Assembly: GCA_963845185.1 (NCBI GenBank)
Contig: CAWJRG010000005.1
Location: 192,001 to 256,000, forward strand
Length of the DNA: 64,000 nucleotides
Direction: 5' to 3'
Source: an uncultured bacterium
GTDB taxonomy: Bacteria; Oederibacteriota; PGYV01; CAWJRG01
Positions 1 to 64,000 of this stretch are shown piece after piece. Within the stretch, counting starts at the first letter, position 1; the number at the start of each line of letters is the position of its first letter. Under the pieces are notes generated by a model. The model did no database searches and had not been told where the DNA came from. It worked only from the letters and a program-made list of their open reading frames with translations. A program made the translations under genes and the position numbers.

Positions 1-1
1 C

Positions 2-535
2 ATGGCCAGGACAAGGGTCCTGGGCATGGCAGGAGTGCTCGACACGTACAGGTTTTATCATTACGTGCAGAACGTGCTGAACACTTCCTCAAAAAATATT
101 TATTCTGTTATGCTCGGCTCCCACGGCGACACCATGGTTCCTGTAATTTCCAAGACCTACGTAAACGGCAAAAAGATATCAGCTTCGCTTGCAGAAACCA
201 ATATAAACGAGCTTGCCGAAAAAGCAAGAAACGGCGGCGCCACTATCGTGTCGCTTTTAAAAACCGGCAGCGCTTATTACGCGCCTGCCGCGTCTACGGT
301 TAAAATGCTGGATTGCATCATAAACAATACCGGAACAATACTTCCCTGCTCAATTTGCGCCAAGGGTGAATACGGCATAAACGATATCTGCATAGGCCTG
401 CCTGTACTTCTGAATATACGCGGCGCTTCTAAAATCATGGAGCTCGCGCTCGAGCCTGGCGAAAAAGACGCGCTGCTTAAATCCGCCGCGGCAATTAAAG
501 AGCAGGTGGACAAAATCACCCCTCTCATCTCATAA
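2..535 (+). CDS. mdh: Malate dehydrogenase (LDH/MDH family), C-terminal part; begins before the window
   Basis: GMAGVLDTYRF, LGSHGDTMVP, GGATIVSLLKTGSAYYAPA motifs of LDH-like MDH; abuts fumarase genes. Confidence 0.9.
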   Translation: MARTRVLGMAGVLDTYRFYHYVQNVLNTSSKNIYSVMLGSHGDTMVPVISKTYVNGKKISASLAETNINELAEKARNGGATIVSLLKTGSAYYAPAASTVKMLDCIINNTGTILPCSICAKGEYGINDICIGLPVLLNIRGASKIMELALEPGEKDALLKSAAAIKEQVDKITPLIS

Positions 536-1372
536 ATGCGCATAATAAAATCCGCAACAATAACCGAAGCTGTAAAAAAGCTTGCGCTTGATACTGCTTA
601 TTTCCTCCCCCATGATGTAGTCCAATCTTTGAAATTTTTTGCCGGGCAGGAAACAAACAAGCGCGCAAAAACCATGCTTTATAAAATAATCGAAAACCAC
701 AAGCTTTCCAAAAAAGGCACATATCCCCTGTGCCAGGATACCGGCATGGCTGTCATATTCCTGGAACTCGGCGACGAGGTGAAAGTCGAAGGCGACATTT
801 ACGCAGCTATTAACGAAGGAATAAAGCAGGGTTACGGCCAGGGATGCCTCAGGAAATCAATCGCAGACCCAATAAACAGGCATAACACAGGTACAAACAC
901 ACCTGCCATAATACATATTGAAATAATAAAGGGCACAACTGTAAAAATATATTTAATGGCAAAAGGCGCTGGTTCAGAAAATAAATCAGCCTTGAAAATG
1001 ATGACTCCTTCAGCAGGCATTGACGGCATCAAACAATTTGTCATTGACACGGTAAAATCAGCAGGCGCGTCTGCCTGCCCTCCATATATTATAGGCGTGG
1101 GCATAGGCGGCAATTTCGAGACAGCTCCTCTCCTGGCCAAGAAATCCCTCTTAAGGGAAATAGGCCTGAATAATAAGAATAAAGAGACTGCAAAGCTTGA
1201 AAAGGAGCTTCTAAATGAAATAAATAAGTTGAATATCGGTCCCATGGGTTTTGGCGGCAAAACAACCGCGCTTAGCGTCCATATAGAAAAACTACCGTGC
1301 CATATAGCTTCTCTTCCGGTTGCCGTAAACATACAATGCCACAGCGCCCGGCATAAAATGGCTGGCATATGA
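536..1372 (+). CDS. Class I Fe-S fumarate hydratase (tartrate dehydratase family) alpha subunit
   Basis: PLCQDTG, KGAGSEN, ACPP, GPMGFGG, CHIASLPVAVNIQCH motifs. Confidence 0.92.
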   Translation: MRIIKSATITEAVKKLALDTAYFLPHDVVQSLKFFAGQETNKRAKTMLYKIIENHKLSKKGTYPLCQDTGMAVIFLELGDEVKVEGDIYAAINEGIKQGYGQGCLRKSIADPINRHNTGTNTPAIIHIEIIKGTTVKIYLMAKGAGSENKSALKMMTPSAGIDGIKQFVIDTVKSAGASACPPYIIGVGIGGNFETAPLLAKKSLLREIGLNNKNKETAKLEKELLNEINKLNIGPMGFGGKTTALSVHIEKLPCHIASLPVAVNIQCHSARHKMAGI

Positions 1373-1896
1373 AAAAAATATCAGCGCCCCTGGATAATAA
1401 AACAATCGTTGATTTAAAAACAGGGGATGAAGTCTTTATTTCAGGCGTGCTTTACACCATGCGTGACGCGGCTCATGAACGCGTAATAGATATAATAAAT
1501 GCAGGCAAAAAACCGCCTTTTGATCTTAACAACCAGGTTGTTTATTACTGCGGCCCCACTCCTGTAAAACCCGGGAATATAATTGGCTCGTGCGGCCCGA
1601 CAACGTCAGGCAGGATGGATAAATACACGCCAAAACTCCTTGAGCTTGGCTTAAAAGGCATGATAGGAAAAGGCATCCGCTCTGAAGAAGTAAAAGATGC
1701 CATTAAAAAATATCAGGCAGTTTATTTTTCCGCGCTCGGCGGCCTCGGTGCAGAATACGCCCTTACTGTTAAAAAGTCGGAAATCATAGCTTTCCCCGAG
1801 CTCGGCCCCGAGGCAATTTACAGACTGGAAGTCGCTGATTTTTACGCTATTGTCATCAACGATATTTACGGCAAGGATTATTATATTGAAAAGTAA
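1369..1896 (+). CDS. Class I Fe-S fumarate hydratase beta subunit
   Basis: RDAAH, YYCGPTP, GPTTSGRMD, GMIGKG, ELGPEAI motifs; ATGA overlap with the alpha subunit. Confidence 0.92.
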   Translation: MKKISAPLDNKTIVDLKTGDEVFISGVLYTMRDAAHERVIDIINAGKKPPFDLNNQVVYYCGPTPVKPGNIIGSCGPTTSGRMDKYTPKLLELGLKGMIGKGIRSEEVKDAIKKYQAVYFSALGGLGAEYALTVKKSEIIAFPELGPEAIYRLEVADFYAIVINDIYGKDYYIEK

Positions 1897-1906
1897 AAAT
1901 ATTTTT

Positions 1907-4900
1907 TTAATGAACCACGAATATCGTGCCTGTTTGCAATATATTGGAATTTAATTTAATTACGTAGTAATACACTCCCGGCGATATTGGATTGCCAAAT
2001 GAATTTTTTCCTTTCCAATACGCATCCGGCGTTTGTGCCGTCAATGAAACCACAAGTTCCCCTGATATTGTATAAATCTGTACGTCCGCGCCGATTGGCA
2101 AGTTGATGATTTTTAGCGCGCCTTCCACTGCTTTACTTAGGCTATACGGGTTGGGATAAACAATAATATCGCCGACAGGATAAGGAGTGGTTGTCGGGGT
2201 AATTGTGGGCGTTATTGTTGGCATGTGTGTCGAAGTCGGCGTCAATGTGGCTGTTTCGCTGACTATTGGTGTAAATGTCGGGCTCGGCGTGTTTGTGTAT
2301 GTCAATGTAACAATTTCAGTCATGGTTTGTGTTATTGAAGACGTTGCTGACAAAGTCTGCGTAGGAGTTGACGTCGTGGTAGCGCAACTTACAAACACTG
2401 TTCATGGTAATGATACCGGGCATGTCGTAGAACTGTCAGGCGACGACCCTGCCGGGAATATCGTCCCAAGACCAAAGGGGCAGGAGGGTGCAATTGGGGC
2501 TGTCAAACCTGGCCCTCCTTCGCTTTTATCGCCGTATGTTACTGTTATTTGACCTGTATTCGCAGCCAGGCCTGAAACTTCAATTATTATATTGTTTCCA
2601 CTTACACTTGAGCTGACAAGAGTTCCGCCGCTGACTGTAAGCGTAAAATATCCCGGGTCAGTAGCAGTCATGCTCGGCACACCCCACAGAGATGGTATAG
2701 TTATCATTAAAGTACCGTAACCCGGGCTTGCCGCCCACGTGGTCGGCCCGTTGATATAATTAAAAACAACCGTGTTCCCCGTGCTCCCTGAATAAATAAT
2801 CCCCGTAGGTACAGTTATGCTTCCGCTACCTTCGCCGCTACACTGCGTTGTTGTCACAATCGGCGTCACAGTAAACGCGGAGGTCGTAGTAAACGTATTT
2901 GTAGGCGATACTACAGGCGTCGGCGTGTAAGTCTGTGTTTCGGAATTCACTTCGCTTGCAGTGGGAGTCGGCGACTCTGTCTGTGTGCAGGTCAACGTGG
3001 GGCTTGTGCACGCGCCGAATTCCTGGATTCTGTAGTTATATGTATCCGCAACGTATATGTTACCGCTGCTGTCTACTGCTACTCCATAAGGCCAATTAAA
3101 CTGCCCAATGCCGCTTCCATTATTACCCCATTGGGTTATATATGTTCCTGCACTGTTGAACTCTTCAATTCTACTATTAGCATAATCTGCAATATACGCA
3201 TTTCCGCTGCTGTCTATTGCTATCCCAGTAGGATTCCATAACTGCCCGTTACCGCTTCCAGGGCCACTACCCCATTGTGTTATATATGTTCCTGTACTGC
3301 TGAACTTTTCAATTCTATTATTAATCTTATCTGCAACATACACGTTTCCGCTGCTGTCTATTGCTATTCCCCAAGGACTATTAAACTGCCCATTGCCGCT
3401 TCCATAACTGCCCCATTGTATTATATATGTTCCTGTATTACTAAATTCTTCGATCCTATTATTTTGATTATCTGTAACATATACATTTCCGCTGCTATCT
3501 ACTGCTAATCCAGCAGGGCCATTAAACTGTCCGTTGCCGCTTCCTAAACTACCCCATTGAGTTATATACGTACCTGCACTGCTAAATTCTTCGATCCTGT
3601 TATTATTATTATCTGCAACATACACGTTTCCACTGCTGTCCACTGCTATACCAATAGGAGCAATAAACTGTCCGTTACCGCTTCCAGTACTTCCCCATTG
3701 TGTTATATATGCGCCCGTACTGCTGAATTCCTGGATTCTGTTAATTTCTGCAATATACACGTTTCCGCTGTTGTCTACTGCTACTCCTTCAGGCAAATTA
3801 AACTGCCCATTGCCGGTTCCTTCACTGCCCCATGTCGTGATAAAACAAGGCGTGGGCCCTGATACTAAAGTGGCAGTGTATGTTGGCGTAATCGTGGACG
3901 TGTTCGTAGGCGACAGAAAAGGCGTCTCTGTTGATGTATTAGTACCGGTTCCAGTTGGCGTAGCACTTACCACGGTGCACGTAGCACTCACTGCAACAGT
4001 GAGCGTAGTCGAAGCTGTCGCCGTAGGTGTAGGGCTTACGCACGCGCCGAATTCCTGGATTCTGTTATTATTCTCATCTGCAACATATATGTTTCCGTTA
4101 CTAGCTACTGCCACACCAACAGGCTCATTGAACTGCCCGATGCCGCTCCCACTACCACCCCATTGTGTTATATATGCCCCCAAACTGCTGAATTCCTGGA
4201 TTCTGTTATTATTGGTGTCTGTAACATAAACATTTCCACTGCTATCTACTCCCACTCCTGCAGGATAATTAAACTGTCCCGGGTCGCTTCCATAACTGCC
4301 CCATTGGGTGATATATATTCCTGTACTGCCGAATTCCTGGACTCTGTTATTGCCTTCGTCTGCGACATATACGTTTCCGTTGCTGTCAACTGCTAATGCA
4401 TCTGGCCAATAAAACTGCCCGTTACTGCACGAAGGGCAGATTCCCAAACCACCCCATTGAGTTATATAATTGCCTCCGGACGTAAATTTTTGTATCCTGT
4501 TGTTGCCGCCATCCGCCACATACACATTCCCGCTGCTGTCTACTGCTACCCCATCAGGCCGATCAAACTGCCCGTTGCCGCTTCCACTAACACCCCATTG
4601 CGTGATGTACGCGCCAGTACTGCTGAATTCCTGGATCCTTTCATTACTCTCGTCTGCAACGTACACGTCTCCGTTGCTGTCTGTTGCTATTGCTTTAGGC
4701 CAGTTAAACTGCCCATTGCCGGTTCCAGCACTTCCCCATTGTGTTATGTATGTACCTGTACTGTTGAATTCTTCGATTCTGTTATTAGCCGTATCTGCAA
4801 CGTACACGTTTCCGCTGCTGTCTATTGCTACTCCAAAAGGACTATTAAACTGCCCGTTGCTGGTGCCGCCACTCCCCCATTGTGTTATATAACAAGGTGT

Positions 4901-6017
4901 CGGCCCGGATGTTAAAGTGGCAGTATATGTCGGAGTTATCGTGGACGTGTTCGTCGGTGTCACCACAGGCGATGGCGTGTCTGTCTGCGTCGGTGTCACC
5001 GTTTCTGTCTCTGATAATACCTTAGTTTCAGTTGGCGTAGCACTTACCGTGCACGTGGCACTCGCCGTAGGCGTTGCTGACAACGTCGGCGTTGGGCTGG
5101 TGTAGGGGCCGAATTCCTGGATTCTGCTGTTATCAAAGTCCGCGACGAACACATCCCCGCTGCTGTCTACCGCCACTCCAGCAGGATAATAAAACTGCCC
5201 ATTGCCGCCTCCCTGGCTGCCCCATTGGGTCAAATATGTCCCTGTATTGCTGAATTCTTCAATTCTGTCGTTCGGCATGTCCGCGACATACACATTCCCG
5301 CTGCTGTCTACTGCCACTCCCCAAGGGCCGCTAAACTGACCGTTGCCGGTTCCCTGGCTGCCCCATTGGGTGATGTATGTGCCTGTACTGCTGAATACCT
5401 CGACTCTGTAATTGTTATAGTCCGCGACATACACATTCCCGCTGCTGTCTACTGCCAGGAAAGTGGCGGCCCTAAACTGCCCGTTGCCGCTTCCCAAACT
5501 TCCCCATTGGGTGATGTTTGCGCCTGTACTGCTGAATTCCGCAATTGTAGCATTGCCTTGGTCAACAACATACACGTTGCTGCTGCTGTCTACTGCCACT
5601 CCAACAGGCATATTGCTATCGGCCCATTGTGTTATATATGCCCCCCGTGCTGTCGAATTCCTGGATATTGCTGCTTTCTTCATCTGAAACATAAACGTCT
5701 CCGCTGCTATTTACCGCTATATCAACAGGCTCCTTAAACTGCCCGTTGCCGTTTCCGTAACTGCCCCACTGCGTGATGTATGTTCCTGTGTTGTCGAATT
5801 CCTGGATTCTGTTATTTTCCCAATCCGCGACATACACATATCCGTTGCTGCCTACAGCTACTCCGTAAGGATATTGAAACTGCCCGTTGCCGGTTCCATA
5901 ACCTCCCCAGCTGCGGATGAAACTGGGCGGATTAACTGCAAATGAATTATTTGCCGCGAAAATGAATGTTGACAGCAACAGTGTTGTGATTATGTTTTTT
6001 GTTATTCTTCTGCCCAC
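1907..6017 (-). pseudogene. Secreted multi-NHL-repeat (beta-propeller) protein with Thr/Pro linkers and C-terminal YPNP sorting-type domain; interrupted by a +1 frameshift (C6 at 5641-5646) and an in-frame TGA (2402-2404)
   Basis: ORFs 5616-6017 (signal peptide and first NHL repeats), 2402-5692 and 1907-2398 join into one gene; repeats GQFxxPxGVAVDSSGNVYVADxxNxRIQEF; removing one C restores EFDSTGAYITQW; 1907-2398 is in frame with 2402-5692. Confidence 0.8.
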
Positions 6018-6139
6018 CTGAAATACTCCTTTAAAAATGAAGGCTACTAGCTCCCTTATTTACTATTTATACCACATGATTGGCTCAATAACAATTGCTA
6101 ATATCCGGAAAGCCGCCTGCCAATACATGCTAACTAAAT

Positions 6140-6199
6140 AAAAAAAGGGGCAGGCCAAGGGGGTTTGGAGGGGTAATTGGGGGGATAAGGCCTGCCCCT
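6140..6199 (-). terminator. Intrinsic terminator downstream of TetR gene with a long C-rich loop
   Basis: 11-bp stem aggggcaggcc (6146-6156)/ggcctgcccct (6189-6199); the A-run at 6140-6146 gives a U-tract on the minus strand. Confidence 0.75.
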
Positions 6200-6217
6200 G
6201 GTATTTATATTTCAGCT

Positions 6218-6787
6218 CTATCTTTTGTATAATCCGTAAAAAAGCACGTTCAGCATGACATCGAGTTTCTTTTCCATGTCTTCCTGCTTTTCCGTTGCCC
6301 AGTAATATTCCATTGTTTTCATGTTTGCCGTAAGCGTAAAAACCACAAGGTCAATATCCTTGATATCAAACATGTTTTTATCCATTCCCTCTTTTAAAAT
6401 TCCCTTTATCGTTGTTAACTCGTTGTCCGAATAATTGTTGTAAATCTTTTGTACAGAACTGTAATATTCAATATATTCTTTTTTAAAAGTGCTGAATAAA
6501 CTCGCGAACCTGTTTACAACTTTCATGCGGGTCAGGATATAAGCGCGCAGTTTCTTGTCCGGCGATGTCTCCTTTTTTATTGCTTCTTCTATTTCATTTT
6601 TCAGCGAACCGAGGTCTTCCCTCACCACGGTTTCAAATATGTCTTCTTTCGTGTTAAAATAATGGTAAATTGTGCCCTTGCCCAGGTGTGCTTCTTTCGC
6701 TATTTCCCCGACAGTTGTCTTGCGCATCCCGTATTTGCCGAACATCTGTTTTGCGGTCTTTATGATCGTGTCTTTTGTATCTTTCAT
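6218..6787 (-). CDS. TetR/AcrR family transcriptional regulator
   Basis: N-terminal HTH FGKYGMRKTTVGEIAKEAHLGKGTIYHYFNTKEDIF; SD at 6791-6797. Confidence 0.93.
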   Translation of the reverse strand: MKDTKDTIIKTAKQMFGKYGMRKTTVGEIAKEAHLGKGTIYHYFNTKEDIFETVVREDLGSLKNEIEEAIKKETSPDKKLRAYILTRMKVVNRFASLFSTFKKEYIEYYSSVQKIYNNYSDNELTTIKGILKEGMDKNMFDIKDIDLVVFTLTANMKTMEYYWATEKQEDMEKKLDVMLNVLFYGLYKR

Positions 6788-6797
6788 CTTTCCCCCT

Positions 6798-7013
6798 TAG
6801 ATAGCGTTTATTTTGCCCAGCCAAAGGCGCAGGCAAAATCCACAGGACTGCATGCCGTAAGTTTTTGTTTCACAAAAACAACGGTCTGCAGTATTACGCT
6901 ATCTTAGTACCCGCTCAAGTCACGGGCTTTAGCCAGTCAAATAATCCAGTGGATTATTTGACTGGTAGTTTCCATAAGTCATCATATAAAAACTACCCAG
7001 ACAAGCGGTACTA
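6798..7013 (-). repeat. Two-hairpin dispersed element, copy 1 (longest; nested palindromes in both arms)
   Basis: + strand agatagcgtttattttgcc...ggcaaaat...attacgctatct then tagtacccgctcaagtc...gacaagcggtacta; matches copies at 12619, 40169, 51636, 59438. Confidence 0.85.
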
Positions 7014-8777
7014 TATTGCTTCTTTTAGTTTTTTAAGCTCACTCGAAATCTCAGCCGGCATCCTGTTGCCGAACTGCCCGAAATATTTTTCGATTTCCTG
7101 TGTTTCCTGTTTCCACTCATCCGGCTTTATCTCGTATAGTTTCTTCCATTTTTCTTCTGTGTAATCAAGGCCGGATAGATCCATATCCTTGTAATCCGGC
7201 ACCAGACCTATAGGCGTTTCATTTGCCTTTACTCTGTTGTTTTCCCTGTCCAGTATCCATTTCAAAACCCTGATATTGTCGCCGAATCCCGGCCACAGAA
7301 ACTTGCCGTTTTCATCGGTCCTGAACCAGTTTGCACTGTATATCCTCGGCGGGTTTTTGATTTTTTTGCCCATTGCGAGCCAGTGACCGAAATAATCGCC
7401 CATATTATATCCGCAGAAAGGCAGCATTGCCATTGGGTCCCTGCGTATGACGCCCAACTGCCCGGCTGACGCGGCAGTTGTCTCTGAACCGCTTCGCGCC
7501 GCGCTGAATACGCCGTTTTGCCACGAGGTAGACTCCACAATCAAGGGGATTGCTTTTGTCCTTTTACCGCCGAATATCATTGCGGAAATAGGCACGCCTT
7601 TAGGGTTGTCGAATTCCTTTGAAAGGCTCGGGCAGTTATATGCCGCCACAGTGAAGCGCGAGTTCGGGTGCGCTGCTTTTCCCTCGCTGCCCGGCTCCCA
7701 TTTTTTTCCCTGCCAGTCAATCAGGTTTGCCGGCCTTTCGCCGTCAAGCCCTTCCCACCATGTTTCATTCGTATCCGGGCTGTAAGCCGTGTTTGTGTAA
7801 AGCGTTGGATAAAATCTTTTTGTTTTTAGAGTCTTCATCATGTTCGGGTTTGTCTTCATGGAAGTGCCCGGTGCGACTCCAAAATAACCTGTTTCAGGGT
7901 TCACGGCCCACAGCCTGCCGTCCGGCCCTATGTTCAGCCATGCTATGTCGTCGCCTATGGTCCAAACTTTATATCCCGGAAGAGCTGATTGCAGCATGGC
8001 AAAATTCGTCTTTCCGCATGCGGACGGAAATGCGGCTGCAACATAAGTTACTTTTCCCTGTGGGTCCTCCACGCCTATTACTGCCATGTGCTCGGCAAGC
8101 CATCCCTCGTGAAATCCCTGCCATGATGCTATGCGCAAAGAAAAACATTTTTTGCCGAGCAGGGCGTTGCCGCCATAGCCCGAGCCAATGCTCTGGACAA
8201 GGTTTTCATCCAGAAAATGCATTATAAACCTTTTATTAGGGTCAAAATCTCCTACCGAATGCAGGCCTTTTACAAAATCCGTCGAGCTGCCTATTTTTTT
8301 AATAACTTTTTTGCCCATGCGCGCCATTATCCTGATGCTCACTGCCACGTATGAAACATCGGTAAGCTGCACGCATGCTTTGGCATAAGGCGAGTCCGGG
8401 TGTCCCATCATGTAAGGCAGCACGTACATTGTCCTGTCCTTCATGCAGCCGTCAAACAATCCGCGCATCCTATGTTTTGCTTCGGCCGGGCTCATCCAGT
8501 TGTTGTTTGGGCCGGCTGTTTCCTTGTCGTCATGGCATACAAAAGTCAGGTGCTCTGTCCTTGCTACATCGGTCGGATGGCTCTTATGGTAATATGAATT
8601 CGGCCAATTTTTCTGGTTTAATTCCCTGAATATTGGCGTGCCTTCTATTTTTTCCTCTTTAATCCCTATTTCAACCAGTTTGTGCGCTTCTTTTTCAGAG
8701 CCGTCGCACCAGTGTATTTTTTTCGGCTTTGTCAAAGCTGCCTGTTCTTCAACCCATTTCTCAAGTGGTGTAGCCAT
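7011..8777 (-). CDS. pckG: Phosphoenolpyruvate carboxykinase (GTP)
   Basis: DVART, GSGYGGNALLGKKCFSLR, AFPSACGKTN, GDDIAW, HPNSRF, RRDPMAMLPFCGYNM motifs. Confidence 0.97.
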   Translation of the reverse strand: MATPLEKWVEEQAALTKPKKIHWCDGSEKEAHKLVEIGIKEEKIEGTPIFRELNQKNWPNSYYHKSHPTDVARTEHLTFVCHDDKETAGPNNNWMSPAEAKHRMRGLFDGCMKDRTMYVLPYMMGHPDSPYAKACVQLTDVSYVAVSIRIMARMGKKVIKKIGSSTDFVKGLHSVGDFDPNKRFIMHFLDENLVQSIGSGYGGNALLGKKCFSLRIASWQGFHEGWLAEHMAVIGVEDPQGKVTYVAAAFPSACGKTNFAMLQSALPGYKVWTIGDDIAWLNIGPDGRLWAVNPETGYFGVAPGTSMKTNPNMMKTLKTKRFYPTLYTNTAYSPDTNETWWEGLDGERPANLIDWQGKKWEPGSEGKAAHPNSRFTVAAYNCPSLSKEFDNPKGVPISAMIFGGKRTKAIPLIVESTSWQNGVFSAARSGSETTAASAGQLGVIRRDPMAMLPFCGYNMGDYFGHWLAMGKKIKNPPRIYSANWFRTDENGKFLWPGFGDNIRVLKWILDRENNRVKANETPIGLVPDYKDMDLSGLDYTEEKWKKLYEIKPDEWKQETQEIEKYFGQFGNRMPAEISSELKKLKEAI

Positions 8778-8915
8778 GGTTTTGCTCCTTTTTATAAGAT
8801 ATCTTGTTGTATCTTGCGTAATTATTTATTATTGGGATAGAAAAATACCAAAAAATATTGATAAAGTCAATCTAAAAGGCTTTACTGAAAACGAGTTTTT
8901 CAGAAGGACGAATAA

Positions 8916-9329
8916 TTACTTTTTACCCATCTTTTCCTTGAGAAATTTCCCCATTTTTACGTCTATGTTTTGAATGTGGTCGATCAGCCACCTGTATAAT
9001 TCTTTCTCGGTTTCTATTACTACATGCAAATAGTTTTCTGTCGAATTAATATCGGCCTTTAATTTCTGCACTTTTTTCTTGAATTCTTCGTGTTTGGCCT
9101 TATGTTCTTCAAAACCCGGATAATAATAATCCAGCATGTACCTCTGTTCCGTGGAAAAATGAATATCAGAATACTGATCCAGAAAACCTATTACCTGGCC
9201 TATTTTTTCCTTGCTCTTTGCTTCAGCCATCGAGTCCAGGAGGTCATTTAAGACGCCTATAAACTGTTTGTGCTGGTTGTCAATCTCTTCTATGCCTATT
9301 GAAATATCCTCGGTCCATTGCCTCTTCAT
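8916..9329 (-). CDS. Single-domain bacteriohemerythrin
   Basis: W..DISIGIEEIDNQH, HFSTEQ, YPGFEEHKAKH, WLIDHIQNID di-iron ligand pattern. Confidence 0.9.
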   Translation of the reverse strand: MKRQWTEDISIGIEEIDNQHKQFIGVLNDLLDSMAEAKSKEKIGQVIGFLDQYSDIHFSTEQRYMLDYYYPGFEEHKAKHEEFKKKVQKLKADINSTENYLHVVIETEKELYRWLIDHIQNIDVKMGKFLKEKMGKK

Positions 9330-9351
9330 AATTGCACCTCGTAAAAAAACT

Positions 9352-9453
9352 GTTTAATGTTAAAAGTTGGATGTTTAAAGCTTAAGCTTTTCAACCTTCA
9401 ACTGCCGTATTGCCCTATTAAGGGTAGAGTTCAGAGCTTACAGTTTAGAACTC
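9352..9453. repeat. Degenerate 7-nt tandem repeats forming inverted arms
   Basis: tttaatg-ttaaaag-ttggatg-tttaaag ... ttcaacc-ttcaact, then agagttc-agagctt-acagttt-agaactc. Confidence 0.55.
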
Positions 9454-9456
9454 ATT

Positions 9457-9876
9457 TTACACATCAATTATAATCTTTGTCTCATAATAGCCTTTATTTT
9501 TCTTTAACGCGAGGCTGTTATAAGTCACGCTTTTTAATTCCTCGATTATATAGTCCCCTGTCTTTTTATCAGGGTTTATATGCATGACAGCAGACAGCGT
9601 CATGTTTTTCAATGAAAAATTTTTTACAATTGCCGATTTTACGTATTTTTTCTTCACAAAAATATTGTAAAGTATTTCATTTAAAAAGTCATGCAGCAGT
9701 TCTTCGGCAGAATCGCCTTTGAACCGGACATTGCGCCGGATTTCATGCCCACTGCTTTTTTGCAGGCACAACCCTATTATCGCGCGGACCGCAAGATTAA
9801 AAACGCCCCGCAGGCTCTTTGCCCTGATTTCAACTCCTATGTCAGCTGTGTGGTTGAGTATTTTAATATTTCTCAT
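9457..9876 (-). CDS. Archease (RtcB activator family)
   Basis: N-terminal HTADIGVEI, ELKSVTY, C-terminal IIIDV; TGATG overlap with upstream gene. Confidence 0.88.
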   Translation of the reverse strand: MRNIKILNHTADIGVEIRAKSLRGVFNLAVRAIIGLCLQKSSGHEIRRNVRFKGDSAEELLHDFLNEILYNIFVKKKYVKSAIVKNFSLKNMTLSAVMHINPDKKTGDYIIEELKSVTYNSLALKKNKGYYETKIIIDV

Positions 9877-12128
9877 CAGTGGACTGCAATTTTGGCAAGC
9901 TTGTGCAGGCTGTTCCCTGTGGTTTTGTTTTTAAGTTCTATAACTGCGATGTATATTCCATGGCTGGCTTTTGCGCCTTTGGCAGTTGTCATATCCCATT
10001 CAGCGCTGTTTGCCCCTTCAGGGTATAACGTCTTTATCAATTCCCCTTTGATATTATATATTTTTACCCTTTCCCAGTCTGCTGCTGCTCCTATAAAAAA
10101 CCCCGTACTGGCCTTGCTGTAACGCACCTGCACCACGGCTCCAGCTAATGGATCTTCCGCTACAACCGCAATATCCTTTATCACGAAATACTGGTTGTTG
10201 GTTGTAACTTTTACCCTGTATGTGCCCGGAAATACCATGTTGCCATTGTCGTCCCTACCGTTCCATCCTCCTATTATATTTCCGTTCATGTCAATAATGT
10301 CCAGTATGCTGGTGCCGTCCGCAATGAATGGCGTTTTAGAGAAGCTGAAATTATGGACAATGTCCGTATCTTTTGTTGACGCTAATGTCCTGACTACCTG
10401 GCCTGTGCTGTCATAAATAACTATCTGAACAGTATAATTGCCCTGAACAGGCGTTAGTGTCATTATGAAAGTTTGAGTTAATGTCGGTGTTGCTTTAAAT
10501 GTGGATGTCATTATCGGGGTTGAAGTTTCAGTACTTGTATTTACAGGCGACTCTGTGTTTGTAATTGTCCGCGTGACCGTATAAGAAAAAACCGCTGTAG
10601 ATGTAATTGTGGAAGACGGCGAAGAAAACCTGGTAGGAGTCCAAGTATATGCAATAGTGCTTGTCTCTGTCAATGTTGCCGTGCCTGTAATAGTAATTGT
10701 CACGCTGCCGGTGCATGCGCATGTGTCCGTTAATGTCGGCGTGCGTGTTGGCGTATTTGTCATTGTATCTGACGCAGTACTTGTTACAGTAGGCGAAGGC
10801 GTTGCTGTCGAAGTGTCTGTCCATGTCGCAATTGAAGTTTCAGTAAACGTATTTTCAGGAGACTCTGTGCTCGTTCCTGTCAATGTTGCCGTGCTGGTTG
10901 ACGTAATTGTCACGCTGCCGGTGCATGCGCATGTGTTCGTTAATGTCGGCGTGCGTGTTGGCGTATTTGTCATTGTATCTGACGCAGTACTTGTTACAGT
11001 AAGCGAAGGCGTTGCTGTCGAAGTGACTGTCCATGTCGCAATTGAAGTTTCAGTAACTGTATTTTCAGGCGACTCTGTGCTTGTTCCTGTCAATATTGCA
11101 GTGCTGGTTGACGTAATTGTCACGCTGTAGGTACATGCGCATGTGTTCGTTAATGTCGGCGTGTGTGTTGGTGTATTTGTCATTGTATCGGTCACTGAGC
11201 CAGTCATAGTGAGCGAAGGCATAGCTGAAGCTGTAACAGTAAGCGTAGTCGAAGTTGTAGAAGTGGCTGTCGGCGTATCCGAAGGAGTCACAGTAACCGA
11301 TGGCGAAGGAGACTCCGCCGGGCTCCATGTGTAAGTTGGCGTATTTGTTAGGCTGAATACCGGCGTATTTGTCGGCGTCGAAGCAGCCTGCAGTTCCATC
11401 TCCATCATTACACATCCTGACGAAATTCTGTTTGAATAGTATGTAACATTATATGGCCCGGCTGCCGTGCAGGTTATGTCATGGCCCGCTCCCCGGATGT
11501 AACTGGCTGTATTTTGGATATTCCAGCGTTCGTTTGTTATGCTGGAAAATGTCATTGCCGCGTTATATCTTTCCGCGAATATCCCCGAAATAATGCTTCC
11601 TGCCTGAGTGGTGGACACTGTAGTAGTCAAAGCCCTTGATGTCGTGCCTGCGTTGTTACTCACGCCGTTTGCCCCTATTGAGCTCACCCCGTCATATTCT
11701 ATTACGCCGGCCGCAGAGTAGGCGACGGCGTTCACGGTAACAGTTATGTTGTTTGGCCCTGCCGCAGGGTTTTGCAAATACCATATTTCGCCCTCAATAG
11801 GATAAGCGACGATTGAATTTGCCGTGCCTGTCACATAAGTAAAATTCTGCCCAGCGTACTGGACGCTGGTTATTTTGACATAGCCTTTAAAAGCCGCGCT
11901 GAATATCAGTATCTTATTGGAATTCGCGCTTGTGTTGTATGTAAAACTGAAGCTTGCAGCATGCGCTGTTGTGTCGGCCATACCGTAATAATTTATGCCG
12001 CATAAAGATACCGAAGAAAAAAATACGGTAAAAGCAAAAACAAAGGCAATAAACAAAATATAATTGAATCTCCTGTTTTTATATAAAATTGCATTTTCTG
12101 TTTTTCTGTTGTTTATTTCGCAATGCAT
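9876..12128 (-). CDS. Secreted protein: N-terminal beta-rich domain, Thr/Pro/Ser stalk, tandem FlgD-Ig-like C-terminal domains
   Basis: Hydrophobic N-terminal segment; TxTxT stalk; [14 protein letters not shown]...WNGRDDNGNMVFPGTY and VKIYNIKGELIKTL...WD...GIYIAVI. Confidence 0.8.
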   Translation of the reverse strand: MHCEINNRKTENAILYKNRRFNYILFIAFVFAFTVFFSSVSLCGINYYGMADTTAHAASFSFTYNTSANSNKILIFSAAFKGYVKITSVQYAGQNFTYVTGTANSIVAYPIEGEIWYLQNPAAGPNNITVTVNAVAYSAAGVIEYDGVSSIGANGVSNNAGTTSRALTTTVSTTQAGSIISGIFAERYNAAMTFSSITNERWNIQNTASYIRGAGHDITCTAAGPYNVTYYSNRISSGCVMMEMELQAASTPTNTPVFSLTNTPTYTWSPAESPSPSVTVTPSDTPTATSTTSTTLTVTASAMPSLTMTGSVTDTMTNTPTHTPTLTNTCACTYSVTITSTSTAILTGTSTESPENTVTETSIATWTVTSTATPSLTVTSTASDTMTNTPTRTPTLTNTCACTGSVTITSTSTATLTGTSTESPENTFTETSIATWTDTSTATPSPTVTSTASDTMTNTPTRTPTLTDTCACTGSVTITITGTATLTETSTIAYTWTPTRFSSPSSTITSTAVFSYTVTRTITNTESPVNTSTETSTPIMTSTFKATPTLTQTFIMTLTPVQGNYTVQIVIYDSTGQVVRTLASTKDTDIVHNFSFSKTPFIADGTSILDIIDMNGNIIGGWNGRDDNGNMVFPGTYRVKVTTNNQYFVIKDIAVVAEDPLAGAVVQVRYSKASTGFFIGAAADWERVKIYNIKGELIKTLYPEGANSAEWDMTTAKGAKASHGIYIAVIELKNKTTGNSLHKLAKIAVH
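10680..11200 (-). repeat. Intragenic 210-bp (70-aa) tandem repeat, about 2.5 copies
   Basis: gtaattgtcacgctg recurs at about 10693, 10903 and 11113; each unit carries TCAC. Confidence 0.85.
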
Positions 12129-12317
12129 TATTATATTCCTTCATGCGTGTGGCAGAAAATTTTTGCAAAAATATTCCAATATAAAATTTACAATTATATA
12201 TAAATTATATCCCGAATTTGTTTTTTTATCCACAAAATATATTTTTAGGATTCCCCTTTTTGTTGACTCGCTGCCAAAACCTTAATTAATAGGTTATCTT
12301 TACCCAAAATGCTTGTG

Positions 12318-12605
12318 TTATTTTGGCTTTAAAATTTTGCTAAAGAGTTCTTTGATACCGCGCAGGCAAATGCCTTTTCCTGAATATTCCTTTATTTTTT
12401 TGCAAAGTTCAATATGCTGTGGCGTATAAACCCTGGTCCGTCCTACTCGCAAAGGTTTGACAAGGTTTTTCCTTTCCCAGTTCCTTAATGTCTGCTGGTG
12501 CACGTTAAGCAACTTTGCCACATCATTTATTGTGAATAACGCCCGGCTGTCTTTATCTTCAGGCGTATTTTCTTCCAAAACTATAGCTGTTTTAATTTTA
12601 TCCAT
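12318..12605 (-). CDS. Short HspR-like MerR-family HTH regulator (paralogue 1)
   Basis: LFTINDVAKLLNVHQQTLRNWERKNLVKPLRVGRTRVY; start MDKI after SD at 12613-12618. Confidence 0.88.
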   Translation of the reverse strand: MDKIKTAIVLEENTPEDKDSRALFTINDVAKLLNVHQQTLRNWERKNLVKPLRVGRTRVYTPQHIELCKKIKEYSGKGICLRGIKELFSKILKPK

Positions 12606-12618
12606 GTCCTTTTCTCCT

Positions 12619-12707
12619 GAACGAAAGTTTATTTTATAAACCGAAGGGTGAAGCAAAATATTACTTTTGCTTGCACCCGGTCAAGTCCCCAGCTGGGGAC
12701 AGGCGGT
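12619..12707 (-). repeat. Two-hairpin dispersed element, degenerate copy
   Basis: aaagtttatttt...gcaaaatattactttt followed by acccggtcaagtcccc-agct-ggggacaggcggt. Confidence 0.7.
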
Positions 12708-12721
12708 TTCTTATGTCAAAT

Positions 12722-15700
12722 TTACCGATGAACCGCGATTTTGGCGAGTTTATGCACGCTGTTCCCTGTCGTATCATTTCTAAGCTCTATAATCGCGATG
12801 TATATGCCGTTGCTCGCCCTCGCGCCGCTGGCCGTTGTCATATCCCAAACAGAGCTGTTTGCCCCTGCCGGGTATAATGTCTTTATCAGCTCCGCGTCTA
12901 TATTATATATTTTTACCCTTTCCCACTCTGCGTTTATTCCGGCATCTATAAAAAATTCAATGCCGCCATTAAAGTAATACACCTTCACTTTGGCATTCGC
13001 TAAGGAATCTTCCGTGACAACTGCAATATCCTTTATTACAAAATATTCATTATTTGTTGTTACTTTTACCCTGTATGTGCCCGGATATACCATGTTGCCG
13101 TTGTTATCCCTTCCATTCCACTCTCCTATGATATTTCCGTTCATGTCAATAATGTTAAGTACGCTGCTGCCGTCTGCAATGAAAGGCGATTCAGAGAAAG
13201 TGAAATTATGGACAATATCCGTGTCTTTTGTTGACGGCAATGTCCTGACTACCTGGCCTGTGCTGTCATAAATAACTATCTGAACAATATCATTGCCCTG
13301 AAGAGGTGTGGGAGTCATTGTAAAAGTCTGCGTTATTGTATAAGTCTGGGTTATTGTCGGTGTCGCTGTAGATGTGCCTGTCCATGAAGCAGTTGAAGTT
13401 TCAGTCCGGGTATTCACAGGCGACGCGGTGTTTGTCCATGTATAAGTTGGCGTGTTTGTCCCTGTCCATGTTGCTGTACCTGTCATTGTAAATGTGTTTG
13501 TTGGCGTTCCTGTAGAAGTCTCCGTAAAAGTATCCGTAGCCGAATCCGTAGGACTCGCCGTGAATGTAATAGAAGGCGAGGGCGAAGGAGACTCTGTTCC
13601 TGTGTCCGTCATTGTCAGCGTGTATGTCGGCGTTTCGGTTGATGTTGGCGAATCTGTTGAAGTTGGCGATATTGACGGAGTATCCGTCACTGATGACCCA
13701 GGAGGCACCGGAGTATCTGTAATAGTTATGGTCGGCGTATTTGTCGGGGTTTCACTTGTTGTCAGTGTATCAGTCGGCGTCCATGTCCCTGTTACCGTAT
13801 ATGTCGGAGTTTCGCTTACTGTCAATGTGTCGGTCTGAGTATATGTCAGCGTTTCACTGTTTGTTTCCGTTTCAGTTTGTGTCTCGGTCGGTGTCGCTGT
13901 ATATGTAGGTGTTTCGCTTGTTGTCAGTGTATCTGTCGTTGTATTCGTTGGTGTCTCACTTACTGTTGCTGTATATGTAGGGGTTTCACTGTTTGTCAAC
14001 GTGTCTGTTGGCGTTTCAGTTGACGTTGGTGAATCTGTTGAAGTCGGCGATATTGACGGAGTATCCGTAACTGACGATCCGGGAGGCACCGGAGTATCTG
14101 TAATTGTTATAGTCGGCGTATTCGTCGGGGTTTCACTTGTTGTCAGCGTATCAGTCGGCGTCCATGTCCCTGTTACCGTATATGTCGGAGTTTCGCTTGC
14201 TGTCAATGTGTCGGTCTGAGTATATGTCGGCGTTTCACTGTTTGTTTCCGTTTCAGTTGGTGTATTGGTCAATGTCTCTGTATATGTAGGTGTTTCACTT
14301 GCTGTCAATGTATCAGTCTGCGTACATGATTCTGTTATAGTCCACGTCGGCGTATTTGTCGGACTCAATGTAGGTGTATTTGTACCTGTCCATGTTGGTG
14401 TATTTGTCGGTGTGCTAGTAGGCGTATTTGTGCCTGTCCACATTGGCGTATTCGTACCTGTCCATGTCGGTGTATTTGTTGGCGTGTTTGTAGGTGTCCC
14501 AGTTGGAGAATCCGTCGGCGTGCTGGTTGGCGTATCCGTACCGGTCCACGTTGGTGTATTCGTTGGACTCCATGTTGGTGTTTCGCTATTTGTTAAAGTA
14601 TCTGTTGGTGTATTTGTTTCAGTCCATGTTGGCGTATTTGTCGGTGTGCTGGTTGGTGTATTTGTACCTGTCCATGTTGGTGTATTTGTCGGTGTGCTAG
14701 TAGGCGTATTTGTGCCTGTCCACGTTGGTGTATTCGTACCTGTCCACGTTGGTGTATTTGTTGACGTGTTTGTAGGTGTCCCAGTTGGAGAATCCGTCGG
14801 CGTGCTGGTTGGCGTATCCGTACCGGTCCACGTTGGTGTATTCGTTGGACTCCATGTTGGTGTTTCGCTATTTGTTAAAGTATCTGTTGGTGTATTTGTT
14901 TCAGTCCATGTTGGCGTATTTGTCGGTGTGCTGGTTGGTGTATTTGTACCTGTCCATGTTGGTGTATTTGTCGGTGTGCTAGTAGGCGTATTTGTGCCTG
15001 TCCACGTTGGTGTATTCGTACCTGTCCACGTTGGTGTATTTGTTGACGTGTTTGTAGGTGTCCCAGTTGGAGAATCCGTCGGCGTGCTGGTTGGCGTATC
15101 CGTGCCGGTCCACGTTGGTGTATTCGTTGGACTCCATGTTGGTGTTTCGCTATTTGTTAAAGTATCTGTTGGTGTATTTGTTTCAGTCCATGTTGGCGTA
15201 TTTGTCGGTGTGCCGGTTGGCGTATTTGTACCTGTCCATGTTGGTGTATTTGTCGGTGTGCTAGTAGGCGTATTTGTGCCTGTCCACGTTGGTGTATTCG
15301 TACCTGTCCACGTTGGTGTATTCGTTGGACTCCATGTGTACGTTGATGTGCTTGTACCCGTCCACGTTGGTGTATTCGTGCCTGTCCATGTCTGAGTATT
15401 TGTCAGTGTGCTAGTAGGCGTATTTGTGCCTGTCCACGTTGGTGTATTCGTATCTGTCCATGTCTGAGTATTTGTCGGTGTCCTAGTTGGTGTATTCGTT
15501 AGTGTCCACGTCGGTGTATTTGTACCTGTCCATGTCGGCGTATTTGTTCCCGTCCACGTTGGCGTATTTGTCGGTGTACTGGTAGGTGTATTCGTTGGCG
15601 TCCACGTCGGCGTATTTGTACCTGTCCATGTTGGTGTATTTGTAGACGTCCATGTTGGTGTATTCGTACCCGTCCATGTCGACGTATTCGTGAGTGTCCG

Positions 15701-18700
15701 CGTCGATGTATTAGTTGGAGTCCATGTGTAAGTTGGCGTTCTTGTTCCTGTCCAAGTTGGTGTACTTGTTGGTGTCCAAGTCCCTGTCACTGTATATGTC
15801 GAACTTGCCGTGGGTGTGTTTGTCGCTGTCAATGTAATAGTATTTGTCGGCGTCCGTGTAGAAGTCGCGGTAGGTGAAGGAATCTGGCTGACAAAATCAA
15901 CTGCTGTCGCTACATCCCTGTCCGGCACAGCCATAGAACCCGGTAAAACCGTGCTGTGCGGGGTTATGGTATTTGTTTGTGCCGTATCATTATATATATT
16001 TATTGTTGCGTAGCCGTTTGCGTTTGTTGTTCCTGTCACGCTGTTTGAACCAGTGCCGCTCAAACCTGATAAAGTTGAAGCTGTAAACAAGGCATTGCCG
16101 GTCGTGTAAATGTTTATTTGCTGGCTGCTTGCCACGCTGTTTCCATATAAATCCACAATCTGTAACTTTATCAAAACCACGCTTCCTATATTATTATAAT
16201 AAGGTGCTGCCGCTGCGACAATATGGTCTGCTGCTGCCGGGCCCCATGTCAATACTACGCTTATATCCCTGTCGGGCGTGCTGTTCGACCCGGGAAGACT
16301 GCTATGCGGCGTAACTGTTACGCTTTCCGCCGAATAATCTATTATTGTTATTGTATCCTGTCCGCTTGAGTTTGTGCTGCCTGCAATAAGGTTTGTTCCT
16401 ATCCCTGTTGGGCCTGTCATATCAGTCGCAGTGAATGTGGCGTGTCCCGAAGCGGCTATGCTTATCGGATAAACCCCCGGCACTATTACTCCGTCCGCAT
16501 CTACAACTTTTATATTAAGCTGTATAGAATTGCTTGCCGTAAGCGTGCCGCCTGTGCTGTTAGAGACTACTATATGGTCTGCACCCGGAGCCACAAACTG
16601 CACTATTGTGCTTACATCGCTTGAATGGTTGCCCCAGATGCCGGAATTTGGGCTGACTGTAATTGTTTCTATATTATTATCTTTTAGTGTTAAATTTGCG
16701 TATCCGCTGGAGTTTGTCGGGCCAAACGCCGTATTTGTTCCTGCACCTGTCCAGCCACCCGGCACTGACGAAAAATATCCTCCGCTGCTTGCGGTTACGG
16801 TCACATATTCTGCAAGAGCCACTGTATTGCCGTACGCGTCCACTATCCATATTGTTATCGGCTCTCCAGTGCCTCCTGCGCCTGCCACTGCTATACCGTC
16901 TGCTGCTTTTGCCACTGCATGATTTGCATTATTAAAAGTAATATAAGATTTCACATCCCTCGCTGGGCTGCCGGCGAGGCCCTCCGTAGGCGTAACCGTA
17001 ACAGATTCGGGCGTCGAGTCAGAAACCTGCAAATACGCATAGCCAAGGGCGCTGGTGTTGCCGTATGCCGTATTATTTCCAGCACCTGTTATTGTCCAGC
17101 CCGCAGGCACTGAAGTGAAATACGCACTGCCGTTCATCGACACGGTCACTGCCTGGGTATATTCAAGCGAATTTCCGTTTATATCCACTATCTGCGCATT
17201 TAATCCCGTCGGGTTTCCTGCAGGCACTGCTGAGTATAAAGGGCTTAATTGCACATGGTCAGGCGGAAATGACACGGTAAAATAAAACACCCTGCTGCTT
17301 GAAACTCCGTTTGTTTCATATCCCGTCACGGTTACTGTCCATGTGCCAGCTGTTGTTCCTGTACCAGGTATTGTGTAATTATAGTTGTAAAGTTTCCAGC
17401 CTGAAGGATTTGACGGGTCTGTTGTGTTGTATGTCATAGCAGCGTTATTGACCCTGACTGTAGCGACCGGGTCTGTAATTGTAATGAACGCGCTTGCTAC
17501 ATCGTAAGAGCCGAACATATCCGATACTTGTGCTGCGATATTGGCCACATTCCCCGTGGTAAATACCGTCCTGGTATTATTCAGGCTGTCAAAGCTTTGA
17601 ATCGAGCTGACAGTCACATAAGTTGATACCGGAAGCTGTATGTCCGAATTTTGTACCGGGCTGCTGTTCTGGTACACTCTGAAATAAGGGTCCCGGCTGC
17701 GCCTGTATTGCCGAGATTATAAAACATCAGTACTAGCTTGTCTCCCGCTGGTATTGTTATTGAAGAAGAAACTGTAACAGTAAAAGTGACTGCAGTCGGC
17801 GCATTGTCTGCATAATTTATATTATTAACTGTTGCCTGGCCTATGAGTGTTGAATTACTTACGCCGTCTGTATAAAATAAAGCCGCCTCTGCGTTCAGTG
17901 CAATCCCGCCTGTCGAAAGCACAAGCCGCACAGGTATATTTTGGGTTATCCTGAGCTGGCTGTAAAGCGGCGGGGACAGCTCCCAGCCCTGCGATGTCAG
18001 GAACCCGACCTGCGTATAAGTCCCGGTCGCGGCCGTATCTGTAATCGTGGTAAAACTAAAAGGCGATGTTGCCGGCGATTGCTGGGATGCGTGCAGCCAG
18101 AGCCATTTCGTGGCTGCCGCAGGGTAAGCAGACAGCGTGTTTTCCTGCGCAGTGGCAGTAAGCCCTGTATTTGTTATTCCTGTGAATGTCAAACCTGTTG
18201 TATCAAGCTGGCCGCCTAGCGCCGTGGCAGGGACAAATTTCCTGAGTATAAGCCAGTAGCTGCTGTTATTATTTACCGGGACATCTGGCTTGCCGTTTGA
18301 ATTGGTGTCATACGCTGCGTTTACATAATTCCATGTACCTGCTCCGGTTGTATCGGCTGCGATTGTAACGCCGCTGGCACCGTCTATCAGGTATGTCGGC
18401 CATCCCATGGAGCTTTGCGCAAGGCTTATGTCAAACCTGTCGTTTGCCCCGGACGTATTGCTCACAGTCAGGTTTATATTGCCTGATGCCCCGGCATTCA
18501 CAACCTGTTGTGTCTGCGGGCTGACGCTTAATCCGCCCACATAAATATGAATAATTTTTGAGTCATTTGCCTGATTTTGGTCTGTAATGCCAAAATCACT
18601 TCCGAGATTGGTAGACATTGTTATTGTGTACATGCCCGGCGGCACCGCGCTTATGTTGAAATAATATCCTACATCCGTGCTTTCGGCAGTCGGCACAGTG

Positions 18701-20483
18701 AGTGTTACATTGGTAAAGGTAGTATTGATTGGAGTAAAGCCTGCAGGGCCTGTTATATTTATGTGTACCGGCAGTCCGCTCCAGTCCCTGAGCCCGTAAT
18801 CCACGACTGTGCCTGTTATCATTACATACCCTGTTGAATTCTGGAATACCTGCCCCTCGCTTGGGTTTTTTATCTGCATTATGCCTGTGTCATGCAGCTG
18901 AGATTTGCCTGTATTTATCTCATTCTGCATATCCTGCTGGGCCTGGCCGTTTAAAGTATTGCCGAACCCCCATACTATCTCGACGACCTGCTGTGCCCCT
19001 GGTGCCATGTTTCCAAGGTTATATTGCATGGCAAATGACGCGTCGCCGTTATATGCTGCGTTGTCAATAAGGTTTCCCGCAAGGTTATCCATGTCTGGCC
19101 ACATGGTGGCATAGTTATTGACTTCATGATGACTGCTGGGTATAAAAGCTGAAAAACCTGCGTAAGATATGCTAGGGTTTTCAGCCGGAACCGGTACTGG
19201 TTTGTAACCATAAACCGTGTCGTTGACATTATCATAGTTGCAGTCGTCACCATTCGGGTCGCCGTTAAAATCCATATCAGACCCCTGAAAAAATATTACT
19301 CCGTTTGCCGTCCTTGTAGCGTGTGTGTTTGTCAAATAATAAATAGTGGCGTACCATTTCGTATTGCCTCTTATTATGGTTTTTTTTGCACACGTAAAAG
19401 ATACCCTGTTCCTTGTTACCACAGCCTGCTGAAAATTATCACTTATTACTGATTCGAGCTGGCCCCACGGGGTTGTGTTAATGTCGTAATAAGTAAAATT
19501 TACGTTTGTGAATGTGTCAGAGGCATTGACGTGGTCGTCATTGTCGTTGTATGTAAAACAAGGGTTGGGTGCGCCGGCGTTTCCATATTGGTAAGTATAT
19601 GCGCCGTTAGTAAACCTTAAAGCTAATTTTGCCGCTGCGCCTGTTGCTACATCCCTTCCCACGCCGAAATCCTGGCTTCTGCCCATGTGGTCTTTGTAAT
19701 AAACCACCCCGCCGTCGGTATTATGTCCGTCTCTCCCATATAAGGATAAATAAGCGCCGACTGCTGTCCGCATGGGATATTTGATCCGGCCACGGCTCCT
19801 TGGGTTGGTATTTCAAGCAGCAGGGAGAAATACGGCTGCGGCGGCGAAAGCACTACTGAATAACCTGCTATCGGGTCGTCATAGAAATAAAGCGTATCGC
19901 CCCCCATGTAGCATACGCTTTTGTCATAAACCTCGCCGTTTTTATTTTTTGCGCCGTTAGCGATTTCAATGCCGTCATCCCTGATAATTTTCTTTACCAT
20001 CATGCCCTTTGGTATCTGGACCTGTATCCTGTACCACTGGCCGTCAAGTTTGTTGTTTAGCTCGACCCTTATTAGCTTTTCGTTCAACCTGCTTATATTC
20101 AGCGTGGCTTTTTTCAATTCAAAAATGTTTATATTTTTATTCAGCAGTTTTGCCGCGTAAGCTGCCTGTGTTTCGTCAAATCCGTATTCAAAAATATCCT
20201 TATACGCACCGCGTTTTTTGAAAAATTTTCTCGGCAACTTTTCAATGCTGCTTATTAAATTATCATTTACATTCCTATCGTTATCCTTATAGATAAAAAC
20301 ATTTTCTACGGGGTCATAGGCAATTATGTTGTTATTTGCGCCTACTGGCCTGACCGCGGCATTATCCGGCAACGCGTATAAAATATTTAAAAATAAAAAC
20401 AGGAATATCCCCATAAAAGCAATTTGTTTTGTTTTAAAATTGTTCCCGGCTCTTTTCACTGTTATTCCATTTTTTCCTTGCAA
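12722..20483 (-). CDS. Giant secreted adhesin-like protein (about 2590 aa when joined): N-terminal domains, four Ig-like repeats, long Thr/Pro stalk, tandem FlgD-Ig-like C-terminus; split by two apparent -1 indels
   Basis: ORFs 19647-20483, 17614-19773 and 12722-17677 overlap and each is offset by one missing base; adding a base at cccc 19707-19710 gives [11 protein letters not shown], and at ggg/ccc 17688-17694 gives AAG(T/D)PYFRVYQN. Confidence 0.8.
14380..15320 (-). repeat. Intragenic 282-bp (94-aa) near-perfect tandem repeat, about 3 copies
   Basis: Near-identical shadow ORFs at 14494, 14776 and 15058 spaced exactly 282 bp; units built of TNTPTWTG. Confidence 0.92.
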
Positions 20484-20528
20484 GTTTATTCCTTTTAACT
20501 TGACATCTTAATTATGCTGTATTTAATT

Positions 20529-20849
20529 TCATTTATCTGTAACCTGGCTCACATTCCTGGTTTTTGCGCCGTGCCGTTTATTTTGTTTAATAAATTCTAT
20601 TGTTTTATAAACTTCCCTTGTAACATCCGTGTTAAACTGCGTTTCCATTTCCTGCAACCTTGTAAAGATATGTCCCCTGTCTGAAACAACATATTTTGGT
20701 GCCAGGTGATTCAACGCGTAAGCCAGCATATCAAGCCTGCATTGCTCGCATTTGCACACATCGTCTCTTTCCAAAAGCTGCTGGTCTATGTTGTTTCTGG
20801 CTATATCTTCCATATAATTTTTAAGCAATAAGTTATGTTTCTTTTTCAT
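20529..20849 (-). CDS. comFB: ComFB family protein
   Basis: KNYMED...CKCEQCRLDMLAYALNHLAPKYVVS...RH signature of the ComFB domain. Confidence 0.85.
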   Translation of the reverse strand: MKKKHNLLLKNYMEDIARNNIDQQLLERDDVCKCEQCRLDMLAYALNHLAPKYVVSDRGHIFTRLQEMETQFNTDVTREVYKTIEFIKQNKRHGAKTRNVSQVTDK

Positions 20850-20859
20850 TTTTTACCCC

Positions 20860-21135
20860 CTAAATTTTACTAAGGAGTTCTTTGACTCCCCGCAGCGATA
20901 TGCCTTTGCCCGAATATTCCTTTATTTTTTTGCAAAGTTTAATGTGTTGCAACGCGTAAACCCTGGTTCGTCCAACACGCATGGGTTTAATAAGATTTTT
21001 CTTTTCCCAGTTCCTTAATGTCTGCTGGTGTACGTTGAGCAACTTTGCGACATCGTTGATAGTAAATAAATCGTCATCGCCTTTTCTTTTTGTTGCTTCT
21101 TTCTCAACAACTAAAGCTCCCTCGTTTTTTTCCAT
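20860..21135 (-). CDS. Short HspR-like MerR-family HTH regulator (paralogue 2)
   Basis: HTH core nearly identical to 12318-12605; start MEKN after AAGGAG at 21142-21147. Confidence 0.88.
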   Translation of the reverse strand: MEKNEGALVVEKEATKRKGDDDLFTINDVAKLLNVHQQTLRNWEKKNLIKPMRVGRTRVYALQHIKLCKKIKEYSGKGISLRGVKELLSKI

Positions 21136-21215
21136 AAATAACTCCTTAAATCCGTCGATTTTGCCATATACATCTTTGCGAAACCGCAATGGCAATCACT
21201 TGACTTAGTGTCCTA

Positions 21216-21245
21216 ATTATAATTGCTTTATAATACTGTTGTCAA
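21216..21245 (-). promoter_or_regulatory. Sigma70-type promoter for the MerR-comFB-adhesin operon
   Basis: Minus strand TTGACA (21245-21240)-N18-TATAAT (21221-21216). Confidence 0.7.
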
Positions 21246-21526
21246 GTGATTAAAACAGTTGCATAACTCAGTATGTCTTAAAAGCCTTTATTTTTAAAGG
21301 AAAAATACGATACATTGTATTGCATCCTATAGTTGACATACAAGATACTGTAGTTTCGCATTATGAAAACAATCTTAATTTATATGACTTCTTTGGCATT
21401 TTATTTGTTTTCTACTCAATATATTACACTTGGCAAGAAAACACTTTACTTTTTAAAAATTTACAATATAATTAAATTATAGAGAAATTAAATTTCTATT
21501 TTAATTATGGTACTAAAAGGAGTTCA

Positions 21527-23881
21527 ATGAAAAATAAATTTTTATTTCTTATAATTCCCTTTTTATTACTGAGCATAAATTCATTTTCAAGCGTGACATC
21601 CCTTAATGTCCAGCCCGTCGGTAATAATGGCTCCTACCTTGAGGCTCAATCCAATAACAATCCCGTGCTCCATATAGGCATCAATACAGATCCGTCAGGT
21701 GGTACCCTTACATCAATATCTGTACAAAACACTTTAAATAGTTGGGGTTACGGATCTGCTGTTTCGCCGACATCCATAAGCATGGTAAAACTATGGTATG
21801 CTCCTGTTGATTCTGCAAATTTTAATTCAGCTGCCGCGCAATATGTAACATTCCTTTCCGGTATATATGATTCTTCGACTAATACCTATGATCTCTTTTT
21901 CGACAATACTTTCACTTTGCCTGTAGCCAGCGGCTCGGCTATCTGGGTTACTGCGGATATCCCTGCGTCGCCTGTATTCAGCACAATGCAGATGCAGACA
22001 AACGGCCTGACATTCACTGCCTCATCTGTTAGTTCGTCAAATGAACCTTCAACACCCCCTGTTTTATTTCTTACGCAGAACATTCCCGCAACAAATCTTT
22101 ATGTGTCAAGCACCAGCGGCAATATGCAGCCATATGTTTCCACCGGCCAGAACAACATAATAGCCATGGCCCTGCACTTGTACAATAATTCCGGCACGGC
22201 ATCATCGCCTATTATTTTAGGCGCTCTGACGATAACTGCCCAGACACCGCAGGGTGTCACTATTATTCCTTCATCCATCCTGAGCGATATCAAGATTCAG
22301 GACAATGACCTCGGCACAATATACGGCGAGCTTAACGGCTCATACCTTCCTTCAACAGCCGGGCCAATGCAGATTAGCTTAAACGGTATGGAGATTCCGG
22401 CTAATACTACTATAACCGCAAATGTGGTAATCACAATGTCCGGCGTAACCACTGCAGCAGGTACGAATTTTTCCATGTCGATTAATGATTCAAGCTATTT
22501 TTATGGTTATGACCAATACACATATAATATCGTTGGCGTTTCCTTAATTCCTTCCCCTATTCTTTCAACGTCCGCCACAATACAAAAAGAAGCCCAAATG
22601 GTATACGCTGCCTGTGATAGTGTAATCCCCGCGACTATAAACAAAGGCCAGACAGGTATAGGCCTTATTAAAATATGTTTAAGTAACCCCGGTGATTCTC
22701 TCACATCCTCTGTACAGATTTACAATTTAAAACTTTACATCGAAGACAGTAATAATAACCCTGTTGTTCCTGGCTCATTATTTTCAAAAATATCCGTAAC
22801 CGACGCTGCAGGGGGCACTGTGTACGGTTTTAAAACATCGGCAGCCATCGAGCAAACAGGCAATATAATAAATATGCCTTTACCCGGCATGGTAATTGTG
22901 CCCGCGGCTTCGTCTGTAACAATAGCTGTAAGCGCAGACATATTGACATTCACGGCAATAAATAATTTTAAAATAGGCATTCAGGGAAATAATGATATCT
23001 CCGCCAGGGATAATAATTTCCTGTCTTACCCTGTGGCTGTATCTTTAACCCCCTCGCCTTTTTATTCGTCGCTTGCGATTATTTCAAGCTCTTTTACTGT
23101 ATCACACACCGCCTATATGCCTAAAAATTTGTATTCAGCCGAAACCAGCGTGCATGCGCTTGATTTTTTCCTTTCGCCGCCGCTTATTTACGGCACCGGC
23201 AACGGGAATATTCTTGTAAGCTCTATGACATTAACCGCCCTTGATTCGTCAGGCAATCCAAAAAACGCGTCTGATTATATTTCACGTATAGAGATGCATT
23301 CCGCATCACAGACGTTTAATGTATTATCAATCCCCGCATCACCCTACATATATGTGGCTTTTCCATCGCCCGTAACAATATTATCATCGGGTTACACCCT
23401 GTCTTATTATATTGATATCAATAACGGTACTGCCGCTTCTAATTTGCAGCTTTCCCTTGTATCCGCTTCGGATATAGCAGCATACCAGGATAATGAACCT
23501 TCGAGGCAAATTGTTATAGCTGCTGCCGCAGGCGATTCTTTTTCGATGTCATCCGGTGTCGGCTATATAGAGGGCAATACTTCCTCACTTTCTTTCGCGA
23601 ATTACCCCAACCCTTTCAGGTCCGGCTCCCTGACGCATTTTACATATTACATATCCAATGACACGAAAGTCACATTGAAAATTTTTGATATAGCCGGAAA
23701 TTTTATAGCTACAATCCTTGATAATTCATTAAAATCCGCCGGCTCGCGCAATGAAGACACCTGGGACGGCAGGGATGGAAAAGGCCACGAGGTTCTGGCT
23801 GGAACTTATATCGCGCAAATACAGGTCAATATTAACGGCAAAAAAAATACGTCATTAAGAAAAATTACTTTAATAAAGTGA
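21527..23881 (+). CDS. Secreted beta-rich protein with C-terminal FlgD-Ig/T9SS-CTD-like domain
   Basis: Signal peptide MKNKFLFLIIPFLLLSINSFS; C-terminal ANYPNPF...KIFDIAG...WDGRDGKG...GTY. Confidence 0.8.
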   Translation: MKNKFLFLIIPFLLLSINSFSSVTSLNVQPVGNNGSYLEAQSNNNPVLHIGINTDPSGGTLTSISVQNTLNSWGYGSAVSPTSISMVKLWYAPVDSANFNSAAAQYVTFLSGIYDSSTNTYDLFFDNTFTLPVASGSAIWVTADIPASPVFSTMQMQTNGLTFTASSVSSSNEPSTPPVLFLTQNIPATNLYVSSTSGNMQPYVSTGQNNIIAMALHLYNNSGTASSPIILGALTITAQTPQGVTIIPSSILSDIKIQDNDLGTIYGELNGSYLPSTAGPMQISLNGMEIPANTTITANVVITMSGVTTAAGTNFSMSINDSSYFYGYDQYTYNIVGVSLIPSPILSTSATIQKEAQMVYAACDSVIPATINKGQTGIGLIKICLSNPGDSLTSSVQIYNLKLYIEDSNNNPVVPGSLFSKISVTDAAGGTVYGFKTSAAIEQTGNIINMPLPGMVIVPAASSVTIAVSADILTFTAINNFKIGIQGNNDISARDNNFLSYPVAVSLTPSPFYSSLAIISSSFTVSHTAYMPKNLYSAETSVHALDFFLSPPLIYGTGNGNILVSSMTLTALDSSGNPKNASDYISRIEMHSASQTFNVLSIPASPYIYVAFPSPVTILSSGYTLSYYIDINNGTAASNLQLSLVSASDIAAYQDNEPSRQIVIAAAAGDSFSMSSGVGYIEGNTSSLSFANYPNPFRSGSLTHFTYYISNDTKVTLKIFDIAGNFIATILDNSLKSAGSRNEDTWDGRDGKGHEVLAGTYIAQIQVNINGKKNTSLRKITLIK

Positions 23882-23889
23882 GATGAAAA

Positions 23890-25602
23890 ATGGCTGATAT
23901 TCTTTTTAAAGGAACAAAAGTAAAAGCACTGTTTTTTATATTACTTATACTTATCCCTTTGGCAGGCGTGCGTGCAAATAATCTTTCATTTTTAAATGAT
24001 ATAAATATTCGTAATTCCGGCGCGTCCGGCTCGCTCGCGCCATTTTCATCCGATGCTTCTTGTGCTTTTGTAAACCCTGCATGCCTTGCTTTTACTCAGG
24101 AGCAGGAAATACGCCTGCTTTATTATAACCTGTTTGCAGGCAGTTCGATAAGTTCCGTATCTTATGCATATCCCTTACTTAACGCAGGGTCCGTTTCCAT
24201 ATCGGGCGTATTCCAGAATACCCCTTCCATTGAGGAAAGAAACGCCTTTAATGAAATAACAGGCAGTTTTTCAGATTCTTATAAGGCCGTTTATTTGTCT
24301 TATGGTATCTCGCTTAATTCTTTTTTAAGCGCCGGTGCGAATATTAAATATATAAACCACGATTTTTATAATTCGGGTTACTCTGCGGGCGGTGTTGATG
24401 CCGGGCTTGTTTTATCCTTGCCCTATAATTTAATGCTGTCTGCGCTTTCTGAAAATATCGTAAAACCCGAATTTCAGTATTCCTCTACAAGCGGTGATTC
24501 GCTGCCCTTATATTTTGATTTCACTCTGGGCGACTCGTTCTCTTTTTTCAGCAGCCTTAATGATTCTTTAAAAGTCGGCATAGGCGTTGTAAAGGAGGAA
24601 TGGCAGGACATTTATTTCCATTACGGCGCGGAATATTCTATATATAATATTTTCTTCCTGAGGGCCGGGATTTCTTTAAACAGCTTTTCTTTTGGCGCCT
24701 GCCTGAATCTTAACGGCGCCGGAATTGATTACGCTTATGTGTCAACTGCCCTCGATTTTGTGCACAGGTTTTCAATCTCCTATTCTTTCGGAGAAAACAT
24801 CAGGGCAATGGAAGCCGGCCTCAGGACAAAAGAGGAAAAACTAAAATATGAAATGATACAGGAAATCAAACAGAAAAATATAGATGACTTTATGAAACAG
24901 GCCGATGACAGTATTAAAACCGGCGACTTCGATTCTGCTAAAGCAACGGTTGAAAAAGCCCTTGTTTGGGACCCCAACAACTCCTGGTTTAAGGATAAGC
25001 TCAATGAAATAAATAACCTTGACAAAGAACGGGATATAAAAAGCCTTTCTGACGAAGCCGATGCGCTCATGAATGATAAATTATATATTGACGCCATGGT
25101 AAAGTTGAAAAGCCTTTTTGACCTCGACCCGAATAATACATCCGCTAAGGAAAAATACGACTACGCGGAAACGGTTGTCACAAAACTAGGCGAAGAAAAC
25201 CTTACTGTTGAAGAAAAAAACAAACAGGAAATAAAAACACATTTCGACAGCGGTATATCTTATTATGCGTCGGGAAGTTACGAAAAGGCCGTAGAAGAAT
25301 GGGACAAGGTAATTGACGCCTCTCCTATGCAAAGGCAGGTTTACAACTTCATCAAAACCGCCGAGGAAAAAGTTCGGAAAAAAGAAGAAGTAAAACAAAC
25401 CGCCGAGCAGGAAAAAGCGCAAAAAATAAACATGCTCTACAATAAAGCCGTGCTCTTATATACGCAGGGCAATTTTGAGGAATCAATAAATACATGGAAG
25501 GAACTGCTTACACTTGACCCTGAAAACAAGGAAGCAAAGGAATACCTTGAAAAGATTAAGGAAGAATATATCAAAGTACAGAAACAAAACCTTCAGTGGT
25601 AG
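23890..25602 (+). CDS. PorV/PorQ-like (UPF0164-type) outer-membrane barrel fused to C-terminal TPR repeats
   Basis: SSDASCAFVNPACLAF matches the family dasa..NPA.La motif; amphipathic strands to HRFSISYSF; helical TPRs (WDPNN, LDPNN, LDPEN). Confidence 0.7.
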   Translation: MADILFKGTKVKALFFILLILIPLAGVRANNLSFLNDINIRNSGASGSLAPFSSDASCAFVNPACLAFTQEQEIRLLYYNLFAGSSISSVSYAYPLLNAGSVSISGVFQNTPSIEERNAFNEITGSFSDSYKAVYLSYGISLNSFLSAGANIKYINHDFYNSGYSAGGVDAGLVLSLPYNLMLSALSENIVKPEFQYSSTSGDSLPLYFDFTLGDSFSFFSSLNDSLKVGIGVVKEEWQDIYFHYGAEYSIYNIFFLRAGISLNSFSFGACLNLNGAGIDYAYVSTALDFVHRFSISYSFGENIRAMEAGLRTKEEKLKYEMIQEIKQKNIDDFMKQADDSIKTGDFDSAKATVEKALVWDPNNSWFKDKLNEINNLDKERDIKSLSDEADALMNDKLYIDAMVKLKSLFDLDPNNTSAKEKYDYAETVVTKLGEENLTVEEKNKQEIKTHFDSGISYYASGSYEKAVEEWDKVIDASPMQRQVYNFIKTAEEKVRKKEEVKQTAEQEKAQKINMLYNKAVLLYTQGNFEESINTWKELLTLDPENKEAKEYLEKIKEEYIKVQKQNLQW

Positions 25603-25656
25603 CCACTAAATCTTAACCTGCATTTTATTGAATCACAGCTTACCCTTAAAATCCCG

Positions 25657-26037
25657 CTATCTTTCGAGTATTTCTTTAACCTGCTCAATAAGCTCATAAG
25701 GGTCAAACGGTTTTATTATATAATCATCTGCTCCGCATTTCAGGCCTTCTTCAGCGTCGCCTTTTTGCCCTTTGGCAGTCAGCATTACGACTTTTATATT
25801 TTTTAGTTTTTCGTCCATTTTTATTTTCTTGCAGGCTTCATAGCCGCTTATTCCGGGCATCATAATGTCGAGAAGTATCAAATCCGGCCTGATATTATCT
25901 TTCTGGAGTTTATCCAGGCATTCCTCTCCGCTTAAAGCCTCTATTACTTCATAATTAGCAAGTTCCAGAGCTATTTTAACCACTTTTACTATATTTTCCT
26001 CGTCGTCAACTATCATTACTTTTATTTTTTCCGCCAT
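25657..26037 (-). CDS. Single-domain response regulator (receiver only)
   Basis: IVDDE, LLDIMMP, LTA, ADDYIIKPF. Confidence 0.93.
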   Translation of the reverse strand: MAEKIKVMIVDDEENIVKVVKIALELANYEVIEALSGEECLDKLQKDNIRPDLILLDIMMPGISGYEACKKIKMDEKLKNIKVVMLTAKGQKGDAEEGLKCGADDYIIKPFDPYELIEQVKEILER

Positions 26038-26053
26038 CTTTTATTGCCTCCCG

Positions 26054-26455
26054 TTATTTTGATATCCATTTTATATAAACACCCGTCGCTACGACAAGCA
26101 GTAAAGAAGCGAGTAAAAAGCAGGAAAAGGAAAATAATTTCATATTCATCATGCTTGCCTTGGTAATGTTAATCGCAGCCTTAACTGCTGTTAATTTATC
26201 CGCGTTCATCAGGATTTCCTGCGAGGATAATGATGATATTTTTTTGTCCAGCGAAGGCATAAGAACAGCGCTGGCGTAAAAATGTGCCGCAAGGGAAACA
26301 AACATGAAAACAGCTGCAACTATAGGCAAAATCCATATTTTTTTCTTTTCATTTATAATTCTGGTAAGCTTAAACAAAACAAGCCCCACCAACGACAGCG
26401 CTATGATTATGACAAGAATCCCTGCTTCATAAAGCAAAAAAGTGTAATCCATCAT
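26054..26455 (-). CDS. Hypothetical membrane protein (about 3 TM helices)
   Basis: Three hydrophobic segments; ATGA overlap with upstream gene. Confidence 0.7.
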   Translation of the reverse strand: MMDYTFLLYEAGILVIIIALSLVGLVLFKLTRIINEKKKIWILPIVAAVFMFVSLAAHFYASAVLMPSLDKKISSLSSQEILMNADKLTAVKAAINITKASMMNMKLFSFSCFLLASLLLVVATGVYIKWISK

Positions 26456-26793
26456 TCTTTTCCCTTGTATTTCATAAGTTTAGTAAGCAAACTGTTGAAT
26501 TTATAAATCCCAAACAGGCATAAAACCGCGGATATTATGAGCAATATATAGGCAGTTATCTGTATTACATCGCTTGCCTGCGTGCTTTTTATGGTTGCCT
26601 TTATTATAAGCAATACGGAATAAAGCAGAATCCCGGAAGGTGCCGTCATCAAAAGGCCGTGGAAAGTCGGCTTGTTAAATACCACATTATACCTTTTCGC
26701 AATAAATCCGAATATTAAGAAGCCTACCCAGAATAAAATACCGCCCAGAACTCCGGCCGTGTAAATATAAGCCTGCATTACCTGCTCATTCAT
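26452..26793 (-). CDS. Hypothetical membrane protein (about 3 TM helices)
   Basis: Three hydrophobic segments; SD upstream; operonic spacing. Confidence 0.7.
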   Translation of the reverse strand: MNEQVMQAYIYTAGVLGGILFWVGFLIFGFIAKRYNVVFNKPTFHGLLMTAPSGILLYSVLLIIKATIKSTQASDVIQITAYILLIISAVLCLFGIYKFNSLLTKLMKYKGKE

Positions 26794-26820
26794 AGCTTTT
26801 ATTCTCCTTGTAAGATGAAT

Positions 26821-27588
26821 TTACTTTGTATTTGCCCATATTTCTTCTATTATTAGCTTTGCTTTTTCCTTGCCTATAATTTCTTCAAAAGATTTTTCGA
26901 TATTATTTAAAAGCCCTAAAAAATCTTTCATCCCCATCTTTGTCCTGTCTATATTCAGTTTTGTCATTTCAGTGTCCACTATTGCCGCGCCCAGGTTGCC
27001 CATGCGGCTTTTTGCTATTTTCGTTATCTCCGGCACTTTAAAACGGGTCCTTCTCAGCAATCCGGCTGATATCAAGCCGTAAATTATTGTTTCTGCTTTT
27101 GATTTTTCCATTTTTAAATTTTTTATTACAGTTGCGATGCTGTTGTCACCGTTAAAATTTATCAAAAAATTCCATTCTTCGTTTAGAAATGTTATTGTGA
27201 GTTTTTTATTTTCAGGCAGCCTTGATATTTTTAAAATTTCATTTTCCGGCAGCAGGTAATCCTTGATGTCAATCTGATTTTTTTCGCGGATAACCCTCGC
27301 GCTTTCAAGAATAATATCCTCCACGCAAAACCCGAGGCTTTTTTTTACCGGTACGCTTTTTTCCTGAAAATAAAAAGAACCCTCGTCTATAACCGTCAGA
27401 AGATTTATTGCCGCTTTTCTTTTATCCGAGTCAATATTGGTATTTGCATCGACAATTTCGCCGTCTAATATTGCTATATCCCCTCTTATTTCAGTCCCCT
27501 CCACTTTTAATATACCGGTCTTTTTATAATTGCATAACAGCCTTAGCATGCCTGCAACACTTATATTGCTTATAGTTGCCTTCACCAT
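26821..27588 (-). CDS. DUF4388 (PatA-N-like) domain protein
   Basis: ATISNISVAGMLRLLCNYKKTGILKV...GDIAILDGEIVDA...EGSFYF...ILESARV, followed by a winged-helix-like segment. Confidence 0.72.
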   Translation of the reverse strand: MVKATISNISVAGMLRLLCNYKKTGILKVEGTEIRGDIAILDGEIVDANTNIDSDKRKAAINLLTVIDEGSFYFQEKSVPVKKSLGFCVEDIILESARVIREKNQIDIKDYLLPENEILKISRLPENKKLTITFLNEEWNFLINFNGDNSIATVIKNLKMEKSKAETIIYGLISAGLLRRTRFKVPEITKIAKSRMGNLGAAIVDTEMTKLNIDRTKMGMKDFLGLLNNIEKSFEEIIGKEKAKLIIEEIWANTK

Positions 27589-27633
27589 TACCTCCGAAAT
27601 TATTACTAATTTGTCTTTTTAAATGTATATACT

Positions 27634-27715
27634 AGATTAACATTTAATATCGGGTTTGTCAAAGGCTAATGGCAATCTGAAGAATGTTGACATTATTTTC
27701 AATACAAACTATAAT
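27634..27715. promoter_or_regulatory. Divergent sigma70-type promoters
   Basis: Plus strand TTGACA 27687-27692, N17, TATAAT 27710-27715; minus strand TTGACA 27662-27657, N17, TAATCT 27639-27634. Confidence 0.75.
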
Positions 27716-27750
27716 TGTTTTGCCTAACTGAAAACAAGTAAGAATAAAAA

Positions 27751-29622
27751 ATGACGGAAACCTGGCAGGAGGCTGGCATGCAGTGGTTCCCGGTTTTAGT
27801 TATTATACACTATACTGTATTTTTGAGTGAAATTTTCCTAATCATTTCAATATTATATTTAAACCGAGCAAGTGTTCTTAATCGCGTTGCAGTATTCCTG
27901 ATCGCCTGTTTTGCTTTATGGTCTTTAGGTGAGGTATTTTTATCCAATCCAAACACTCCTCAGAAAGTAGCCGAATGGGTTAGCAAAATTTATTCAATAG
28001 GATGGCTGTTTTTTTCTTCCTTTTCAATACTTTTTGCTCTGCTATTTATTGGCAAAACTGCAATATTAAATTCAAAAATATTTTCTATAGTAATACTTTT
28101 TTTTCCAATCTTTTTTTATGTGGTATTCTGGACTGGTAATTTGCAATATCCGCTTGAAAAAAACTCATTTGGCTGGGCAGTAAAGTGGAAATATAATATT
28201 TTTACATTTTCTTTTTATTTTTACTATATATTATCTATCATAACATGCATTTGGCTTTATCTGGATAACGCAATAAAATCTGCTAATCCCATCAGAAAAA
28301 GGCTTTCTTTTATAATGGTCTTTACAATGTCTGCCTCCCTTTTATGTGGAACATATATGCAGATAATCCTTTCAAAAACAGATAATTTTTCACTAATGAT
28401 TGCTTCTATCACCGACATTTCTGTAGTTTTCTGGATATTTGGGCTTTTCTACTCGATATCAAGGTACCGTTTTATGTCGCTGACTCCCGCAACTACAACT
28501 GAAAATATAATCGATAATATGAGTGAAGCACTTATTATACTTGATGAGTTTTTTGTCGTTACTTTTTTCAACAATGCTGCGCTTAAGTTGCTGGGATGCG
28601 TTGAAAACGACCTTAAAAACAAACCGTTTGTAGCGCTTTTTGCCGATTCCAGCATTTCAAATTATTGGCTAAAAACAAACATCACGAAACACGTGCTAAA
28701 AGGCTACGAAACATTCTTGTCAAAAAAAGATGACAGTAAAATACCTGTCCTGCTTTCTTCCTCAGTTATATTCGAACAAGACGATATAGTTGGTGTAATC
28801 TGCATAGTGAGCGATATGACCCTGCAGAAACAAGCCGAAAAAGAATTAAAAAAAAGTTTTGACAGGCTGATTGAGCTGGACAGGATGAAAGAAAGTTTCC
28901 TGTCAATGGTTTCCCATGAATTAAGGACGCCTTTGACGTCAATCAAAGGTTTTCTTTCGTTCTTGCTCAGCGGCGTCGCCGGACAGATTACGCCCAGGCA
29001 AAAAGAATTTTTGGAAATAATGGACAGTAATTCCGACAGATTGTTGACAATGACAGGAAAACTTCTTGATGTTTCAAAAATGACTTCCGGAAGTTTTTCC
29101 ATTCAAAAAGCAGATTACGATATCATCAAGGTAATGGAATCAAGCGTAAAAGACATATCTTCGATTATCGAAAAGAAAAAGATTACCTTACTTACAGAAA
29201 CGCCCATTAAAAACCCGACCATGAAAATTGACGAATACCGGATTTCCCAGGCAATAATAAATCTTTTAAACAACGCCATTAAGTTTTCCAGTGAAGGAAC
29301 GAAAATAGTAATCCGGATGGACGAATATTCAGAGGAAAAAATCAAACTTCCTGCCGAGACAAAAGCTTGTTTGCCGGCCGGCAGGAAATATGTGGTTATA
29401 TCCGTAGCTGACGAAGGTGTAGGCTTAACGCCGGAGCAAAAGCAAAAAGTTTTCGGAAGGTTTTACCAGGCAGAAGATATAAACATAAGATCCACTCAGG
29501 GATCCGGCCTGGGACTTTATATAACAAAAAATATCGTGGAACTTCATGAAGGATTTATATGGGTTGAATCAGAAGGGGTTAAAAAAGGCACAACTTTTTA
29601 TATCCTGTTACCTGTGGCGTGA
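27751..29622 (+). CDS. Sensor histidine kinase (7TM N-terminus, PAS, HisKA, HATPase)
   Basis: About 7 TM helices; VSHELRTPLTSI; NLLNNAIKF; ADEGVG; GSGLGL. Confidence 0.95.
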   Translation: MTETWQEAGMQWFPVLVIIHYTVFLSEIFLIISILYLNRASVLNRVAVFLIACFALWSLGEVFLSNPNTPQKVAEWVSKIYSIGWLFFSSFSILFALLFIGKTAILNSKIFSIVILFFPIFFYVVFWTGNLQYPLEKNSFGWAVKWKYNIFTFSFYFYYILSIITCIWLYLDNAIKSANPIRKRLSFIMVFTMSASLLCGTYMQIILSKTDNFSLMIASITDISVVFWIFGLFYSISRYRFMSLTPATTTENIIDNMSEALIILDEFFVVTFFNNAALKLLGCVENDLKNKPFVALFADSSISNYWLKTNITKHVLKGYETFLSKKDDSKIPVLLSSSVIFEQDDIVGVICIVSDMTLQKQAEKELKKSFDRLIELDRMKESFLSMVSHELRTPLTSIKGFLSFLLSGVAGQITPRQKEFLEIMDSNSDRLLTMTGKLLDVSKMTSGSFSIQKADYDIIKVMESSVKDISSIIEKKKITLLTETPIKNPTMKIDEYRISQAIINLLNNAIKFSSEGTKIVIRMDEYSEEKIKLPAETKACLPAGRKYVVISVADEGVGLTPEQKQKVFGRFYQAEDINIRSTQGSGLGLYITKNIVELHEGFIWVESEGVKKGTTFYILLPVA

Positions 29623-29797
29623 ATAATTTTTTTTATTGTTTCAGCTATGCATTATTGTTTCCAGTAATCAAATATTAGTATTCCCGTCAACAGACCTTAT
29701 GAATTTTCATTTCGGATAAATTTATGTTTCTTAATCTTAATCTGCTGGCAATCTCCCGGTAATTAACCAATTCGAATTCGAAAGATTTTCTGTAATA

Positions 29798-30824
29798 TTA
29801 ATTGCTTTTATGCTGGTTTAGCATTTTTATGGCTTCCTGCGCTTTACTGTATCCAAGTTTGACAGCCATATTCAAATCCTCCAGGGCTCCGCTTTTATAG
29901 CCGAGCATTGCTTTTATTATCCCTCGGTTATTATAAGCTTCTGCGTATTTTGGGTTTAATTCGATTGCTTTGCCGTAATCATTAATCGCATCGGCGTTGC
30001 GGCCAAGCCTGCCTTCGGCAATTGCCAGATTGCAGTAAGCCTCCGCGTATACCGGATTAAACTCAATAGCCTTGTTGAAATCATTAATCGCGCCCGAGAA
30101 ATCCCCGCGATTGCTTTTAGCTATTCCCCTGTTGCAGTATGCTTCGGAAAATTTCGGATTCAGTTTTATGGCCATATTATAATCCTCTATTTGCGCGTTA
30201 TAATTGCCCATATTGCCTTCGGCAACTCCCCTGTTGCAGTATGCTTGGGAAAATTTTGGTTCCAATTTTATGGCCTTGTTGTAATCCTCAATTTCTTCGG
30301 TAAATTTATCCATGCTACCTTCGGCAAAACCCCGGTTGTAATAAATTTTTGCATCTTTAGGATTAAACTCGATCGCTAAATTATAATCATCTATTGCGTC
30401 GGCATAATTGCCTATGCCGGAACTTGCTATCCCCCCGGTTGGAATAAGCCTCGCCATAATCCGGTTTCAATGCAATAGCCTTGTCATAATCCTTAATCGC
30501 ATCTGTATAATTACCAAGTCTTCTCTTGGTATTGCCGCGGCTATAATATGCCTCTGCAAATTCCGGGTTCAGCGCAATGGCTTTGCTGTAGTCCTTAATA
30601 GCATCTTTAATACGGCCAAGGTCGTTCTCGGCAGCCCCGCGCATATAATAGGCCTCGGCATATTGCGGGTTTAGTTCAATGGCCTGGTCGTAATCTTCTA
30701 TGGCATCGGCTTGACCGCCTAATTGGGCCTTTGAAATCCCGCTTTTCAAATATTCTTCCGCTGACGTCGGATAAAGATTAAAAACAATGCCTGTACATAA
30801 CACAAAAAAAATGAATTTTTTCAT
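29798..30824 (-). CDS. Secreted TPR-repeat protein, split by a +1 frameshift in C6 (30431-30436)
   Basis: Signal peptide; 34-aa repeats AIEDYDQAIELNPQYAEAYY; removing one base gives NRGIASSGIGNY. Confidence 0.85.
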
Positions 30825-30860
30825 TTGACCCTCATTTTTTAACTATCTGTATGAACCAAC

Positions 30861-31661
30861 CTACTGAATCTTCAGTAAAAACTTTATTGCCCTTTCATAT
30901 TCTTCAATATCAATATCAGTATTCCTGCATGGACCTTCTGGCCTGCTATTGGGTATGGCGATTATTGTTATGCCATGCGGCGAGTCTGTCATGCCTGAAA
31001 TAAGGTCACGCTCGCAGGCAACGCCTATTATCGCGTCAGGCATGAATTTTTTTACCGTTTGCCTTGCCGACGATCCGCCCGTGGCGGTAAATATTGTGCA
31101 ATTGTATTTACCGGCCAGTTCAAGAGTCTTTTCCCTTGTTTCTTTTTTAAGGCATCTCGGCAGCAGTACCAGGAGTTTTTCGCTTTTAAATTTTGCCTTT
31201 GTAGCATAAATAAGTGCGTTATTGACTTTAATAAATGAATTCCCTATTCTGTCTTTGGATATTTTGAATAAATTGGCTATCGTATACAGAAGCGGCATCA
31301 TACGTTCAACATGCAATCCACTTTTACCGAATAATATAATAAAATTCCTGCCCGTTTCCACCGTAATAACAAGAAGTATCGACCATAGATATAAAAATGC
31401 GAGCAAAATTATTACTGTCCATTTTAGTATTAAATCTGCATAAAAGTTCATGGCGTATATTCTGGGCGAGACAAGATAATACAAGAAAAATATAATTGCA
31501 GTTAAAACCAGTAAAGTCAAAGCGTAGAACCATATAAAAAGCCCTTTGCCCTCTTCTATCTGTTTTTCGTAGTTTGAAAGGTCTCCAACCCATCCTGCCC
31601 ATTCATCGCCAAGATTACGGTCGGTTGTAGGCAGGTTGTTTTTATCATTTTCCTCTTCCAT
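30861..31661 (-). CDS. DUF116 family membrane protein
   Basis: Two TM helices; LLPRCL, ATGGSSAR, AIIGVACERDL, GPCRNT motifs. Confidence 0.75.
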   Translation of the reverse strand: MEEENDKNNLPTTDRNLGDEWAGWVGDLSNYEKQIEEGKGLFIWFYALTLLVLTAIIFFLYYLVSPRIYAMNFYADLILKWTVIILLAFLYLWSILLVITVETGRNFIILFGKSGLHVERMMPLLYTIANLFKISKDRIGNSFIKVNNALIYATKAKFKSEKLLVLLPRCLKKETREKTLELAGKYNCTIFTATGGSSARQTVKKFMPDAIIGVACERDLISGMTDSPHGITIIAIPNSRPEGPCRNTDIDIEEYERAIKFLLKIQ

Positions 31662-31709
31662 TATTCACCTTGTTTTGTGTCCGGTTTATAAATGCGTACT
31701 CCTGCGGCT

Positions 31710-32502
31710 TCATTTAATCATTACCAGCTGCAACATTCTCCCGGTTATTTTACCATCCCTGCGAAAGGAAAAAAACAATTTTTTTGAGTCATATACGCAT
31801 ATCCTGTTTGCATATATATTTCTTCTTTTTAATCCTGCGCTTAAAAGCAGATTTATGTTTGCTTTCCAGAGGTCAAGATATATACGGTTTTTTTTGATTA
31901 TAAAAGCAGCCTTGAATGCCTTGTCCTTTGCCATTTTTCCATAAAGCTCTTTGCCTATTTCATAATGACACGGGCCTATTGCCGGCGATATGCAGGCAAT
32001 TATATCCTGTGGTTTCGTTATATATTTATTTTTTAGTTTGTTAACAACAAGCATAACAATTTTTTTATAAGTACCGCGCCATCCCGCATGCACGGCTGCT
32101 ACAACTTTTTTGACAGGGTCCACAAGGATTATTCCTGCGCAATCCGCGACTTTAACTCCCACTGCCAGTTTCCTTTCCTTTGTTATCAACGCGTCTGCTT
32201 TTGTTTTTATTATTTTTACTTTGTTTTTTTTTGTTACTTCAACTATTTTTTCTTCCGTGAACCTGCACCGGGGCGTAAAGCTCTTCTATATTCAGGGCTT
32301 TTTTAATCCGCTCAAGATTTTTTTTTATATTTTCAGAATTATCGTTTGTGTTGAATCCTGTATTTAAACTGCTGTAATTTCCCCTGCTCACGCCGCCCAA
32401 TCTGGTAGTCATCGCCTCCAGAAATATTTCCGTACCGTTGATTCTCTTATTTTGGAAAAAAACTAAATTATTTTTTTTATTTATCTTGTAATCTTTGTTC
32501 AT
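31710..32502 (-). CDS. pgeF: Peptidoglycan editing factor PgeF/YfiH, split by a +1 frameshift in T6 (32246-32251)
   Basis: TTRLGGVS, QVHG, ADC, AAVHAGWRG, PAIGPCHYE, FFSFRRD; removing one base gives HGRKIVEV...ADALIT. Confidence 0.88.
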
Positions 32503-32531
32503 TTTTCTTCTGCCTGTTTTCCACGTTTTTT

Positions 32532-33758
32532 CTATTCTTTGCTCTGCATTTCCGCAGTCTTTCCTATATATTCCATGATTCCATTGGCTATTGTCTGGGC
32601 AACTGTGTCCCTGTAAACACTGCTTTGCATCTGCTGTGCTTCCCTGTAATTGGATATGAATCCTATTTCCACAAGTACAGATGGCATATTAGTGTTTGCC
32701 AGCACGTAAAAAGGAGCCCGCTCTGTGGGCACCCACTTAAGCTTGAATTTCCTGACAAGGTTACGCTGTATATACCCGGCTGCTTCTATGCTTAAATATT
32801 CAAATGCGCTTTTACGCAGGTCATTCAACAGGAATTCAAAAAAACTCACATTTTTATTTTCGGCTTTTGCTGCTTCAGCAGCTTCCTGGGATGAGGCGGT
32901 CCTGCTATATATATAAGTTCTCAACCCCTGGACTTCCCTGTTATAGGAGGAGTTGCAATGAATGCTGAGAAACAAATCCGCACTTTTCATATTGGCGTAA
33001 ACTGCCCTGTCCTTTAATGATATAAAATTATCGCTGTCCCTCGTTATAAGTACACCTACCGGATACTGCCTTAGATATGCCATCACGCGCGACGCTACAT
33101 CCAGCGTAATGTCTTTTTCGTTAATACCGTTGGCTTGGGCTCCGGGATCCTTGCCGCCGTGTCCCGGGTCAATCACTATTATCTTCCTGTGACCGGTTTT
33201 CACAGGTTGCTCCCTCATTACTTTTATTATTTCCTTTTTTGTCAATACAGGAGCTGCCTGTTTTAATTCATTTATCTGTGCTTGGCCTGCTTGTTCTTCA
33301 TTTGTCTGCTCTTCAACTTTTTTTTCAACTGCAACTACAGAATTTTTCTTTTTGGTTTTAACCCCCTGTTTCTCCTTTACAGTTTCAATTTTCTGTTGTT
33401 CCTTTACGGCTTCAACTTCCGGCTTTTCCTCAGGTTCCTCCATTATATTTGAAATCATTGTAAAAGCATAATCGCTTATAAAAACATCCGAGTTAGAAAC
33501 AAATGGTGCGCTGTCGATTCTTATCAGCCTGTTTTTATATACAATATAAGGATAATTGAAAAAAAGCCTGATATTCTTATTCCCGGCCTTTATTAGCACG
33601 GAATTGTATTCCCACTGAAAGGAAATATCTGCTTTTTTTTCACTTGCAAGGTATTTGACGTTGACAATATCACTGGCAGATACACTGACTGATAGAATAA
33701 AAAAACAAAATACTACTGTCAATAATTTCATAAGGGGGTTAAACCCTGCGGTTTTCAA
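32532..33758 (-). CDS. N-acetylmuramoyl-L-alanine amidase (Amidase_3)
   Basis: IDPGHGGKDPGA, EKD, LSIHCN, MPSVLVEIGFISN; signal peptide. Confidence 0.92.
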   Translation of the reverse strand: MKTAGFNPLMKLLTVVFCFFILSVSVSASDIVNVKYLASEKKADISFQWEYNSVLIKAGNKNIRLFFNYPYIVYKNRLIRIDSAPFVSNSDVFISDYAFTMISNIMEEPEEKPEVEAVKEQQKIETVKEKQGVKTKKKNSVVAVEKKVEEQTNEEQAGQAQINELKQAAPVLTKKEIIKVMREQPVKTGHRKIIVIDPGHGGKDPGAQANGINEKDITLDVASRVMAYLRQYPVGVLITRDSDNFISLKDRAVYANMKSADLFLSIHCNSSYNREVQGLRTYIYSRTASSQEAAEAAKAENKNVSFFEFLLNDLRKSAFEYLSIEAAGYIQRNLVRKFKLKWVPTERAPFYVLANTNMPSVLVEIGFISNYREAQQMQSSVYRDTVAQTIANGIMEYIGKTAEMQSKE

Positions 33759-33833
33759 GCAAATCGCTCCTTCAAATAGAAATGTCTATTTGTTTAGTCA
33801 CTCATACTTTGTATAGATATTAAAATTTGCCTT

Positions 33834-35024
33834 TTAATTTAACTGAGCCGGCGGCTGCTGGGATTTCATCCTCTTTAACTGCGCAGGTGGCTCTTGTGAA
33901 TTTATTCTCTCCCATGCCGGCATATCAATCATCTCGTTTGAATAATTATCCTCCATTAGCTTATTTATTGTGGTTAAAAGTTTGACTTCTTTTGTTTTTT
34001 TCTCTTCCTTTTCGCGGTAATAGTCTGCTCCTGACCTTATTCCTGCTATCAGTATTGTTACTTCTATTTCGTCACCCATTGATGGGTCATTTGCCCATCC
34101 GAATTTTACCCACGGTTTCTCGCCGTCTTGTCCTACGTCATGCTGCGCCTTGATATTTTCTATTTCCTTTATCTCGTTTAAAGTTATGTTTCCCATGTAA
34201 TTCGCGAGTATTATCTTGGCACCCGTCAGTTTTATATCATCCAGGAAAGGATTTTTTATGGCATTCTCATATGCTCTCTTTGCCCTGTCAACACCGCCTG
34301 CCCTGCCTATGCCTATGAACGCGTTACCGCCTTCTTTCAGCGCTGTTCTCACATCCTCAAAATCAATGTTCTGTTCACCTGTAAGCGTAATCATTTTAAC
34401 AATACCGTTTATGATGTTTATCAGAGCTTTGTTTACTTCGGCATACGCTTCGGGCATTGATTTGTTCTTATCGAAAATTTTAAACAAATTTTCGTTTGAG
34501 ATCGTAATTACCGTGTCTGCCTTTTCCTTCAAACTAGCCATTGATTCTTCCACTATGCTAGCTTTCGTTTCGTTAAGCTCCACGCTAAATGGCGTAATGA
34601 CTACAGCTACAGTGAGTATGCCGGCGCTTCTTGCCAGCTCGGCAATTACCGGCGATGCGCCTGAGCCCGTTCCTCCGCCCAGCCCGGCTACAATAAATAG
34701 CAAGTCAGTGCCTGTGAGTTTGTTATCAATCAGGCTTCTATCCTCTTCTGCAGATTTCCTCCCTATTTCCGGTTTATTCCCGCTTCCCCTGCCCCTGGTA
34801 ATCTGCCTTCCTATCTGGATTTTCTCATGCGCGTTTATCTTGCCCAGTGACTGCAGGTCTGTATTCACGCCAATAAGCTCCGCATCGTTGATGCCTGTGC
34901 CGTACATGGCGTTAATTATGTTGCAGCCGCATCCTCCCACACCTATCACCTTTATAATTGCACCCACATACTGTTCCAATTCCTTTGTTTCTACGATCTC
35001 AAACTGTTTGTCGATAATCGACAT
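33834..35024 (-). CDS. ftsZ: Cell division GTPase FtsZ (divergent)
   Basis: IKVIGVGG, NTD, AGLGGGTGSG, NIDFEDV; dcw position. Confidence 0.92.
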   Translation of the reverse strand: MSIIDKQFEIVETKELEQYVGAIIKVIGVGGCGCNIINAMYGTGINDAELIGVNTDLQSLGKINAHEKIQIGRQITRGRGSGNKPEIGRKSAEEDRSLIDNKLTGTDLLFIVAGLGGGTGSGASPVIAELARSAGILTVAVVITPFSVELNETKASIVEESMASLKEKADTVITISNENLFKIFDKNKSMPEAYAEVNKALINIINGIVKMITLTGEQNIDFEDVRTALKEGGNAFIGIGRAGGVDRAKRAYENAIKNPFLDDIKLTGAKIILANYMGNITLNEIKEIENIKAQHDVGQDGEKPWVKFGWANDPSMGDEIEVTILIAGIRSGADYYREKEEKKTKEVKLLTTINKLMEDNYSNEMIDMPAWERINSQEPPAQLKRMKSQQPPAQLN

Positions 35025-35038
35025 AAAACACCTCCTCC

Positions 35039-36289
35039 TTAGAAAAATTCGCTGATCAGTTTTTTAATGAATAAAATTATCCTGTCGATAAGGCTTTTTG
35101 AACCCAGAAAACGGTTGTTCATTCCCTGCTCGTGGATGTAGTAATCAATAAGCCCTATAGCTGTCGCGTACTCGGGTGTGCTTATTATATCGTAAAGCCC
35201 TACTATCTTTTCTTTCATAGGCACGCCGATCCGGCCTCTTACGTTCATTTGTTCTTTTATCAACCTTTCCATGCCATGTAAAAGTGCGCTGCCGCCTGTA
35301 ACCACAACCCCGCTTCCGTACATGGTCTTGTCTATTCCTTCCTTTTTTAGCTCTTCCTTTACGAATTCTATCATTTCCTCTGCTCTTGGCTTGATATACT
35401 GCACCAGTTCCCTCCTGTGGATTGTAGCCTTTTTATCGCTGGTCATATCAGGCACCTCAATTAATTCCGCATCTCCTGCATCTTCGCTGTAAAGCAACCC
35501 GTGTTTCCTCTTGATTTCCTCAGCTGCGCTTTTGGAAGTCTGCAAACCCTGCACTATGTCGTTCGTAAGGTGCGAACCCCCCACTGGTATTACTTTGGTG
35601 AACCTGAAAGCGTCCCTGTTATAAAGCGCCATGTCTATTGTTCCGCCCCCTATGTCGAGCATGAGAACCCCAATATCCTTCTCGTCCTGGTAAAGCACTG
35701 CCTGGGCCGACGCGAGAGGCTGCAGTATAATGTCCTCCAGCCTGTAGCCTGCCCTTTGAACGCATTTTTTCACGTTGTCTATGGCTGTGGTTGCGGCTGT
35801 GATTATATATACATCGACCTCCAACTTCAAACCCGTCATGCCTACAGGATTTTTTATCTCATCCTGAGAGTCAACTATATACTGTACCGGCAGTATATGC
35901 AGTATTTCCCTGTCATGGGAAATAGGCACGCTTGTGGAAAGCTCTATAGCTCTTTCCTTGTCTTCTTCATTTATTTCCTTCTGTTTCGAATGCGACAACG
36001 ATGTGCCTCCGTGACTTTTTATTCCCATTATGTGCCTGCCTGATATCGAAGCTATTACCGACTCTACTTTCAGGTTTGCCATTTCTTCTGCTTTTTCTAT
36101 GGATTTCTTTATCGCGTCCGCCGTTTCGGATATATTAATTATGCTGCCTTTCAGGACTCCGTGGTTTTCCTGCCAGCCAACGCCGATTATATTTATTTCC
36201 TCGCCGTTTACTTCTGCAATCACTGTGCATGCCTTTGTAGTGCCTATGTCGAGGGCCGCTATCACGTTTTCCAGTTTTGAATACGCCAT
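35039..36289 (-). CDS. ftsA: Cell division protein FtsA
   Basis: ALDIGTTK, DIGGGT, VVTGGSALLHG, PEYATAIG; start taken as MAYSK. Confidence 0.95.
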   Translation of the reverse strand: MAYSKLENVIAALDIGTTKACTVIAEVNGEEINIIGVGWQENHGVLKGSIINISETADAIKKSIEKAEEMANLKVESVIASISGRHIMGIKSHGGTSLSHSKQKEINEEDKERAIELSTSVPISHDREILHILPVQYIVDSQDEIKNPVGMTGLKLEVDVYIITAATTAIDNVKKCVQRAGYRLEDIILQPLASAQAVLYQDEKDIGVLMLDIGGGTIDMALYNRDAFRFTKVIPVGGSHLTNDIVQGLQTSKSAAEEIKRKHGLLYSEDAGDAELIEVPDMTSDKKATIHRRELVQYIKPRAEEMIEFVKEELKKEGIDKTMYGSGVVVTGGSALLHGMERLIKEQMNVRGRIGVPMKEKIVGLYDIISTPEYATAIGLIDYYIHEQGMNNRFLGSKSLIDRIILFIKKLISEFF

Positions 36290-36306
36290 TTTGCGCTCAC
36301 CACCTT

Positions 36307-36906
36307 TCATTTGATTATTATTTTATCTTTAAAACGTATGTCTACCGTGCTGAATTTCTTATGCAATTTTTTGAATTTCTCCGCAGCCAGAACGTAATTT
36401 TCCAGCATTTCATCCGTTATTCTGTCTCCCGCAATTATCTTTTTGCCGTCAATCGTAATTAGGAATATCTTGTCCGGGTTGTTTATGTTTATTTCCGATA
36501 TGTCCGACAGGTATTTTTTATCGATCTTCAGCGCCTGGCTCATCGCTTTTCTTTTCTGCTCGTTTTTTTCCGTCAGTGCAGCACCGGAAAGCACCGGCAG
36601 GTCGGATTTGTCCACGTTATTGTCGACGAACTTTATCATGCCATTGCTGTAAATAATGTAAAAATTATCCTTGATTATGAAATATTTCGGCACGGCAAAA
36701 AGCGAAGGCACTGAAATATTTATTCTAAATTCTCTGGTCTGAAAAAAATACTTTATGAGAAGGCCAGTGCAGAAAAGCAGTATGATAACGGTCGTTCCCG
36801 TAATAAGTATTCTCCGTATTGTGTACGAAAGATTCCTTAAAGCGACGCTGCCGCCTCCCGTATTCATCCTGCGCACAAAATACCTTCTTTTTTCAATCAA
36901 TTTCAT
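36307..36906 (-). CDS. ftsQ: Short FtsQ/DivIB-like protein
   Basis: Between ddl and ftsA; one TM helix; LPVLSG and C-terminal VDIRFKDKIIIK. Confidence 0.7.
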   Translation of the reverse strand: MKLIEKRRYFVRRMNTGGGSVALRNLSYTIRRILITGTTVIILLFCTGLLIKYFFQTREFRINISVPSLFAVPKYFIIKDNFYIIYSNGMIKFVDNNVDKSDLPVLSGAALTEKNEQKRKAMSQALKIDKKYLSDISEININNPDKIFLITIDGKKIIAGDRITDEMLENYVLAAEKFKKLHKKFSTVDIRFKDKIIIK

Positions 36907-37820
36907 TGCCTCCTTATGGCGCGTTTCAATAGAATTACTATCATTTCATAAAAACTTATACCTGCCGCTTTTGCGGCTTCCGGTAAAAGACTCACGGGTG
37001 TCATTCCCGGTATTGTGTTGATCTCAAGCACATATATCTTTTTGCCCTGCAAAATCACGTCTGTCCTTGACATGTCTTTACACCCTAGTAGTTTGTGAAC
37101 CTTCATTGCCGTTTCCCCGGATTTTTTTGTGTTCTCCCGGCCTATCCTCGCTGGTATTATATGATTTGATTTTCCCGGGGTATATTTGGCGTCGTAATCG
37201 TAAAATTTATTTGACGGTATTATTTCGATTATCGGCAGGACTCTTTCGCCCAAAACCGGTACTGATATCTCAATTCCTTTAATATACTTCTGTACCATTA
37301 CCACTTTGCTTAATTTCTTTACTTTAGGGAATTTATCCATGGCTTCTTTTAAATTTTTCACTATAAATACTCCAACGGCAGAACCTTCTGCCTCGGGTTT
37401 TAAGACAAGCGGGTATTTTATCTTAATTCTTTTTAGTTCTTCCTTGCTTGTAACAACGGCCCATTCAGGTACCGTAATTCCGTTATAACCGAGTATTTCC
37501 TGTGTTTTCACTTTGTTCATGGCAAGCGCTGAAGATAGAACTCCTGACCCTGTATATGGGATTTGCAAAAACTCCAATATAGCCTGTATTACTCCGTCCT
37601 CGCCATATGTTCCATGTAGCGCTATAAAAGCCGCATCTATTTTCGATTTAATAATTTTATCAATGCTGTGCGAATCAATATCCAAGGCAACGACATTATG
37701 GCCGTTATTTTTAAGTTCATTATAAACTCCTTTGCCTGTCATAAGCGAAACTTCCCTTTCACTTGATATTCCGCCCATCAGCACACCTATCTTCAGTTTC
37801 TTTAAATCCTTGCTTTTCAT
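36903..37820 (-). CDS. ddl: D-alanine--D-alanine ligase
   Basis: GGISSEREVSL, ALHGTYGEDG, EGSAVGV, LEINTIPGMT. Confidence 0.97.
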   Translation of the reverse strand: MKSKDLKKLKIGVLMGGISSEREVSLMTGKGVYNELKNNGHNVVALDIDSHSIDKIIKSKIDAAFIALHGTYGEDGVIQAILEFLQIPYTGSGVLSSALAMNKVKTQEILGYNGITVPEWAVVTSKEELKRIKIKYPLVLKPEAEGSAVGVFIVKNLKEAMDKFPKVKKLSKVVMVQKYIKGIEISVPVLGERVLPIIEIIPSNKFYDYDAKYTPGKSNHIIPARIGRENTKKSGETAMKVHKLLGCKDMSRTDVILQGKKIYVLEINTIPGMTPVSLLPEAAKAAGISFYEMIVILLKRAIRRQ

Positions 37821-37834
37821 AGTTTTCCTTCCTA

Positions 37835-37883
37835 GTGTTTAAAGTTTAATGTTTTAAAAACTTTAAACCTTAAACATTAAACT
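37835..37883. repeat. 7-nt tandem repeats in inverted arms between murB and ddl
   Basis: tttaaag-tttaatg ... ctttaaa-ccttaaa-cattaaa; same unit type as 9352-9403. Confidence 0.6.
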
Positions 37884-37887
37884 TATT

Positions 37888-38787
37888 TTATTTCACGTAT
37901 ATTATTTCCTCTTCAAGCTTTATTTTTGACTTCCTTTTTACTTCTTTTTTTACTTTTTTTATAAGCTCGCTCACGTCTTCAAACGTTGCGTTATGCGCGT
38001 TTATTATAAAATTTGCGTGTTTTTCGGAAACTTTTGCGCCGCCAATGCGTAGCCCTTTTAATCCGGCTTTTTCTATAATTTCACCACTGGAATAATTTTT
38101 TCCGTTTTTAAACACTGAGCCGGCGCTCGGGAAATTAAGCGGGTGCTTCTTTTTCCTGTTATCTATTTTTGCCTTTATTTCAGACAACATTTCATATCTG
38201 TCCCGTTTTATTAAGCCTTTAAATTCCGCGCCGAGTATTATGTCTTTCGTTACCTGAAAAATGCTGTACCTGTATGCAAAACGGCATTTTTTATTTTCAA
38301 TTTTCTTTATTTTTCCCATCCTGTCCATTACATATACAAAATCAATTACGTCGGCCATTGACTTTGCCCTTATGCCGGCATTCATATAGATCGCGCCTCC
38401 CAGGCTTCCGGGTATTCCGGCAGTAAATTCAAGGCCTGAAAGCTCAAACCTGGCCAGTTGTTCCAGAAGCTGGTGCATTTTTATTCCTGCTCCAGCGTAA
38501 ACCGTTTCTTCCTTTATATTTACCTTTTCAAAATCCCCTTTCAGCGAGATAAAAATGATATTTATTTTACCGTCGTTGACCAAGAGGTTTGACCACCTGC
38601 CGACTACCATAATTTTCTTCTTATATTTTTTTAGCACACGCACTAGGTAAATCAGCTCTGCCATGTCCCTAGCCACCGCATATCCTTCTGCCTTGCCTCC
38701 TATTTTGAAAGAAGTCAGATGTTTTACGCTGTAATCCTCGTAGCATTCTATGCCTTTTGCCTTTAATTCCTTGATAAAATTTTTCAT
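37888..38787 (-). CDS. murB: UDP-N-acetylenolpyruvoylglucosamine reductase
   Basis: TSFKIGG, GIPGSLGGAIYMNAG, PSAGSVFKN, SEKHANFIIN. Confidence 0.96.
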   Translation of the reverse strand: MKNFIKELKAKGIECYEDYSVKHLTSFKIGGKAEGYAVARDMAELIYLVRVLKKYKKKIMVVGRWSNLLVNDGKINIIFISLKGDFEKVNIKEETVYAGAGIKMHQLLEQLARFELSGLEFTAGIPGSLGGAIYMNAGIRAKSMADVIDFVYVMDRMGKIKKIENKKCRFAYRYSIFQVTKDIILGAEFKGLIKRDRYEMLSEIKAKIDNRKKKHPLNFPSAGSVFKNGKNYSSGEIIEKAGLKGLRIGGAKVSEKHANFIINAHNATFEDVSELIKKVKKEVKRKSKIKLEEEIIYVK

Positions 38788-40154
38788 TTTACCTTTAAAC
38801 CTTTTTCTATCTGCTCCCTTATCTGGTTCACCGTACCCGCGCCGAGCAGGAATATGTAATCGCCTTTTTTTGTTATTTTTTTAAGTTTTTCTATTATTTC
38901 AGGCCACGTTTTTTCATAATAAACATTTTTATATCCGTTCGCACGCATTCCGTCCCGGATAAGTGCTGACGTCACGCCAGGTATTGCCGCTTCCCTCGCC
39001 GGATAAATGTTGTCGAGTATCACGTAATCTGCTAGTCTTAAAGCGACGGCAAAATCTTTATACAGCTGCTGTGTCCTCGAGAATAAATGCGGCTGGAATA
39101 CTGCTATGATATTTTTATCCGTCACGTTCCTGCCTGTTTCGAGCACTGCCCTTATCTCTGTTGGGTGATGCGCGTAATCCTCGACTATGGTGTATTTTTT
39201 CTCATCGTAAACATTAAACCGCCTGTTCACGTTCCTGAATTTTTTAAGCGCTGCCTTTATCGCAGCTTTTTTCGCGCCAAGATCATAAGCTATCGCTATA
39301 GCGAGCAGCGCGTTCTGGACATTGTGCTTGCCCGCGATATTCAGCTCGAACTCTCCCATGTGATATCCCTTATAAACCACCTTAAACTTCTGAATGAACT
39401 TTTTTGATTCCGTGATTTCGGCAAACACGTCGTTTTTCCTGTCAAATCCGAATAGTATATGCCTTATATAAATTTTATCGAGTATGTCTCTCGTATTGGG
39501 GTCGTCCCCGTTCAGGTACGCCATGCCATAAAAAGGGGTTTTATTTATAAAACCGACGAACGCTTCCTTAAGCGAGTCCATTGTTTTGTAATAATCAAGG
39601 TGGTCGTCGTCGATATTCGTCACTCCCGTGATTACCGGGTTTAAATGCAAAAACGAGCCGAAAGCCTCGCATGCCTCTACAATAACATATTTGCTTCTCC
39701 CGGCCTTGGCGCTGCCGTGTATCGATTTTACTATCCCCCCTATTATATAGGTCGGGTCAAATTCCGCTTCTTCCAATATTTTTGCCAGCATTGACGTTGT
39801 CGTGGTTTTCCCATGCGATCCGGCAATGGCAATTCCGTATTTCAGCCTCATGACTTCATTAAGCATTACGGCCCGCGGTATGACCGGAATTTTCATTTCC
39901 TTCGCCTTTTGTATTTCCGGATTTGTGTCAGGCACCGCGTTTGAATAAACCAGCACTCCTGCGTTGCCTGCGTTCTCGGCTTTGTGCCCTATAAAAATCC
40001 TGCATCCTAGCTTTTTTAACCTGTCGGTGTTTTCAGAATTTTTCATGTCCGAACCAGTGACTTTATAGCCCATGTTAAAAAATATCTCGGCCAGTCCGTT
40101 CATGCCAGACCCGCCTATGCCGACAAAATGTATCCTTTTGATTTCAGGCAGCAT
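38784..40154 (-). CDS. murC: UDP-N-acetylmuramate--L-alanine ligase
   Basis: HFVGIGGSGM, GSHGKTTT, DYAHHPTE, FQPHLFSRT. Confidence 0.97.
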   Translation of the reverse strand: MLPEIKRIHFVGIGGSGMNGLAEIFFNMGYKVTGSDMKNSENTDRLKKLGCRIFIGHKAENAGNAGVLVYSNAVPDTNPEIQKAKEMKIPVIPRAVMLNEVMRLKYGIAIAGSHGKTTTTSMLAKILEEAEFDPTYIIGGIVKSIHGSAKAGRSKYVIVEACEAFGSFLHLNPVITGVTNIDDDHLDYYKTMDSLKEAFVGFINKTPFYGMAYLNGDDPNTRDILDKIYIRHILFGFDRKNDVFAEITESKKFIQKFKVVYKGYHMGEFELNIAGKHNVQNALLAIAIAYDLGAKKAAIKAALKKFRNVNRRFNVYDEKKYTIVEDYAHHPTEIRAVLETGRNVTDKNIIAVFQPHLFSRTQQLYKDFAVALRLADYVILDNIYPAREAAIPGVTSALIRDGMRANGYKNVYYEKTWPEIIEKLKKITKKGDYIFLLGAGTVNQIREQIEKGLKVK

Positions 40155-40168
40155 TTCTTTCTCCTTAT

Positions 40169-40265
40169 GATAGCGTTTATTTTGTCAAGCCAAAGGCAAT
40201 GACAAAATATTACGCTATCTTATACCCGCTCAAGTCCCGAGCTTGCGAGGGACAAGTGGTATATA
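40169..40265 (-). repeat. Two-hairpin dispersed element, compact copy overlapping the murG 3' end
   Basis: gatagcgtttattttgtc...gacaaaatattacgctatc then tatacccgctcaagtcc...ggacaagtggtata. Confidence 0.85.
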
Positions 40266-41335
40266 ATGTCCGTTATTTTTTTTGCTCCGTTTCCTTTATA
40301 CATGCTTTTCAATTTTTTTCTTATTAGGTTGTTTTCCTTTTTATCCAGTATTTTCTTCAGGGCTGTCACCACCGTCTCAGGTGTCAAATCCCTGTCTTTT
40401 ATTATCAGCCCAGCCTGCATTTTTTCAAAAACCGCCGCATTCTTTTCCTGGTGGTTATCGGTAGCATAAGGATACGGCACCAGTATTGCCGGGAATTTAA
40501 GCGCGGCTATTTCCGATAAAGTGCTGGCTCCTGCCCGCATTATTCCCGCGTCCGAAGCCGCATACGCCGAATCTACGTCATGTATAAAATCAAATGCCTT
40601 TATTTGTATTTTTTTATGGCCGGCTGCTGCTTTCTTTACTTCCTTCAAATCCGCCTTGCCGCACATCCATAAAATTTGAATGCCTTTGAGTTCTTTTTCC
40701 ATTGCGCCAATTGCCAAAATAAGCGTTTCGTTTATTTTGTGCGCAGCCCTGCTTCCCGGCATCACCAGTACAGTTTTGTTCGACGGCGACAGTGAAAAGA
40801 CTGCGAGCCCGGCTTTTTTGCTTTTGCCTTTTATGCCAGGTCTCACAGGGTTTCCAACTACAATTGTTTTCTTTCTTGGAAAATATTTAAGCGTTTCTTC
40901 AAAACCTACAGTAATAAAATTCACGAAAACCGAAAGCATTCTGTTTGCTATGCCAGGCACCATGTTCGGCTCGTGTATAAGCGTCCTTTTCTTAAGCAGA
41001 GCCGCCGCAAAAACCACCGGAAAAGACACGAAACCTCCGGTGCCTATCACAAAATCCGGGTTGAATTCCTTCACAATTTTTTTTGCGGCAAATACCGCCT
41101 TTATGTTCAAAAACAGGTTTGTTATATTTTTAAAAAATATTCTCCTGGCAAATGGCCTTGCCGTAACCTCTGCGTATTTGAATCCGTGCTTTAACATGAT
41201 TTCCCTTTCCATGCCATTATCGCTTCCGGCAAAAACAATCTTTGTTTTTTTATTCCTTCTTACCAGTTCTTCTGCTATGGCTATAGCCGGGAATATATGC
41301 CCCCCGGTTCCTCCGCAGGCCAGCATTATTCTCAT
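40220..41335 (-). CDS. murG: Lipid II GlcNAc transferase MurG
   Basis: GGTGGHIFP, GTGGFVS, HEPN, GNPVR, RAGAST, HQEKNA. Confidence 0.97.
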   Translation of the reverse strand: MRIMLACGGTGGHIFPAIAIAEELVRRNKKTKIVFAGSDNGMEREIMLKHGFKYAEVTARPFARRIFFKNITNLFLNIKAVFAAKKIVKEFNPDFVIGTGGFVSFPVVFAAALLKKRTLIHEPNMVPGIANRMLSVFVNFITVGFEETLKYFPRKKTIVVGNPVRPGIKGKSKKAGLAVFSLSPSNKTVLVMPGSRAAHKINETLILAIGAMEKELKGIQILWMCGKADLKEVKKAAAGHKKIQIKAFDFIHDVDSAYAASDAGIMRAGASTLSEIAALKFPAILVPYPYATDNHQEKNAAVFEKMQAGLIIKDRDLTPETVVTALKKILDKKENNLIRKKLKSMYKGNGAKKITDIIYHLSLASSGLERV

Positions 41336-42441
41336 TTTCTCTCTTCGGCGTATAATTTCTTTGAAATGGCCAAAAGAATGCCTATCGCCGTTATTGTGAC
41401 AACCAACGACGATCCTCCGGAACTCAAGAACGGCAGTGTCGTGCCCTTAGGCGGCATGAGACCAATTGCGACTCCCATATTCAAAAACGCCTGAACTATT
41501 ATCATAAACGTAAGGCCAACTGCCGTGAATTTCAGCATCTTGTCCCTTGTATTTCTGGCTATAAGTATGCCCCGCCATAAAATAACAAAGAAAAGCACCA
41601 AAACAAGAGTCGTTCCTAAAAGACCAAGTTCTTCTCCTATTATTGAAAACACATAGTCCGTGTGCGGCGTTGGCAAATAAAGGAATTTTTGCTGGCTTTG
41701 TGTAAGCCCCACCCCGAAAATGCCACCTGACCCTATGGCTATATATGACTGTATGGTTTGGAAACCCATGCCCTGCGGGTCTGACCACGGATTCAATATG
41801 GCCAGTATTCTTTTCATTCTGTAAGGTGATTTAAGTATCAGTATGATAAATGTCAAAACCGCCGCAGGAACCAAAAACAGGAAATAAATAAGCGACATTC
41901 CGGAAATTATATACATAATGAGAAAAAGCATTGTTATAATAAATACCGCTCCAAAATCAGGCTCCAAAATTAGCCCAACCCCTACTATTGCGGTGACGCC
42001 AAGCGCCCTGGTCAATTTTTTCTTATTGTCAATTTTGTCGTTGCTGAACAAGTCGGCGAGGTATAAGACATAAAACAGCTTAATAAGTTCAAACGGCTGG
42101 AAAGGCGGGACAAAAGGCAATTTAAGCCACCTTCTTGCGCCGCCTATTTTCCTTCCCAGTCCGGGTATAAGCGTCATAAAAAGAAGTATCACGGCCACGG
42201 CCATGATCTTCGGTATTGCCTCTTTTAATTTTGCGCTGGACATTCTGTAAAACATCAGTGCAAACAATACTCCGGTTACTGCCCACATGATTTGCCTTTT
42301 CAGAAAAAAAGCGCTGTCTCCTTTGTAATTCTCATATGCAAATACCGAGCTGCTGGAATAAATCATTATAAATCCCAGGAGCAGCATAGCAAATGCATCT
42401 ATGAATAAAACATAGTCAATCTTGTCAAGTTCATTTCTCAT
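41332..42441 (-). CDS. ftsW: SEDS peptidoglycan polymerase FtsW
   Basis: GARRW, FQPFEL, EPDFG, HTDYVFSIIGEELG, LPFLSSGGSS. Confidence 0.96.
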   Translation of the reverse strand: MRNELDKIDYVLFIDAFAMLLLGFIMIYSSSSVFAYENYKGDSAFFLKRQIMWAVTGVLFALMFYRMSSAKLKEAIPKIMAVAVILLFMTLIPGLGRKIGGARRWLKLPFVPPFQPFELIKLFYVLYLADLFSNDKIDNKKKLTRALGVTAIVGVGLILEPDFGAVFIITMLFLIMYIISGMSLIYFLFLVPAAVLTFIILILKSPYRMKRILAILNPWSDPQGMGFQTIQSYIAIGSGGIFGVGLTQSQQKFLYLPTPHTDYVFSIIGEELGLLGTTLVLVLFFVILWRGILIARNTRDKMLKFTAVGLTFMIIVQAFLNMGVAIGLMPPKGTTLPFLSSGGSSLVVTITAIGILLAISKKLYAEERK

Positions 42442-43807
42442 TTTTCATCGCCTTCAGGACATATTTTTTAAACTCATCTCCTCTTTGTGCGTAACTTTTA
42501 TACATGTCAAAGCTCGCGCATCCCGGAGAAAGCAGCACTATCTTTATTCCGGATAACGCCGTTGCCTTTTTAACAACTTCTTCCATAGTGTCTGCGGATA
42601 TAACCTCATATCCTTTTTCAAAAACATCTTTTAATTTTTCCTTATTTTCGCCGAAGACTATTATTTTTTTTACGTATTTCGGCAACACGCTATAAAGCTG
42701 GGTAAAATCCGTATTTTTTTCCCTTCCACCGAGTATAAGGGCAAGATCTTCGTTAAAGGTATCGACGGCTTTTATTACTGCGTCTATGTTCGTGCCTTTT
42801 GAATCGTCATAAAATTTCTTGCCAGCGACTTCTGCCACAAATTCAATCCTGTGGGCTGCTGGCTTGAATCTTTTCACCGTTTCCTCAGTTTTTGCCATGT
42901 CAAGGCCCATTATATCCGCTGTAATTATACACGCCAGGGCGTTTGCGTAATTGTGCCTGCCTATTAAATTCATACCCTCTAATCCGAATAACATTTTTTC
43001 CTTACCGTTTTCTATTTTCATAAAAGCGTTATTTTTTATAAAATATCCCTGTTTTAGTTCTTCATATGCAGAAAAATATATTTTTTCCGGCCCTTTTGCC
43101 ATTGACGTCATTATTCCGGTAAACTTGTCGTCATTGTTAAGTATCAAAAAATCTTTTTCGTCCTGGTATTTGAATATATTCGCCTTTGCCTCGGCATATT
43201 CCTGCATTGAGGCATACCTATCGAGATGGTCGTCTGTTATATTAAGAATTGAGGCTATAAATGGCTTAAAGGATTTTATTGTTTCCAGTTGAAAACTGCT
43301 GACCTCAAGTACGACATACTCGTAGCCCTTGTTATGCCTCACTATTTCGCAGTAAGGTGTGCCAATATTTCCAGCCATTACGACCTTGTCTTTGAGCTGA
43401 TCCTTCAGGATATCATAGGTCAGCATGGTCGCAGTGGTCTTGCCGTTTGTTCCTGTTATTGCTATAACTTTGGATTTGTCATATTGATAAGCGAGTTCTA
43501 TTTCGCCAATCATGTATTTATCATTCCTTTTTGCTGTTTCATACCAGCTGCCGGACAAAGGCACCCCGGGGCTAACTACAATAATGTCGGACTCCACAAC
43601 CGAGCTGTCTTTATGCCCTTCGGTTTCTATGACAACCCCTTTTTTCCCAAGTTCAAGCGCGCTTGCTTCCAGTTTGCTCATCGGTTTCGAGTCGCTTAAG
43701 ACAACCTTTGCAGGATTTTTATCGAGCACAAATTCGCAAGCTGACACGCCGCTCTTGCCTGCGCCCATTATCAAAATATTTTTTTCCTGTATTTCCACGC
43801 GTTCCAA
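42431..43807 (-). CDS. murD: UDP-MurNAc-L-Ala--D-Glu ligase
   Basis: GAGKSG, SPGV, GTNGKTT, EVSSFQL, DDSKGTN, SPGCASFD. Confidence 0.97.
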   Translation of the reverse strand: MERVEIQEKNILIMGAGKSGVSACEFVLDKNPAKVVLSDSKPMSKLEASALELGKKGVVIETEGHKDSSVVESDIIVVSPGVPLSGSWYETAKRNDKYMIGEIELAYQYDKSKVIAITGTNGKTTATMLTYDILKDQLKDKVVMAGNIGTPYCEIVRHNKGYEYVVLEVSSFQLETIKSFKPFIASILNITDDHLDRYASMQEYAEAKANIFKYQDEKDFLILNNDDKFTGIMTSMAKGPEKIYFSAYEELKQGYFIKNNAFMKIENGKEKMLFGLEGMNLIGRHNYANALACIITADIMGLDMAKTEETVKRFKPAAHRIEFVAEVAGKKFYDDSKGTNIDAVIKAVDTFNEDLALILGGREKNTDFTQLYSVLPKYVKKIIVFGENKEKLKDVFEKGYEVISADTMEEVVKKATALSGIKIVLLSPGCASFDMYKSYAQRGDEFKKYVLKAMKNEK

Positions 43808-43836
43808 ATTTTCACCTCAACAGGTTTTCTTCTCCT

Positions 43837-44922
43837 CTACCTCAATTTTAAAGTACTAAGTGTAAACAACAGTATTATTATGGTAACAATCCAGAACCTT
43901 ATTATTATTTTCGGCTCTGATATGCCTTTTAATTCAAAATGGTGATGCAGCGGAGCCATCATAAAAATTCTTTTCTTGGTAAGTTTAAAAGACGTAACCT
44001 GCAGGATTACCGAAAAAAGCTCTATTACAAAAATACCGCCCACTAAAAGCAAAAGTATTTCCTGCTTTATTAAAACGGATATAGTCCCGATTACACCGCC
44101 AAGCATAAGCGAACCCACATCGCCCATGAAAACTTCAGCCGGGTAAGTGTTAAACCACAAAAATCCTAAAAGAGTGCCTACGAATGCCGAGCATACTACA
44201 GTGATCTCACTGCTTTTTGCCACATATATTAAAAGCAGGTATTCGCTGAGCCTGCTGTTTCCTATTATATAAGCCATAACACCGAATGTTGCGTAAACAA
44301 AAAGAGCTATACCAGCTGCAAGGCCATCCAGGCCGTCTGTTAAATTTACGGCGTTGGACCAACTCGCTATTACAAAAGCAGTAAAAACAACATAAAACCA
44401 CATTGCGAGTGTTATAGGATATTTTATGAATGGTATGCTGATGCAGGTCAGGCATTTAAAACCGCCTTTTTCTAGGAATACATACAGTAAAACAATAATA
44501 AATGCTCCTATAAACTGCAGTATGAGTTTGTTTTGTATTGACAGACCTTTTGTCCCTATTTTTAGTTTTAAATAATCGTCTAAAAATCCTATCAACCCGA
44601 ACCATGCTACCGAAACAAGAATATAATAAGTGTAAGTATCGTCAAATCTGGCCCAGAGCAGCATTGATGTAAAAAAAGCTATGATAATTATGATTCCGCC
44701 CATTGTCGGTGTTCCTTCTTTGGAAAGGTGCTTTTGAGGGCCATCCGGCCTTATGACCTGGCCGACTTTTAACTTTTTTAATTTTTCTATTATATATTTT
44801 CCGGCTATAAGCGTCACCGCAAAAGCCGTTATTGCAGCAAAAGCCGCTCTTACCGATATGTACCTGAAAACATTAAGAAAAGATATGTATACATGCCATT
44901 GATAAACTATATGGTAAAACAT
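43837..44922 (-). CDS. mraY: Phospho-N-acetylmuramoyl-pentapeptide transferase
   Basis: GTPTMGG, DDYLK, NAVNLTDGLDGL, FMGDVGS, MAPLHHHFE. Confidence 0.98.
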   Translation of the reverse strand: MFYHIVYQWHVYISFLNVFRYISVRAAFAAITAFAVTLIAGKYIIEKLKKLKVGQVIRPDGPQKHLSKEGTPTMGGIIIIIAFFTSMLLWARFDDTYTYYILVSVAWFGLIGFLDDYLKLKIGTKGLSIQNKLILQFIGAFIIVLLYVFLEKGGFKCLTCISIPFIKYPITLAMWFYVVFTAFVIASWSNAVNLTDGLDGLAAGIALFVYATFGVMAYIIGNSRLSEYLLLIYVAKSSEITVVCSAFVGTLLGFLWFNTYPAEVFMGDVGSLMLGGVIGTISVLIKQEILLLLVGGIFVIELFSVILQVTSFKLTKKRIFMMAPLHHHFELKGISEPKIIIRFWIVTIIILLFTLSTLKLR

Positions 44923-45006
44923 CTGGCTGCTGTCTCCTTATAATCCGCTGATTTTGCTTCAATTGTCTTTTGCTGTCGCAAAATCCTGCAGAGTTTTATC
45001 CGTAAT

Positions 45007-46386
45007 CTATCTGCTTTTTTTTAATCGATCCACGATATATTCGAGTTTATTTGCCCTCGACCCTTTTATAAAAACTGTATCGCCTTTTTTTATTATGTCG
45101 CTTATATCTTTTGCAAGCTTATTTTTATCTTTGTACTTTTTCACCTTGTTGCCGTAAAGCGATCTTTTCTTTGCAAGCATTCCCTGCTCTACGTATTTTG
45201 CATACTTGCCGTAAATCATTGCTTTTTTCACTGGCAGCTCAGCTACGCTTTCGCCTATTTCCCTGTGATACTCCGGCGCGTTTTTTCCGAGTTCAAGCAT
45301 ATCCCCTATTACGACAATAAGAGGTCTGTACTTGTACATCTTGAGCGTGTCGACCGCAGCCCTAAAAGAATCCGGATTGGCGTTATAGCAGTCGTTTATT
45401 ACTAATACACCTTTACTTTTTATGAACTTTTCCTCAAACCTCATAAGGCCGCCCATATTGAATTTCATAAGTGTTTTTTTGATTTCCTGCATACTGACAT
45501 TTAACGTACAGGCAGCTGAAATCGCAGCCGCAATATTGTTTAAGTTATGCATGCCTTTTAATTTTGTCTTTAGACTGTACTTTTTGCCATTATCCGCAAT
45601 TTCAAAAGCAGTTCCGCTTTTTAAAGGTGTCACGCCTGTTATGCGCATATCGGCTTCCGGATTTTGTCCGAATGTTGTAATTTTCCTCGGTTTGAATTTA
45701 TCTTTCAAGCAGCTGAAAAGCATATCGTCCCTGTTTAAAACCATTATGCCGTCTTTTTTTATCCCTGCTTTAATCTCGGCTTTTGCCAACGCTATATCCT
45801 CTAAGCTCTTAAAAAAACCAATATGCGACCTGCCTATATTGGTTATAATTGCCGCGTCTATTTCAAGTATGCTTGCGAGCCTTTTTATTTCGCCTTTGTG
45901 ATTCATACCGAGCTCCAGAACTATTACGCCTGTATCGTCTTTTAATTTAAAAATGGTTGCCGGCATTCCTATATAATTATTGAAGCTCTTCTCGCTTTTG
46001 ACGACTCTGTACTTTGTGGCGAGCAGCGCGGCTGTGATTTCTTTTGTTGTTGTTTTGCCGTTACTGCCGGTTATTGCCACAGTTTTAAGTTTTTTAAATT
46101 TCTTCAAATAATATTCTGCCAGATTTAAAAGCGCACTTTTTGTATTGTTTACGCGCAGTATTCGGCAAGCGGTTTTTATTTCTTTTTCGGCTATTATCAG
46201 GACTGCGCCTTTTGAGGCTGCATCTTTGGCGTATTTGTGCCCGTCTTCCTTATTGCCCTTAATGGCCACAAACACTTCGCCGCTTTTTATTTTCCTGCTG
46301 TCGGTTGAAATGCCGCTTACCTCAAAATCTCTACCGGTGTATTTTCTGCCGAAAAACTTGTATATTTCTTTGATTGTTAGTTTCAT
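45007..46386 (-). CDS. murF: UDP-MurNAc-tripeptide--D-Ala-D-Ala ligase
   Basis: DSR, GSNGKTTTKE, ELGMNH, DCYNANP, GDMLELG, KGSR. Confidence 0.97.
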   Translation of the reverse strand: MKLTIKEIYKFFGRKYTGRDFEVSGISTDSRKIKSGEVFVAIKGNKEDGHKYAKDAASKGAVLIIAEKEIKTACRILRVNNTKSALLNLAEYYLKKFKKLKTVAITGSNGKTTTKEITAALLATKYRVVKSEKSFNNYIGMPATIFKLKDDTGVIVLELGMNHKGEIKRLASILEIDAAIITNIGRSHIGFFKSLEDIALAKAEIKAGIKKDGIMVLNRDDMLFSCLKDKFKPRKITTFGQNPEADMRITGVTPLKSGTAFEIADNGKKYSLKTKLKGMHNLNNIAAAISAACTLNVSMQEIKKTLMKFNMGGLMRFEEKFIKSKGVLVINDCYNANPDSFRAAVDTLKMYKYRPLIVVIGDMLELGKNAPEYHREIGESVAELPVKKAMIYGKYAKYVEQGMLAKKRSLYGNKVKKYKDKNKLAKDISDIIKKGDTVFIKGSRANKLEYIVDRLKKSR

Positions 46387-47858
46387 TTTTTCCTTTTTAT
46401 TTCCCTCAGCGCTGTTTCCTTGTCCGAAAATGGGATGTTTTTGCCTTTTATAGCCTGGTAAGTCTCATGGCCTTTTCCCGCTAGGAAAATTATATCCCCG
46501 GCCGCAGCCATTTTTATCGCGCGCGCAATTGCTTTCGCCCTGTCTACTTCGACGATCGCGCCTGCTTTATTTTTGATTCCTTTCAGAACGTCTTTTATTA
46601 TGTCTCCCGGATCCTCGAATCGCGGGTTATCCGAAGTAATGATATATTTATCACTTAATCTCTCGACCACCTCGCCCATCATTGGCCTTTTACCTTTATC
46701 CCTGTCGCCGCCCGCGCCGAACACGGTTATTATATGCCTTTGTTTGAGCTTGTTTAAGACTTCCAGGGTTTTTTCCAGGCTGTCTGTTGTGTGGGCATAA
46801 TCCACTATGACTATAAATTTGTTGTTGTAAATTTTCTCAAGCCTGCCTTCCACTTTTTTGAAATTCTCTATGGCTCTCTTTATGTTCTCAAGCCCGGCTT
46901 TTTTAAAAGTGGCTCCTGCCGCAGCCATTATATTGTAAATATTGTGGCTGCCTATCAGGCTTGACTGCATGTTGAGCGGCTTCCCTTTGATATTGAGAAG
47001 GAACTTCATGTGCTTTATATCCATTTTATAACTGTCTACATTTATTTCGGTTTCTTTATTAAATGAATATTTCACGATTCTCAACCTCCTTTTTTTGGCT
47101 TTTTTTATGAACTTGCTCTTGCTCGGGTCGTCAGCATTTACCACAAGCGTGCCTCCCTTCGCAATCAGATCCACTATTTTAAGCTTGGCTTTAAGATAAT
47201 TACTGAAATTTTTATGAAAATCAAAATGGTCCCTTGTTACGTTTGTTACGACTGCCGTATCCAGGTCTATATTTTCCGCTCTGCCCTGGGCAAGGGCATG
47301 CGAGGATATTTCTATGATAAAATATTTTATTCCTTTTCCCACGGCCTCGGCTATGAGTTTATGCAAAACAAGGTTTGACGGCGTCGTGTTGTTTGAATGG
47401 TGCTCTGTTTTGCCTATCCTGTACGCGATTGTCCCGACTACGGCCATATCCTTCTTGAATTTTTCTTTTAGTATCGCAGCTATGAGATAACTTACCGTTG
47501 TTTTTCCTTTTGTTCCCGTAATGCCTATCACTTTTATTTTCCTTTTGATGTCTTTATATATTTCATCGGTCAATTTTAGAAGTGCTTTTTTTGTATCGCG
47601 CACCATTACTACACTGGCATGACCCGGTACACTGACCCTTTTTTGTACTATTACCGCGGACGCGCCTTTTTTCACGGCTTCCGCAATAAAATCGTGTCCG
47701 TCGGAAGAAAATCCTTTGACCGCCACAAACAAGCTTCCTTTTTTCACCTCAAGCGAAGATTCCTCAATGCCTTTAACCGTAATATCGGTTCTGCCGTTTA
47801 AAATCTTGTATTTGCCTAGCAACGCCAGAAGTTTTTCAAGCTTTATTTTTCCTGTCAT
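46383..47858 (-). CDS. murE: UDP-MurNAc-dipeptide--meso-DAP ligase
   Basis: GTKGKTT, EISSHAL, DYAHT, GAGGDRD, SDNPR (DAP-type motif), AGKGHE. Confidence 0.97.
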   Translation of the reverse strand: MTGKIKLEKLLALLGKYKILNGRTDITVKGIEESSLEVKKGSLFVAVKGFSSDGHDFIAEAVKKGASAVIVQKRVSVPGHASVVMVRDTKKALLKLTDEIYKDIKRKIKVIGITGTKGKTTVSYLIAAILKEKFKKDMAVVGTIAYRIGKTEHHSNNTTPSNLVLHKLIAEAVGKGIKYFIIEISSHALAQGRAENIDLDTAVVTNVTRDHFDFHKNFSNYLKAKLKIVDLIAKGGTLVVNADDPSKSKFIKKAKKRRLRIVKYSFNKETEINVDSYKMDIKHMKFLLNIKGKPLNMQSSLIGSHNIYNIMAAAGATFKKAGLENIKRAIENFKKVEGRLEKIYNNKFIVIVDYAHTTDSLEKTLEVLNKLKQRHIITVFGAGGDRDKGKRPMMGEVVERLSDKYIITSDNPRFEDPGDIIKDVLKGIKNKAGAIVEVDRAKAIARAIKMAAAGDIIFLAGKGHETYQAIKGKNIPFSDKETALREIKRKK

Positions 47859-49968
47859 GTGTTGCTTTTCGTGTCAAAGTCGACCGTACACACTTTGCCT
47901 TTTTCAATTGCAACTCCTGCTTTTGGTTCCTGGTCCACGGCAATACCGCTGCCTACACATCGTATCTTAATCCCCATCTTTGACAGCACTTCACGCGCCA
48001 TTCTCACCGAGCATCCTTTCAAATCAGGCATATAAACCCTTATGTTGTTGTTTTTATCCCTGTCCCCGAGGAAAATATACAGCGTTTCATCCCCGCTTAA
48101 CTTGCTGTTCGCCTGCGGTTCCTGGCCTATCACATAATTTCCGAAACCGTATGCCCTGTAATTTATTTTTTTACTCAATAAAAAATTTCTTATATCCTTA
48201 TACCTTTTCATGGAAAAATCAGGAACCTCGACCAGTTCTTCTTTTTCTTCCGTTTCGATATTTTGCCTTTCATAGGGCGCTATGTGCATGTATGAAATTG
48301 CTGTCTGATTTAAATTCTTGAACACAGGCGCCGCCACGTCCCCGCCGTAATAGAGGAAATGTGGCTCGTCAAGCATTATGAATGTGAGTATCTCCGGCCT
48401 GTCTGCCGGTAAAAAACCCACAAAAGACGCTATGTATTTATTTGGCAAATAACCTTTTTCCCCGGGGTCGTGCTTTTGCGCTGTACCTGTTTTTCCTGCG
48501 ACCTCATAGGAATCTATCGCGGCTTTCTGGCCTGATCCGCCTTTTTCGACAACCATTTTCAACATTTCTATTAATTCCTGCCTTTCGGTCTCGCCTATTA
48601 TTTTCCCGCTTTTCTGCATATTGTGTACATAAACTGCATTGCCGCTTTTTACTATTTTCTCGACTATGTAAGGCTTTATAAGGTAACCGCCGTTCGCGAC
48701 AGCGGAATATGCCCTGGCTATTTGTATGGAAGTTGCCGCGATTTCCTGTCCGTAAGGTATGGAAGTCATGGTCGTGTTGTCCCAGTCTTTATAATTTCTT
48801 AAAATTCCGCCTGTCTCCCCAGGCAGGTCTATGCCGGTAGTTTTTCCGAAGCCGAATTTACAGTATTCTCCGTAAAGTTTTTCCTGGGGTATTTTTAACG
48901 CAAGGTACACCATTCCGATATTCGACGAATATTTTATTATTTCCGGTATGGTCAGCCAGCCGTGTTTTTCGTTGTCATGAACGTACCTGTCAAAAAAAAG
49001 GTATTCGCCATTGCCGCAGAAAACCTTTTCTTTTAAGCTGTCAGGAAAATCTTTTAAAAAAGCCGACATGGTGAAAATTTTGAAAGTGGACCCGGCTCGA
49101 ACATGTCTGTTATCGCAGTGTTTCTTAAGCGGTCGCGGCTGTAACTCCTGAAATTATTCGGGTCATACGAAGGGTAATTTGCCATGGCGTATATCGCCCC
49201 TGTATTCGGGTTCATTACTATTATTGTCCCGCTTTTTGCTTTGTATTTTATGGCGCAATCGTCAATTTCTTTTTGCGCCTCGTATTCTATGTTTGAGTCA
49301 AGGGTCAAATAAATATCTGCGCCTGGTTCCGCGGTCTTGATATTTACCGTATCTATCATAACCGGCCTGCCCTTTGCGTCTTTTTTTATCAACGTGATTC
49401 CTGGTTTTCCGCGTAAATAGCTGTCATAATAAGCCTCTATTCCCTCGAGCCCTGTGTGGTCAAGCCCGACAAAACCAAGCACTTGGGCGCCTGTTTCCTT
49501 GAAAGGATAATACCTTTTCTGCTCAGTATCTATGTAAATCCCGCTTATTTTTTCTTTCATAATTTCCTGTGCCACGTCCACATCCACTTTTCTTTTTATA
49601 TAAACAAACTCTTTTTTATTGTTTATTTTTTTCAGTATTTCCGCCGCTCCCATTCCGAGTTTTTTGCTTAGGTAATTTGCAGTCGCCAGCTTGTTGTACA
49701 TCATTCTCGGGCACGCGCATACCGTACCTGTATTCACGCTAAGCGCCAGCTTAACGCCGGCCCTGTCATATATCGTCCCTCGTGCAACAACATCTTTTAC
49801 AGTGCGCAAATGCATCCTTTGTGCCTTTTCTTTGTAAAAGGAATGTTCTAAGACTTGCAAATAAAAAAGTTTCCCGAATATTACGATTATTCCAAGTACA
49901 AAGACAATGAATAAAAATTCTATTCTTTTGTTTAATGGCTTCGGGTCGTTTTCAAATGCCGTGTTCAT
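47855..49968 (-). CDS. ftsI: Class B penicillin-binding protein FtsI with two C-terminal PASTA domains; -1 frameshift at 49091-49093
   Basis: RGTIYDR; adding one base restores catalytic EPGSTFK; SSN and GKTGT motifs; VPDF and MPDL PASTA starts. Confidence 0.93.
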
Positions 49969-50363
49969 GAATTTTTTTCTCCAGCCATGCTTTCAATCAG
50001 TTTATCTATTATTTTCCGCAGCAGGCTTTTGTGTTTTCTTATCACAAATATTTGCTTTTCATCCGGATTTTTAAAGCCGTACCTTGTCTTTGCTATCGCC
50101 GCAATTTTTTCGTTTGAAATAACAGCCTGCAGCTTCATTTCTATTTGTTTGGTTTCTGATTTTAATTTTTCATTTTCTTGCTTTAATTTATTTGACTCAT
50201 AATTCATATTCATGCTCTGTATATACAGCCATGTGTATATAAAAATCGGTATGAAGCCTGCCACAATCAAGGCAATGTTCCTGCCCCTGCCGCCGGTACT
50301 CCGCTGTATGTTTTCGGGTTCCAATATTCTTAAAAACCTTCTTGACAGGCCCGTATAGTTCAA
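49965..50363 (-). CDS. ftsL: Cell division protein FtsL-like
   Basis: One TM helix plus coiled coil, EKIAAIAK..YG...P; between rsmH and ftsI. Confidence 0.75.
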   Translation of the reverse strand: MNYTGLSRRFLRILEPENIQRSTGGRGRNIALIVAGFIPIFIYTWLYIQSMNMNYESNKLKQENEKLKSETKQIEMKLQAVISNEKIAAIAKTRYGFKNPDEKQIFVIRKHKSLLRKIIDKLIESMAGEKNS

Positions 50364-51286
50364 AATCCCACCTCAATTTTTTCTGCGGCCCTTAATTTCG
50401 CGCTCCGCGCCCTTGGGTTTTCTGTTATTTCGCTGCCTGACGCGGTCACAGGCTTTTTCGTCAATACTTTCAGTGTTTTCTTGTGACCACAGTTGCACGG
50501 CCCTTTTTTGTCGGTACAGATGCAGTCTCTTGTTTCCGTGCTAAAAAACCTTTTGGCGATACGATCCTCAAGTGAATGAAAACTTATGACAACCATCCTG
50601 CCGCCTGTTACGATAAAACCATGCACTTTATTTAAGCTTTCAGAAAGGGCGTTTAGCTCGTCGTTTACTTCTATCCTTATCGCCTGAAATGTTTTGGTGG
50701 CCGGATTTATTTTTTCCCTGTAATTCTTGCTTTTGCCTATTATTTCAGCCAGTTCCATTGTGCTTTTAACCGGCCTGCTTTTTATTATGGCATCGGTAAT
50801 ACGTTTATAATTTCTTTCCTCGCCGTATTTTAATATTATCCGCTCAAGGTCTGAACGTTTGTAGTTATTAACAACAAAAAATGCGGTAAGTTCTTTGCTT
50901 TTATCCATCCTCATGTCCAGCGGTGCGTCTTTTGAAAAGCTGAACCCGCGTTCTCCTTTATCAAGATGCAGGCTGGATACTCCAAGATCATACAAAACCC
51001 CGCTTATTTCCTTCACATTAAGCCTTGCCAATACTTCATCTATATGCCTGAAATTGGCTTTTACAGCCTTAAAATTATTATAAGCTTTAAGTCGCTCTTC
51101 AGCGTACCCTATGCTTTCAGCGTCGCAATCAATCCCTATAAGTGCGCTGCCACTGCCTATCTTCTGCAGTATGGCTTCGCTGTGGCCTCCCATGCCCAGC
51201 GTCGCGTCCACCCATAATCCTTGCTCTTTCAGTTTTAAAAATTCCATCGCCTCGCCTATAAGTACAGGGGCGTGGATAAATGTCAT
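50360..51286 (-). CDS. rsmH: 16S rRNA m4C1402 methyltransferase
   Basis: HAPVL, DATLGMGGHS, DLGVSS, PLDMRMD, FHSLEDR, NPRARSAKLR. Confidence 0.98.
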   Translation of the reverse strand: MTFIHAPVLIGEAMEFLKLKEQGLWVDATLGMGGHSEAILQKIGSGSALIGIDCDAESIGYAEERLKAYNNFKAVKANFRHIDEVLARLNVKEISGVLYDLGVSSLHLDKGERGFSFSKDAPLDMRMDKSKELTAFFVVNNYKRSDLERIILKYGEERNYKRITDAIIKSRPVKSTMELAEIIGKSKNYREKINPATKTFQAIRIEVNDELNALSESLNKVHGFIVTGGRMVVISFHSLEDRIAKRFFSTETRDCICTDKKGPCNCGHKKTLKVLTKKPVTASGSEITENPRARSAKLRAAEKIEVGF

Positions 51287-51627
51287 AATGTATTTTCAAA
51301 TGCCTTTATTGCGTCGTCTTCGGAACCGTAAAATTCAAATTCTCCCCAATATCCCGCGTAAATAAAAAGGTTTTTTACATAATCGCTTCCGCCTATTATT
51401 TTTATGTCCCCGCCCAGGTTTCTTACCCTTTCCTTCCTCTCATTTAAATACTCAATCCCGCTGACGTTTATGTGAGTTACATTCGAAAAATCCAGCACAA
51501 AAAACAAATTATCCTTTTCTATGAATGACGTTACTATTTCCTTTAAGGCGAGGACATCTTCAATATCGATGTCGCCTTTTAAAATCAGGATTACAACTTT
51601 CTTTGTTGTAGTTAGTGTTACCATCAT
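51283..51627 (-). CDS. STAS domain protein (anti-sigma factor antagonist-like)
   Basis: ILKGDIDI, VLDFSNVTHINVSGI, GGDIKI pattern; ATGA overlap with rsmH. Confidence 0.82.
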   Translation of the reverse strand: MMVTLTTTKKVVILILKGDIDIEDVLALKEIVTSFIEKDNLFFVLDFSNVTHINVSGIEYLNERKERVRNLGGDIKIIGGSDYVKNLFIYAGYWGEFEFYGSEDDAIKAFENTL

Positions 51628-51635
51628 CGCCTCCC

Positions 51636-51690
51636 TGTTTGTTTGTCCTTTCCTGCCTGCGGAAAGGACAAAATATTACGCAAATATAAC
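51636..51690 (-). repeat. Partial copy of the dispersed hairpin element (arm A only)
   Basis: ttgtcctttcc-tgcctgc-ggaaaggacaaaatattacgc; shares gacaaaatattacgc with the 40169 copy. Confidence 0.65.
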
Positions 51691-51725
51691 ATGCTTTCAA
51701 ACTTTAACGTCCAGGGCCAATCTTC

Positions 51726-52151
51726 TCAGCCCTTCTGGTACTCCTCGTATTCTTTCCTGTCCCATATCTCAAACCTGTCTATAACTCCGGAAAAAACAAC
51801 GCTTTTTATGATACCTGCATGTTTTTTTAAATTCTGCGGTATTATTATTCTGCCGCTTTTATCTATATTGACTTCAGCAGCATTTGCCGCTTTTTTTCTG
51901 GTGTTTTTTCTGTCCTGCTCCGAGCCCTCCCAGTCTTTTCCTTCAATAAATTTCTTTATCATTTCGCCCCATTGCTGAATAGGAATAACCGTGATGCATT
52001 TGTCTTTTTCAATAGTAAGTACCACTTTATTTCTATCTGATTCGTTTGAAGTACCTTCATCTATGGTTTTCTTGAATTTCGCAGGGATGCTGACCCTGCC
52101 TTTTTCATCAAGATTGTGTAAGTAATAGCCTATAAAACCTGTTTCTGCCAC
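51726..52151 (-). CDS. mraZ: Transcriptional regulator MraZ
   Basis: LDEKGRVSIP, IDKSGRIIIP, GVIDRFEIW; head of the dcw cluster. Confidence 0.95.
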   Translation of the reverse strand: MAETGFIGYYLHNLDEKGRVSIPAKFKKTIDEGTSNESDRNKVVLTIEKDKCITVIPIQQWGEMIKKFIEGKDWEGSEQDRKNTRKKAANAAEVNIDKSGRIIIPQNLKKHAGIIKSVVFSGVIDRFEIWDRKEYEEYQKG

Positions 52152-52176
52152 TGTTTCTCACCTCACGGGATTATAT

Positions 52177-52357
52177 CCCACTTTCTGCCTTATTATATCC
52201 CTAGCATCCCACCCATGTCAACATAAAAATAAATAAATTTTATGCGTAAACATAGGCAAAATAGGGGCTTTATTAAAGGTTTATGAGGTTTTTGTTAAAA
52301 ATCGGTTAACGGATTTTGCTGCGGATTAAACTTTTCCCGATTCCACTTTATCCCACT
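52177..52357 (-). promoter_or_regulatory. dcw promoter with candidate MraZ-binding GTGG(G) boxes
   Basis: Minus strand TTGACA (52221-52216)-N18-TATAAT (52197-52192); GTGG(G) boxes at 52177-81, 52208-12, 52343-46, 52352-56. Confidence 0.75.
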
Positions 52358-52372
52358 CTATATTTCATTATA

Positions 52373-53113
52373 CTATCTTAAACTGCATTCATAAAACACT
52401 ATTGCCGCTGAAGCCGCGACGTTTAAGGAATCTATCCTCATTTCAGGATATTCTATCTTAACTTTGTAATCGGCAATAGCTTTTATCGTAGGCGTTACCC
52501 CTTTGCCCTCATTGCCAAAAACAATTATAGCTTTTTCATCAAGGTGTTTCTTGATATTTCTTACATTTTCGCCGTCATCAACGTCTGTTATGATTATTTT
52601 AAATTCCTCTTTTAATCCGTGCAAATCTTTCTGGCTTATATCATTATGATTGATTAAAAAAACCGCCCCTGCAGACGACCTTATTGCTTTCTCGCTAAAA
52701 ATATAAGCGCAGTTTAAAAACATATAATCCTTAAACCCGAATGCCGCGCCGCTTCTTATTATGGCTCCCATGTTTGCCGGGTCCTGGATATTGTCGAGAA
52801 GTATAAGTATCCCTTTATCCTCTATATTTTCAATCTTATGTTCTTTTGCAATTGCTATTGCAAGGAAATTTTGATGAGTTTTTACGGATGCAAATTTATC
52901 AATATAATTTCCTTTTACTTTTTCAGCTTTGCTGCCTATTGTGTCTTTAAATCTTTTTAAAATGTCTGTGCCTTTATCGGAATATAAAAAATGCTTTATT
53001 TCAATATTGTTATTTATTACTTCTTCCAGTATTTTCTCAGTGTCAATAATAATATAATTGCCTTTTTTTATTTCCTTTTTATCGCTTAGCAAATTGTATA
53101 GTTCCTTGCGCAT
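52373..53113 (-). CDS. TrmH/SpoU family RNA 2'-O-methyltransferase
   Basis: DNIQDPANMGAIIRS, FGNEGKG, DSLNVAASAAI. Confidence 0.92.
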   Translation of the reverse strand: MRKELYNLLSDKKEIKKGNYIIIDTEKILEEVINNNIEIKHFLYSDKGTDILKRFKDTIGSKAEKVKGNYIDKFASVKTHQNFLAIAIAKEHKIENIEDKGILILLDNIQDPANMGAIIRSGAAFGFKDYMFLNCAYIFSEKAIRSSAGAVFLINHNDISQKDLHGLKEEFKIIITDVDDGENVRNIKKHLDEKAIIVFGNEGKGVTPTIKAIADYKVKIEYPEMRIDSLNVAASAAIVFYECSLR

Positions 53114-53150
53114 GTTTTTTGCCTCTTCATTTTGTTTTCTTTTAATTTCC

Positions 53151-53240
53151 GGCTCTTGTTCCTAGTCGCACTTCGTCTCTTAGTTTCTAAGTCTCATGTC
53201 TCTTGGTTTTGAACTTAGAAACCCAGAGACTTAGAGACAT
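53151..53240. repeat. 8-nt tandem repeats in inverted arms
   Basis: gtctctta-gtttctaa-gtctcat-gtctcttg ... cttagaaa-cccagaga-cttagaga. Confidence 0.65.
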
Positions 53241-53242
53241 AT

Positions 53243-55483
53243 TTATTTCACTTTGAATTTTTCGATGCTTATTGCATAATCAGTTTTTAATTCAGGCAGT
53301 TCAATCCTTAATTTAGATCCATCTCTGTCAATGATGTCTTCCTTTGTTTTTAAATATTTTCCATTGTAAGTATCGTAAAACTTGATTACGTATCTTCCTT
53401 TTCTTAAATCCATTATGTCAATATGTGCGCCTGTTACCGGGTCCGGGTTCAGGCTGCCCCAGTTATACCCGGCATTTTTCACCCAGATATAAGCTGAATT
53501 TCTGCTCTGAAGTCCGGATACAAATACAGGCGCAAGTCCCGAATTAATGTAATTTTCTATTTTTATATATTCAATTTTTATCCAGTCTTTGCCTGTATTT
53601 GATAATTTTATTTCGTTATCGCCTCGTGGCACGTCTATCTCGAATGTTTTGTCTATGCCTATCGCCTGGTATACGTTCCATTGCGGGAAAAATTTAGCCT
53701 GCTGGAAATTAGCCGCGGTCATGCTTACGTGCAAGGCTTCTTGGCCGTTTAAATAAGCTGTAAAATCACCGGAATCTGATACGGCCGATACTTTCACGAC
53801 AAACTTTATCGGCTGGTCATTTTTCAGAAAAAATACCGGGTCATTTTTAAGTTTGGCGTTGGCATCTCCCTGTAAAAAGCATATTAAAAACCTCTTGTTG
53901 TCTATTTTCCCGTCCTTATTGATTACAAATTTGTTTTCCTTGGCACGGCCCCACGAATCCGTCGGGTAAATCATCAGGTCTGTTGATTTTGTCTCGCTCC
54001 CTTTCTTCAGGAAAACATCGGTATTTTTTAGGTCATAAAACCCTGCTTTTATCCTGTTTATTTTTTTCGTGAAATCACAAAGCGGTTTGTAATACCTATA
54101 TAAATCATTCGGAGCTACGTAATTATCCCACCACCATGTCATTGGTGTCCCGAAAGAAAGCGTAAAAGCCCCTGCCCATATGGAGTTGTGGATATTTATT
54201 CCTTCTTTATCGAGCCCTTTTGTTATAAAGTCCGGCGTCGGGTCAATGCCGTATTCGGAGACTATATGGGGCTTTGGAAAGGTTTCAATCTTGTATTTAG
54301 AAATATCGCATATTTCCTCAGCCTCCTGCTTTAAATTGTAAATATGCGTTTGCGTAAAATCTACTCCCTTTAGGTTCCATATTATTTCTTCCTTGTAAGG
54401 GTCGGCAAAAGACGTGGATTTAAGATGCCTGTATATATCATATTTTAAGATACAATCAAACATTTCCCTGTGCCAGCTTGATGTTATTTCGGAATCATAA
54501 TTGTCCGTTAGGTCCACTTCGTTAAAAAGCTCCCATGCAAAAATATGCGTTGAGTATCCCCAGCGCGCTATTATATATCTTAACTTGTTTTTAAAGATAT
54601 TCATGGCGTTATCATCCGTAAAAAAATCCTCGGGTTTGTCAAGTATCCCGCCGTTTTTTGTGCTGTAAGGATTTTTATCCCATTCGCTGTTGTACTGTGT
54701 GGAAAATATTCCGTGCGGCACAAGGCAAAGCTCTATATAAATCCCCTTTCCCTCGCAAAGCCTGATAAGCTGGTCGAGCTGATAAGCCTGCAATTGTCTG
54801 CTTTCATAATTCCTCAGTTTCCCTTCCCATTCGATCTCATAACTCCACGGCGCCATCCAAACTCTGATTAAATTACCGCCGTTTTCGGCGAATCTGTCCA
54901 GCCATTCCGCATAATTAAGGTATCCTTTTTCTTTCGGCCATGCCATATCCATGGCATACGCAAAAAATGGCTCTTTATTGCTGTATTCCATAAAAAGAGG
55001 GTCCTGGGGGCTTACCCGGATAAAACCTTTATTGCCCTTATTTCCAGCGCATGTGAAATAAATCCACTGGCTTTCAAAAACGTCCTCGCTGCTTTTGTAA
55101 ATTTTTACCTGGCATGCCCATTTCCCCTGCTTTGACGGCGTGAACCTGACCTTAAAACTTTCAATACCCGGCGAATATGTATTTGCTGCTTTGTCGTAAT
55201 CAAAATTCTTGCAGTAAAAACCGTCCACAGTATAACTTTTTTTATCCGGGCTTTTGAATGTTGCCTCGACCCTTATTTCGTCAAAGTTATAGAAATTCGA
55301 AGGCTCCAAACCTGCCTTTACATTCAACTCAAAAAGTCCGTAAAGTTCCACCTTTTTTAAATTTTCCTGTATTGTTACGTCTATTGGATAAATTTTTATA
55401 TTTATCATAAATATACCTGCCAGCAGGATAATGATTTTAAGTGCATGTTTCATTTTATTTCCCATTTGTTTTCTTTTTGACAT
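53243..55483 (-). CDS. Secreted DUF5060/GH5-like (clan GH-A) glycoside hydrolase
   Basis: Signal peptide; ATFKSPD...VDGFY...KVRFTP...GKW; RYIIARWGYS; WELFNEV and VSEYG catalytic-type motifs. Confidence 0.75.
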   Translation of the reverse strand: MSKRKQMGNKMKHALKIIILLAGIFMINIKIYPIDVTIQENLKKVELYGLFELNVKAGLEPSNFYNFDEIRVEATFKSPDKKSYTVDGFYCKNFDYDKAANTYSPGIESFKVRFTPSKQGKWACQVKIYKSSEDVFESQWIYFTCAGNKGNKGFIRVSPQDPLFMEYSNKEPFFAYAMDMAWPKEKGYLNYAEWLDRFAENGGNLIRVWMAPWSYEIEWEGKLRNYESRQLQAYQLDQLIRLCEGKGIYIELCLVPHGIFSTQYNSEWDKNPYSTKNGGILDKPEDFFTDDNAMNIFKNKLRYIIARWGYSTHIFAWELFNEVDLTDNYDSEITSSWHREMFDCILKYDIYRHLKSTSFADPYKEEIIWNLKGVDFTQTHIYNLKQEAEEICDISKYKIETFPKPHIVSEYGIDPTPDFITKGLDKEGINIHNSIWAGAFTLSFGTPMTWWWDNYVAPNDLYRYYKPLCDFTKKINRIKAGFYDLKNTDVFLKKGSETKSTDLMIYPTDSWGRAKENKFVINKDGKIDNKRFLICFLQGDANAKLKNDPVFFLKNDQPIKFVVKVSAVSDSGDFTAYLNGQEALHVSMTAANFQQAKFFPQWNVYQAIGIDKTFEIDVPRGDNEIKLSNTGKDWIKIEYIKIENYINSGLAPVFVSGLQSRNSAYIWVKNAGYNWGSLNPDPVTGAHIDIMDLRKGRYVIKFYDTYNGKYLKTKEDIIDRDGSKLRIELPELKTDYAISIEKFKVK

Positions 55484-55547
55484 TTAGCATCCTTTTTTAT
55501 TAATCTTTCCATCCCTTACCCCTTACCACTCCCCCCTTACCTCTCAC

Positions 55548-56678
55548 TCACCATATCCCTCTGATTGGATAACCGCAATAACCGCATTTTCCATCCTTGA
55601 TGTTGTTCTCAAGTATGGTATATCCATAGCGCTTTATTACTATTTTACCACAATGCGGGCAGTATGTGCTCTCATAAATGTTGCCCGGCAGATTTCCGAT
55701 ATAGACATACTGCAACCCCTCTTCTTTTGCGATGTCGTGTGCCCTTGTCAGTGTTGATTCATCGGTCGCAGGCAGGTTTGACAGCAAATACTGCGGGTAA
55801 AACCTTGTAAAAAACAGGGGCGTGTCTTCACCCATGTTTGCCTTTATCCACCTGCTCATTTGCCTTATCTCATCCATGTTGTCGTTCAGGCCGGGCACAA
55901 CAAGGTTTACCAGTTCGGTTAATTTGTTGTTTGCTTTCAAAATTTTCAGCGTTGAAAGAATATCTGAAAGCCTGCAGCCAACTGTTTTCCTGTAAAAACC
56001 GTCGTCAAACCCCTTTAAATCTATTTTAACCACGTCAAGGTACGGCAGCAGTTTTTCAAGCGGCTCTTTGTTTATATACCCGCCTGATATAAAAACATTA
56101 TATATCCCTTTTTCTTTCGCGAGCTTTGCCGTGTCATAAACATATTCATAAAAAATTACCGGCTCAGAATATGTATATGCTATGGATTCGCACTTATAAT
56201 ATTCCGCATTTTCCACCACTTTATCAGGAAGCATAATGTCATAAGCCGCATCTTCCGGATTACACTGCGATAACTGCCAATTCTGGCAGAAATCGCACCT
56301 TAAGTTGCACCCGTTTGTGGCTATTGAAAAAGCCTGAGAGCCTGGCTTTAAGTGGTAAACAGGTTTTTTTTCAATCGGGTCTATTGCTACTGATTTTGGC
56401 AGGCCGTAAACCATGGTATAAAGTTTGTCGCCGGTATTAATCCTGACCCTGCATTTCCCCCTGTACCCTTCGGGCAGGAAACATTCCTTCGGGCACAGGT
56501 CGCACTGCACACCGTTGCATGTAGTATGGTAAAACATCGCTTCTCTTATTGTCTGGCTTTTATCCAAAAAAACTTTTTTGTTAAAAAAAGCAGGGGCTGT
56601 TGTTATAAAAGTCGCGGCTAAGGTAATATTTAAAGTCAGTATGATAAATGCCTTTATTATTGGGATTTTTTCCTTCAT
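55548..56678 (-). CDS. AmmeMemoRadiSam system radical SAM enzyme (AmrS-like) with N-terminal hydrophobic segment
   Basis: CDLCPKEC, DPIEKKP, CNLRCDFCQNW, AYTYSEP, C-terminal CPHC and CGYC; start MKEK overlaps upstream stop. Confidence 0.88.
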   Translation of the reverse strand: MKEKIPIIKAFIILTLNITLAATFITTAPAFFNKKVFLDKSQTIREAMFYHTTCNGVQCDLCPKECFLPEGYRGKCRVRINTGDKLYTMVYGLPKSVAIDPIEKKPVYHLKPGSQAFSIATNGCNLRCDFCQNWQLSQCNPEDAAYDIMLPDKVVENAEYYKCESIAYTYSEPVIFYEYVYDTAKLAKEKGIYNVFISGGYINKEPLEKLLPYLDVVKIDLKGFDDGFYRKTVGCRLSDILSTLKILKANNKLTELVNLVVPGLNDNMDEIRQMSRWIKANMGEDTPLFFTRFYPQYLLSNLPATDESTLTRAHDIAKEEGLQYVYIGNLPGNIYESTYCPHCGKIVIKRYGYTILENNIKDGKCGYCGYPIRGIW

Positions 56679-57322
56679 TTTTTTACCCCTAAAGTTTTTG
56701 CAACCGCTGTGCAAAAAGGCGCTAGACCAATAATCATGCCCGCCATAAAAATACCCCAGTAAAAATGCGACGGGTATTTATTATGCACAACGTCGGGCAC
56801 GCATGTTATAAATGAAATAATAACAATAATCCCTCCTGTTATTTCCATTAGCCATAACCACTTCGTTTGGTAAAACTCCCCGTTTTTGTTAATAAAATAG
56901 ATTAACAGAAGTGCCGCTGTGATAAGGGTAAGTGATACTAAAAGCGGTGCAAGCACCGGCCCAACCCATACGACAGGTATAAAAAACAACACATCCATAG
57001 TAAAAAAATTTGGCGGCCAGTTCAATATTGCTTTAAGGCCGATATAATAAACTACATCCCATATGCCGAATATATAAGCGAAATAAGCGAATTTTTCCAA
57101 TTTTGTCTTGCCTGCGATTATAGCTACGCCGAGAATCATTATTATGGTGGCAAACTCCCTTGACACTTCGGTTGCCAGTATCCTTCCAGCAATGGTTTTC
57201 AAAGGAAAATCAAAGCCTTCCGGATACAATAATCCGCGCAAATAAACCACCACGGCTGCCTCAAGATATCCCATGGCTGCCGCGTACAGGAATACCCAGA
57301 ATAGTATTCTTTTATAATTCAT
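56675..57322 (-). CDS. Hypothetical multi-pass membrane protein
   Basis: About 6 TM helices; AMGYLEAAVVVYLR, REFAT, WDVVYY. Confidence 0.75.
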   Translation of the reverse strand: MNYKRILFWVFLYAAAMGYLEAAVVVYLRGLLYPEGFDFPLKTIAGRILATEVSREFATIIMILGVAIIAGKTKLEKFAYFAYIFGIWDVVYYIGLKAILNWPPNFFTMDVLFFIPVVWVGPVLAPLLVSLTLITAALLLIYFINKNGEFYQTKWLWLMEITGGIIVIISFITCVPDVVHNKYPSHFYWGIFMAGMIIGLAPFCTAVAKTLGVKK

Positions 57323-57387
57323 ATTTCACCAGTCGTCCCGTGAAAAAATATTATCCTTCGCAGTGATTTATTGAGCATACCTAATGG

Positions 57388-57840
57388 CTATTGAAAATAA
57401 AATCTGGCTCCCAGTCCCCATTGCAGTGTAAACCACATGCCTGGCAGGACATTCAAAGACGGCGCAACTTCAAGAAATATATCAATAGGCGCGTCACTAA
57501 AAAGATAGCTCATGCCGAACGGCACCCTTACCCCTAAATCTCCCGAGCTGCCCGACGCTCCTCCGAAAGCACCGATCCCAAAATAAAGCGGCATTGACCC
57601 TTCCCTGAGTTTTATTATTTTAAAATTATGGATAAGGTAGTCGATATGCATGTCAATGTATGAACCAAGCCACCATCCTACGGCGGCGTCTATTGCCGTA
57701 TTTTTCGACTGCCACAGTTTAAAACTTAACCCTGTAGGGTCACCTACTATAACGCCCAATCCAAAATCCCTGTGCCAGGCTAAAGCAGAAGCCGAAAAAG
57801 TAATTGATAAAACGAGCAAAAGCAAAATAACTTTTTTCAT
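57388..57840 (-). CDS. Small outer-membrane beta-barrel protein (DUF3996-like)
   Basis: Signal peptide; FGLGVIVGDPTGLSFK; C-terminal beta-signal GLGARFYF. Confidence 0.75.
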   Translation of the reverse strand: MKKVILLLLVLSITFSASALAWHRDFGLGVIVGDPTGLSFKLWQSKNTAIDAAVGWWLGSYIDMHIDYLIHNFKIIKLREGSMPLYFGIGAFGGASGSSGDLGVRVPFGMSYLFSDAPIDIFLEVAPSLNVLPGMWFTLQWGLGARFYFQ

Positions 57841-57927
57841 ATTTTCCTCCTCGCAGGTATTTTACGCAAATTTTACTGCCTATTCCAGTTTTGCCTTGAT
57901 ATACATATATTTATACCCGCATTATAT

Positions 57928-57955
57928 TTGTAATTAATGTCAATTATGCTATAAT
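57928..57955 (+). promoter_or_regulatory. Extended -10 promoter for the epimerase gene
   Basis: TTGTAA-N16-TATAAT with TG at 57947-57948. Confidence 0.45.
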
Positions 57956-58016
57956 ATATATTGTACTGTCAATATAAAAAACCAAAGACAAAAGAAATGC
58001 TCAAGGAGCAAAAGAA

Positions 58017-58916
58017 ATGGAAATATACATAACAGGCGGGACTGGCTTTATAGGCAGCTATGTAGTAAAAGAACTATGCGGCAATAAGAATAATATTACT
58101 GTACTCGCCCGCAATCCCAATAAAGTTCCGGCCCTGGCAAACCTGCCTAATGTCACTGTTAAAAAAGCAAATATGCTCGATTACAAGGCGGTTGAAAAAT
58201 CAATAAACAATATTGACGCGCTTGTGCATATCGCGCTGTCCTGGGGCGATACCGGGCCTGATATGATAAAAAACGAAACTTTATCTTCAGTCAAAATCAT
58301 AGACATTGCCCTTAAAAAAGGCGCAAAAAAAATCATCTTCACGTCCTCCACTGCTGCCCAGGGTTCAATAAAAAAAGACACTGATGAAACCGCAAAAATG
58401 CGTCCCAATGATTTTTACGGGGCGACAAAAGGAGCGGTTGAACTTTTCATGGATGCGTATTCAAGTTATTACCCCAATATTTGCCTGAATGTAATAAGGC
58501 CCGGTTATACTTTCGGCAACCCTGCTGTAGAGGGCGGTTCCATCGAGTCCGACGTCCGTTTTAAAACAATCTGCTCAAACGCGAAGTTTGGAAGGCCGAT
58601 AGAAGTTACAAAAACAGACGGCACGCAATTTATATGGGCAGGAGACCTTGCCGTGATATACAAAAAAGTCCTGAATAGCCGCTTAAAAAACCAGGTCTTT
58701 TACGGCTTGGGAAGTAAATTCATAACATGGGAACAGGTTGCGCAATGGGCTGTTGAAACCGCAAAAGGCAAAAGCAGGATTAAAGTTATCGACAGGGGCT
58801 GGTCAAAAAATCCGCCTTTTTACAGAGTGGATAAAATCAGGAAATATTTTGGTTTGTCTTTTAACCCGGCTGAAAAAATCAAAAAACACATCGAGTATCT
58901 CCTGGATATTTCGTAA
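58017..58916 (+). CDS. NAD-dependent epimerase/dehydratase (extended SDR)
   Basis: ITGGTGFIG, FTSS, YGATK. Confidence 0.92.
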   Translation: MEIYITGGTGFIGSYVVKELCGNKNNITVLARNPNKVPALANLPNVTVKKANMLDYKAVEKSINNIDALVHIALSWGDTGPDMIKNETLSSVKIIDIALKKGAKKIIFTSSTAAQGSIKKDTDETAKMRPNDFYGATKGAVELFMDAYSSYYPNICLNVIRPGYTFGNPAVEGGSIESDVRFKTICSNAKFGRPIEVTKTDGTQFIWAGDLAVIYKKVLNSRLKNQVFYGLGSKFITWEQVAQWAVETAKGKSRIKVIDRGWSKNPPFYRVDKIRKYFGLSFNPAEKIKKHIEYLLDIS

Positions 58917-58924
58917 TTTGGCGT

Positions 58925-59113
58925 CCTGTGGAACCCCGCCGACGGGAGTCGGCGGCTCCTTTAGAAACCACCGGAGGTTATCATAAGTTCCCTCAGGAAA
59001 GGCTATAGTCCCGAGCGAAGTCGAGCGGATATAATTCATCCCCCAACCGGAGTTGGGGGATTTCTTTCTGGATTATTTATCCCCTTTAATAAAGGGGACA
59101 CAGGGGATTTGCC
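58925..59113. repeat. Cluster of short REP-like palindromes between convergent genes
   Basis: ccgccgac-ggga-gtcggcgg; tcccgagcgaagtcgagcgga; atcccccaac-cgga-gttgggggat; tcccctttaataaagggga. Confidence 0.7.
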
Positions 59114-59194
59114 TTTATGGTTTTTGTTTCAAATTTCTAAATCTAGCTCCACATCCCACGCCGCAAATCGCACTTATTTTACCTCACGCTTCTT

Positions 59195-59425
59195 TTACTC
59201 TGACGCTATCACCTTTGTTACTTCCGGAATTTCTTCTTTTAAACGCGCTTCTACCCCGCCGCTCAGTGTCATTATTGCCATCGGGCACCCGTGGCACGCG
59301 CCTGTAAGCTTGACTTTTACTTCTCCTGTTTTTTCGTCAACATCTATAAGCTCCAAATCCCCGCCATCTGCCTGCAGGAACGGCCTTATTTCATTTAAAA
59401 CTTTTTCGACTTTTTCCTTCAACAT
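59195..59425 (-). CDS. NifU-C/Nfu domain Fe-S carrier protein
   Basis: [23 protein letters not shown]. Confidence 0.93.
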
Positions 59426-59437
59426 ATAAGCCTCCTT

Positions 59438-59534
59438 AGTAAGCGTTATTTTGCCAAACCGGTTACACCGCAGGCAAAATACTACTCTTACTTGTCCCCA
59501 CTCAAGTCCTTTGCCTGCAAAGGACGAGCGGGAC
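59438..59534 (-). repeat. Two-hairpin dispersed element, copy with compensatory changes
   Basis: agtaagcgttattttgcc...ggcaaaatactactcttact then gtccccactcaagtcc...ggacgagcgggac. Confidence 0.82.
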
Positions 59535-59659
59535 TAATTTCAAAAATCTTTCTGATATTATATTTTTATCACATAAGCTGTTTAAAGTCAAAGATTTTAC
59601 GGAAAAATATGATATGTGTGGATTATTTATCCATGCAACCTTGGAAATAAAACAATATT

Positions 59660-62600
59660 TTAATTATAAATCACAAAAATTTTGCCTTCGATAGCGCTGC
59701 TTCCCGGGTTTGTAATAACGAAATAATAAATGCCGGGAGACACTTTTTCACCATACCTGTTTTTACCGTCCCAGTACGCAATGATACTCTGAGCCTCGAT
59801 GGATGAAACCAGTTCGCCGGATATAGTGTAAATCTGTATTGAGCAGCCGGGTACCACATTTTCAAATTTCAGCATGCCTCCGATAGCCCTGTTCGGGTTA
59901 TATGGGTTTGGATAGACAACAGGCTTGCCCTCGGGGTAAAAACTGTTGTTTGAGTAAACGGGCGGGTGCTTGGTGACGTTGTAAAACGGGTCGTTGTAAT
60001 TAATGACCATGATATTGGTGACAGGCAGTTTTGCCGGGTCAAAGGAAGTTAAATCAACAGTAAATTGAACAACTATGGACTGTCCCGGCGCAAGTGTTCC
60101 TGCAGTTCCTGTCAGGTTCCACGCGATGTAATTGCCGGATATGGTAGGAGTCGGGACAAGCGGCAGGCTGATAGATACCAAAGAAAGCTCTCCCGGAAGC
60201 GTGTCCCATATAGAAATGTTGCTGATAGTTGTGTTTGAAGTATTGTCAATGACAAGGGTATAGGTAATTTTGGCGCCGAGCCTCGGGTTGTCGCCGCTAA
60301 CAGATAGCGAAACAGAAGGCGTGACAGGCGTGTTGATATTGGGCGTAGCCGTGATGGTGTATGTGGCTGTTATGGTCGGGGATGAAGTGCGCGTCAATGT
60401 TTCAGTAACCGTGTATGTGTAGGTATATGTAACTGTATGAGTGTAAGTTGAAGTCGGTGACAGCGTGTCTGTATATGTGCGGGTGACCGTAGGCGTGGAT
60501 GTCGAGGTAAATGTCATTGTTATAGTGCGCGTGTCAGTGTCTGTAGGTGTATTTGTGAAAGTGTAAGTGGAAGTCATGGTCGGGCTGTAGGTCGGCGTGG
60601 AAGTGAGAGTATCTATCGGCGAATCCGTATATGTGGGCGTTGCTGTAAACGTGTCAGTGAAAGTATCGGTGATTGTGACTGTATATGTATATGTGAGGGT
60701 AACAGTTCCGGTATAAGTCAATGTGGCTGTTTTTGTGTTGGTATATGTCGGCGTGGCTGTCAGGGTCGGGCTGTCAGTATATGTGGGAGTAAATGTAGCT
60801 GATACTATGACCGTGGTGTATGTCGGTGTTATGGTATATGTGGACGTCAGCGTTATGGTATATGTGTAAGTATATGTTGATGTGGGAGTAAATGTTGGCG
60901 TAGATGTCATGGTGTGTGTATAGGTCGGCGTGTCTGTAGGTGTTATTGTGTAAGTCGGCGTAAATGTCGCTGATAATATTACCTGGGTAAATGTCATTGT
61001 TATTGTGTAAGTCGGCGTTTGTGTATCAGTCAGCGTTGCTGTATATGTATAAGTATATGTGATTGTATGCGTCAATGTCGGCGTTGACGTCATGGTTATT
61101 GTGTCTGTAGGAGTTATCGTGTATGTCGGCGTAAATGTGGCTGATATTATTACCACAGTATAAGTCATTGTTATTGTGTAAGTCGGCGTGCTTGTGCTTG
61201 TCAGAGTGACTGTATCGGTATAAGTGTATGTGGCAGTGTTGGTGTAAGTAGGCGTACTTGTCCGCGTGTATGTCGCTGAAACTGTATTTGTCAGTGTCGG
61301 GCTGAAGGTAGGCGTATCTGTCAGAGTAATTGTATATGTATAAGTATATGTCACTGTGCTGGTTAAAGATGGCGTCGATGTTTTGGTTATCGTGTCTGTC
61401 GGAGTTGCCGTGTATGTTGGGGTTATTGTCGCTGATACTATTACCACGGTATAAGTCATTGTTATGGTATAGGTCGGCGTTGATGTGCTTGTGAATGTAG
61501 GCGTATCAGTTAGTGTGATCGTAGATGTATAAGTATATGTTACTGTGCGCGTGTAAGATGATGTCGGCGATAAAGTGTTTGTGTATGTAGGTGTAGCTGT
61601 TGGCGTGTCTGTCTGTGTGTAGGTAGGCGTATATGTCCTGGTAAATGTCATGGAAGTCGTGATTGTTGATGTTGGAGTCGGAGTCTGTGTATCAGTCAGC
61701 GTGATTGTATATGTGTAAGTATATGTAACTGTGTTGGTTGACGATGGCGTTGATGTTTTAGTTATCGTGTCTGTAGGAGTTATCGTATATGTTGGGGTTA
61801 TGGTTGCTGATATTATTACCACAGTATAAGTCATGGTTATAGTATATGTGGGGGTTATTGTGCTTGTGATTGTCGGCGTATCAGTCAGCGTGATTGTATA
61901 TGTGTAAGTATATGTGGCTGTACGTGTATAAGAAGATGTCGGCGACAGAGTGTTTGTGTAGGTAGGCGTTGCGGTTGGTGTGTCTGACTGTGTGTAGGTA
62001 GGCGTATATGTCCTGGTGAAGGTCATGGAAGTAGTAATTGTTGATGTTGGAGTAGGAGTTGGCGTATCAGTCAGCGTGATTGTATATGTGTAAGTATATG
62101 TTACTGTTTGTGTGTAAGAAGATGTCGGCGACAGAGTGTTTGTATATGTAGGCGTTGCTGTGGGTGTAGGCGTCTGCGTGTATGTCAACGTATTTGTTCT
62201 GGTAAATGTAACAGACACTGTATTTGTTACTGATAATGTGGATGTCGGTGTTGTAGTTATTGTTGCCGTATATGTGTAAGTATAAGTCACCGTTCGTGTG
62301 TATGTGCAAGTGGGCGATAGCGTGTTTGTACATGTAGCAGTGGCGCTTGGCGTTGGAGAAGGAGTGTTTGTCAATGTTACTGTTTCTGTGTTTGTCCGCG
62401 TGCCTGTGGAAGTAGCCGTGTACGAAAATGTATACGTCGCTGTCACAGTGTATGTGTAGGTCGGCGACATTGTAATTGTAGCTGTTGGCGTGTTTGTCCT
62501 TGTAGCTGTATATGAAGGTGTTGAAGGTATTGTGCTGGTAAAAGTAGCACTTGAAGTTGGTGTTATTGTAGTCGTATTTGTCCTAGTAGCTGTAACTGTG

Positions 62601-64000
62601 GCAGTATATGTACATGTATACGTTGCAGTCACTGTGTAAGAGTATGTCGGCGTATAAGTTCTTGTATATGTAGGCGATGGAGTATTTGTTGGCGAAGCCG
62701 TCCTGGTGTATGTAAAGGTAGGGGTATAAGTCATGGTCGTTATTGGTGTATTTGTGTATGTAGGAGTTGATATAGGAGTTACAGTCGGACTACGTGTGGG
62801 GGTTGGATTGCAAAATACCCCGGTATATACCGAGTTTGAAAAAGTTGAAGAAGAAGAAGAGTCCGAAGCAATCCCGGCTGTATTAGTTATATTCGATCCG
62901 CACAACGCTGTAACCTGTCCCCACCACGTAACCGCCTGTGCCCCGCCGCATGTACTGCCGATTGTCCAGTTTACCAGGTTTCCGGTTTTTGAGCATGCCG
63001 TGCCTCCGCCGCAGCTTATATAACTTACGCCTGTAGGCACAGTGTCAAATATCCTCGGGTTTGTCGCTGCTGTAAGGCTGAACACTTTTAAGTTATCATA
63101 TTCCTGTGGACCTTCATTCGCTTGAAACCCAACCGCGCCAGCTCCTGTAATACTCGAATTCGTAGTTGTTAAGTCCCATCCTGAATATTCGGTGGTACCT
63201 TTTGGCCAGACTTTCATATAAATATTGCTTCCACATACCATCACTTTTATCGTGTACCATGTGTCAAGGTTTATGCTCATTCCATGCGGGCGCGCGGCAG
63301 TAGTCACGACATTCATAGTTGATGTCCCGGCTATGCATGTGTCCAGGCGCAGCATCTGATCGCTCGCGTTTATCCTTGCCATATAGAAATTACTGGAATC
63401 AACCTGACAAAAATGCAGCACAGCGTCCTCATGTGCCGTATTGGTAGATGGTATAAGTGCATCGAATTCATAAATGCCGTCATGAAGCGAAACATTGTTG
63501 TCTATATAGCCGGTATATCCCGAACCTGTTGCAGTTTGTTCCAGATAACCCGGCGTTGCGTCCCATGTGCCGCCAGCAGGATTATTTGTCCATCCCGATG
63601 GAATTGCGCCATCGTCAAAATTCGCAACATCCACCAGTGTCGTGCCTTCGTTATTGTACACCATTGTATATGTGATGGTATCGCCGGTGTTGAGGTTTGT
63701 AGCTGATTCGCTTTTTGATATAGTCAGTCCTGCGGCACCTATTGTAACATTGGCAGTATTTGAATTCGAGCTTGTTATTTCAGTCGCGCTACCAACAGCG
63801 ACATTCGGTATGACAGTACCTGCAGTTCCTGCATTTACCTGGGCAAGGAAAGAAACAGTTCCTTTTACAGGCGAAGTTATATACCCGCTGTTTACAGTCC
63901 ATGAAATATTTTGCCCGGCAGCTGTCCCGCCGTTATAAACCGTCAGTATTGTAAACCTGCTGTCAACAGCGTCTGTTATTTTAAAATTATGCACATTACC
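59660..64000 (-). CDS. Large secreted protein (starts beyond the window): DUF11-like and lectin-like domains, about 800-aa alternating-Thr stalk, DUF11-like domain, C-terminal YPNP sorting-type domain
   Basis: LTISKS...GDTITYTM and [12 protein letters not shown]...IWDTLP; TYTYT repeats; VVYPNPY...IYTISGELV...WDGKN...PGIYY. Confidence 0.85.

Follow-up and report, generated by a model that had tools for sequence, protein, structure and literature searches.

BOX elements of Streptococcus pneumoniae and the BIME/ERIC repeats are intergenic repeats built from modules that form hairpins, are transcribed along with their neighbours, vary in module number and order, and have no transposase of their own; we know of no report that they prefer the 5' edge of a Shine-Dalgarno sequence (SD). 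Mycobacterial MIRUs sit between operon cistrons in gene orientation, in contact with the adjoining stop and start signals; they have small ORFs through which translation can be coupled, and are not described as conserved two-hairpin folds. The closest described elements are Neisseria REP2 (CREN) and the Borrelia plasmid repeats IR-A/IR-B, which, in one review's account of them, form two stem-loops internally, lack inverted repeats at their termini and lie beside a ribosome-binding site immediately upstream of unrelated ORFs (PMC3184786). As that account has it, REP2 brings its own promoter, ribosome-binding site and ATG, is present in about 26 copies and marks genes that are regulated together, and the way in which REP2 and IR-A/IR-B spread is left unexplained there (PMC3184786).

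The module described here is about 100 nt long, is dispersed over all large contigs of a 3.5-Mb genome, and is likened to REP2 by description, not by sequence alignment. Set beside the review's account, it too lacks terminal inverted repeats, holds two internal stem-loops and lies immediately upstream of ORFs (81/129 copies). It differs from REP2 as portrayed there in copy number (about 150-180 against about 26), in an SD that seems to come from the gene itself and in weak promoter signals, and in genes that share no function, with many copies lying within operons; relatives of its host, moreover, carry terminator-linked copies. On balance, we think it probable that these copies form a dispersed family of a transcribed, structure-constrained and duplicative leader module, with Neisseria REP2 as its nearest counterpart. 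BOX and BIME/ERIC-type repeats share with it modular hairpins, co-transcription with neighbouring genes and the lack of a transposase, but differ in sequence and fold, again as compared by description. MIRUs are likewise inter-cistron repeats oriented with genes, but where they have small ORFs the module has stops in its linker. Integron attC sites are also folded imperfect hairpins placed in one orientation just upstream of the next ORF, whereas the module has two different hairpins, forms no cassette array and is scattered over the contigs, including positions inside atp, pyr and mur operons; this dispersal and the conserved-operon locations argue against an attC or cassette-array identity.

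Within the window, by which we mean the whole 64,000-nt stretch analysed, a sequence-only reading had listed five copies, and all five stretches are present on the minus (mRNA) strand. Three are full members and a fourth belongs to the family but is interrupted by two nested repeats, while the fifth, called partial, is an A-like hairpin only, for which that word was generous. The composite copy was set against further composite copies, and the boundaries within it were drawn by eye.

40168..40267, minus strand: full copy (hairpin B, linker, hairpin A), covariance model 110.9 bits, between murG and a Mur-ligase gene (murC position)
40155..40167, minus strand: Mur-ligase gene SD with its spacer, immediately 3' of the 40168..40267 copy
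59438..59539, minus strand: full copy, covariance model 75.2 bits, preceding a NifU-like gene at 59195..59425 (Pfam NifU)
12620..12714, minus strand: full copy, covariance model 70.8 bits, preceding a MerR-family gene at 12318..12605 (Pfam MerR_1)
6800..7012, minus strand: composite copy preceding a TetR gene, found by the covariance model in fragments only
6800-6839, minus strand: composite copy, 3' part of hairpin A
about 6840-6891, minus strand: composite copy, nested module E
6892-6932, minus strand: composite copy, rest of A and 3' arm of B
about 6933-6999, minus strand: composite copy, nested two-hairpin module D
7000-7012, minus strand: composite copy, 5' arm of B
51636..51690, minus strand: A-like hairpin only, a doubtful or degenerate member, abutting the SD of a STAS gene (51283..51627) and downstream of mraZ

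The downstream genes had been named correctly: Pfam gives TetR, MerR, a Mur ligase (after MurG), STAS and NifU-like. The composite (6798-7013) fills the gap behind a PEPCK gene (stop at 7011; Pfam TetR_N and PEPCK on its two sides), and the nesting of other repeat modules in its hairpin B loop and in the 5' arm of hairpin A is why the covariance model recovers it only in pieces. At 51636-51690, between genes with Pfam STAS and MraZ domains, neither the covariance model, even at E<=10, nor nhmmer returned a match. The 40168..40267 copy folds into two hairpins, with the SD beginning 3-4 nt past stem A; the murG ORF (40220..41335) extends across hairpin B as far as a TAA stop in the B-A linker. 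Gene callers stretch upstream ORFs into the module, murG here being an example. The 12620..12714 copy begins 8 nt past the stop of a 1651-aa ORF, and the three full window copies have 41-47% G+C.

Genome-wide, the covariance model yields at least 148 matches (a lower bound, with 150 candidates scored) and nhmmer 181, 118 of them near full length. Tandem arrays reach 6.6 units in this genome and 3 units in the related genome G014, and units internal to an array have no SD. Among 23 other genomes from the same order, 11 carry the module, in copies that keep the unpaired motifs; it was found in 0 of 17 genomes of other orders of the phylum. Median pairwise identity is 0.66 and the nearest-neighbour median 0.86, with a neighbour at identity >=0.95 for only 7 of 111 copies; judged by this divergence, the copies are old. 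The module is one that has been repeatedly copied to many unrelated loci of the lineage. The scale of the family (about 150-180), the nested modules, the tandem arrays and the terminator-linked copies of relatives are features beyond those that the sequence-only reading had noticed.

What has been kept through this copying is the fold. Hairpin B contains an invariant asymmetric internal loop, CUUGUC opposite GACUUGAGCGG, and hairpin A an invariant AA/A internal loop; a short linker separates the two, which are unlike each other, and their apical parts vary. The claim that these asymmetric loops are conserved extends to the copies of relatives. Stem covariation, also claimed earlier, is borne out as well: across 40 copies from this genome, 93.5% of cells are paired and 21 of 30 pairs are changed on both sides, with 0/500 shuffles reaching the observed pairing and slid partners only 31-41% paired. 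The 31 copies from relatives give 93.4% paired and both-side changes in 22 of 30 pairs, in an alignment fitted to the model and so favouring structure. Among 75 nearest-neighbour copy pairs, the difference is 0.179 in unpaired columns against 0.068 in paired ones, 58 of 61 double changes preserve the base pair, and old copies (median identity 0.66) are still 92% base-paired. Part of the compensatory double changes could come from exchange of whole hairpin tops among copies. Over 27 pairs in 111 copies, G-U wobbles number 41 against 70 A-C mismatches, and hence show no sign of selection on the sense RNA; the fold may act on the other strand or in DNA.

The module matches no described RNA family, as had been surmised: Rfam 15 gives 0 matches at gathering score across the 64-kb window, and at E<=1, over four loci with eight copies, nothing overlaps a copy. 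A group II intron identity was also rejected, the module having no GUGYG 5' end, domains V-VI or reverse transcriptase; a true group II intron with all three is present in the same genome.

Placement is tied to genes. Tabulated across the genome, 148 copies are co-oriented with the downstream gene and 18 opposed, and the gene contexts drawn from a crude custom ORF caller, with the module as E, are '>E>' 123, '<E>' 25, '>E<' 9 and '<E<' 9. An SD, a start and an ORF lie behind the intact 3' end in 81 of 129 copies, against 0/165 at the other end and strand and 248/5000 (5%) at random intergenic positions; where at least 150 nt of other intergenic DNA is on offer, 34 of 71 copies still abut an SD. 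The statement that the element always abuts an SD therefore holds for the window (5/5), not for the genome. Oriented in sense, the module has its 3' end 0-3 nt ahead of the downstream gene's AGGAG, and so becomes the gene's leader or the spacer between two cistrons. The 3' flank profile reads W-A-A-G-G-A-G, and the 5' flank profile holds no SD-like or other conserved motif. Many copies lie within operons, housekeeping ones among them; flanking genes include atp, pyr, mur, hydrogenase, efflux and sigma-factor genes, and no common function was found among 39 flanking proteins.

Whether the SD belongs to the gene or to the repeat bears on a reading modelled on REP2, in which the repeat is a portable expression cassette carrying a promoter and SD, perhaps also the start, and fused to genes by duplication of the 5' untranslated region. 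The likeness to REP2 and the Borrelia IR elements, as the review portrays them (two internal stem-loops, no terminal inverted repeats, immediately upstream of ORFs; PMC3184786), speaks for such a cassette, as does the correlation of junction and SD sequence with subfamily: GGACTC is followed by T[AT]AGGAG in 15 of 19 copies, and GAAATC by AAGGGAGG in 7 of 11 outside the array. From these junctions, part of the SD could travel with the module, a pattern that gene-family duplication confounds. In at least 5 of 6 paralogue comparisons, however, the SD and spacer behind a copy align with those of the module-free paralogue, and from such alignments the SD after a copy is most likely the gene's own; one pair, C10:661160, is also readable as an old SD left upstream of the copy. 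At murG-murC, the SD lies within the murG 3' end in 21 relatives, and in this genome the copy stands between conserved murG C-terminal codons and the SD, so placed that the SD at 40155..40167 is most likely the Mur-ligase gene's own. As to a promoter, the module has two conserved hexamers, TTGA(G/C)C and a TAATAT-like one, and the sigma-70-like match TTGACC-16-AATATT is weak at 9/12, with the proviso that the phylum's own promoter type may differ. One scan found none on the sense strand of the 40168 copy, and at 59438..59539 the hexamers upstream of the copy (59557-59591) are better than those inside. Array-internal units lack an SD and the copies of relatives end at terminators, which also count against a cassette. 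We regard this reading as very unlikely.

Comparison of orthologous loci indicates that the copies are insertions. No covariance-model match occurs at the murG-murC (21 relatives), atpH-atpA (19) or pyrR-pyrB (20) junctions, and these junctions are compact, so the copies there are lineage-specific insertions; the relatives are of the same order, none close, and no clean empty site from a close strain is among them. Conversely, one junction is occupied in genome G001 and empty here. Within the genome, the paralogues C1:125887 and C1:1357xx are 96% identical on both sides, and the copy replaces a 16-nt spacer. The alignment ends are, by inspection, not inverted copies of each other, and no target-site duplication appears in the flank profiles, the three orthologous junctions or the two-sided paralogue pair. 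With neither terminal inverted repeats nor target duplications, we infer transposition from distribution only. Seven multi-copy elements (six insertion-sequence families and the group II intron) have no B- or A-like ends. On these grounds a simple palindrome or MITE is not supported, and the old, diverged copies are unlike an active MITE.

A different mobile origin would be a gene-less derivative of the IS200/IS605 or REP/RAYT type, its hairpins read as single-stranded DNA by a Y1 HUH transposase that inserts beside a fixed short target, here the SD complement. As in IS200/IS605 ends, PATEs and REP/RAYT elements, the hairpins are imperfect and their unpaired bases conserved, and no target duplication shows; terminal inverted repeats are lacking, in this genome one end sits beside a recurring short motif, and the excess of A-C over G-U is expected if the complementary strand folds (by pair position 11 vs 3, not significant). 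The HUH partner that the sequence-only reading proposed looking for did not turn up, however: PF01797 (Y1 HUH, RAYT/TnpA type), searched at E<=0.001, has no match in this genome, whose completeness is rated at 99.4%, yet the family was found in 6 of 14 control genomes, and such a transposase was rejected as the copying enzyme on that basis. The module's two hairpins differ from each other, its copies are old and tied in orientation to genes, and the flank in relatives is a terminator A-tract with no SD; we consider this origin highly improbable. REP/RAYT (REPIN) identity in particular fails for want of a RAYT gene and because a short (20-40 nt) GC-rich single palindrome does not describe a module of about 100 nt whose two hairpins differ and whose three full window copies have 41-47% G+C.

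In relatives, the module is followed not by W-A-A-G-G-A-G but by an A-tract before terminator-like hairpins. The sister family f10 has the module, then an A-tract, a GC-rich hairpin and a T-run in 13 of 21 copies by strict script and about 20 of 21 by eye; its upstream DNA is mostly non-coding, and for one of these loci synteny extends over 4 genomes from 2 genera. By their layout, these copies resemble small-RNA genes. Their position before terminator-like hairpins means that the conserved unit is the folded RNA (or single strand), not the SD link.

These copies bring in a regulatory explanation, in which a single RNA-binding protein would bind the module and set how some 80-100 mRNAs are translated or how stable they are; stand-alone terminator-ended copies and arrays would work in trans, for example as CsrB-like decoys, and copying would be no more than the means of regulon growth. 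The terminator-ended layout, its synteny and the arrays would suit this explanation, as would the sense orientation at the SD, the fold maintained in old copies, and invariant unpaired motifs and compensated stems that persist across families whose MurC proteins are only 62-69% identical. Its targets, however, have no common function, some of them being single cistrons of atp, pyr and mur operons, and orthologous genes in relatives are without the module, so there is no conserved regulon; there is no G-U excess on the sense strand, and the binding protein and stand-alone promoters remain putative. We judge such dedicated control to be unlikely. The earlier alternatives, a cis-acting RNA motif or a mobile palindrome, are thus each partly supported without being separated: a conserved fold, non-random placement and insertion are supported, while a simple palindrome or MITE and a functional regulon are not.

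For the leader module that we favour, we suggest that a copy would land at, or survive only at, the 5' edge of a gene's SD, where it could take the place of the old spacer and even of the last codons of the upstream gene. Selection would then preserve the fold long after copying; the compact structure would leave the SD single-stranded, and the invariant unpaired bases would be the probable recognition site of a putative conserved trans-acting protein. A bolder version, which we hold to be quite doubtful, gives the FCPU426 (Goldbacteria-like) lineage an undescribed post-transcriptional system acting genome-wide, with the module as its cis half. The two invariant internal loops would be read by a conserved protein, more than 80 mRNAs would carry the module at the SD edge, and stand-alone terminator-ended copies and arrays would serve as trans-acting decoys. 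To spread, the module would home to A-rich, G-rich signals and settle at their 5' edge, the signals being SDs in one family and terminator A-tracts in another; an RNA intermediate may be involved, since this genome also has an active group II intron reverse transcriptase.

Small structured repeats tend to be dismissed as gene-end junk. In this case, a family has been placed repeatedly at the single position that gives a gene its leader while the SD-start unit stays intact. The annotation of these genomes should mask the module, given the over-extension of ORFs into it, and the module offers a natural example of a hairpin insulator ahead of ribosome-binding sites. Were the placement targeted, the family would amount to a mobile element with the translation start signal itself as its target; were the fold to bind a protein, the copies would form a large post-transcriptional network of recent assembly, in a phylum from which nothing has been cultured. 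In either case, the module provides a testable RNA of about 100 nt with defined invariant bases.

The B+A module, a repeat of about 100 nt made up of hairpin B, a linker and hairpin A, belongs to a large, old and structure-constrained repeat family whose members mostly lie in sense orientation with their 3' end at a Shine-Dalgarno sequence (SD), are lineage-specific, and have neither a HUH partner nor an Rfam family. All five stretches that the sequence-only reading picked out in the window are present where it placed them, on the minus strand, the one that corresponds to the mRNA of the adjacent genes, and the downstream genes are those that it named (TetR, MerR, a Mur ligase after MurG, STAS and NifU-like). 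Its count of five copies holds in part: three are full members and a fourth is a true composite member, but the stretch at 51636 holds an A-like hairpin only. The list gives their scores with R1, a covariance model built from A2, an alignment of 40 copies from the source genome.

Stretches of the B+A family in the window, with R1 results
40168-40267, minus strand, full copy, 110.9 bits
59438-59539, minus strand, full copy, 75.2 bits
12620-12714, minus strand, full copy, 70.8 bits
6798-7013, minus strand, composite copy, found as fragments only
51636-51690, minus strand, A-like hairpin, no match even at E<=10

The composite copy houses two other repeat modules: the loop of hairpin B holds one, and the 5' arm of hairpin A the other. 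Small hairpin modules (window 6933-6999, here module D, and 6840-6891, as well as many other sites in the genome) nest in B+A copies or adjoin SDs, and module D directly abuts an SD at C9:~934830 (C1 to C11 denote contigs of the source genome). At the murC copy, the annotated-length murG ORF takes its final 13 codons from hairpin B (window 40220-40265), the murG frame running through hairpin B to a TAA in the B-A linker, a stretch in which stops can be read in all three frames; the murG of relatives has another short tail at its end, and this one overlaps the murC SD. The 3' part of a 1444-aa ORF (window 59660-62168) recurs with 98% identity at C5:366648-369156 and with 95% at C10:~29188-32048, in what are large paralogous genes.

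The source genome (3.50 Mb in 11 contigs, rated 99.4% complete) yielded 181 matches to an nhmmer profile at E<=1e-3, 118 of them near full length, and the covariance model recovers at least 148 copies at E<=0.01, a lower bound because only 150 candidates were scored. RNAalifold resolves the module alignment into two hairpins with 30 pairs. The covariation of the stems, proposed from the window alone, is borne out by A2, in which 93.5% of cells are paired and both-sided changes occur at 21 of the 30 pairs; pairing falls to 31-41% when partners are slid by 1-3 columns, and none of 500 shuffles, controls that ignore the relatedness of the copies, reached any of five measures. Individual copies adopt the predicted fold with z-scores of -1.5 to -4.7, and in these folded single copies the SD begins 3-4 nt past stem A. 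The unpaired bases of both internal loops are near-invariant, and both hairpin tops vary freely. Units also occur in tandem: an array of 6.6 whole B+A units (period 100 nt, 95% matches) lies at C9:916520-917175 (L074:2021-2676, minus strand), its last unit carrying a nested module and having no SD or gene directly after it, and a same-order relative, G014, has a three-unit array at C31:7618-7914.

Gene contexts, taken from our own crude ORF caller (2721 ORFs), place 123 of the 181 nhmmer matches between co-directional genes in sense orientation and 25 facing the downstream gene from a divergent gap; 9 lie in convergent gaps, 9 run antisense to the genes on either side and 15 are within probably spurious antisense ORFs. 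We scored adjacency as an SD-like core at most 8 nt away, a start 3-13 nt later and an ORF of at least 40 codons. This arrangement follows 81 of the 129 copies with an intact 3' end, compared with 0 of 165 at the other end and strand of copies and 248 of 5000 random intergenic positions. Orientation and distance to starts, on which the proposed cis role depended, are thus far from random; the claim that the module always abuts an SD, which holds for all five window stretches, extends genome-wide to these 81 copies but not to the other 48, among them inner array units and copies that have another repeat after them. Short spacers do not explain the adjacency, since it is also seen in 34 of the 71 copies for which 150 nt or more of further intergenic DNA was available. 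The profile of the 3' flank is W-A-A-G-G-A-G-G straight after the last stem base, and the 5' flank is AT-rich only. Chance or low complexity as the source of the pattern is ruled out by the covariation and position controls together.

The genes that follow include atp, pyr, cysteine and methionine enzymes, hydrogenase, efflux, sigma factors, NHL-repeat proteins and others, among which no common function was found. Rfam 15 gave no match in the 64-kb window at gathering scores, and none overlapping any copy at E<=1 in four loci holding eight copies, which agrees with the earlier reading, in which no known riboswitch class was recognised. Because of this null and the lack of a shared gene function, we reject a riboswitch or known leader. 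An intrinsic terminator or attenuator is likewise ruled out in this genome, where no T-run follows hairpin A and a GC-rich hairpin comes after only 2 of 129 copies. A shared short reading frame of about 14-40 codons that starts MERIKK comes just after three module copies, at C9:528251, C9:532595 and C9:918542, and after two others (C6:76475 and C10:198788) stands another shared sequence, which contains a hairpin.

Whether the SD belongs to the repeat or to the gene can be approached from the junctions. Since these track subfamilies, with T[AT]AGGAG next in 15 of 19 GGACTC copies and AAGGGAGG next in 7 of the 11 GAAATC copies outside the array, our first idea was that the SD travels with the module. 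Comparisons with paralogues weaken that idea: in at least five of six, the copy-free gene's own SD and spacer align with those behind the copy, and within the GAAATC group several genes seem paralogous to one another. In four of the six pairs homology begins only at the SD, so these are not clean empty sites, and one pair can also be read as an old SD left upstream of the copy. Given the alignment of SD and spacer with those of copy-free paralogues, the SD is probably resident in most cases, with the module set 0-3 nt before AGGAG.

The B+A copies are insertions whose presence is lineage-specific. The source genome is the sole member of its family among the genomes compared, and its junctions were set against those of same-order relatives, in which murG-murC is compact in 21 (MurC 62-69% identical), atpH-atpA in 19 and pyrR-pyrB in 20, the SD often lying within the last codons of the upstream gene; R1 detected no copy at any of these loci at E<=1. 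The murC copy of the source genome sits between conserved murG C-terminal codons and the SD. Within the genome, a paralogue pair that is 96% identical on both sides differs by a copy replacing the 16-nt spacer between stop and SD, and a junction occupied in the relative G001 has an empty orthologue in the source genome. A metagenome scan with an 813-aa protein encoded amid 11 copies returned one distant locus only, at 40% identity, and so no clean empty site from a close strain, in data that may leave out records of the source genome or near ones.

The copies are old and have diverged. Among 111 distinct near-full copies the median pairwise identity is 0.66 and the nearest-neighbour median 0.86, and only 7 have a neighbour at 0.95 identity or above; even so, Watson-Crick pairs fill 92.5% of 2920 stem cells. 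In 75 nearest-neighbour pairs the difference rate is 0.179 in unpaired columns and 0.068 in paired ones, and 61 double changes were counted against about 9 by chance on our own estimate, the pair being kept in 58. Low identity combined with such pairing and compensated double changes argues that the fold is constrained well after copying, and some of the double changes could stem from copies swapping entire hairpin tops. Wobble pairs do not favour sense RNA (G-U 41 and A-C 70 over the 111 copies, about equal in A2, and 11 pair positions to 3 for A-C over G-U, which is not significant), so what folds may instead be the other strand, or DNA.

How the module spreads was approached through the genome's mobile DNA. 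The RAYT/TnpA-like HUH nuclease suggested as a partner was not borne out: PF01797 (Y1 HUH transposases including RAYT) has no match in the source genome, and the same search was positive in 6 of 14 control genomes. A self-comparison of the genome by megablast identified abundant multi-copy elements, six insertion-sequence families (among them IS3/rve-like, two DDE_Tnp_1/DUF772, DDE_Tnp_1_4 and IS110) and a group II intron, none with module-like ends, and we reject an origin from any of these because their ends do not match. The module's own ends are not inverted repeats of each other in the alignment, and no duplicated flank is visible in the flank profiles. The 5' edge of A-rich, G-rich signals is the putative target of placement.

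The group II intron (about 1.9 kb; RVT_1; Rfam RF02005 and RF00029) is present as six near-identical copies and one partial copy, and the IS110-family element (DEDD transposase, 1288 bp) as five.

Coordinates of the two elements in the source genome
C10:383310-385233 (L174), group II intron
C10:831383-833306, group II intron
C9:845005-846928, group II intron
C9:811166-813089, group II intron
C9:699939-701855, group II intron
C11:61537-63458 (L181), group II intron
C1:269248-269920, group II intron, partial
C1:322287-323574, IS110-family
C10:445105-446392, IS110-family
C5:335600-336887, IS110-family
C9:329614-330901, IS110-family
C9:95265-96551, IS110-family

Each intron copy directly follows GGAGG-N5-6-ATGA, inserted one base beyond the start codon; genes split by three copies, read across the intron by eye, would begin MKK and resemble lipoprotein signal peptides, and at one full copy and the partial one a hairpin module stands just upstream of that SD. 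The right end of the IS110-family element adjoins a G-rich repeat in three or four of five copies, resembling a separate GC-rich palindromic repeat whose motif has about 16-23 copies and which is also flanked by several copies of another insertion sequence. A GGGGCGATTCAYGAATCGCCC-type palindrome family of about 8 copies ends a few bases before the SD at C10:~318100-318230, a site paralogous to one holding a B+A module. Among the small hairpin modules that nest in B+A copies or adjoin SDs, the motif of the second hairpin of a two-hairpin module occurs about 70 times, a module with an A-like hairpin in inverted orientation has about 12 copies, and a rarer module was seen twice.

Beyond the source genome, the covariance model, run with stricter filters on assemblies many of which are incomplete, was positive in 11 of the 23 further same-order genomes, with 1-17 copies of the module in each, and in none of the 17 that represent other orders of the phylum. 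An exact-pattern scan of one genome per species gave 29 loci, the credible ones in candidate division FCPU426 MAGs and one other MAG; the rest (Burkholderiaceae, Cupriavidus and others) are in line with our estimate of about 25 matches by chance. Relatives' copies keep the invariant loop motifs and stems, and a model-fitted alignment of 31 has 93.4% of cells paired and double changes at 22 of 30 pairs. In G001, of family f2, two of three copies abut an SD and ATG. In the family f10 (relatives G014, G020, G023 and G019), the module runs directly into an A-tract, then a GC-rich hairpin whose sequence varies and a T-run, this terminator-like hairpin being detected at 13 of 21 copies by a strict perfect-stem script and about 20 of 21 by eye; the script is positive after 2 of 129 copies in the source genome. 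DNA upstream of f10 copies is mostly non-coding, and one terminator-linked locus keeps its synteny across four genomes from two genera, beside a gene that by eye looks RadC-like. From their layout, these terminator-linked copies look like putative stand-alone small-RNA genes.

We found no published description of the B+A module in the literature on FCPU426/Goldbacteria, SD-linked intergenic repeats, REP2 and MITEs, and a term search of PMC7031533 returned no passage on genomic repeats, transposases or intergenic regions. The nearest described elements appear to be the Neisseria REP2 repeats and Borrelia IR elements, which passages of PMC3184786 describe as having two internal stem-loops without terminal inverted repeats and as lying immediately upstream of ORFs with an RBS. 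The B+A module differs from these in copy number, in an SD that appears to be the downstream gene's own, in its location inside operons, in the lack of a common regulation theme, and in having terminator-linked relatives. The module is probably co-transcribed as a leader or inter-cistron spacer, and its invariant loops would form a putative protein site.
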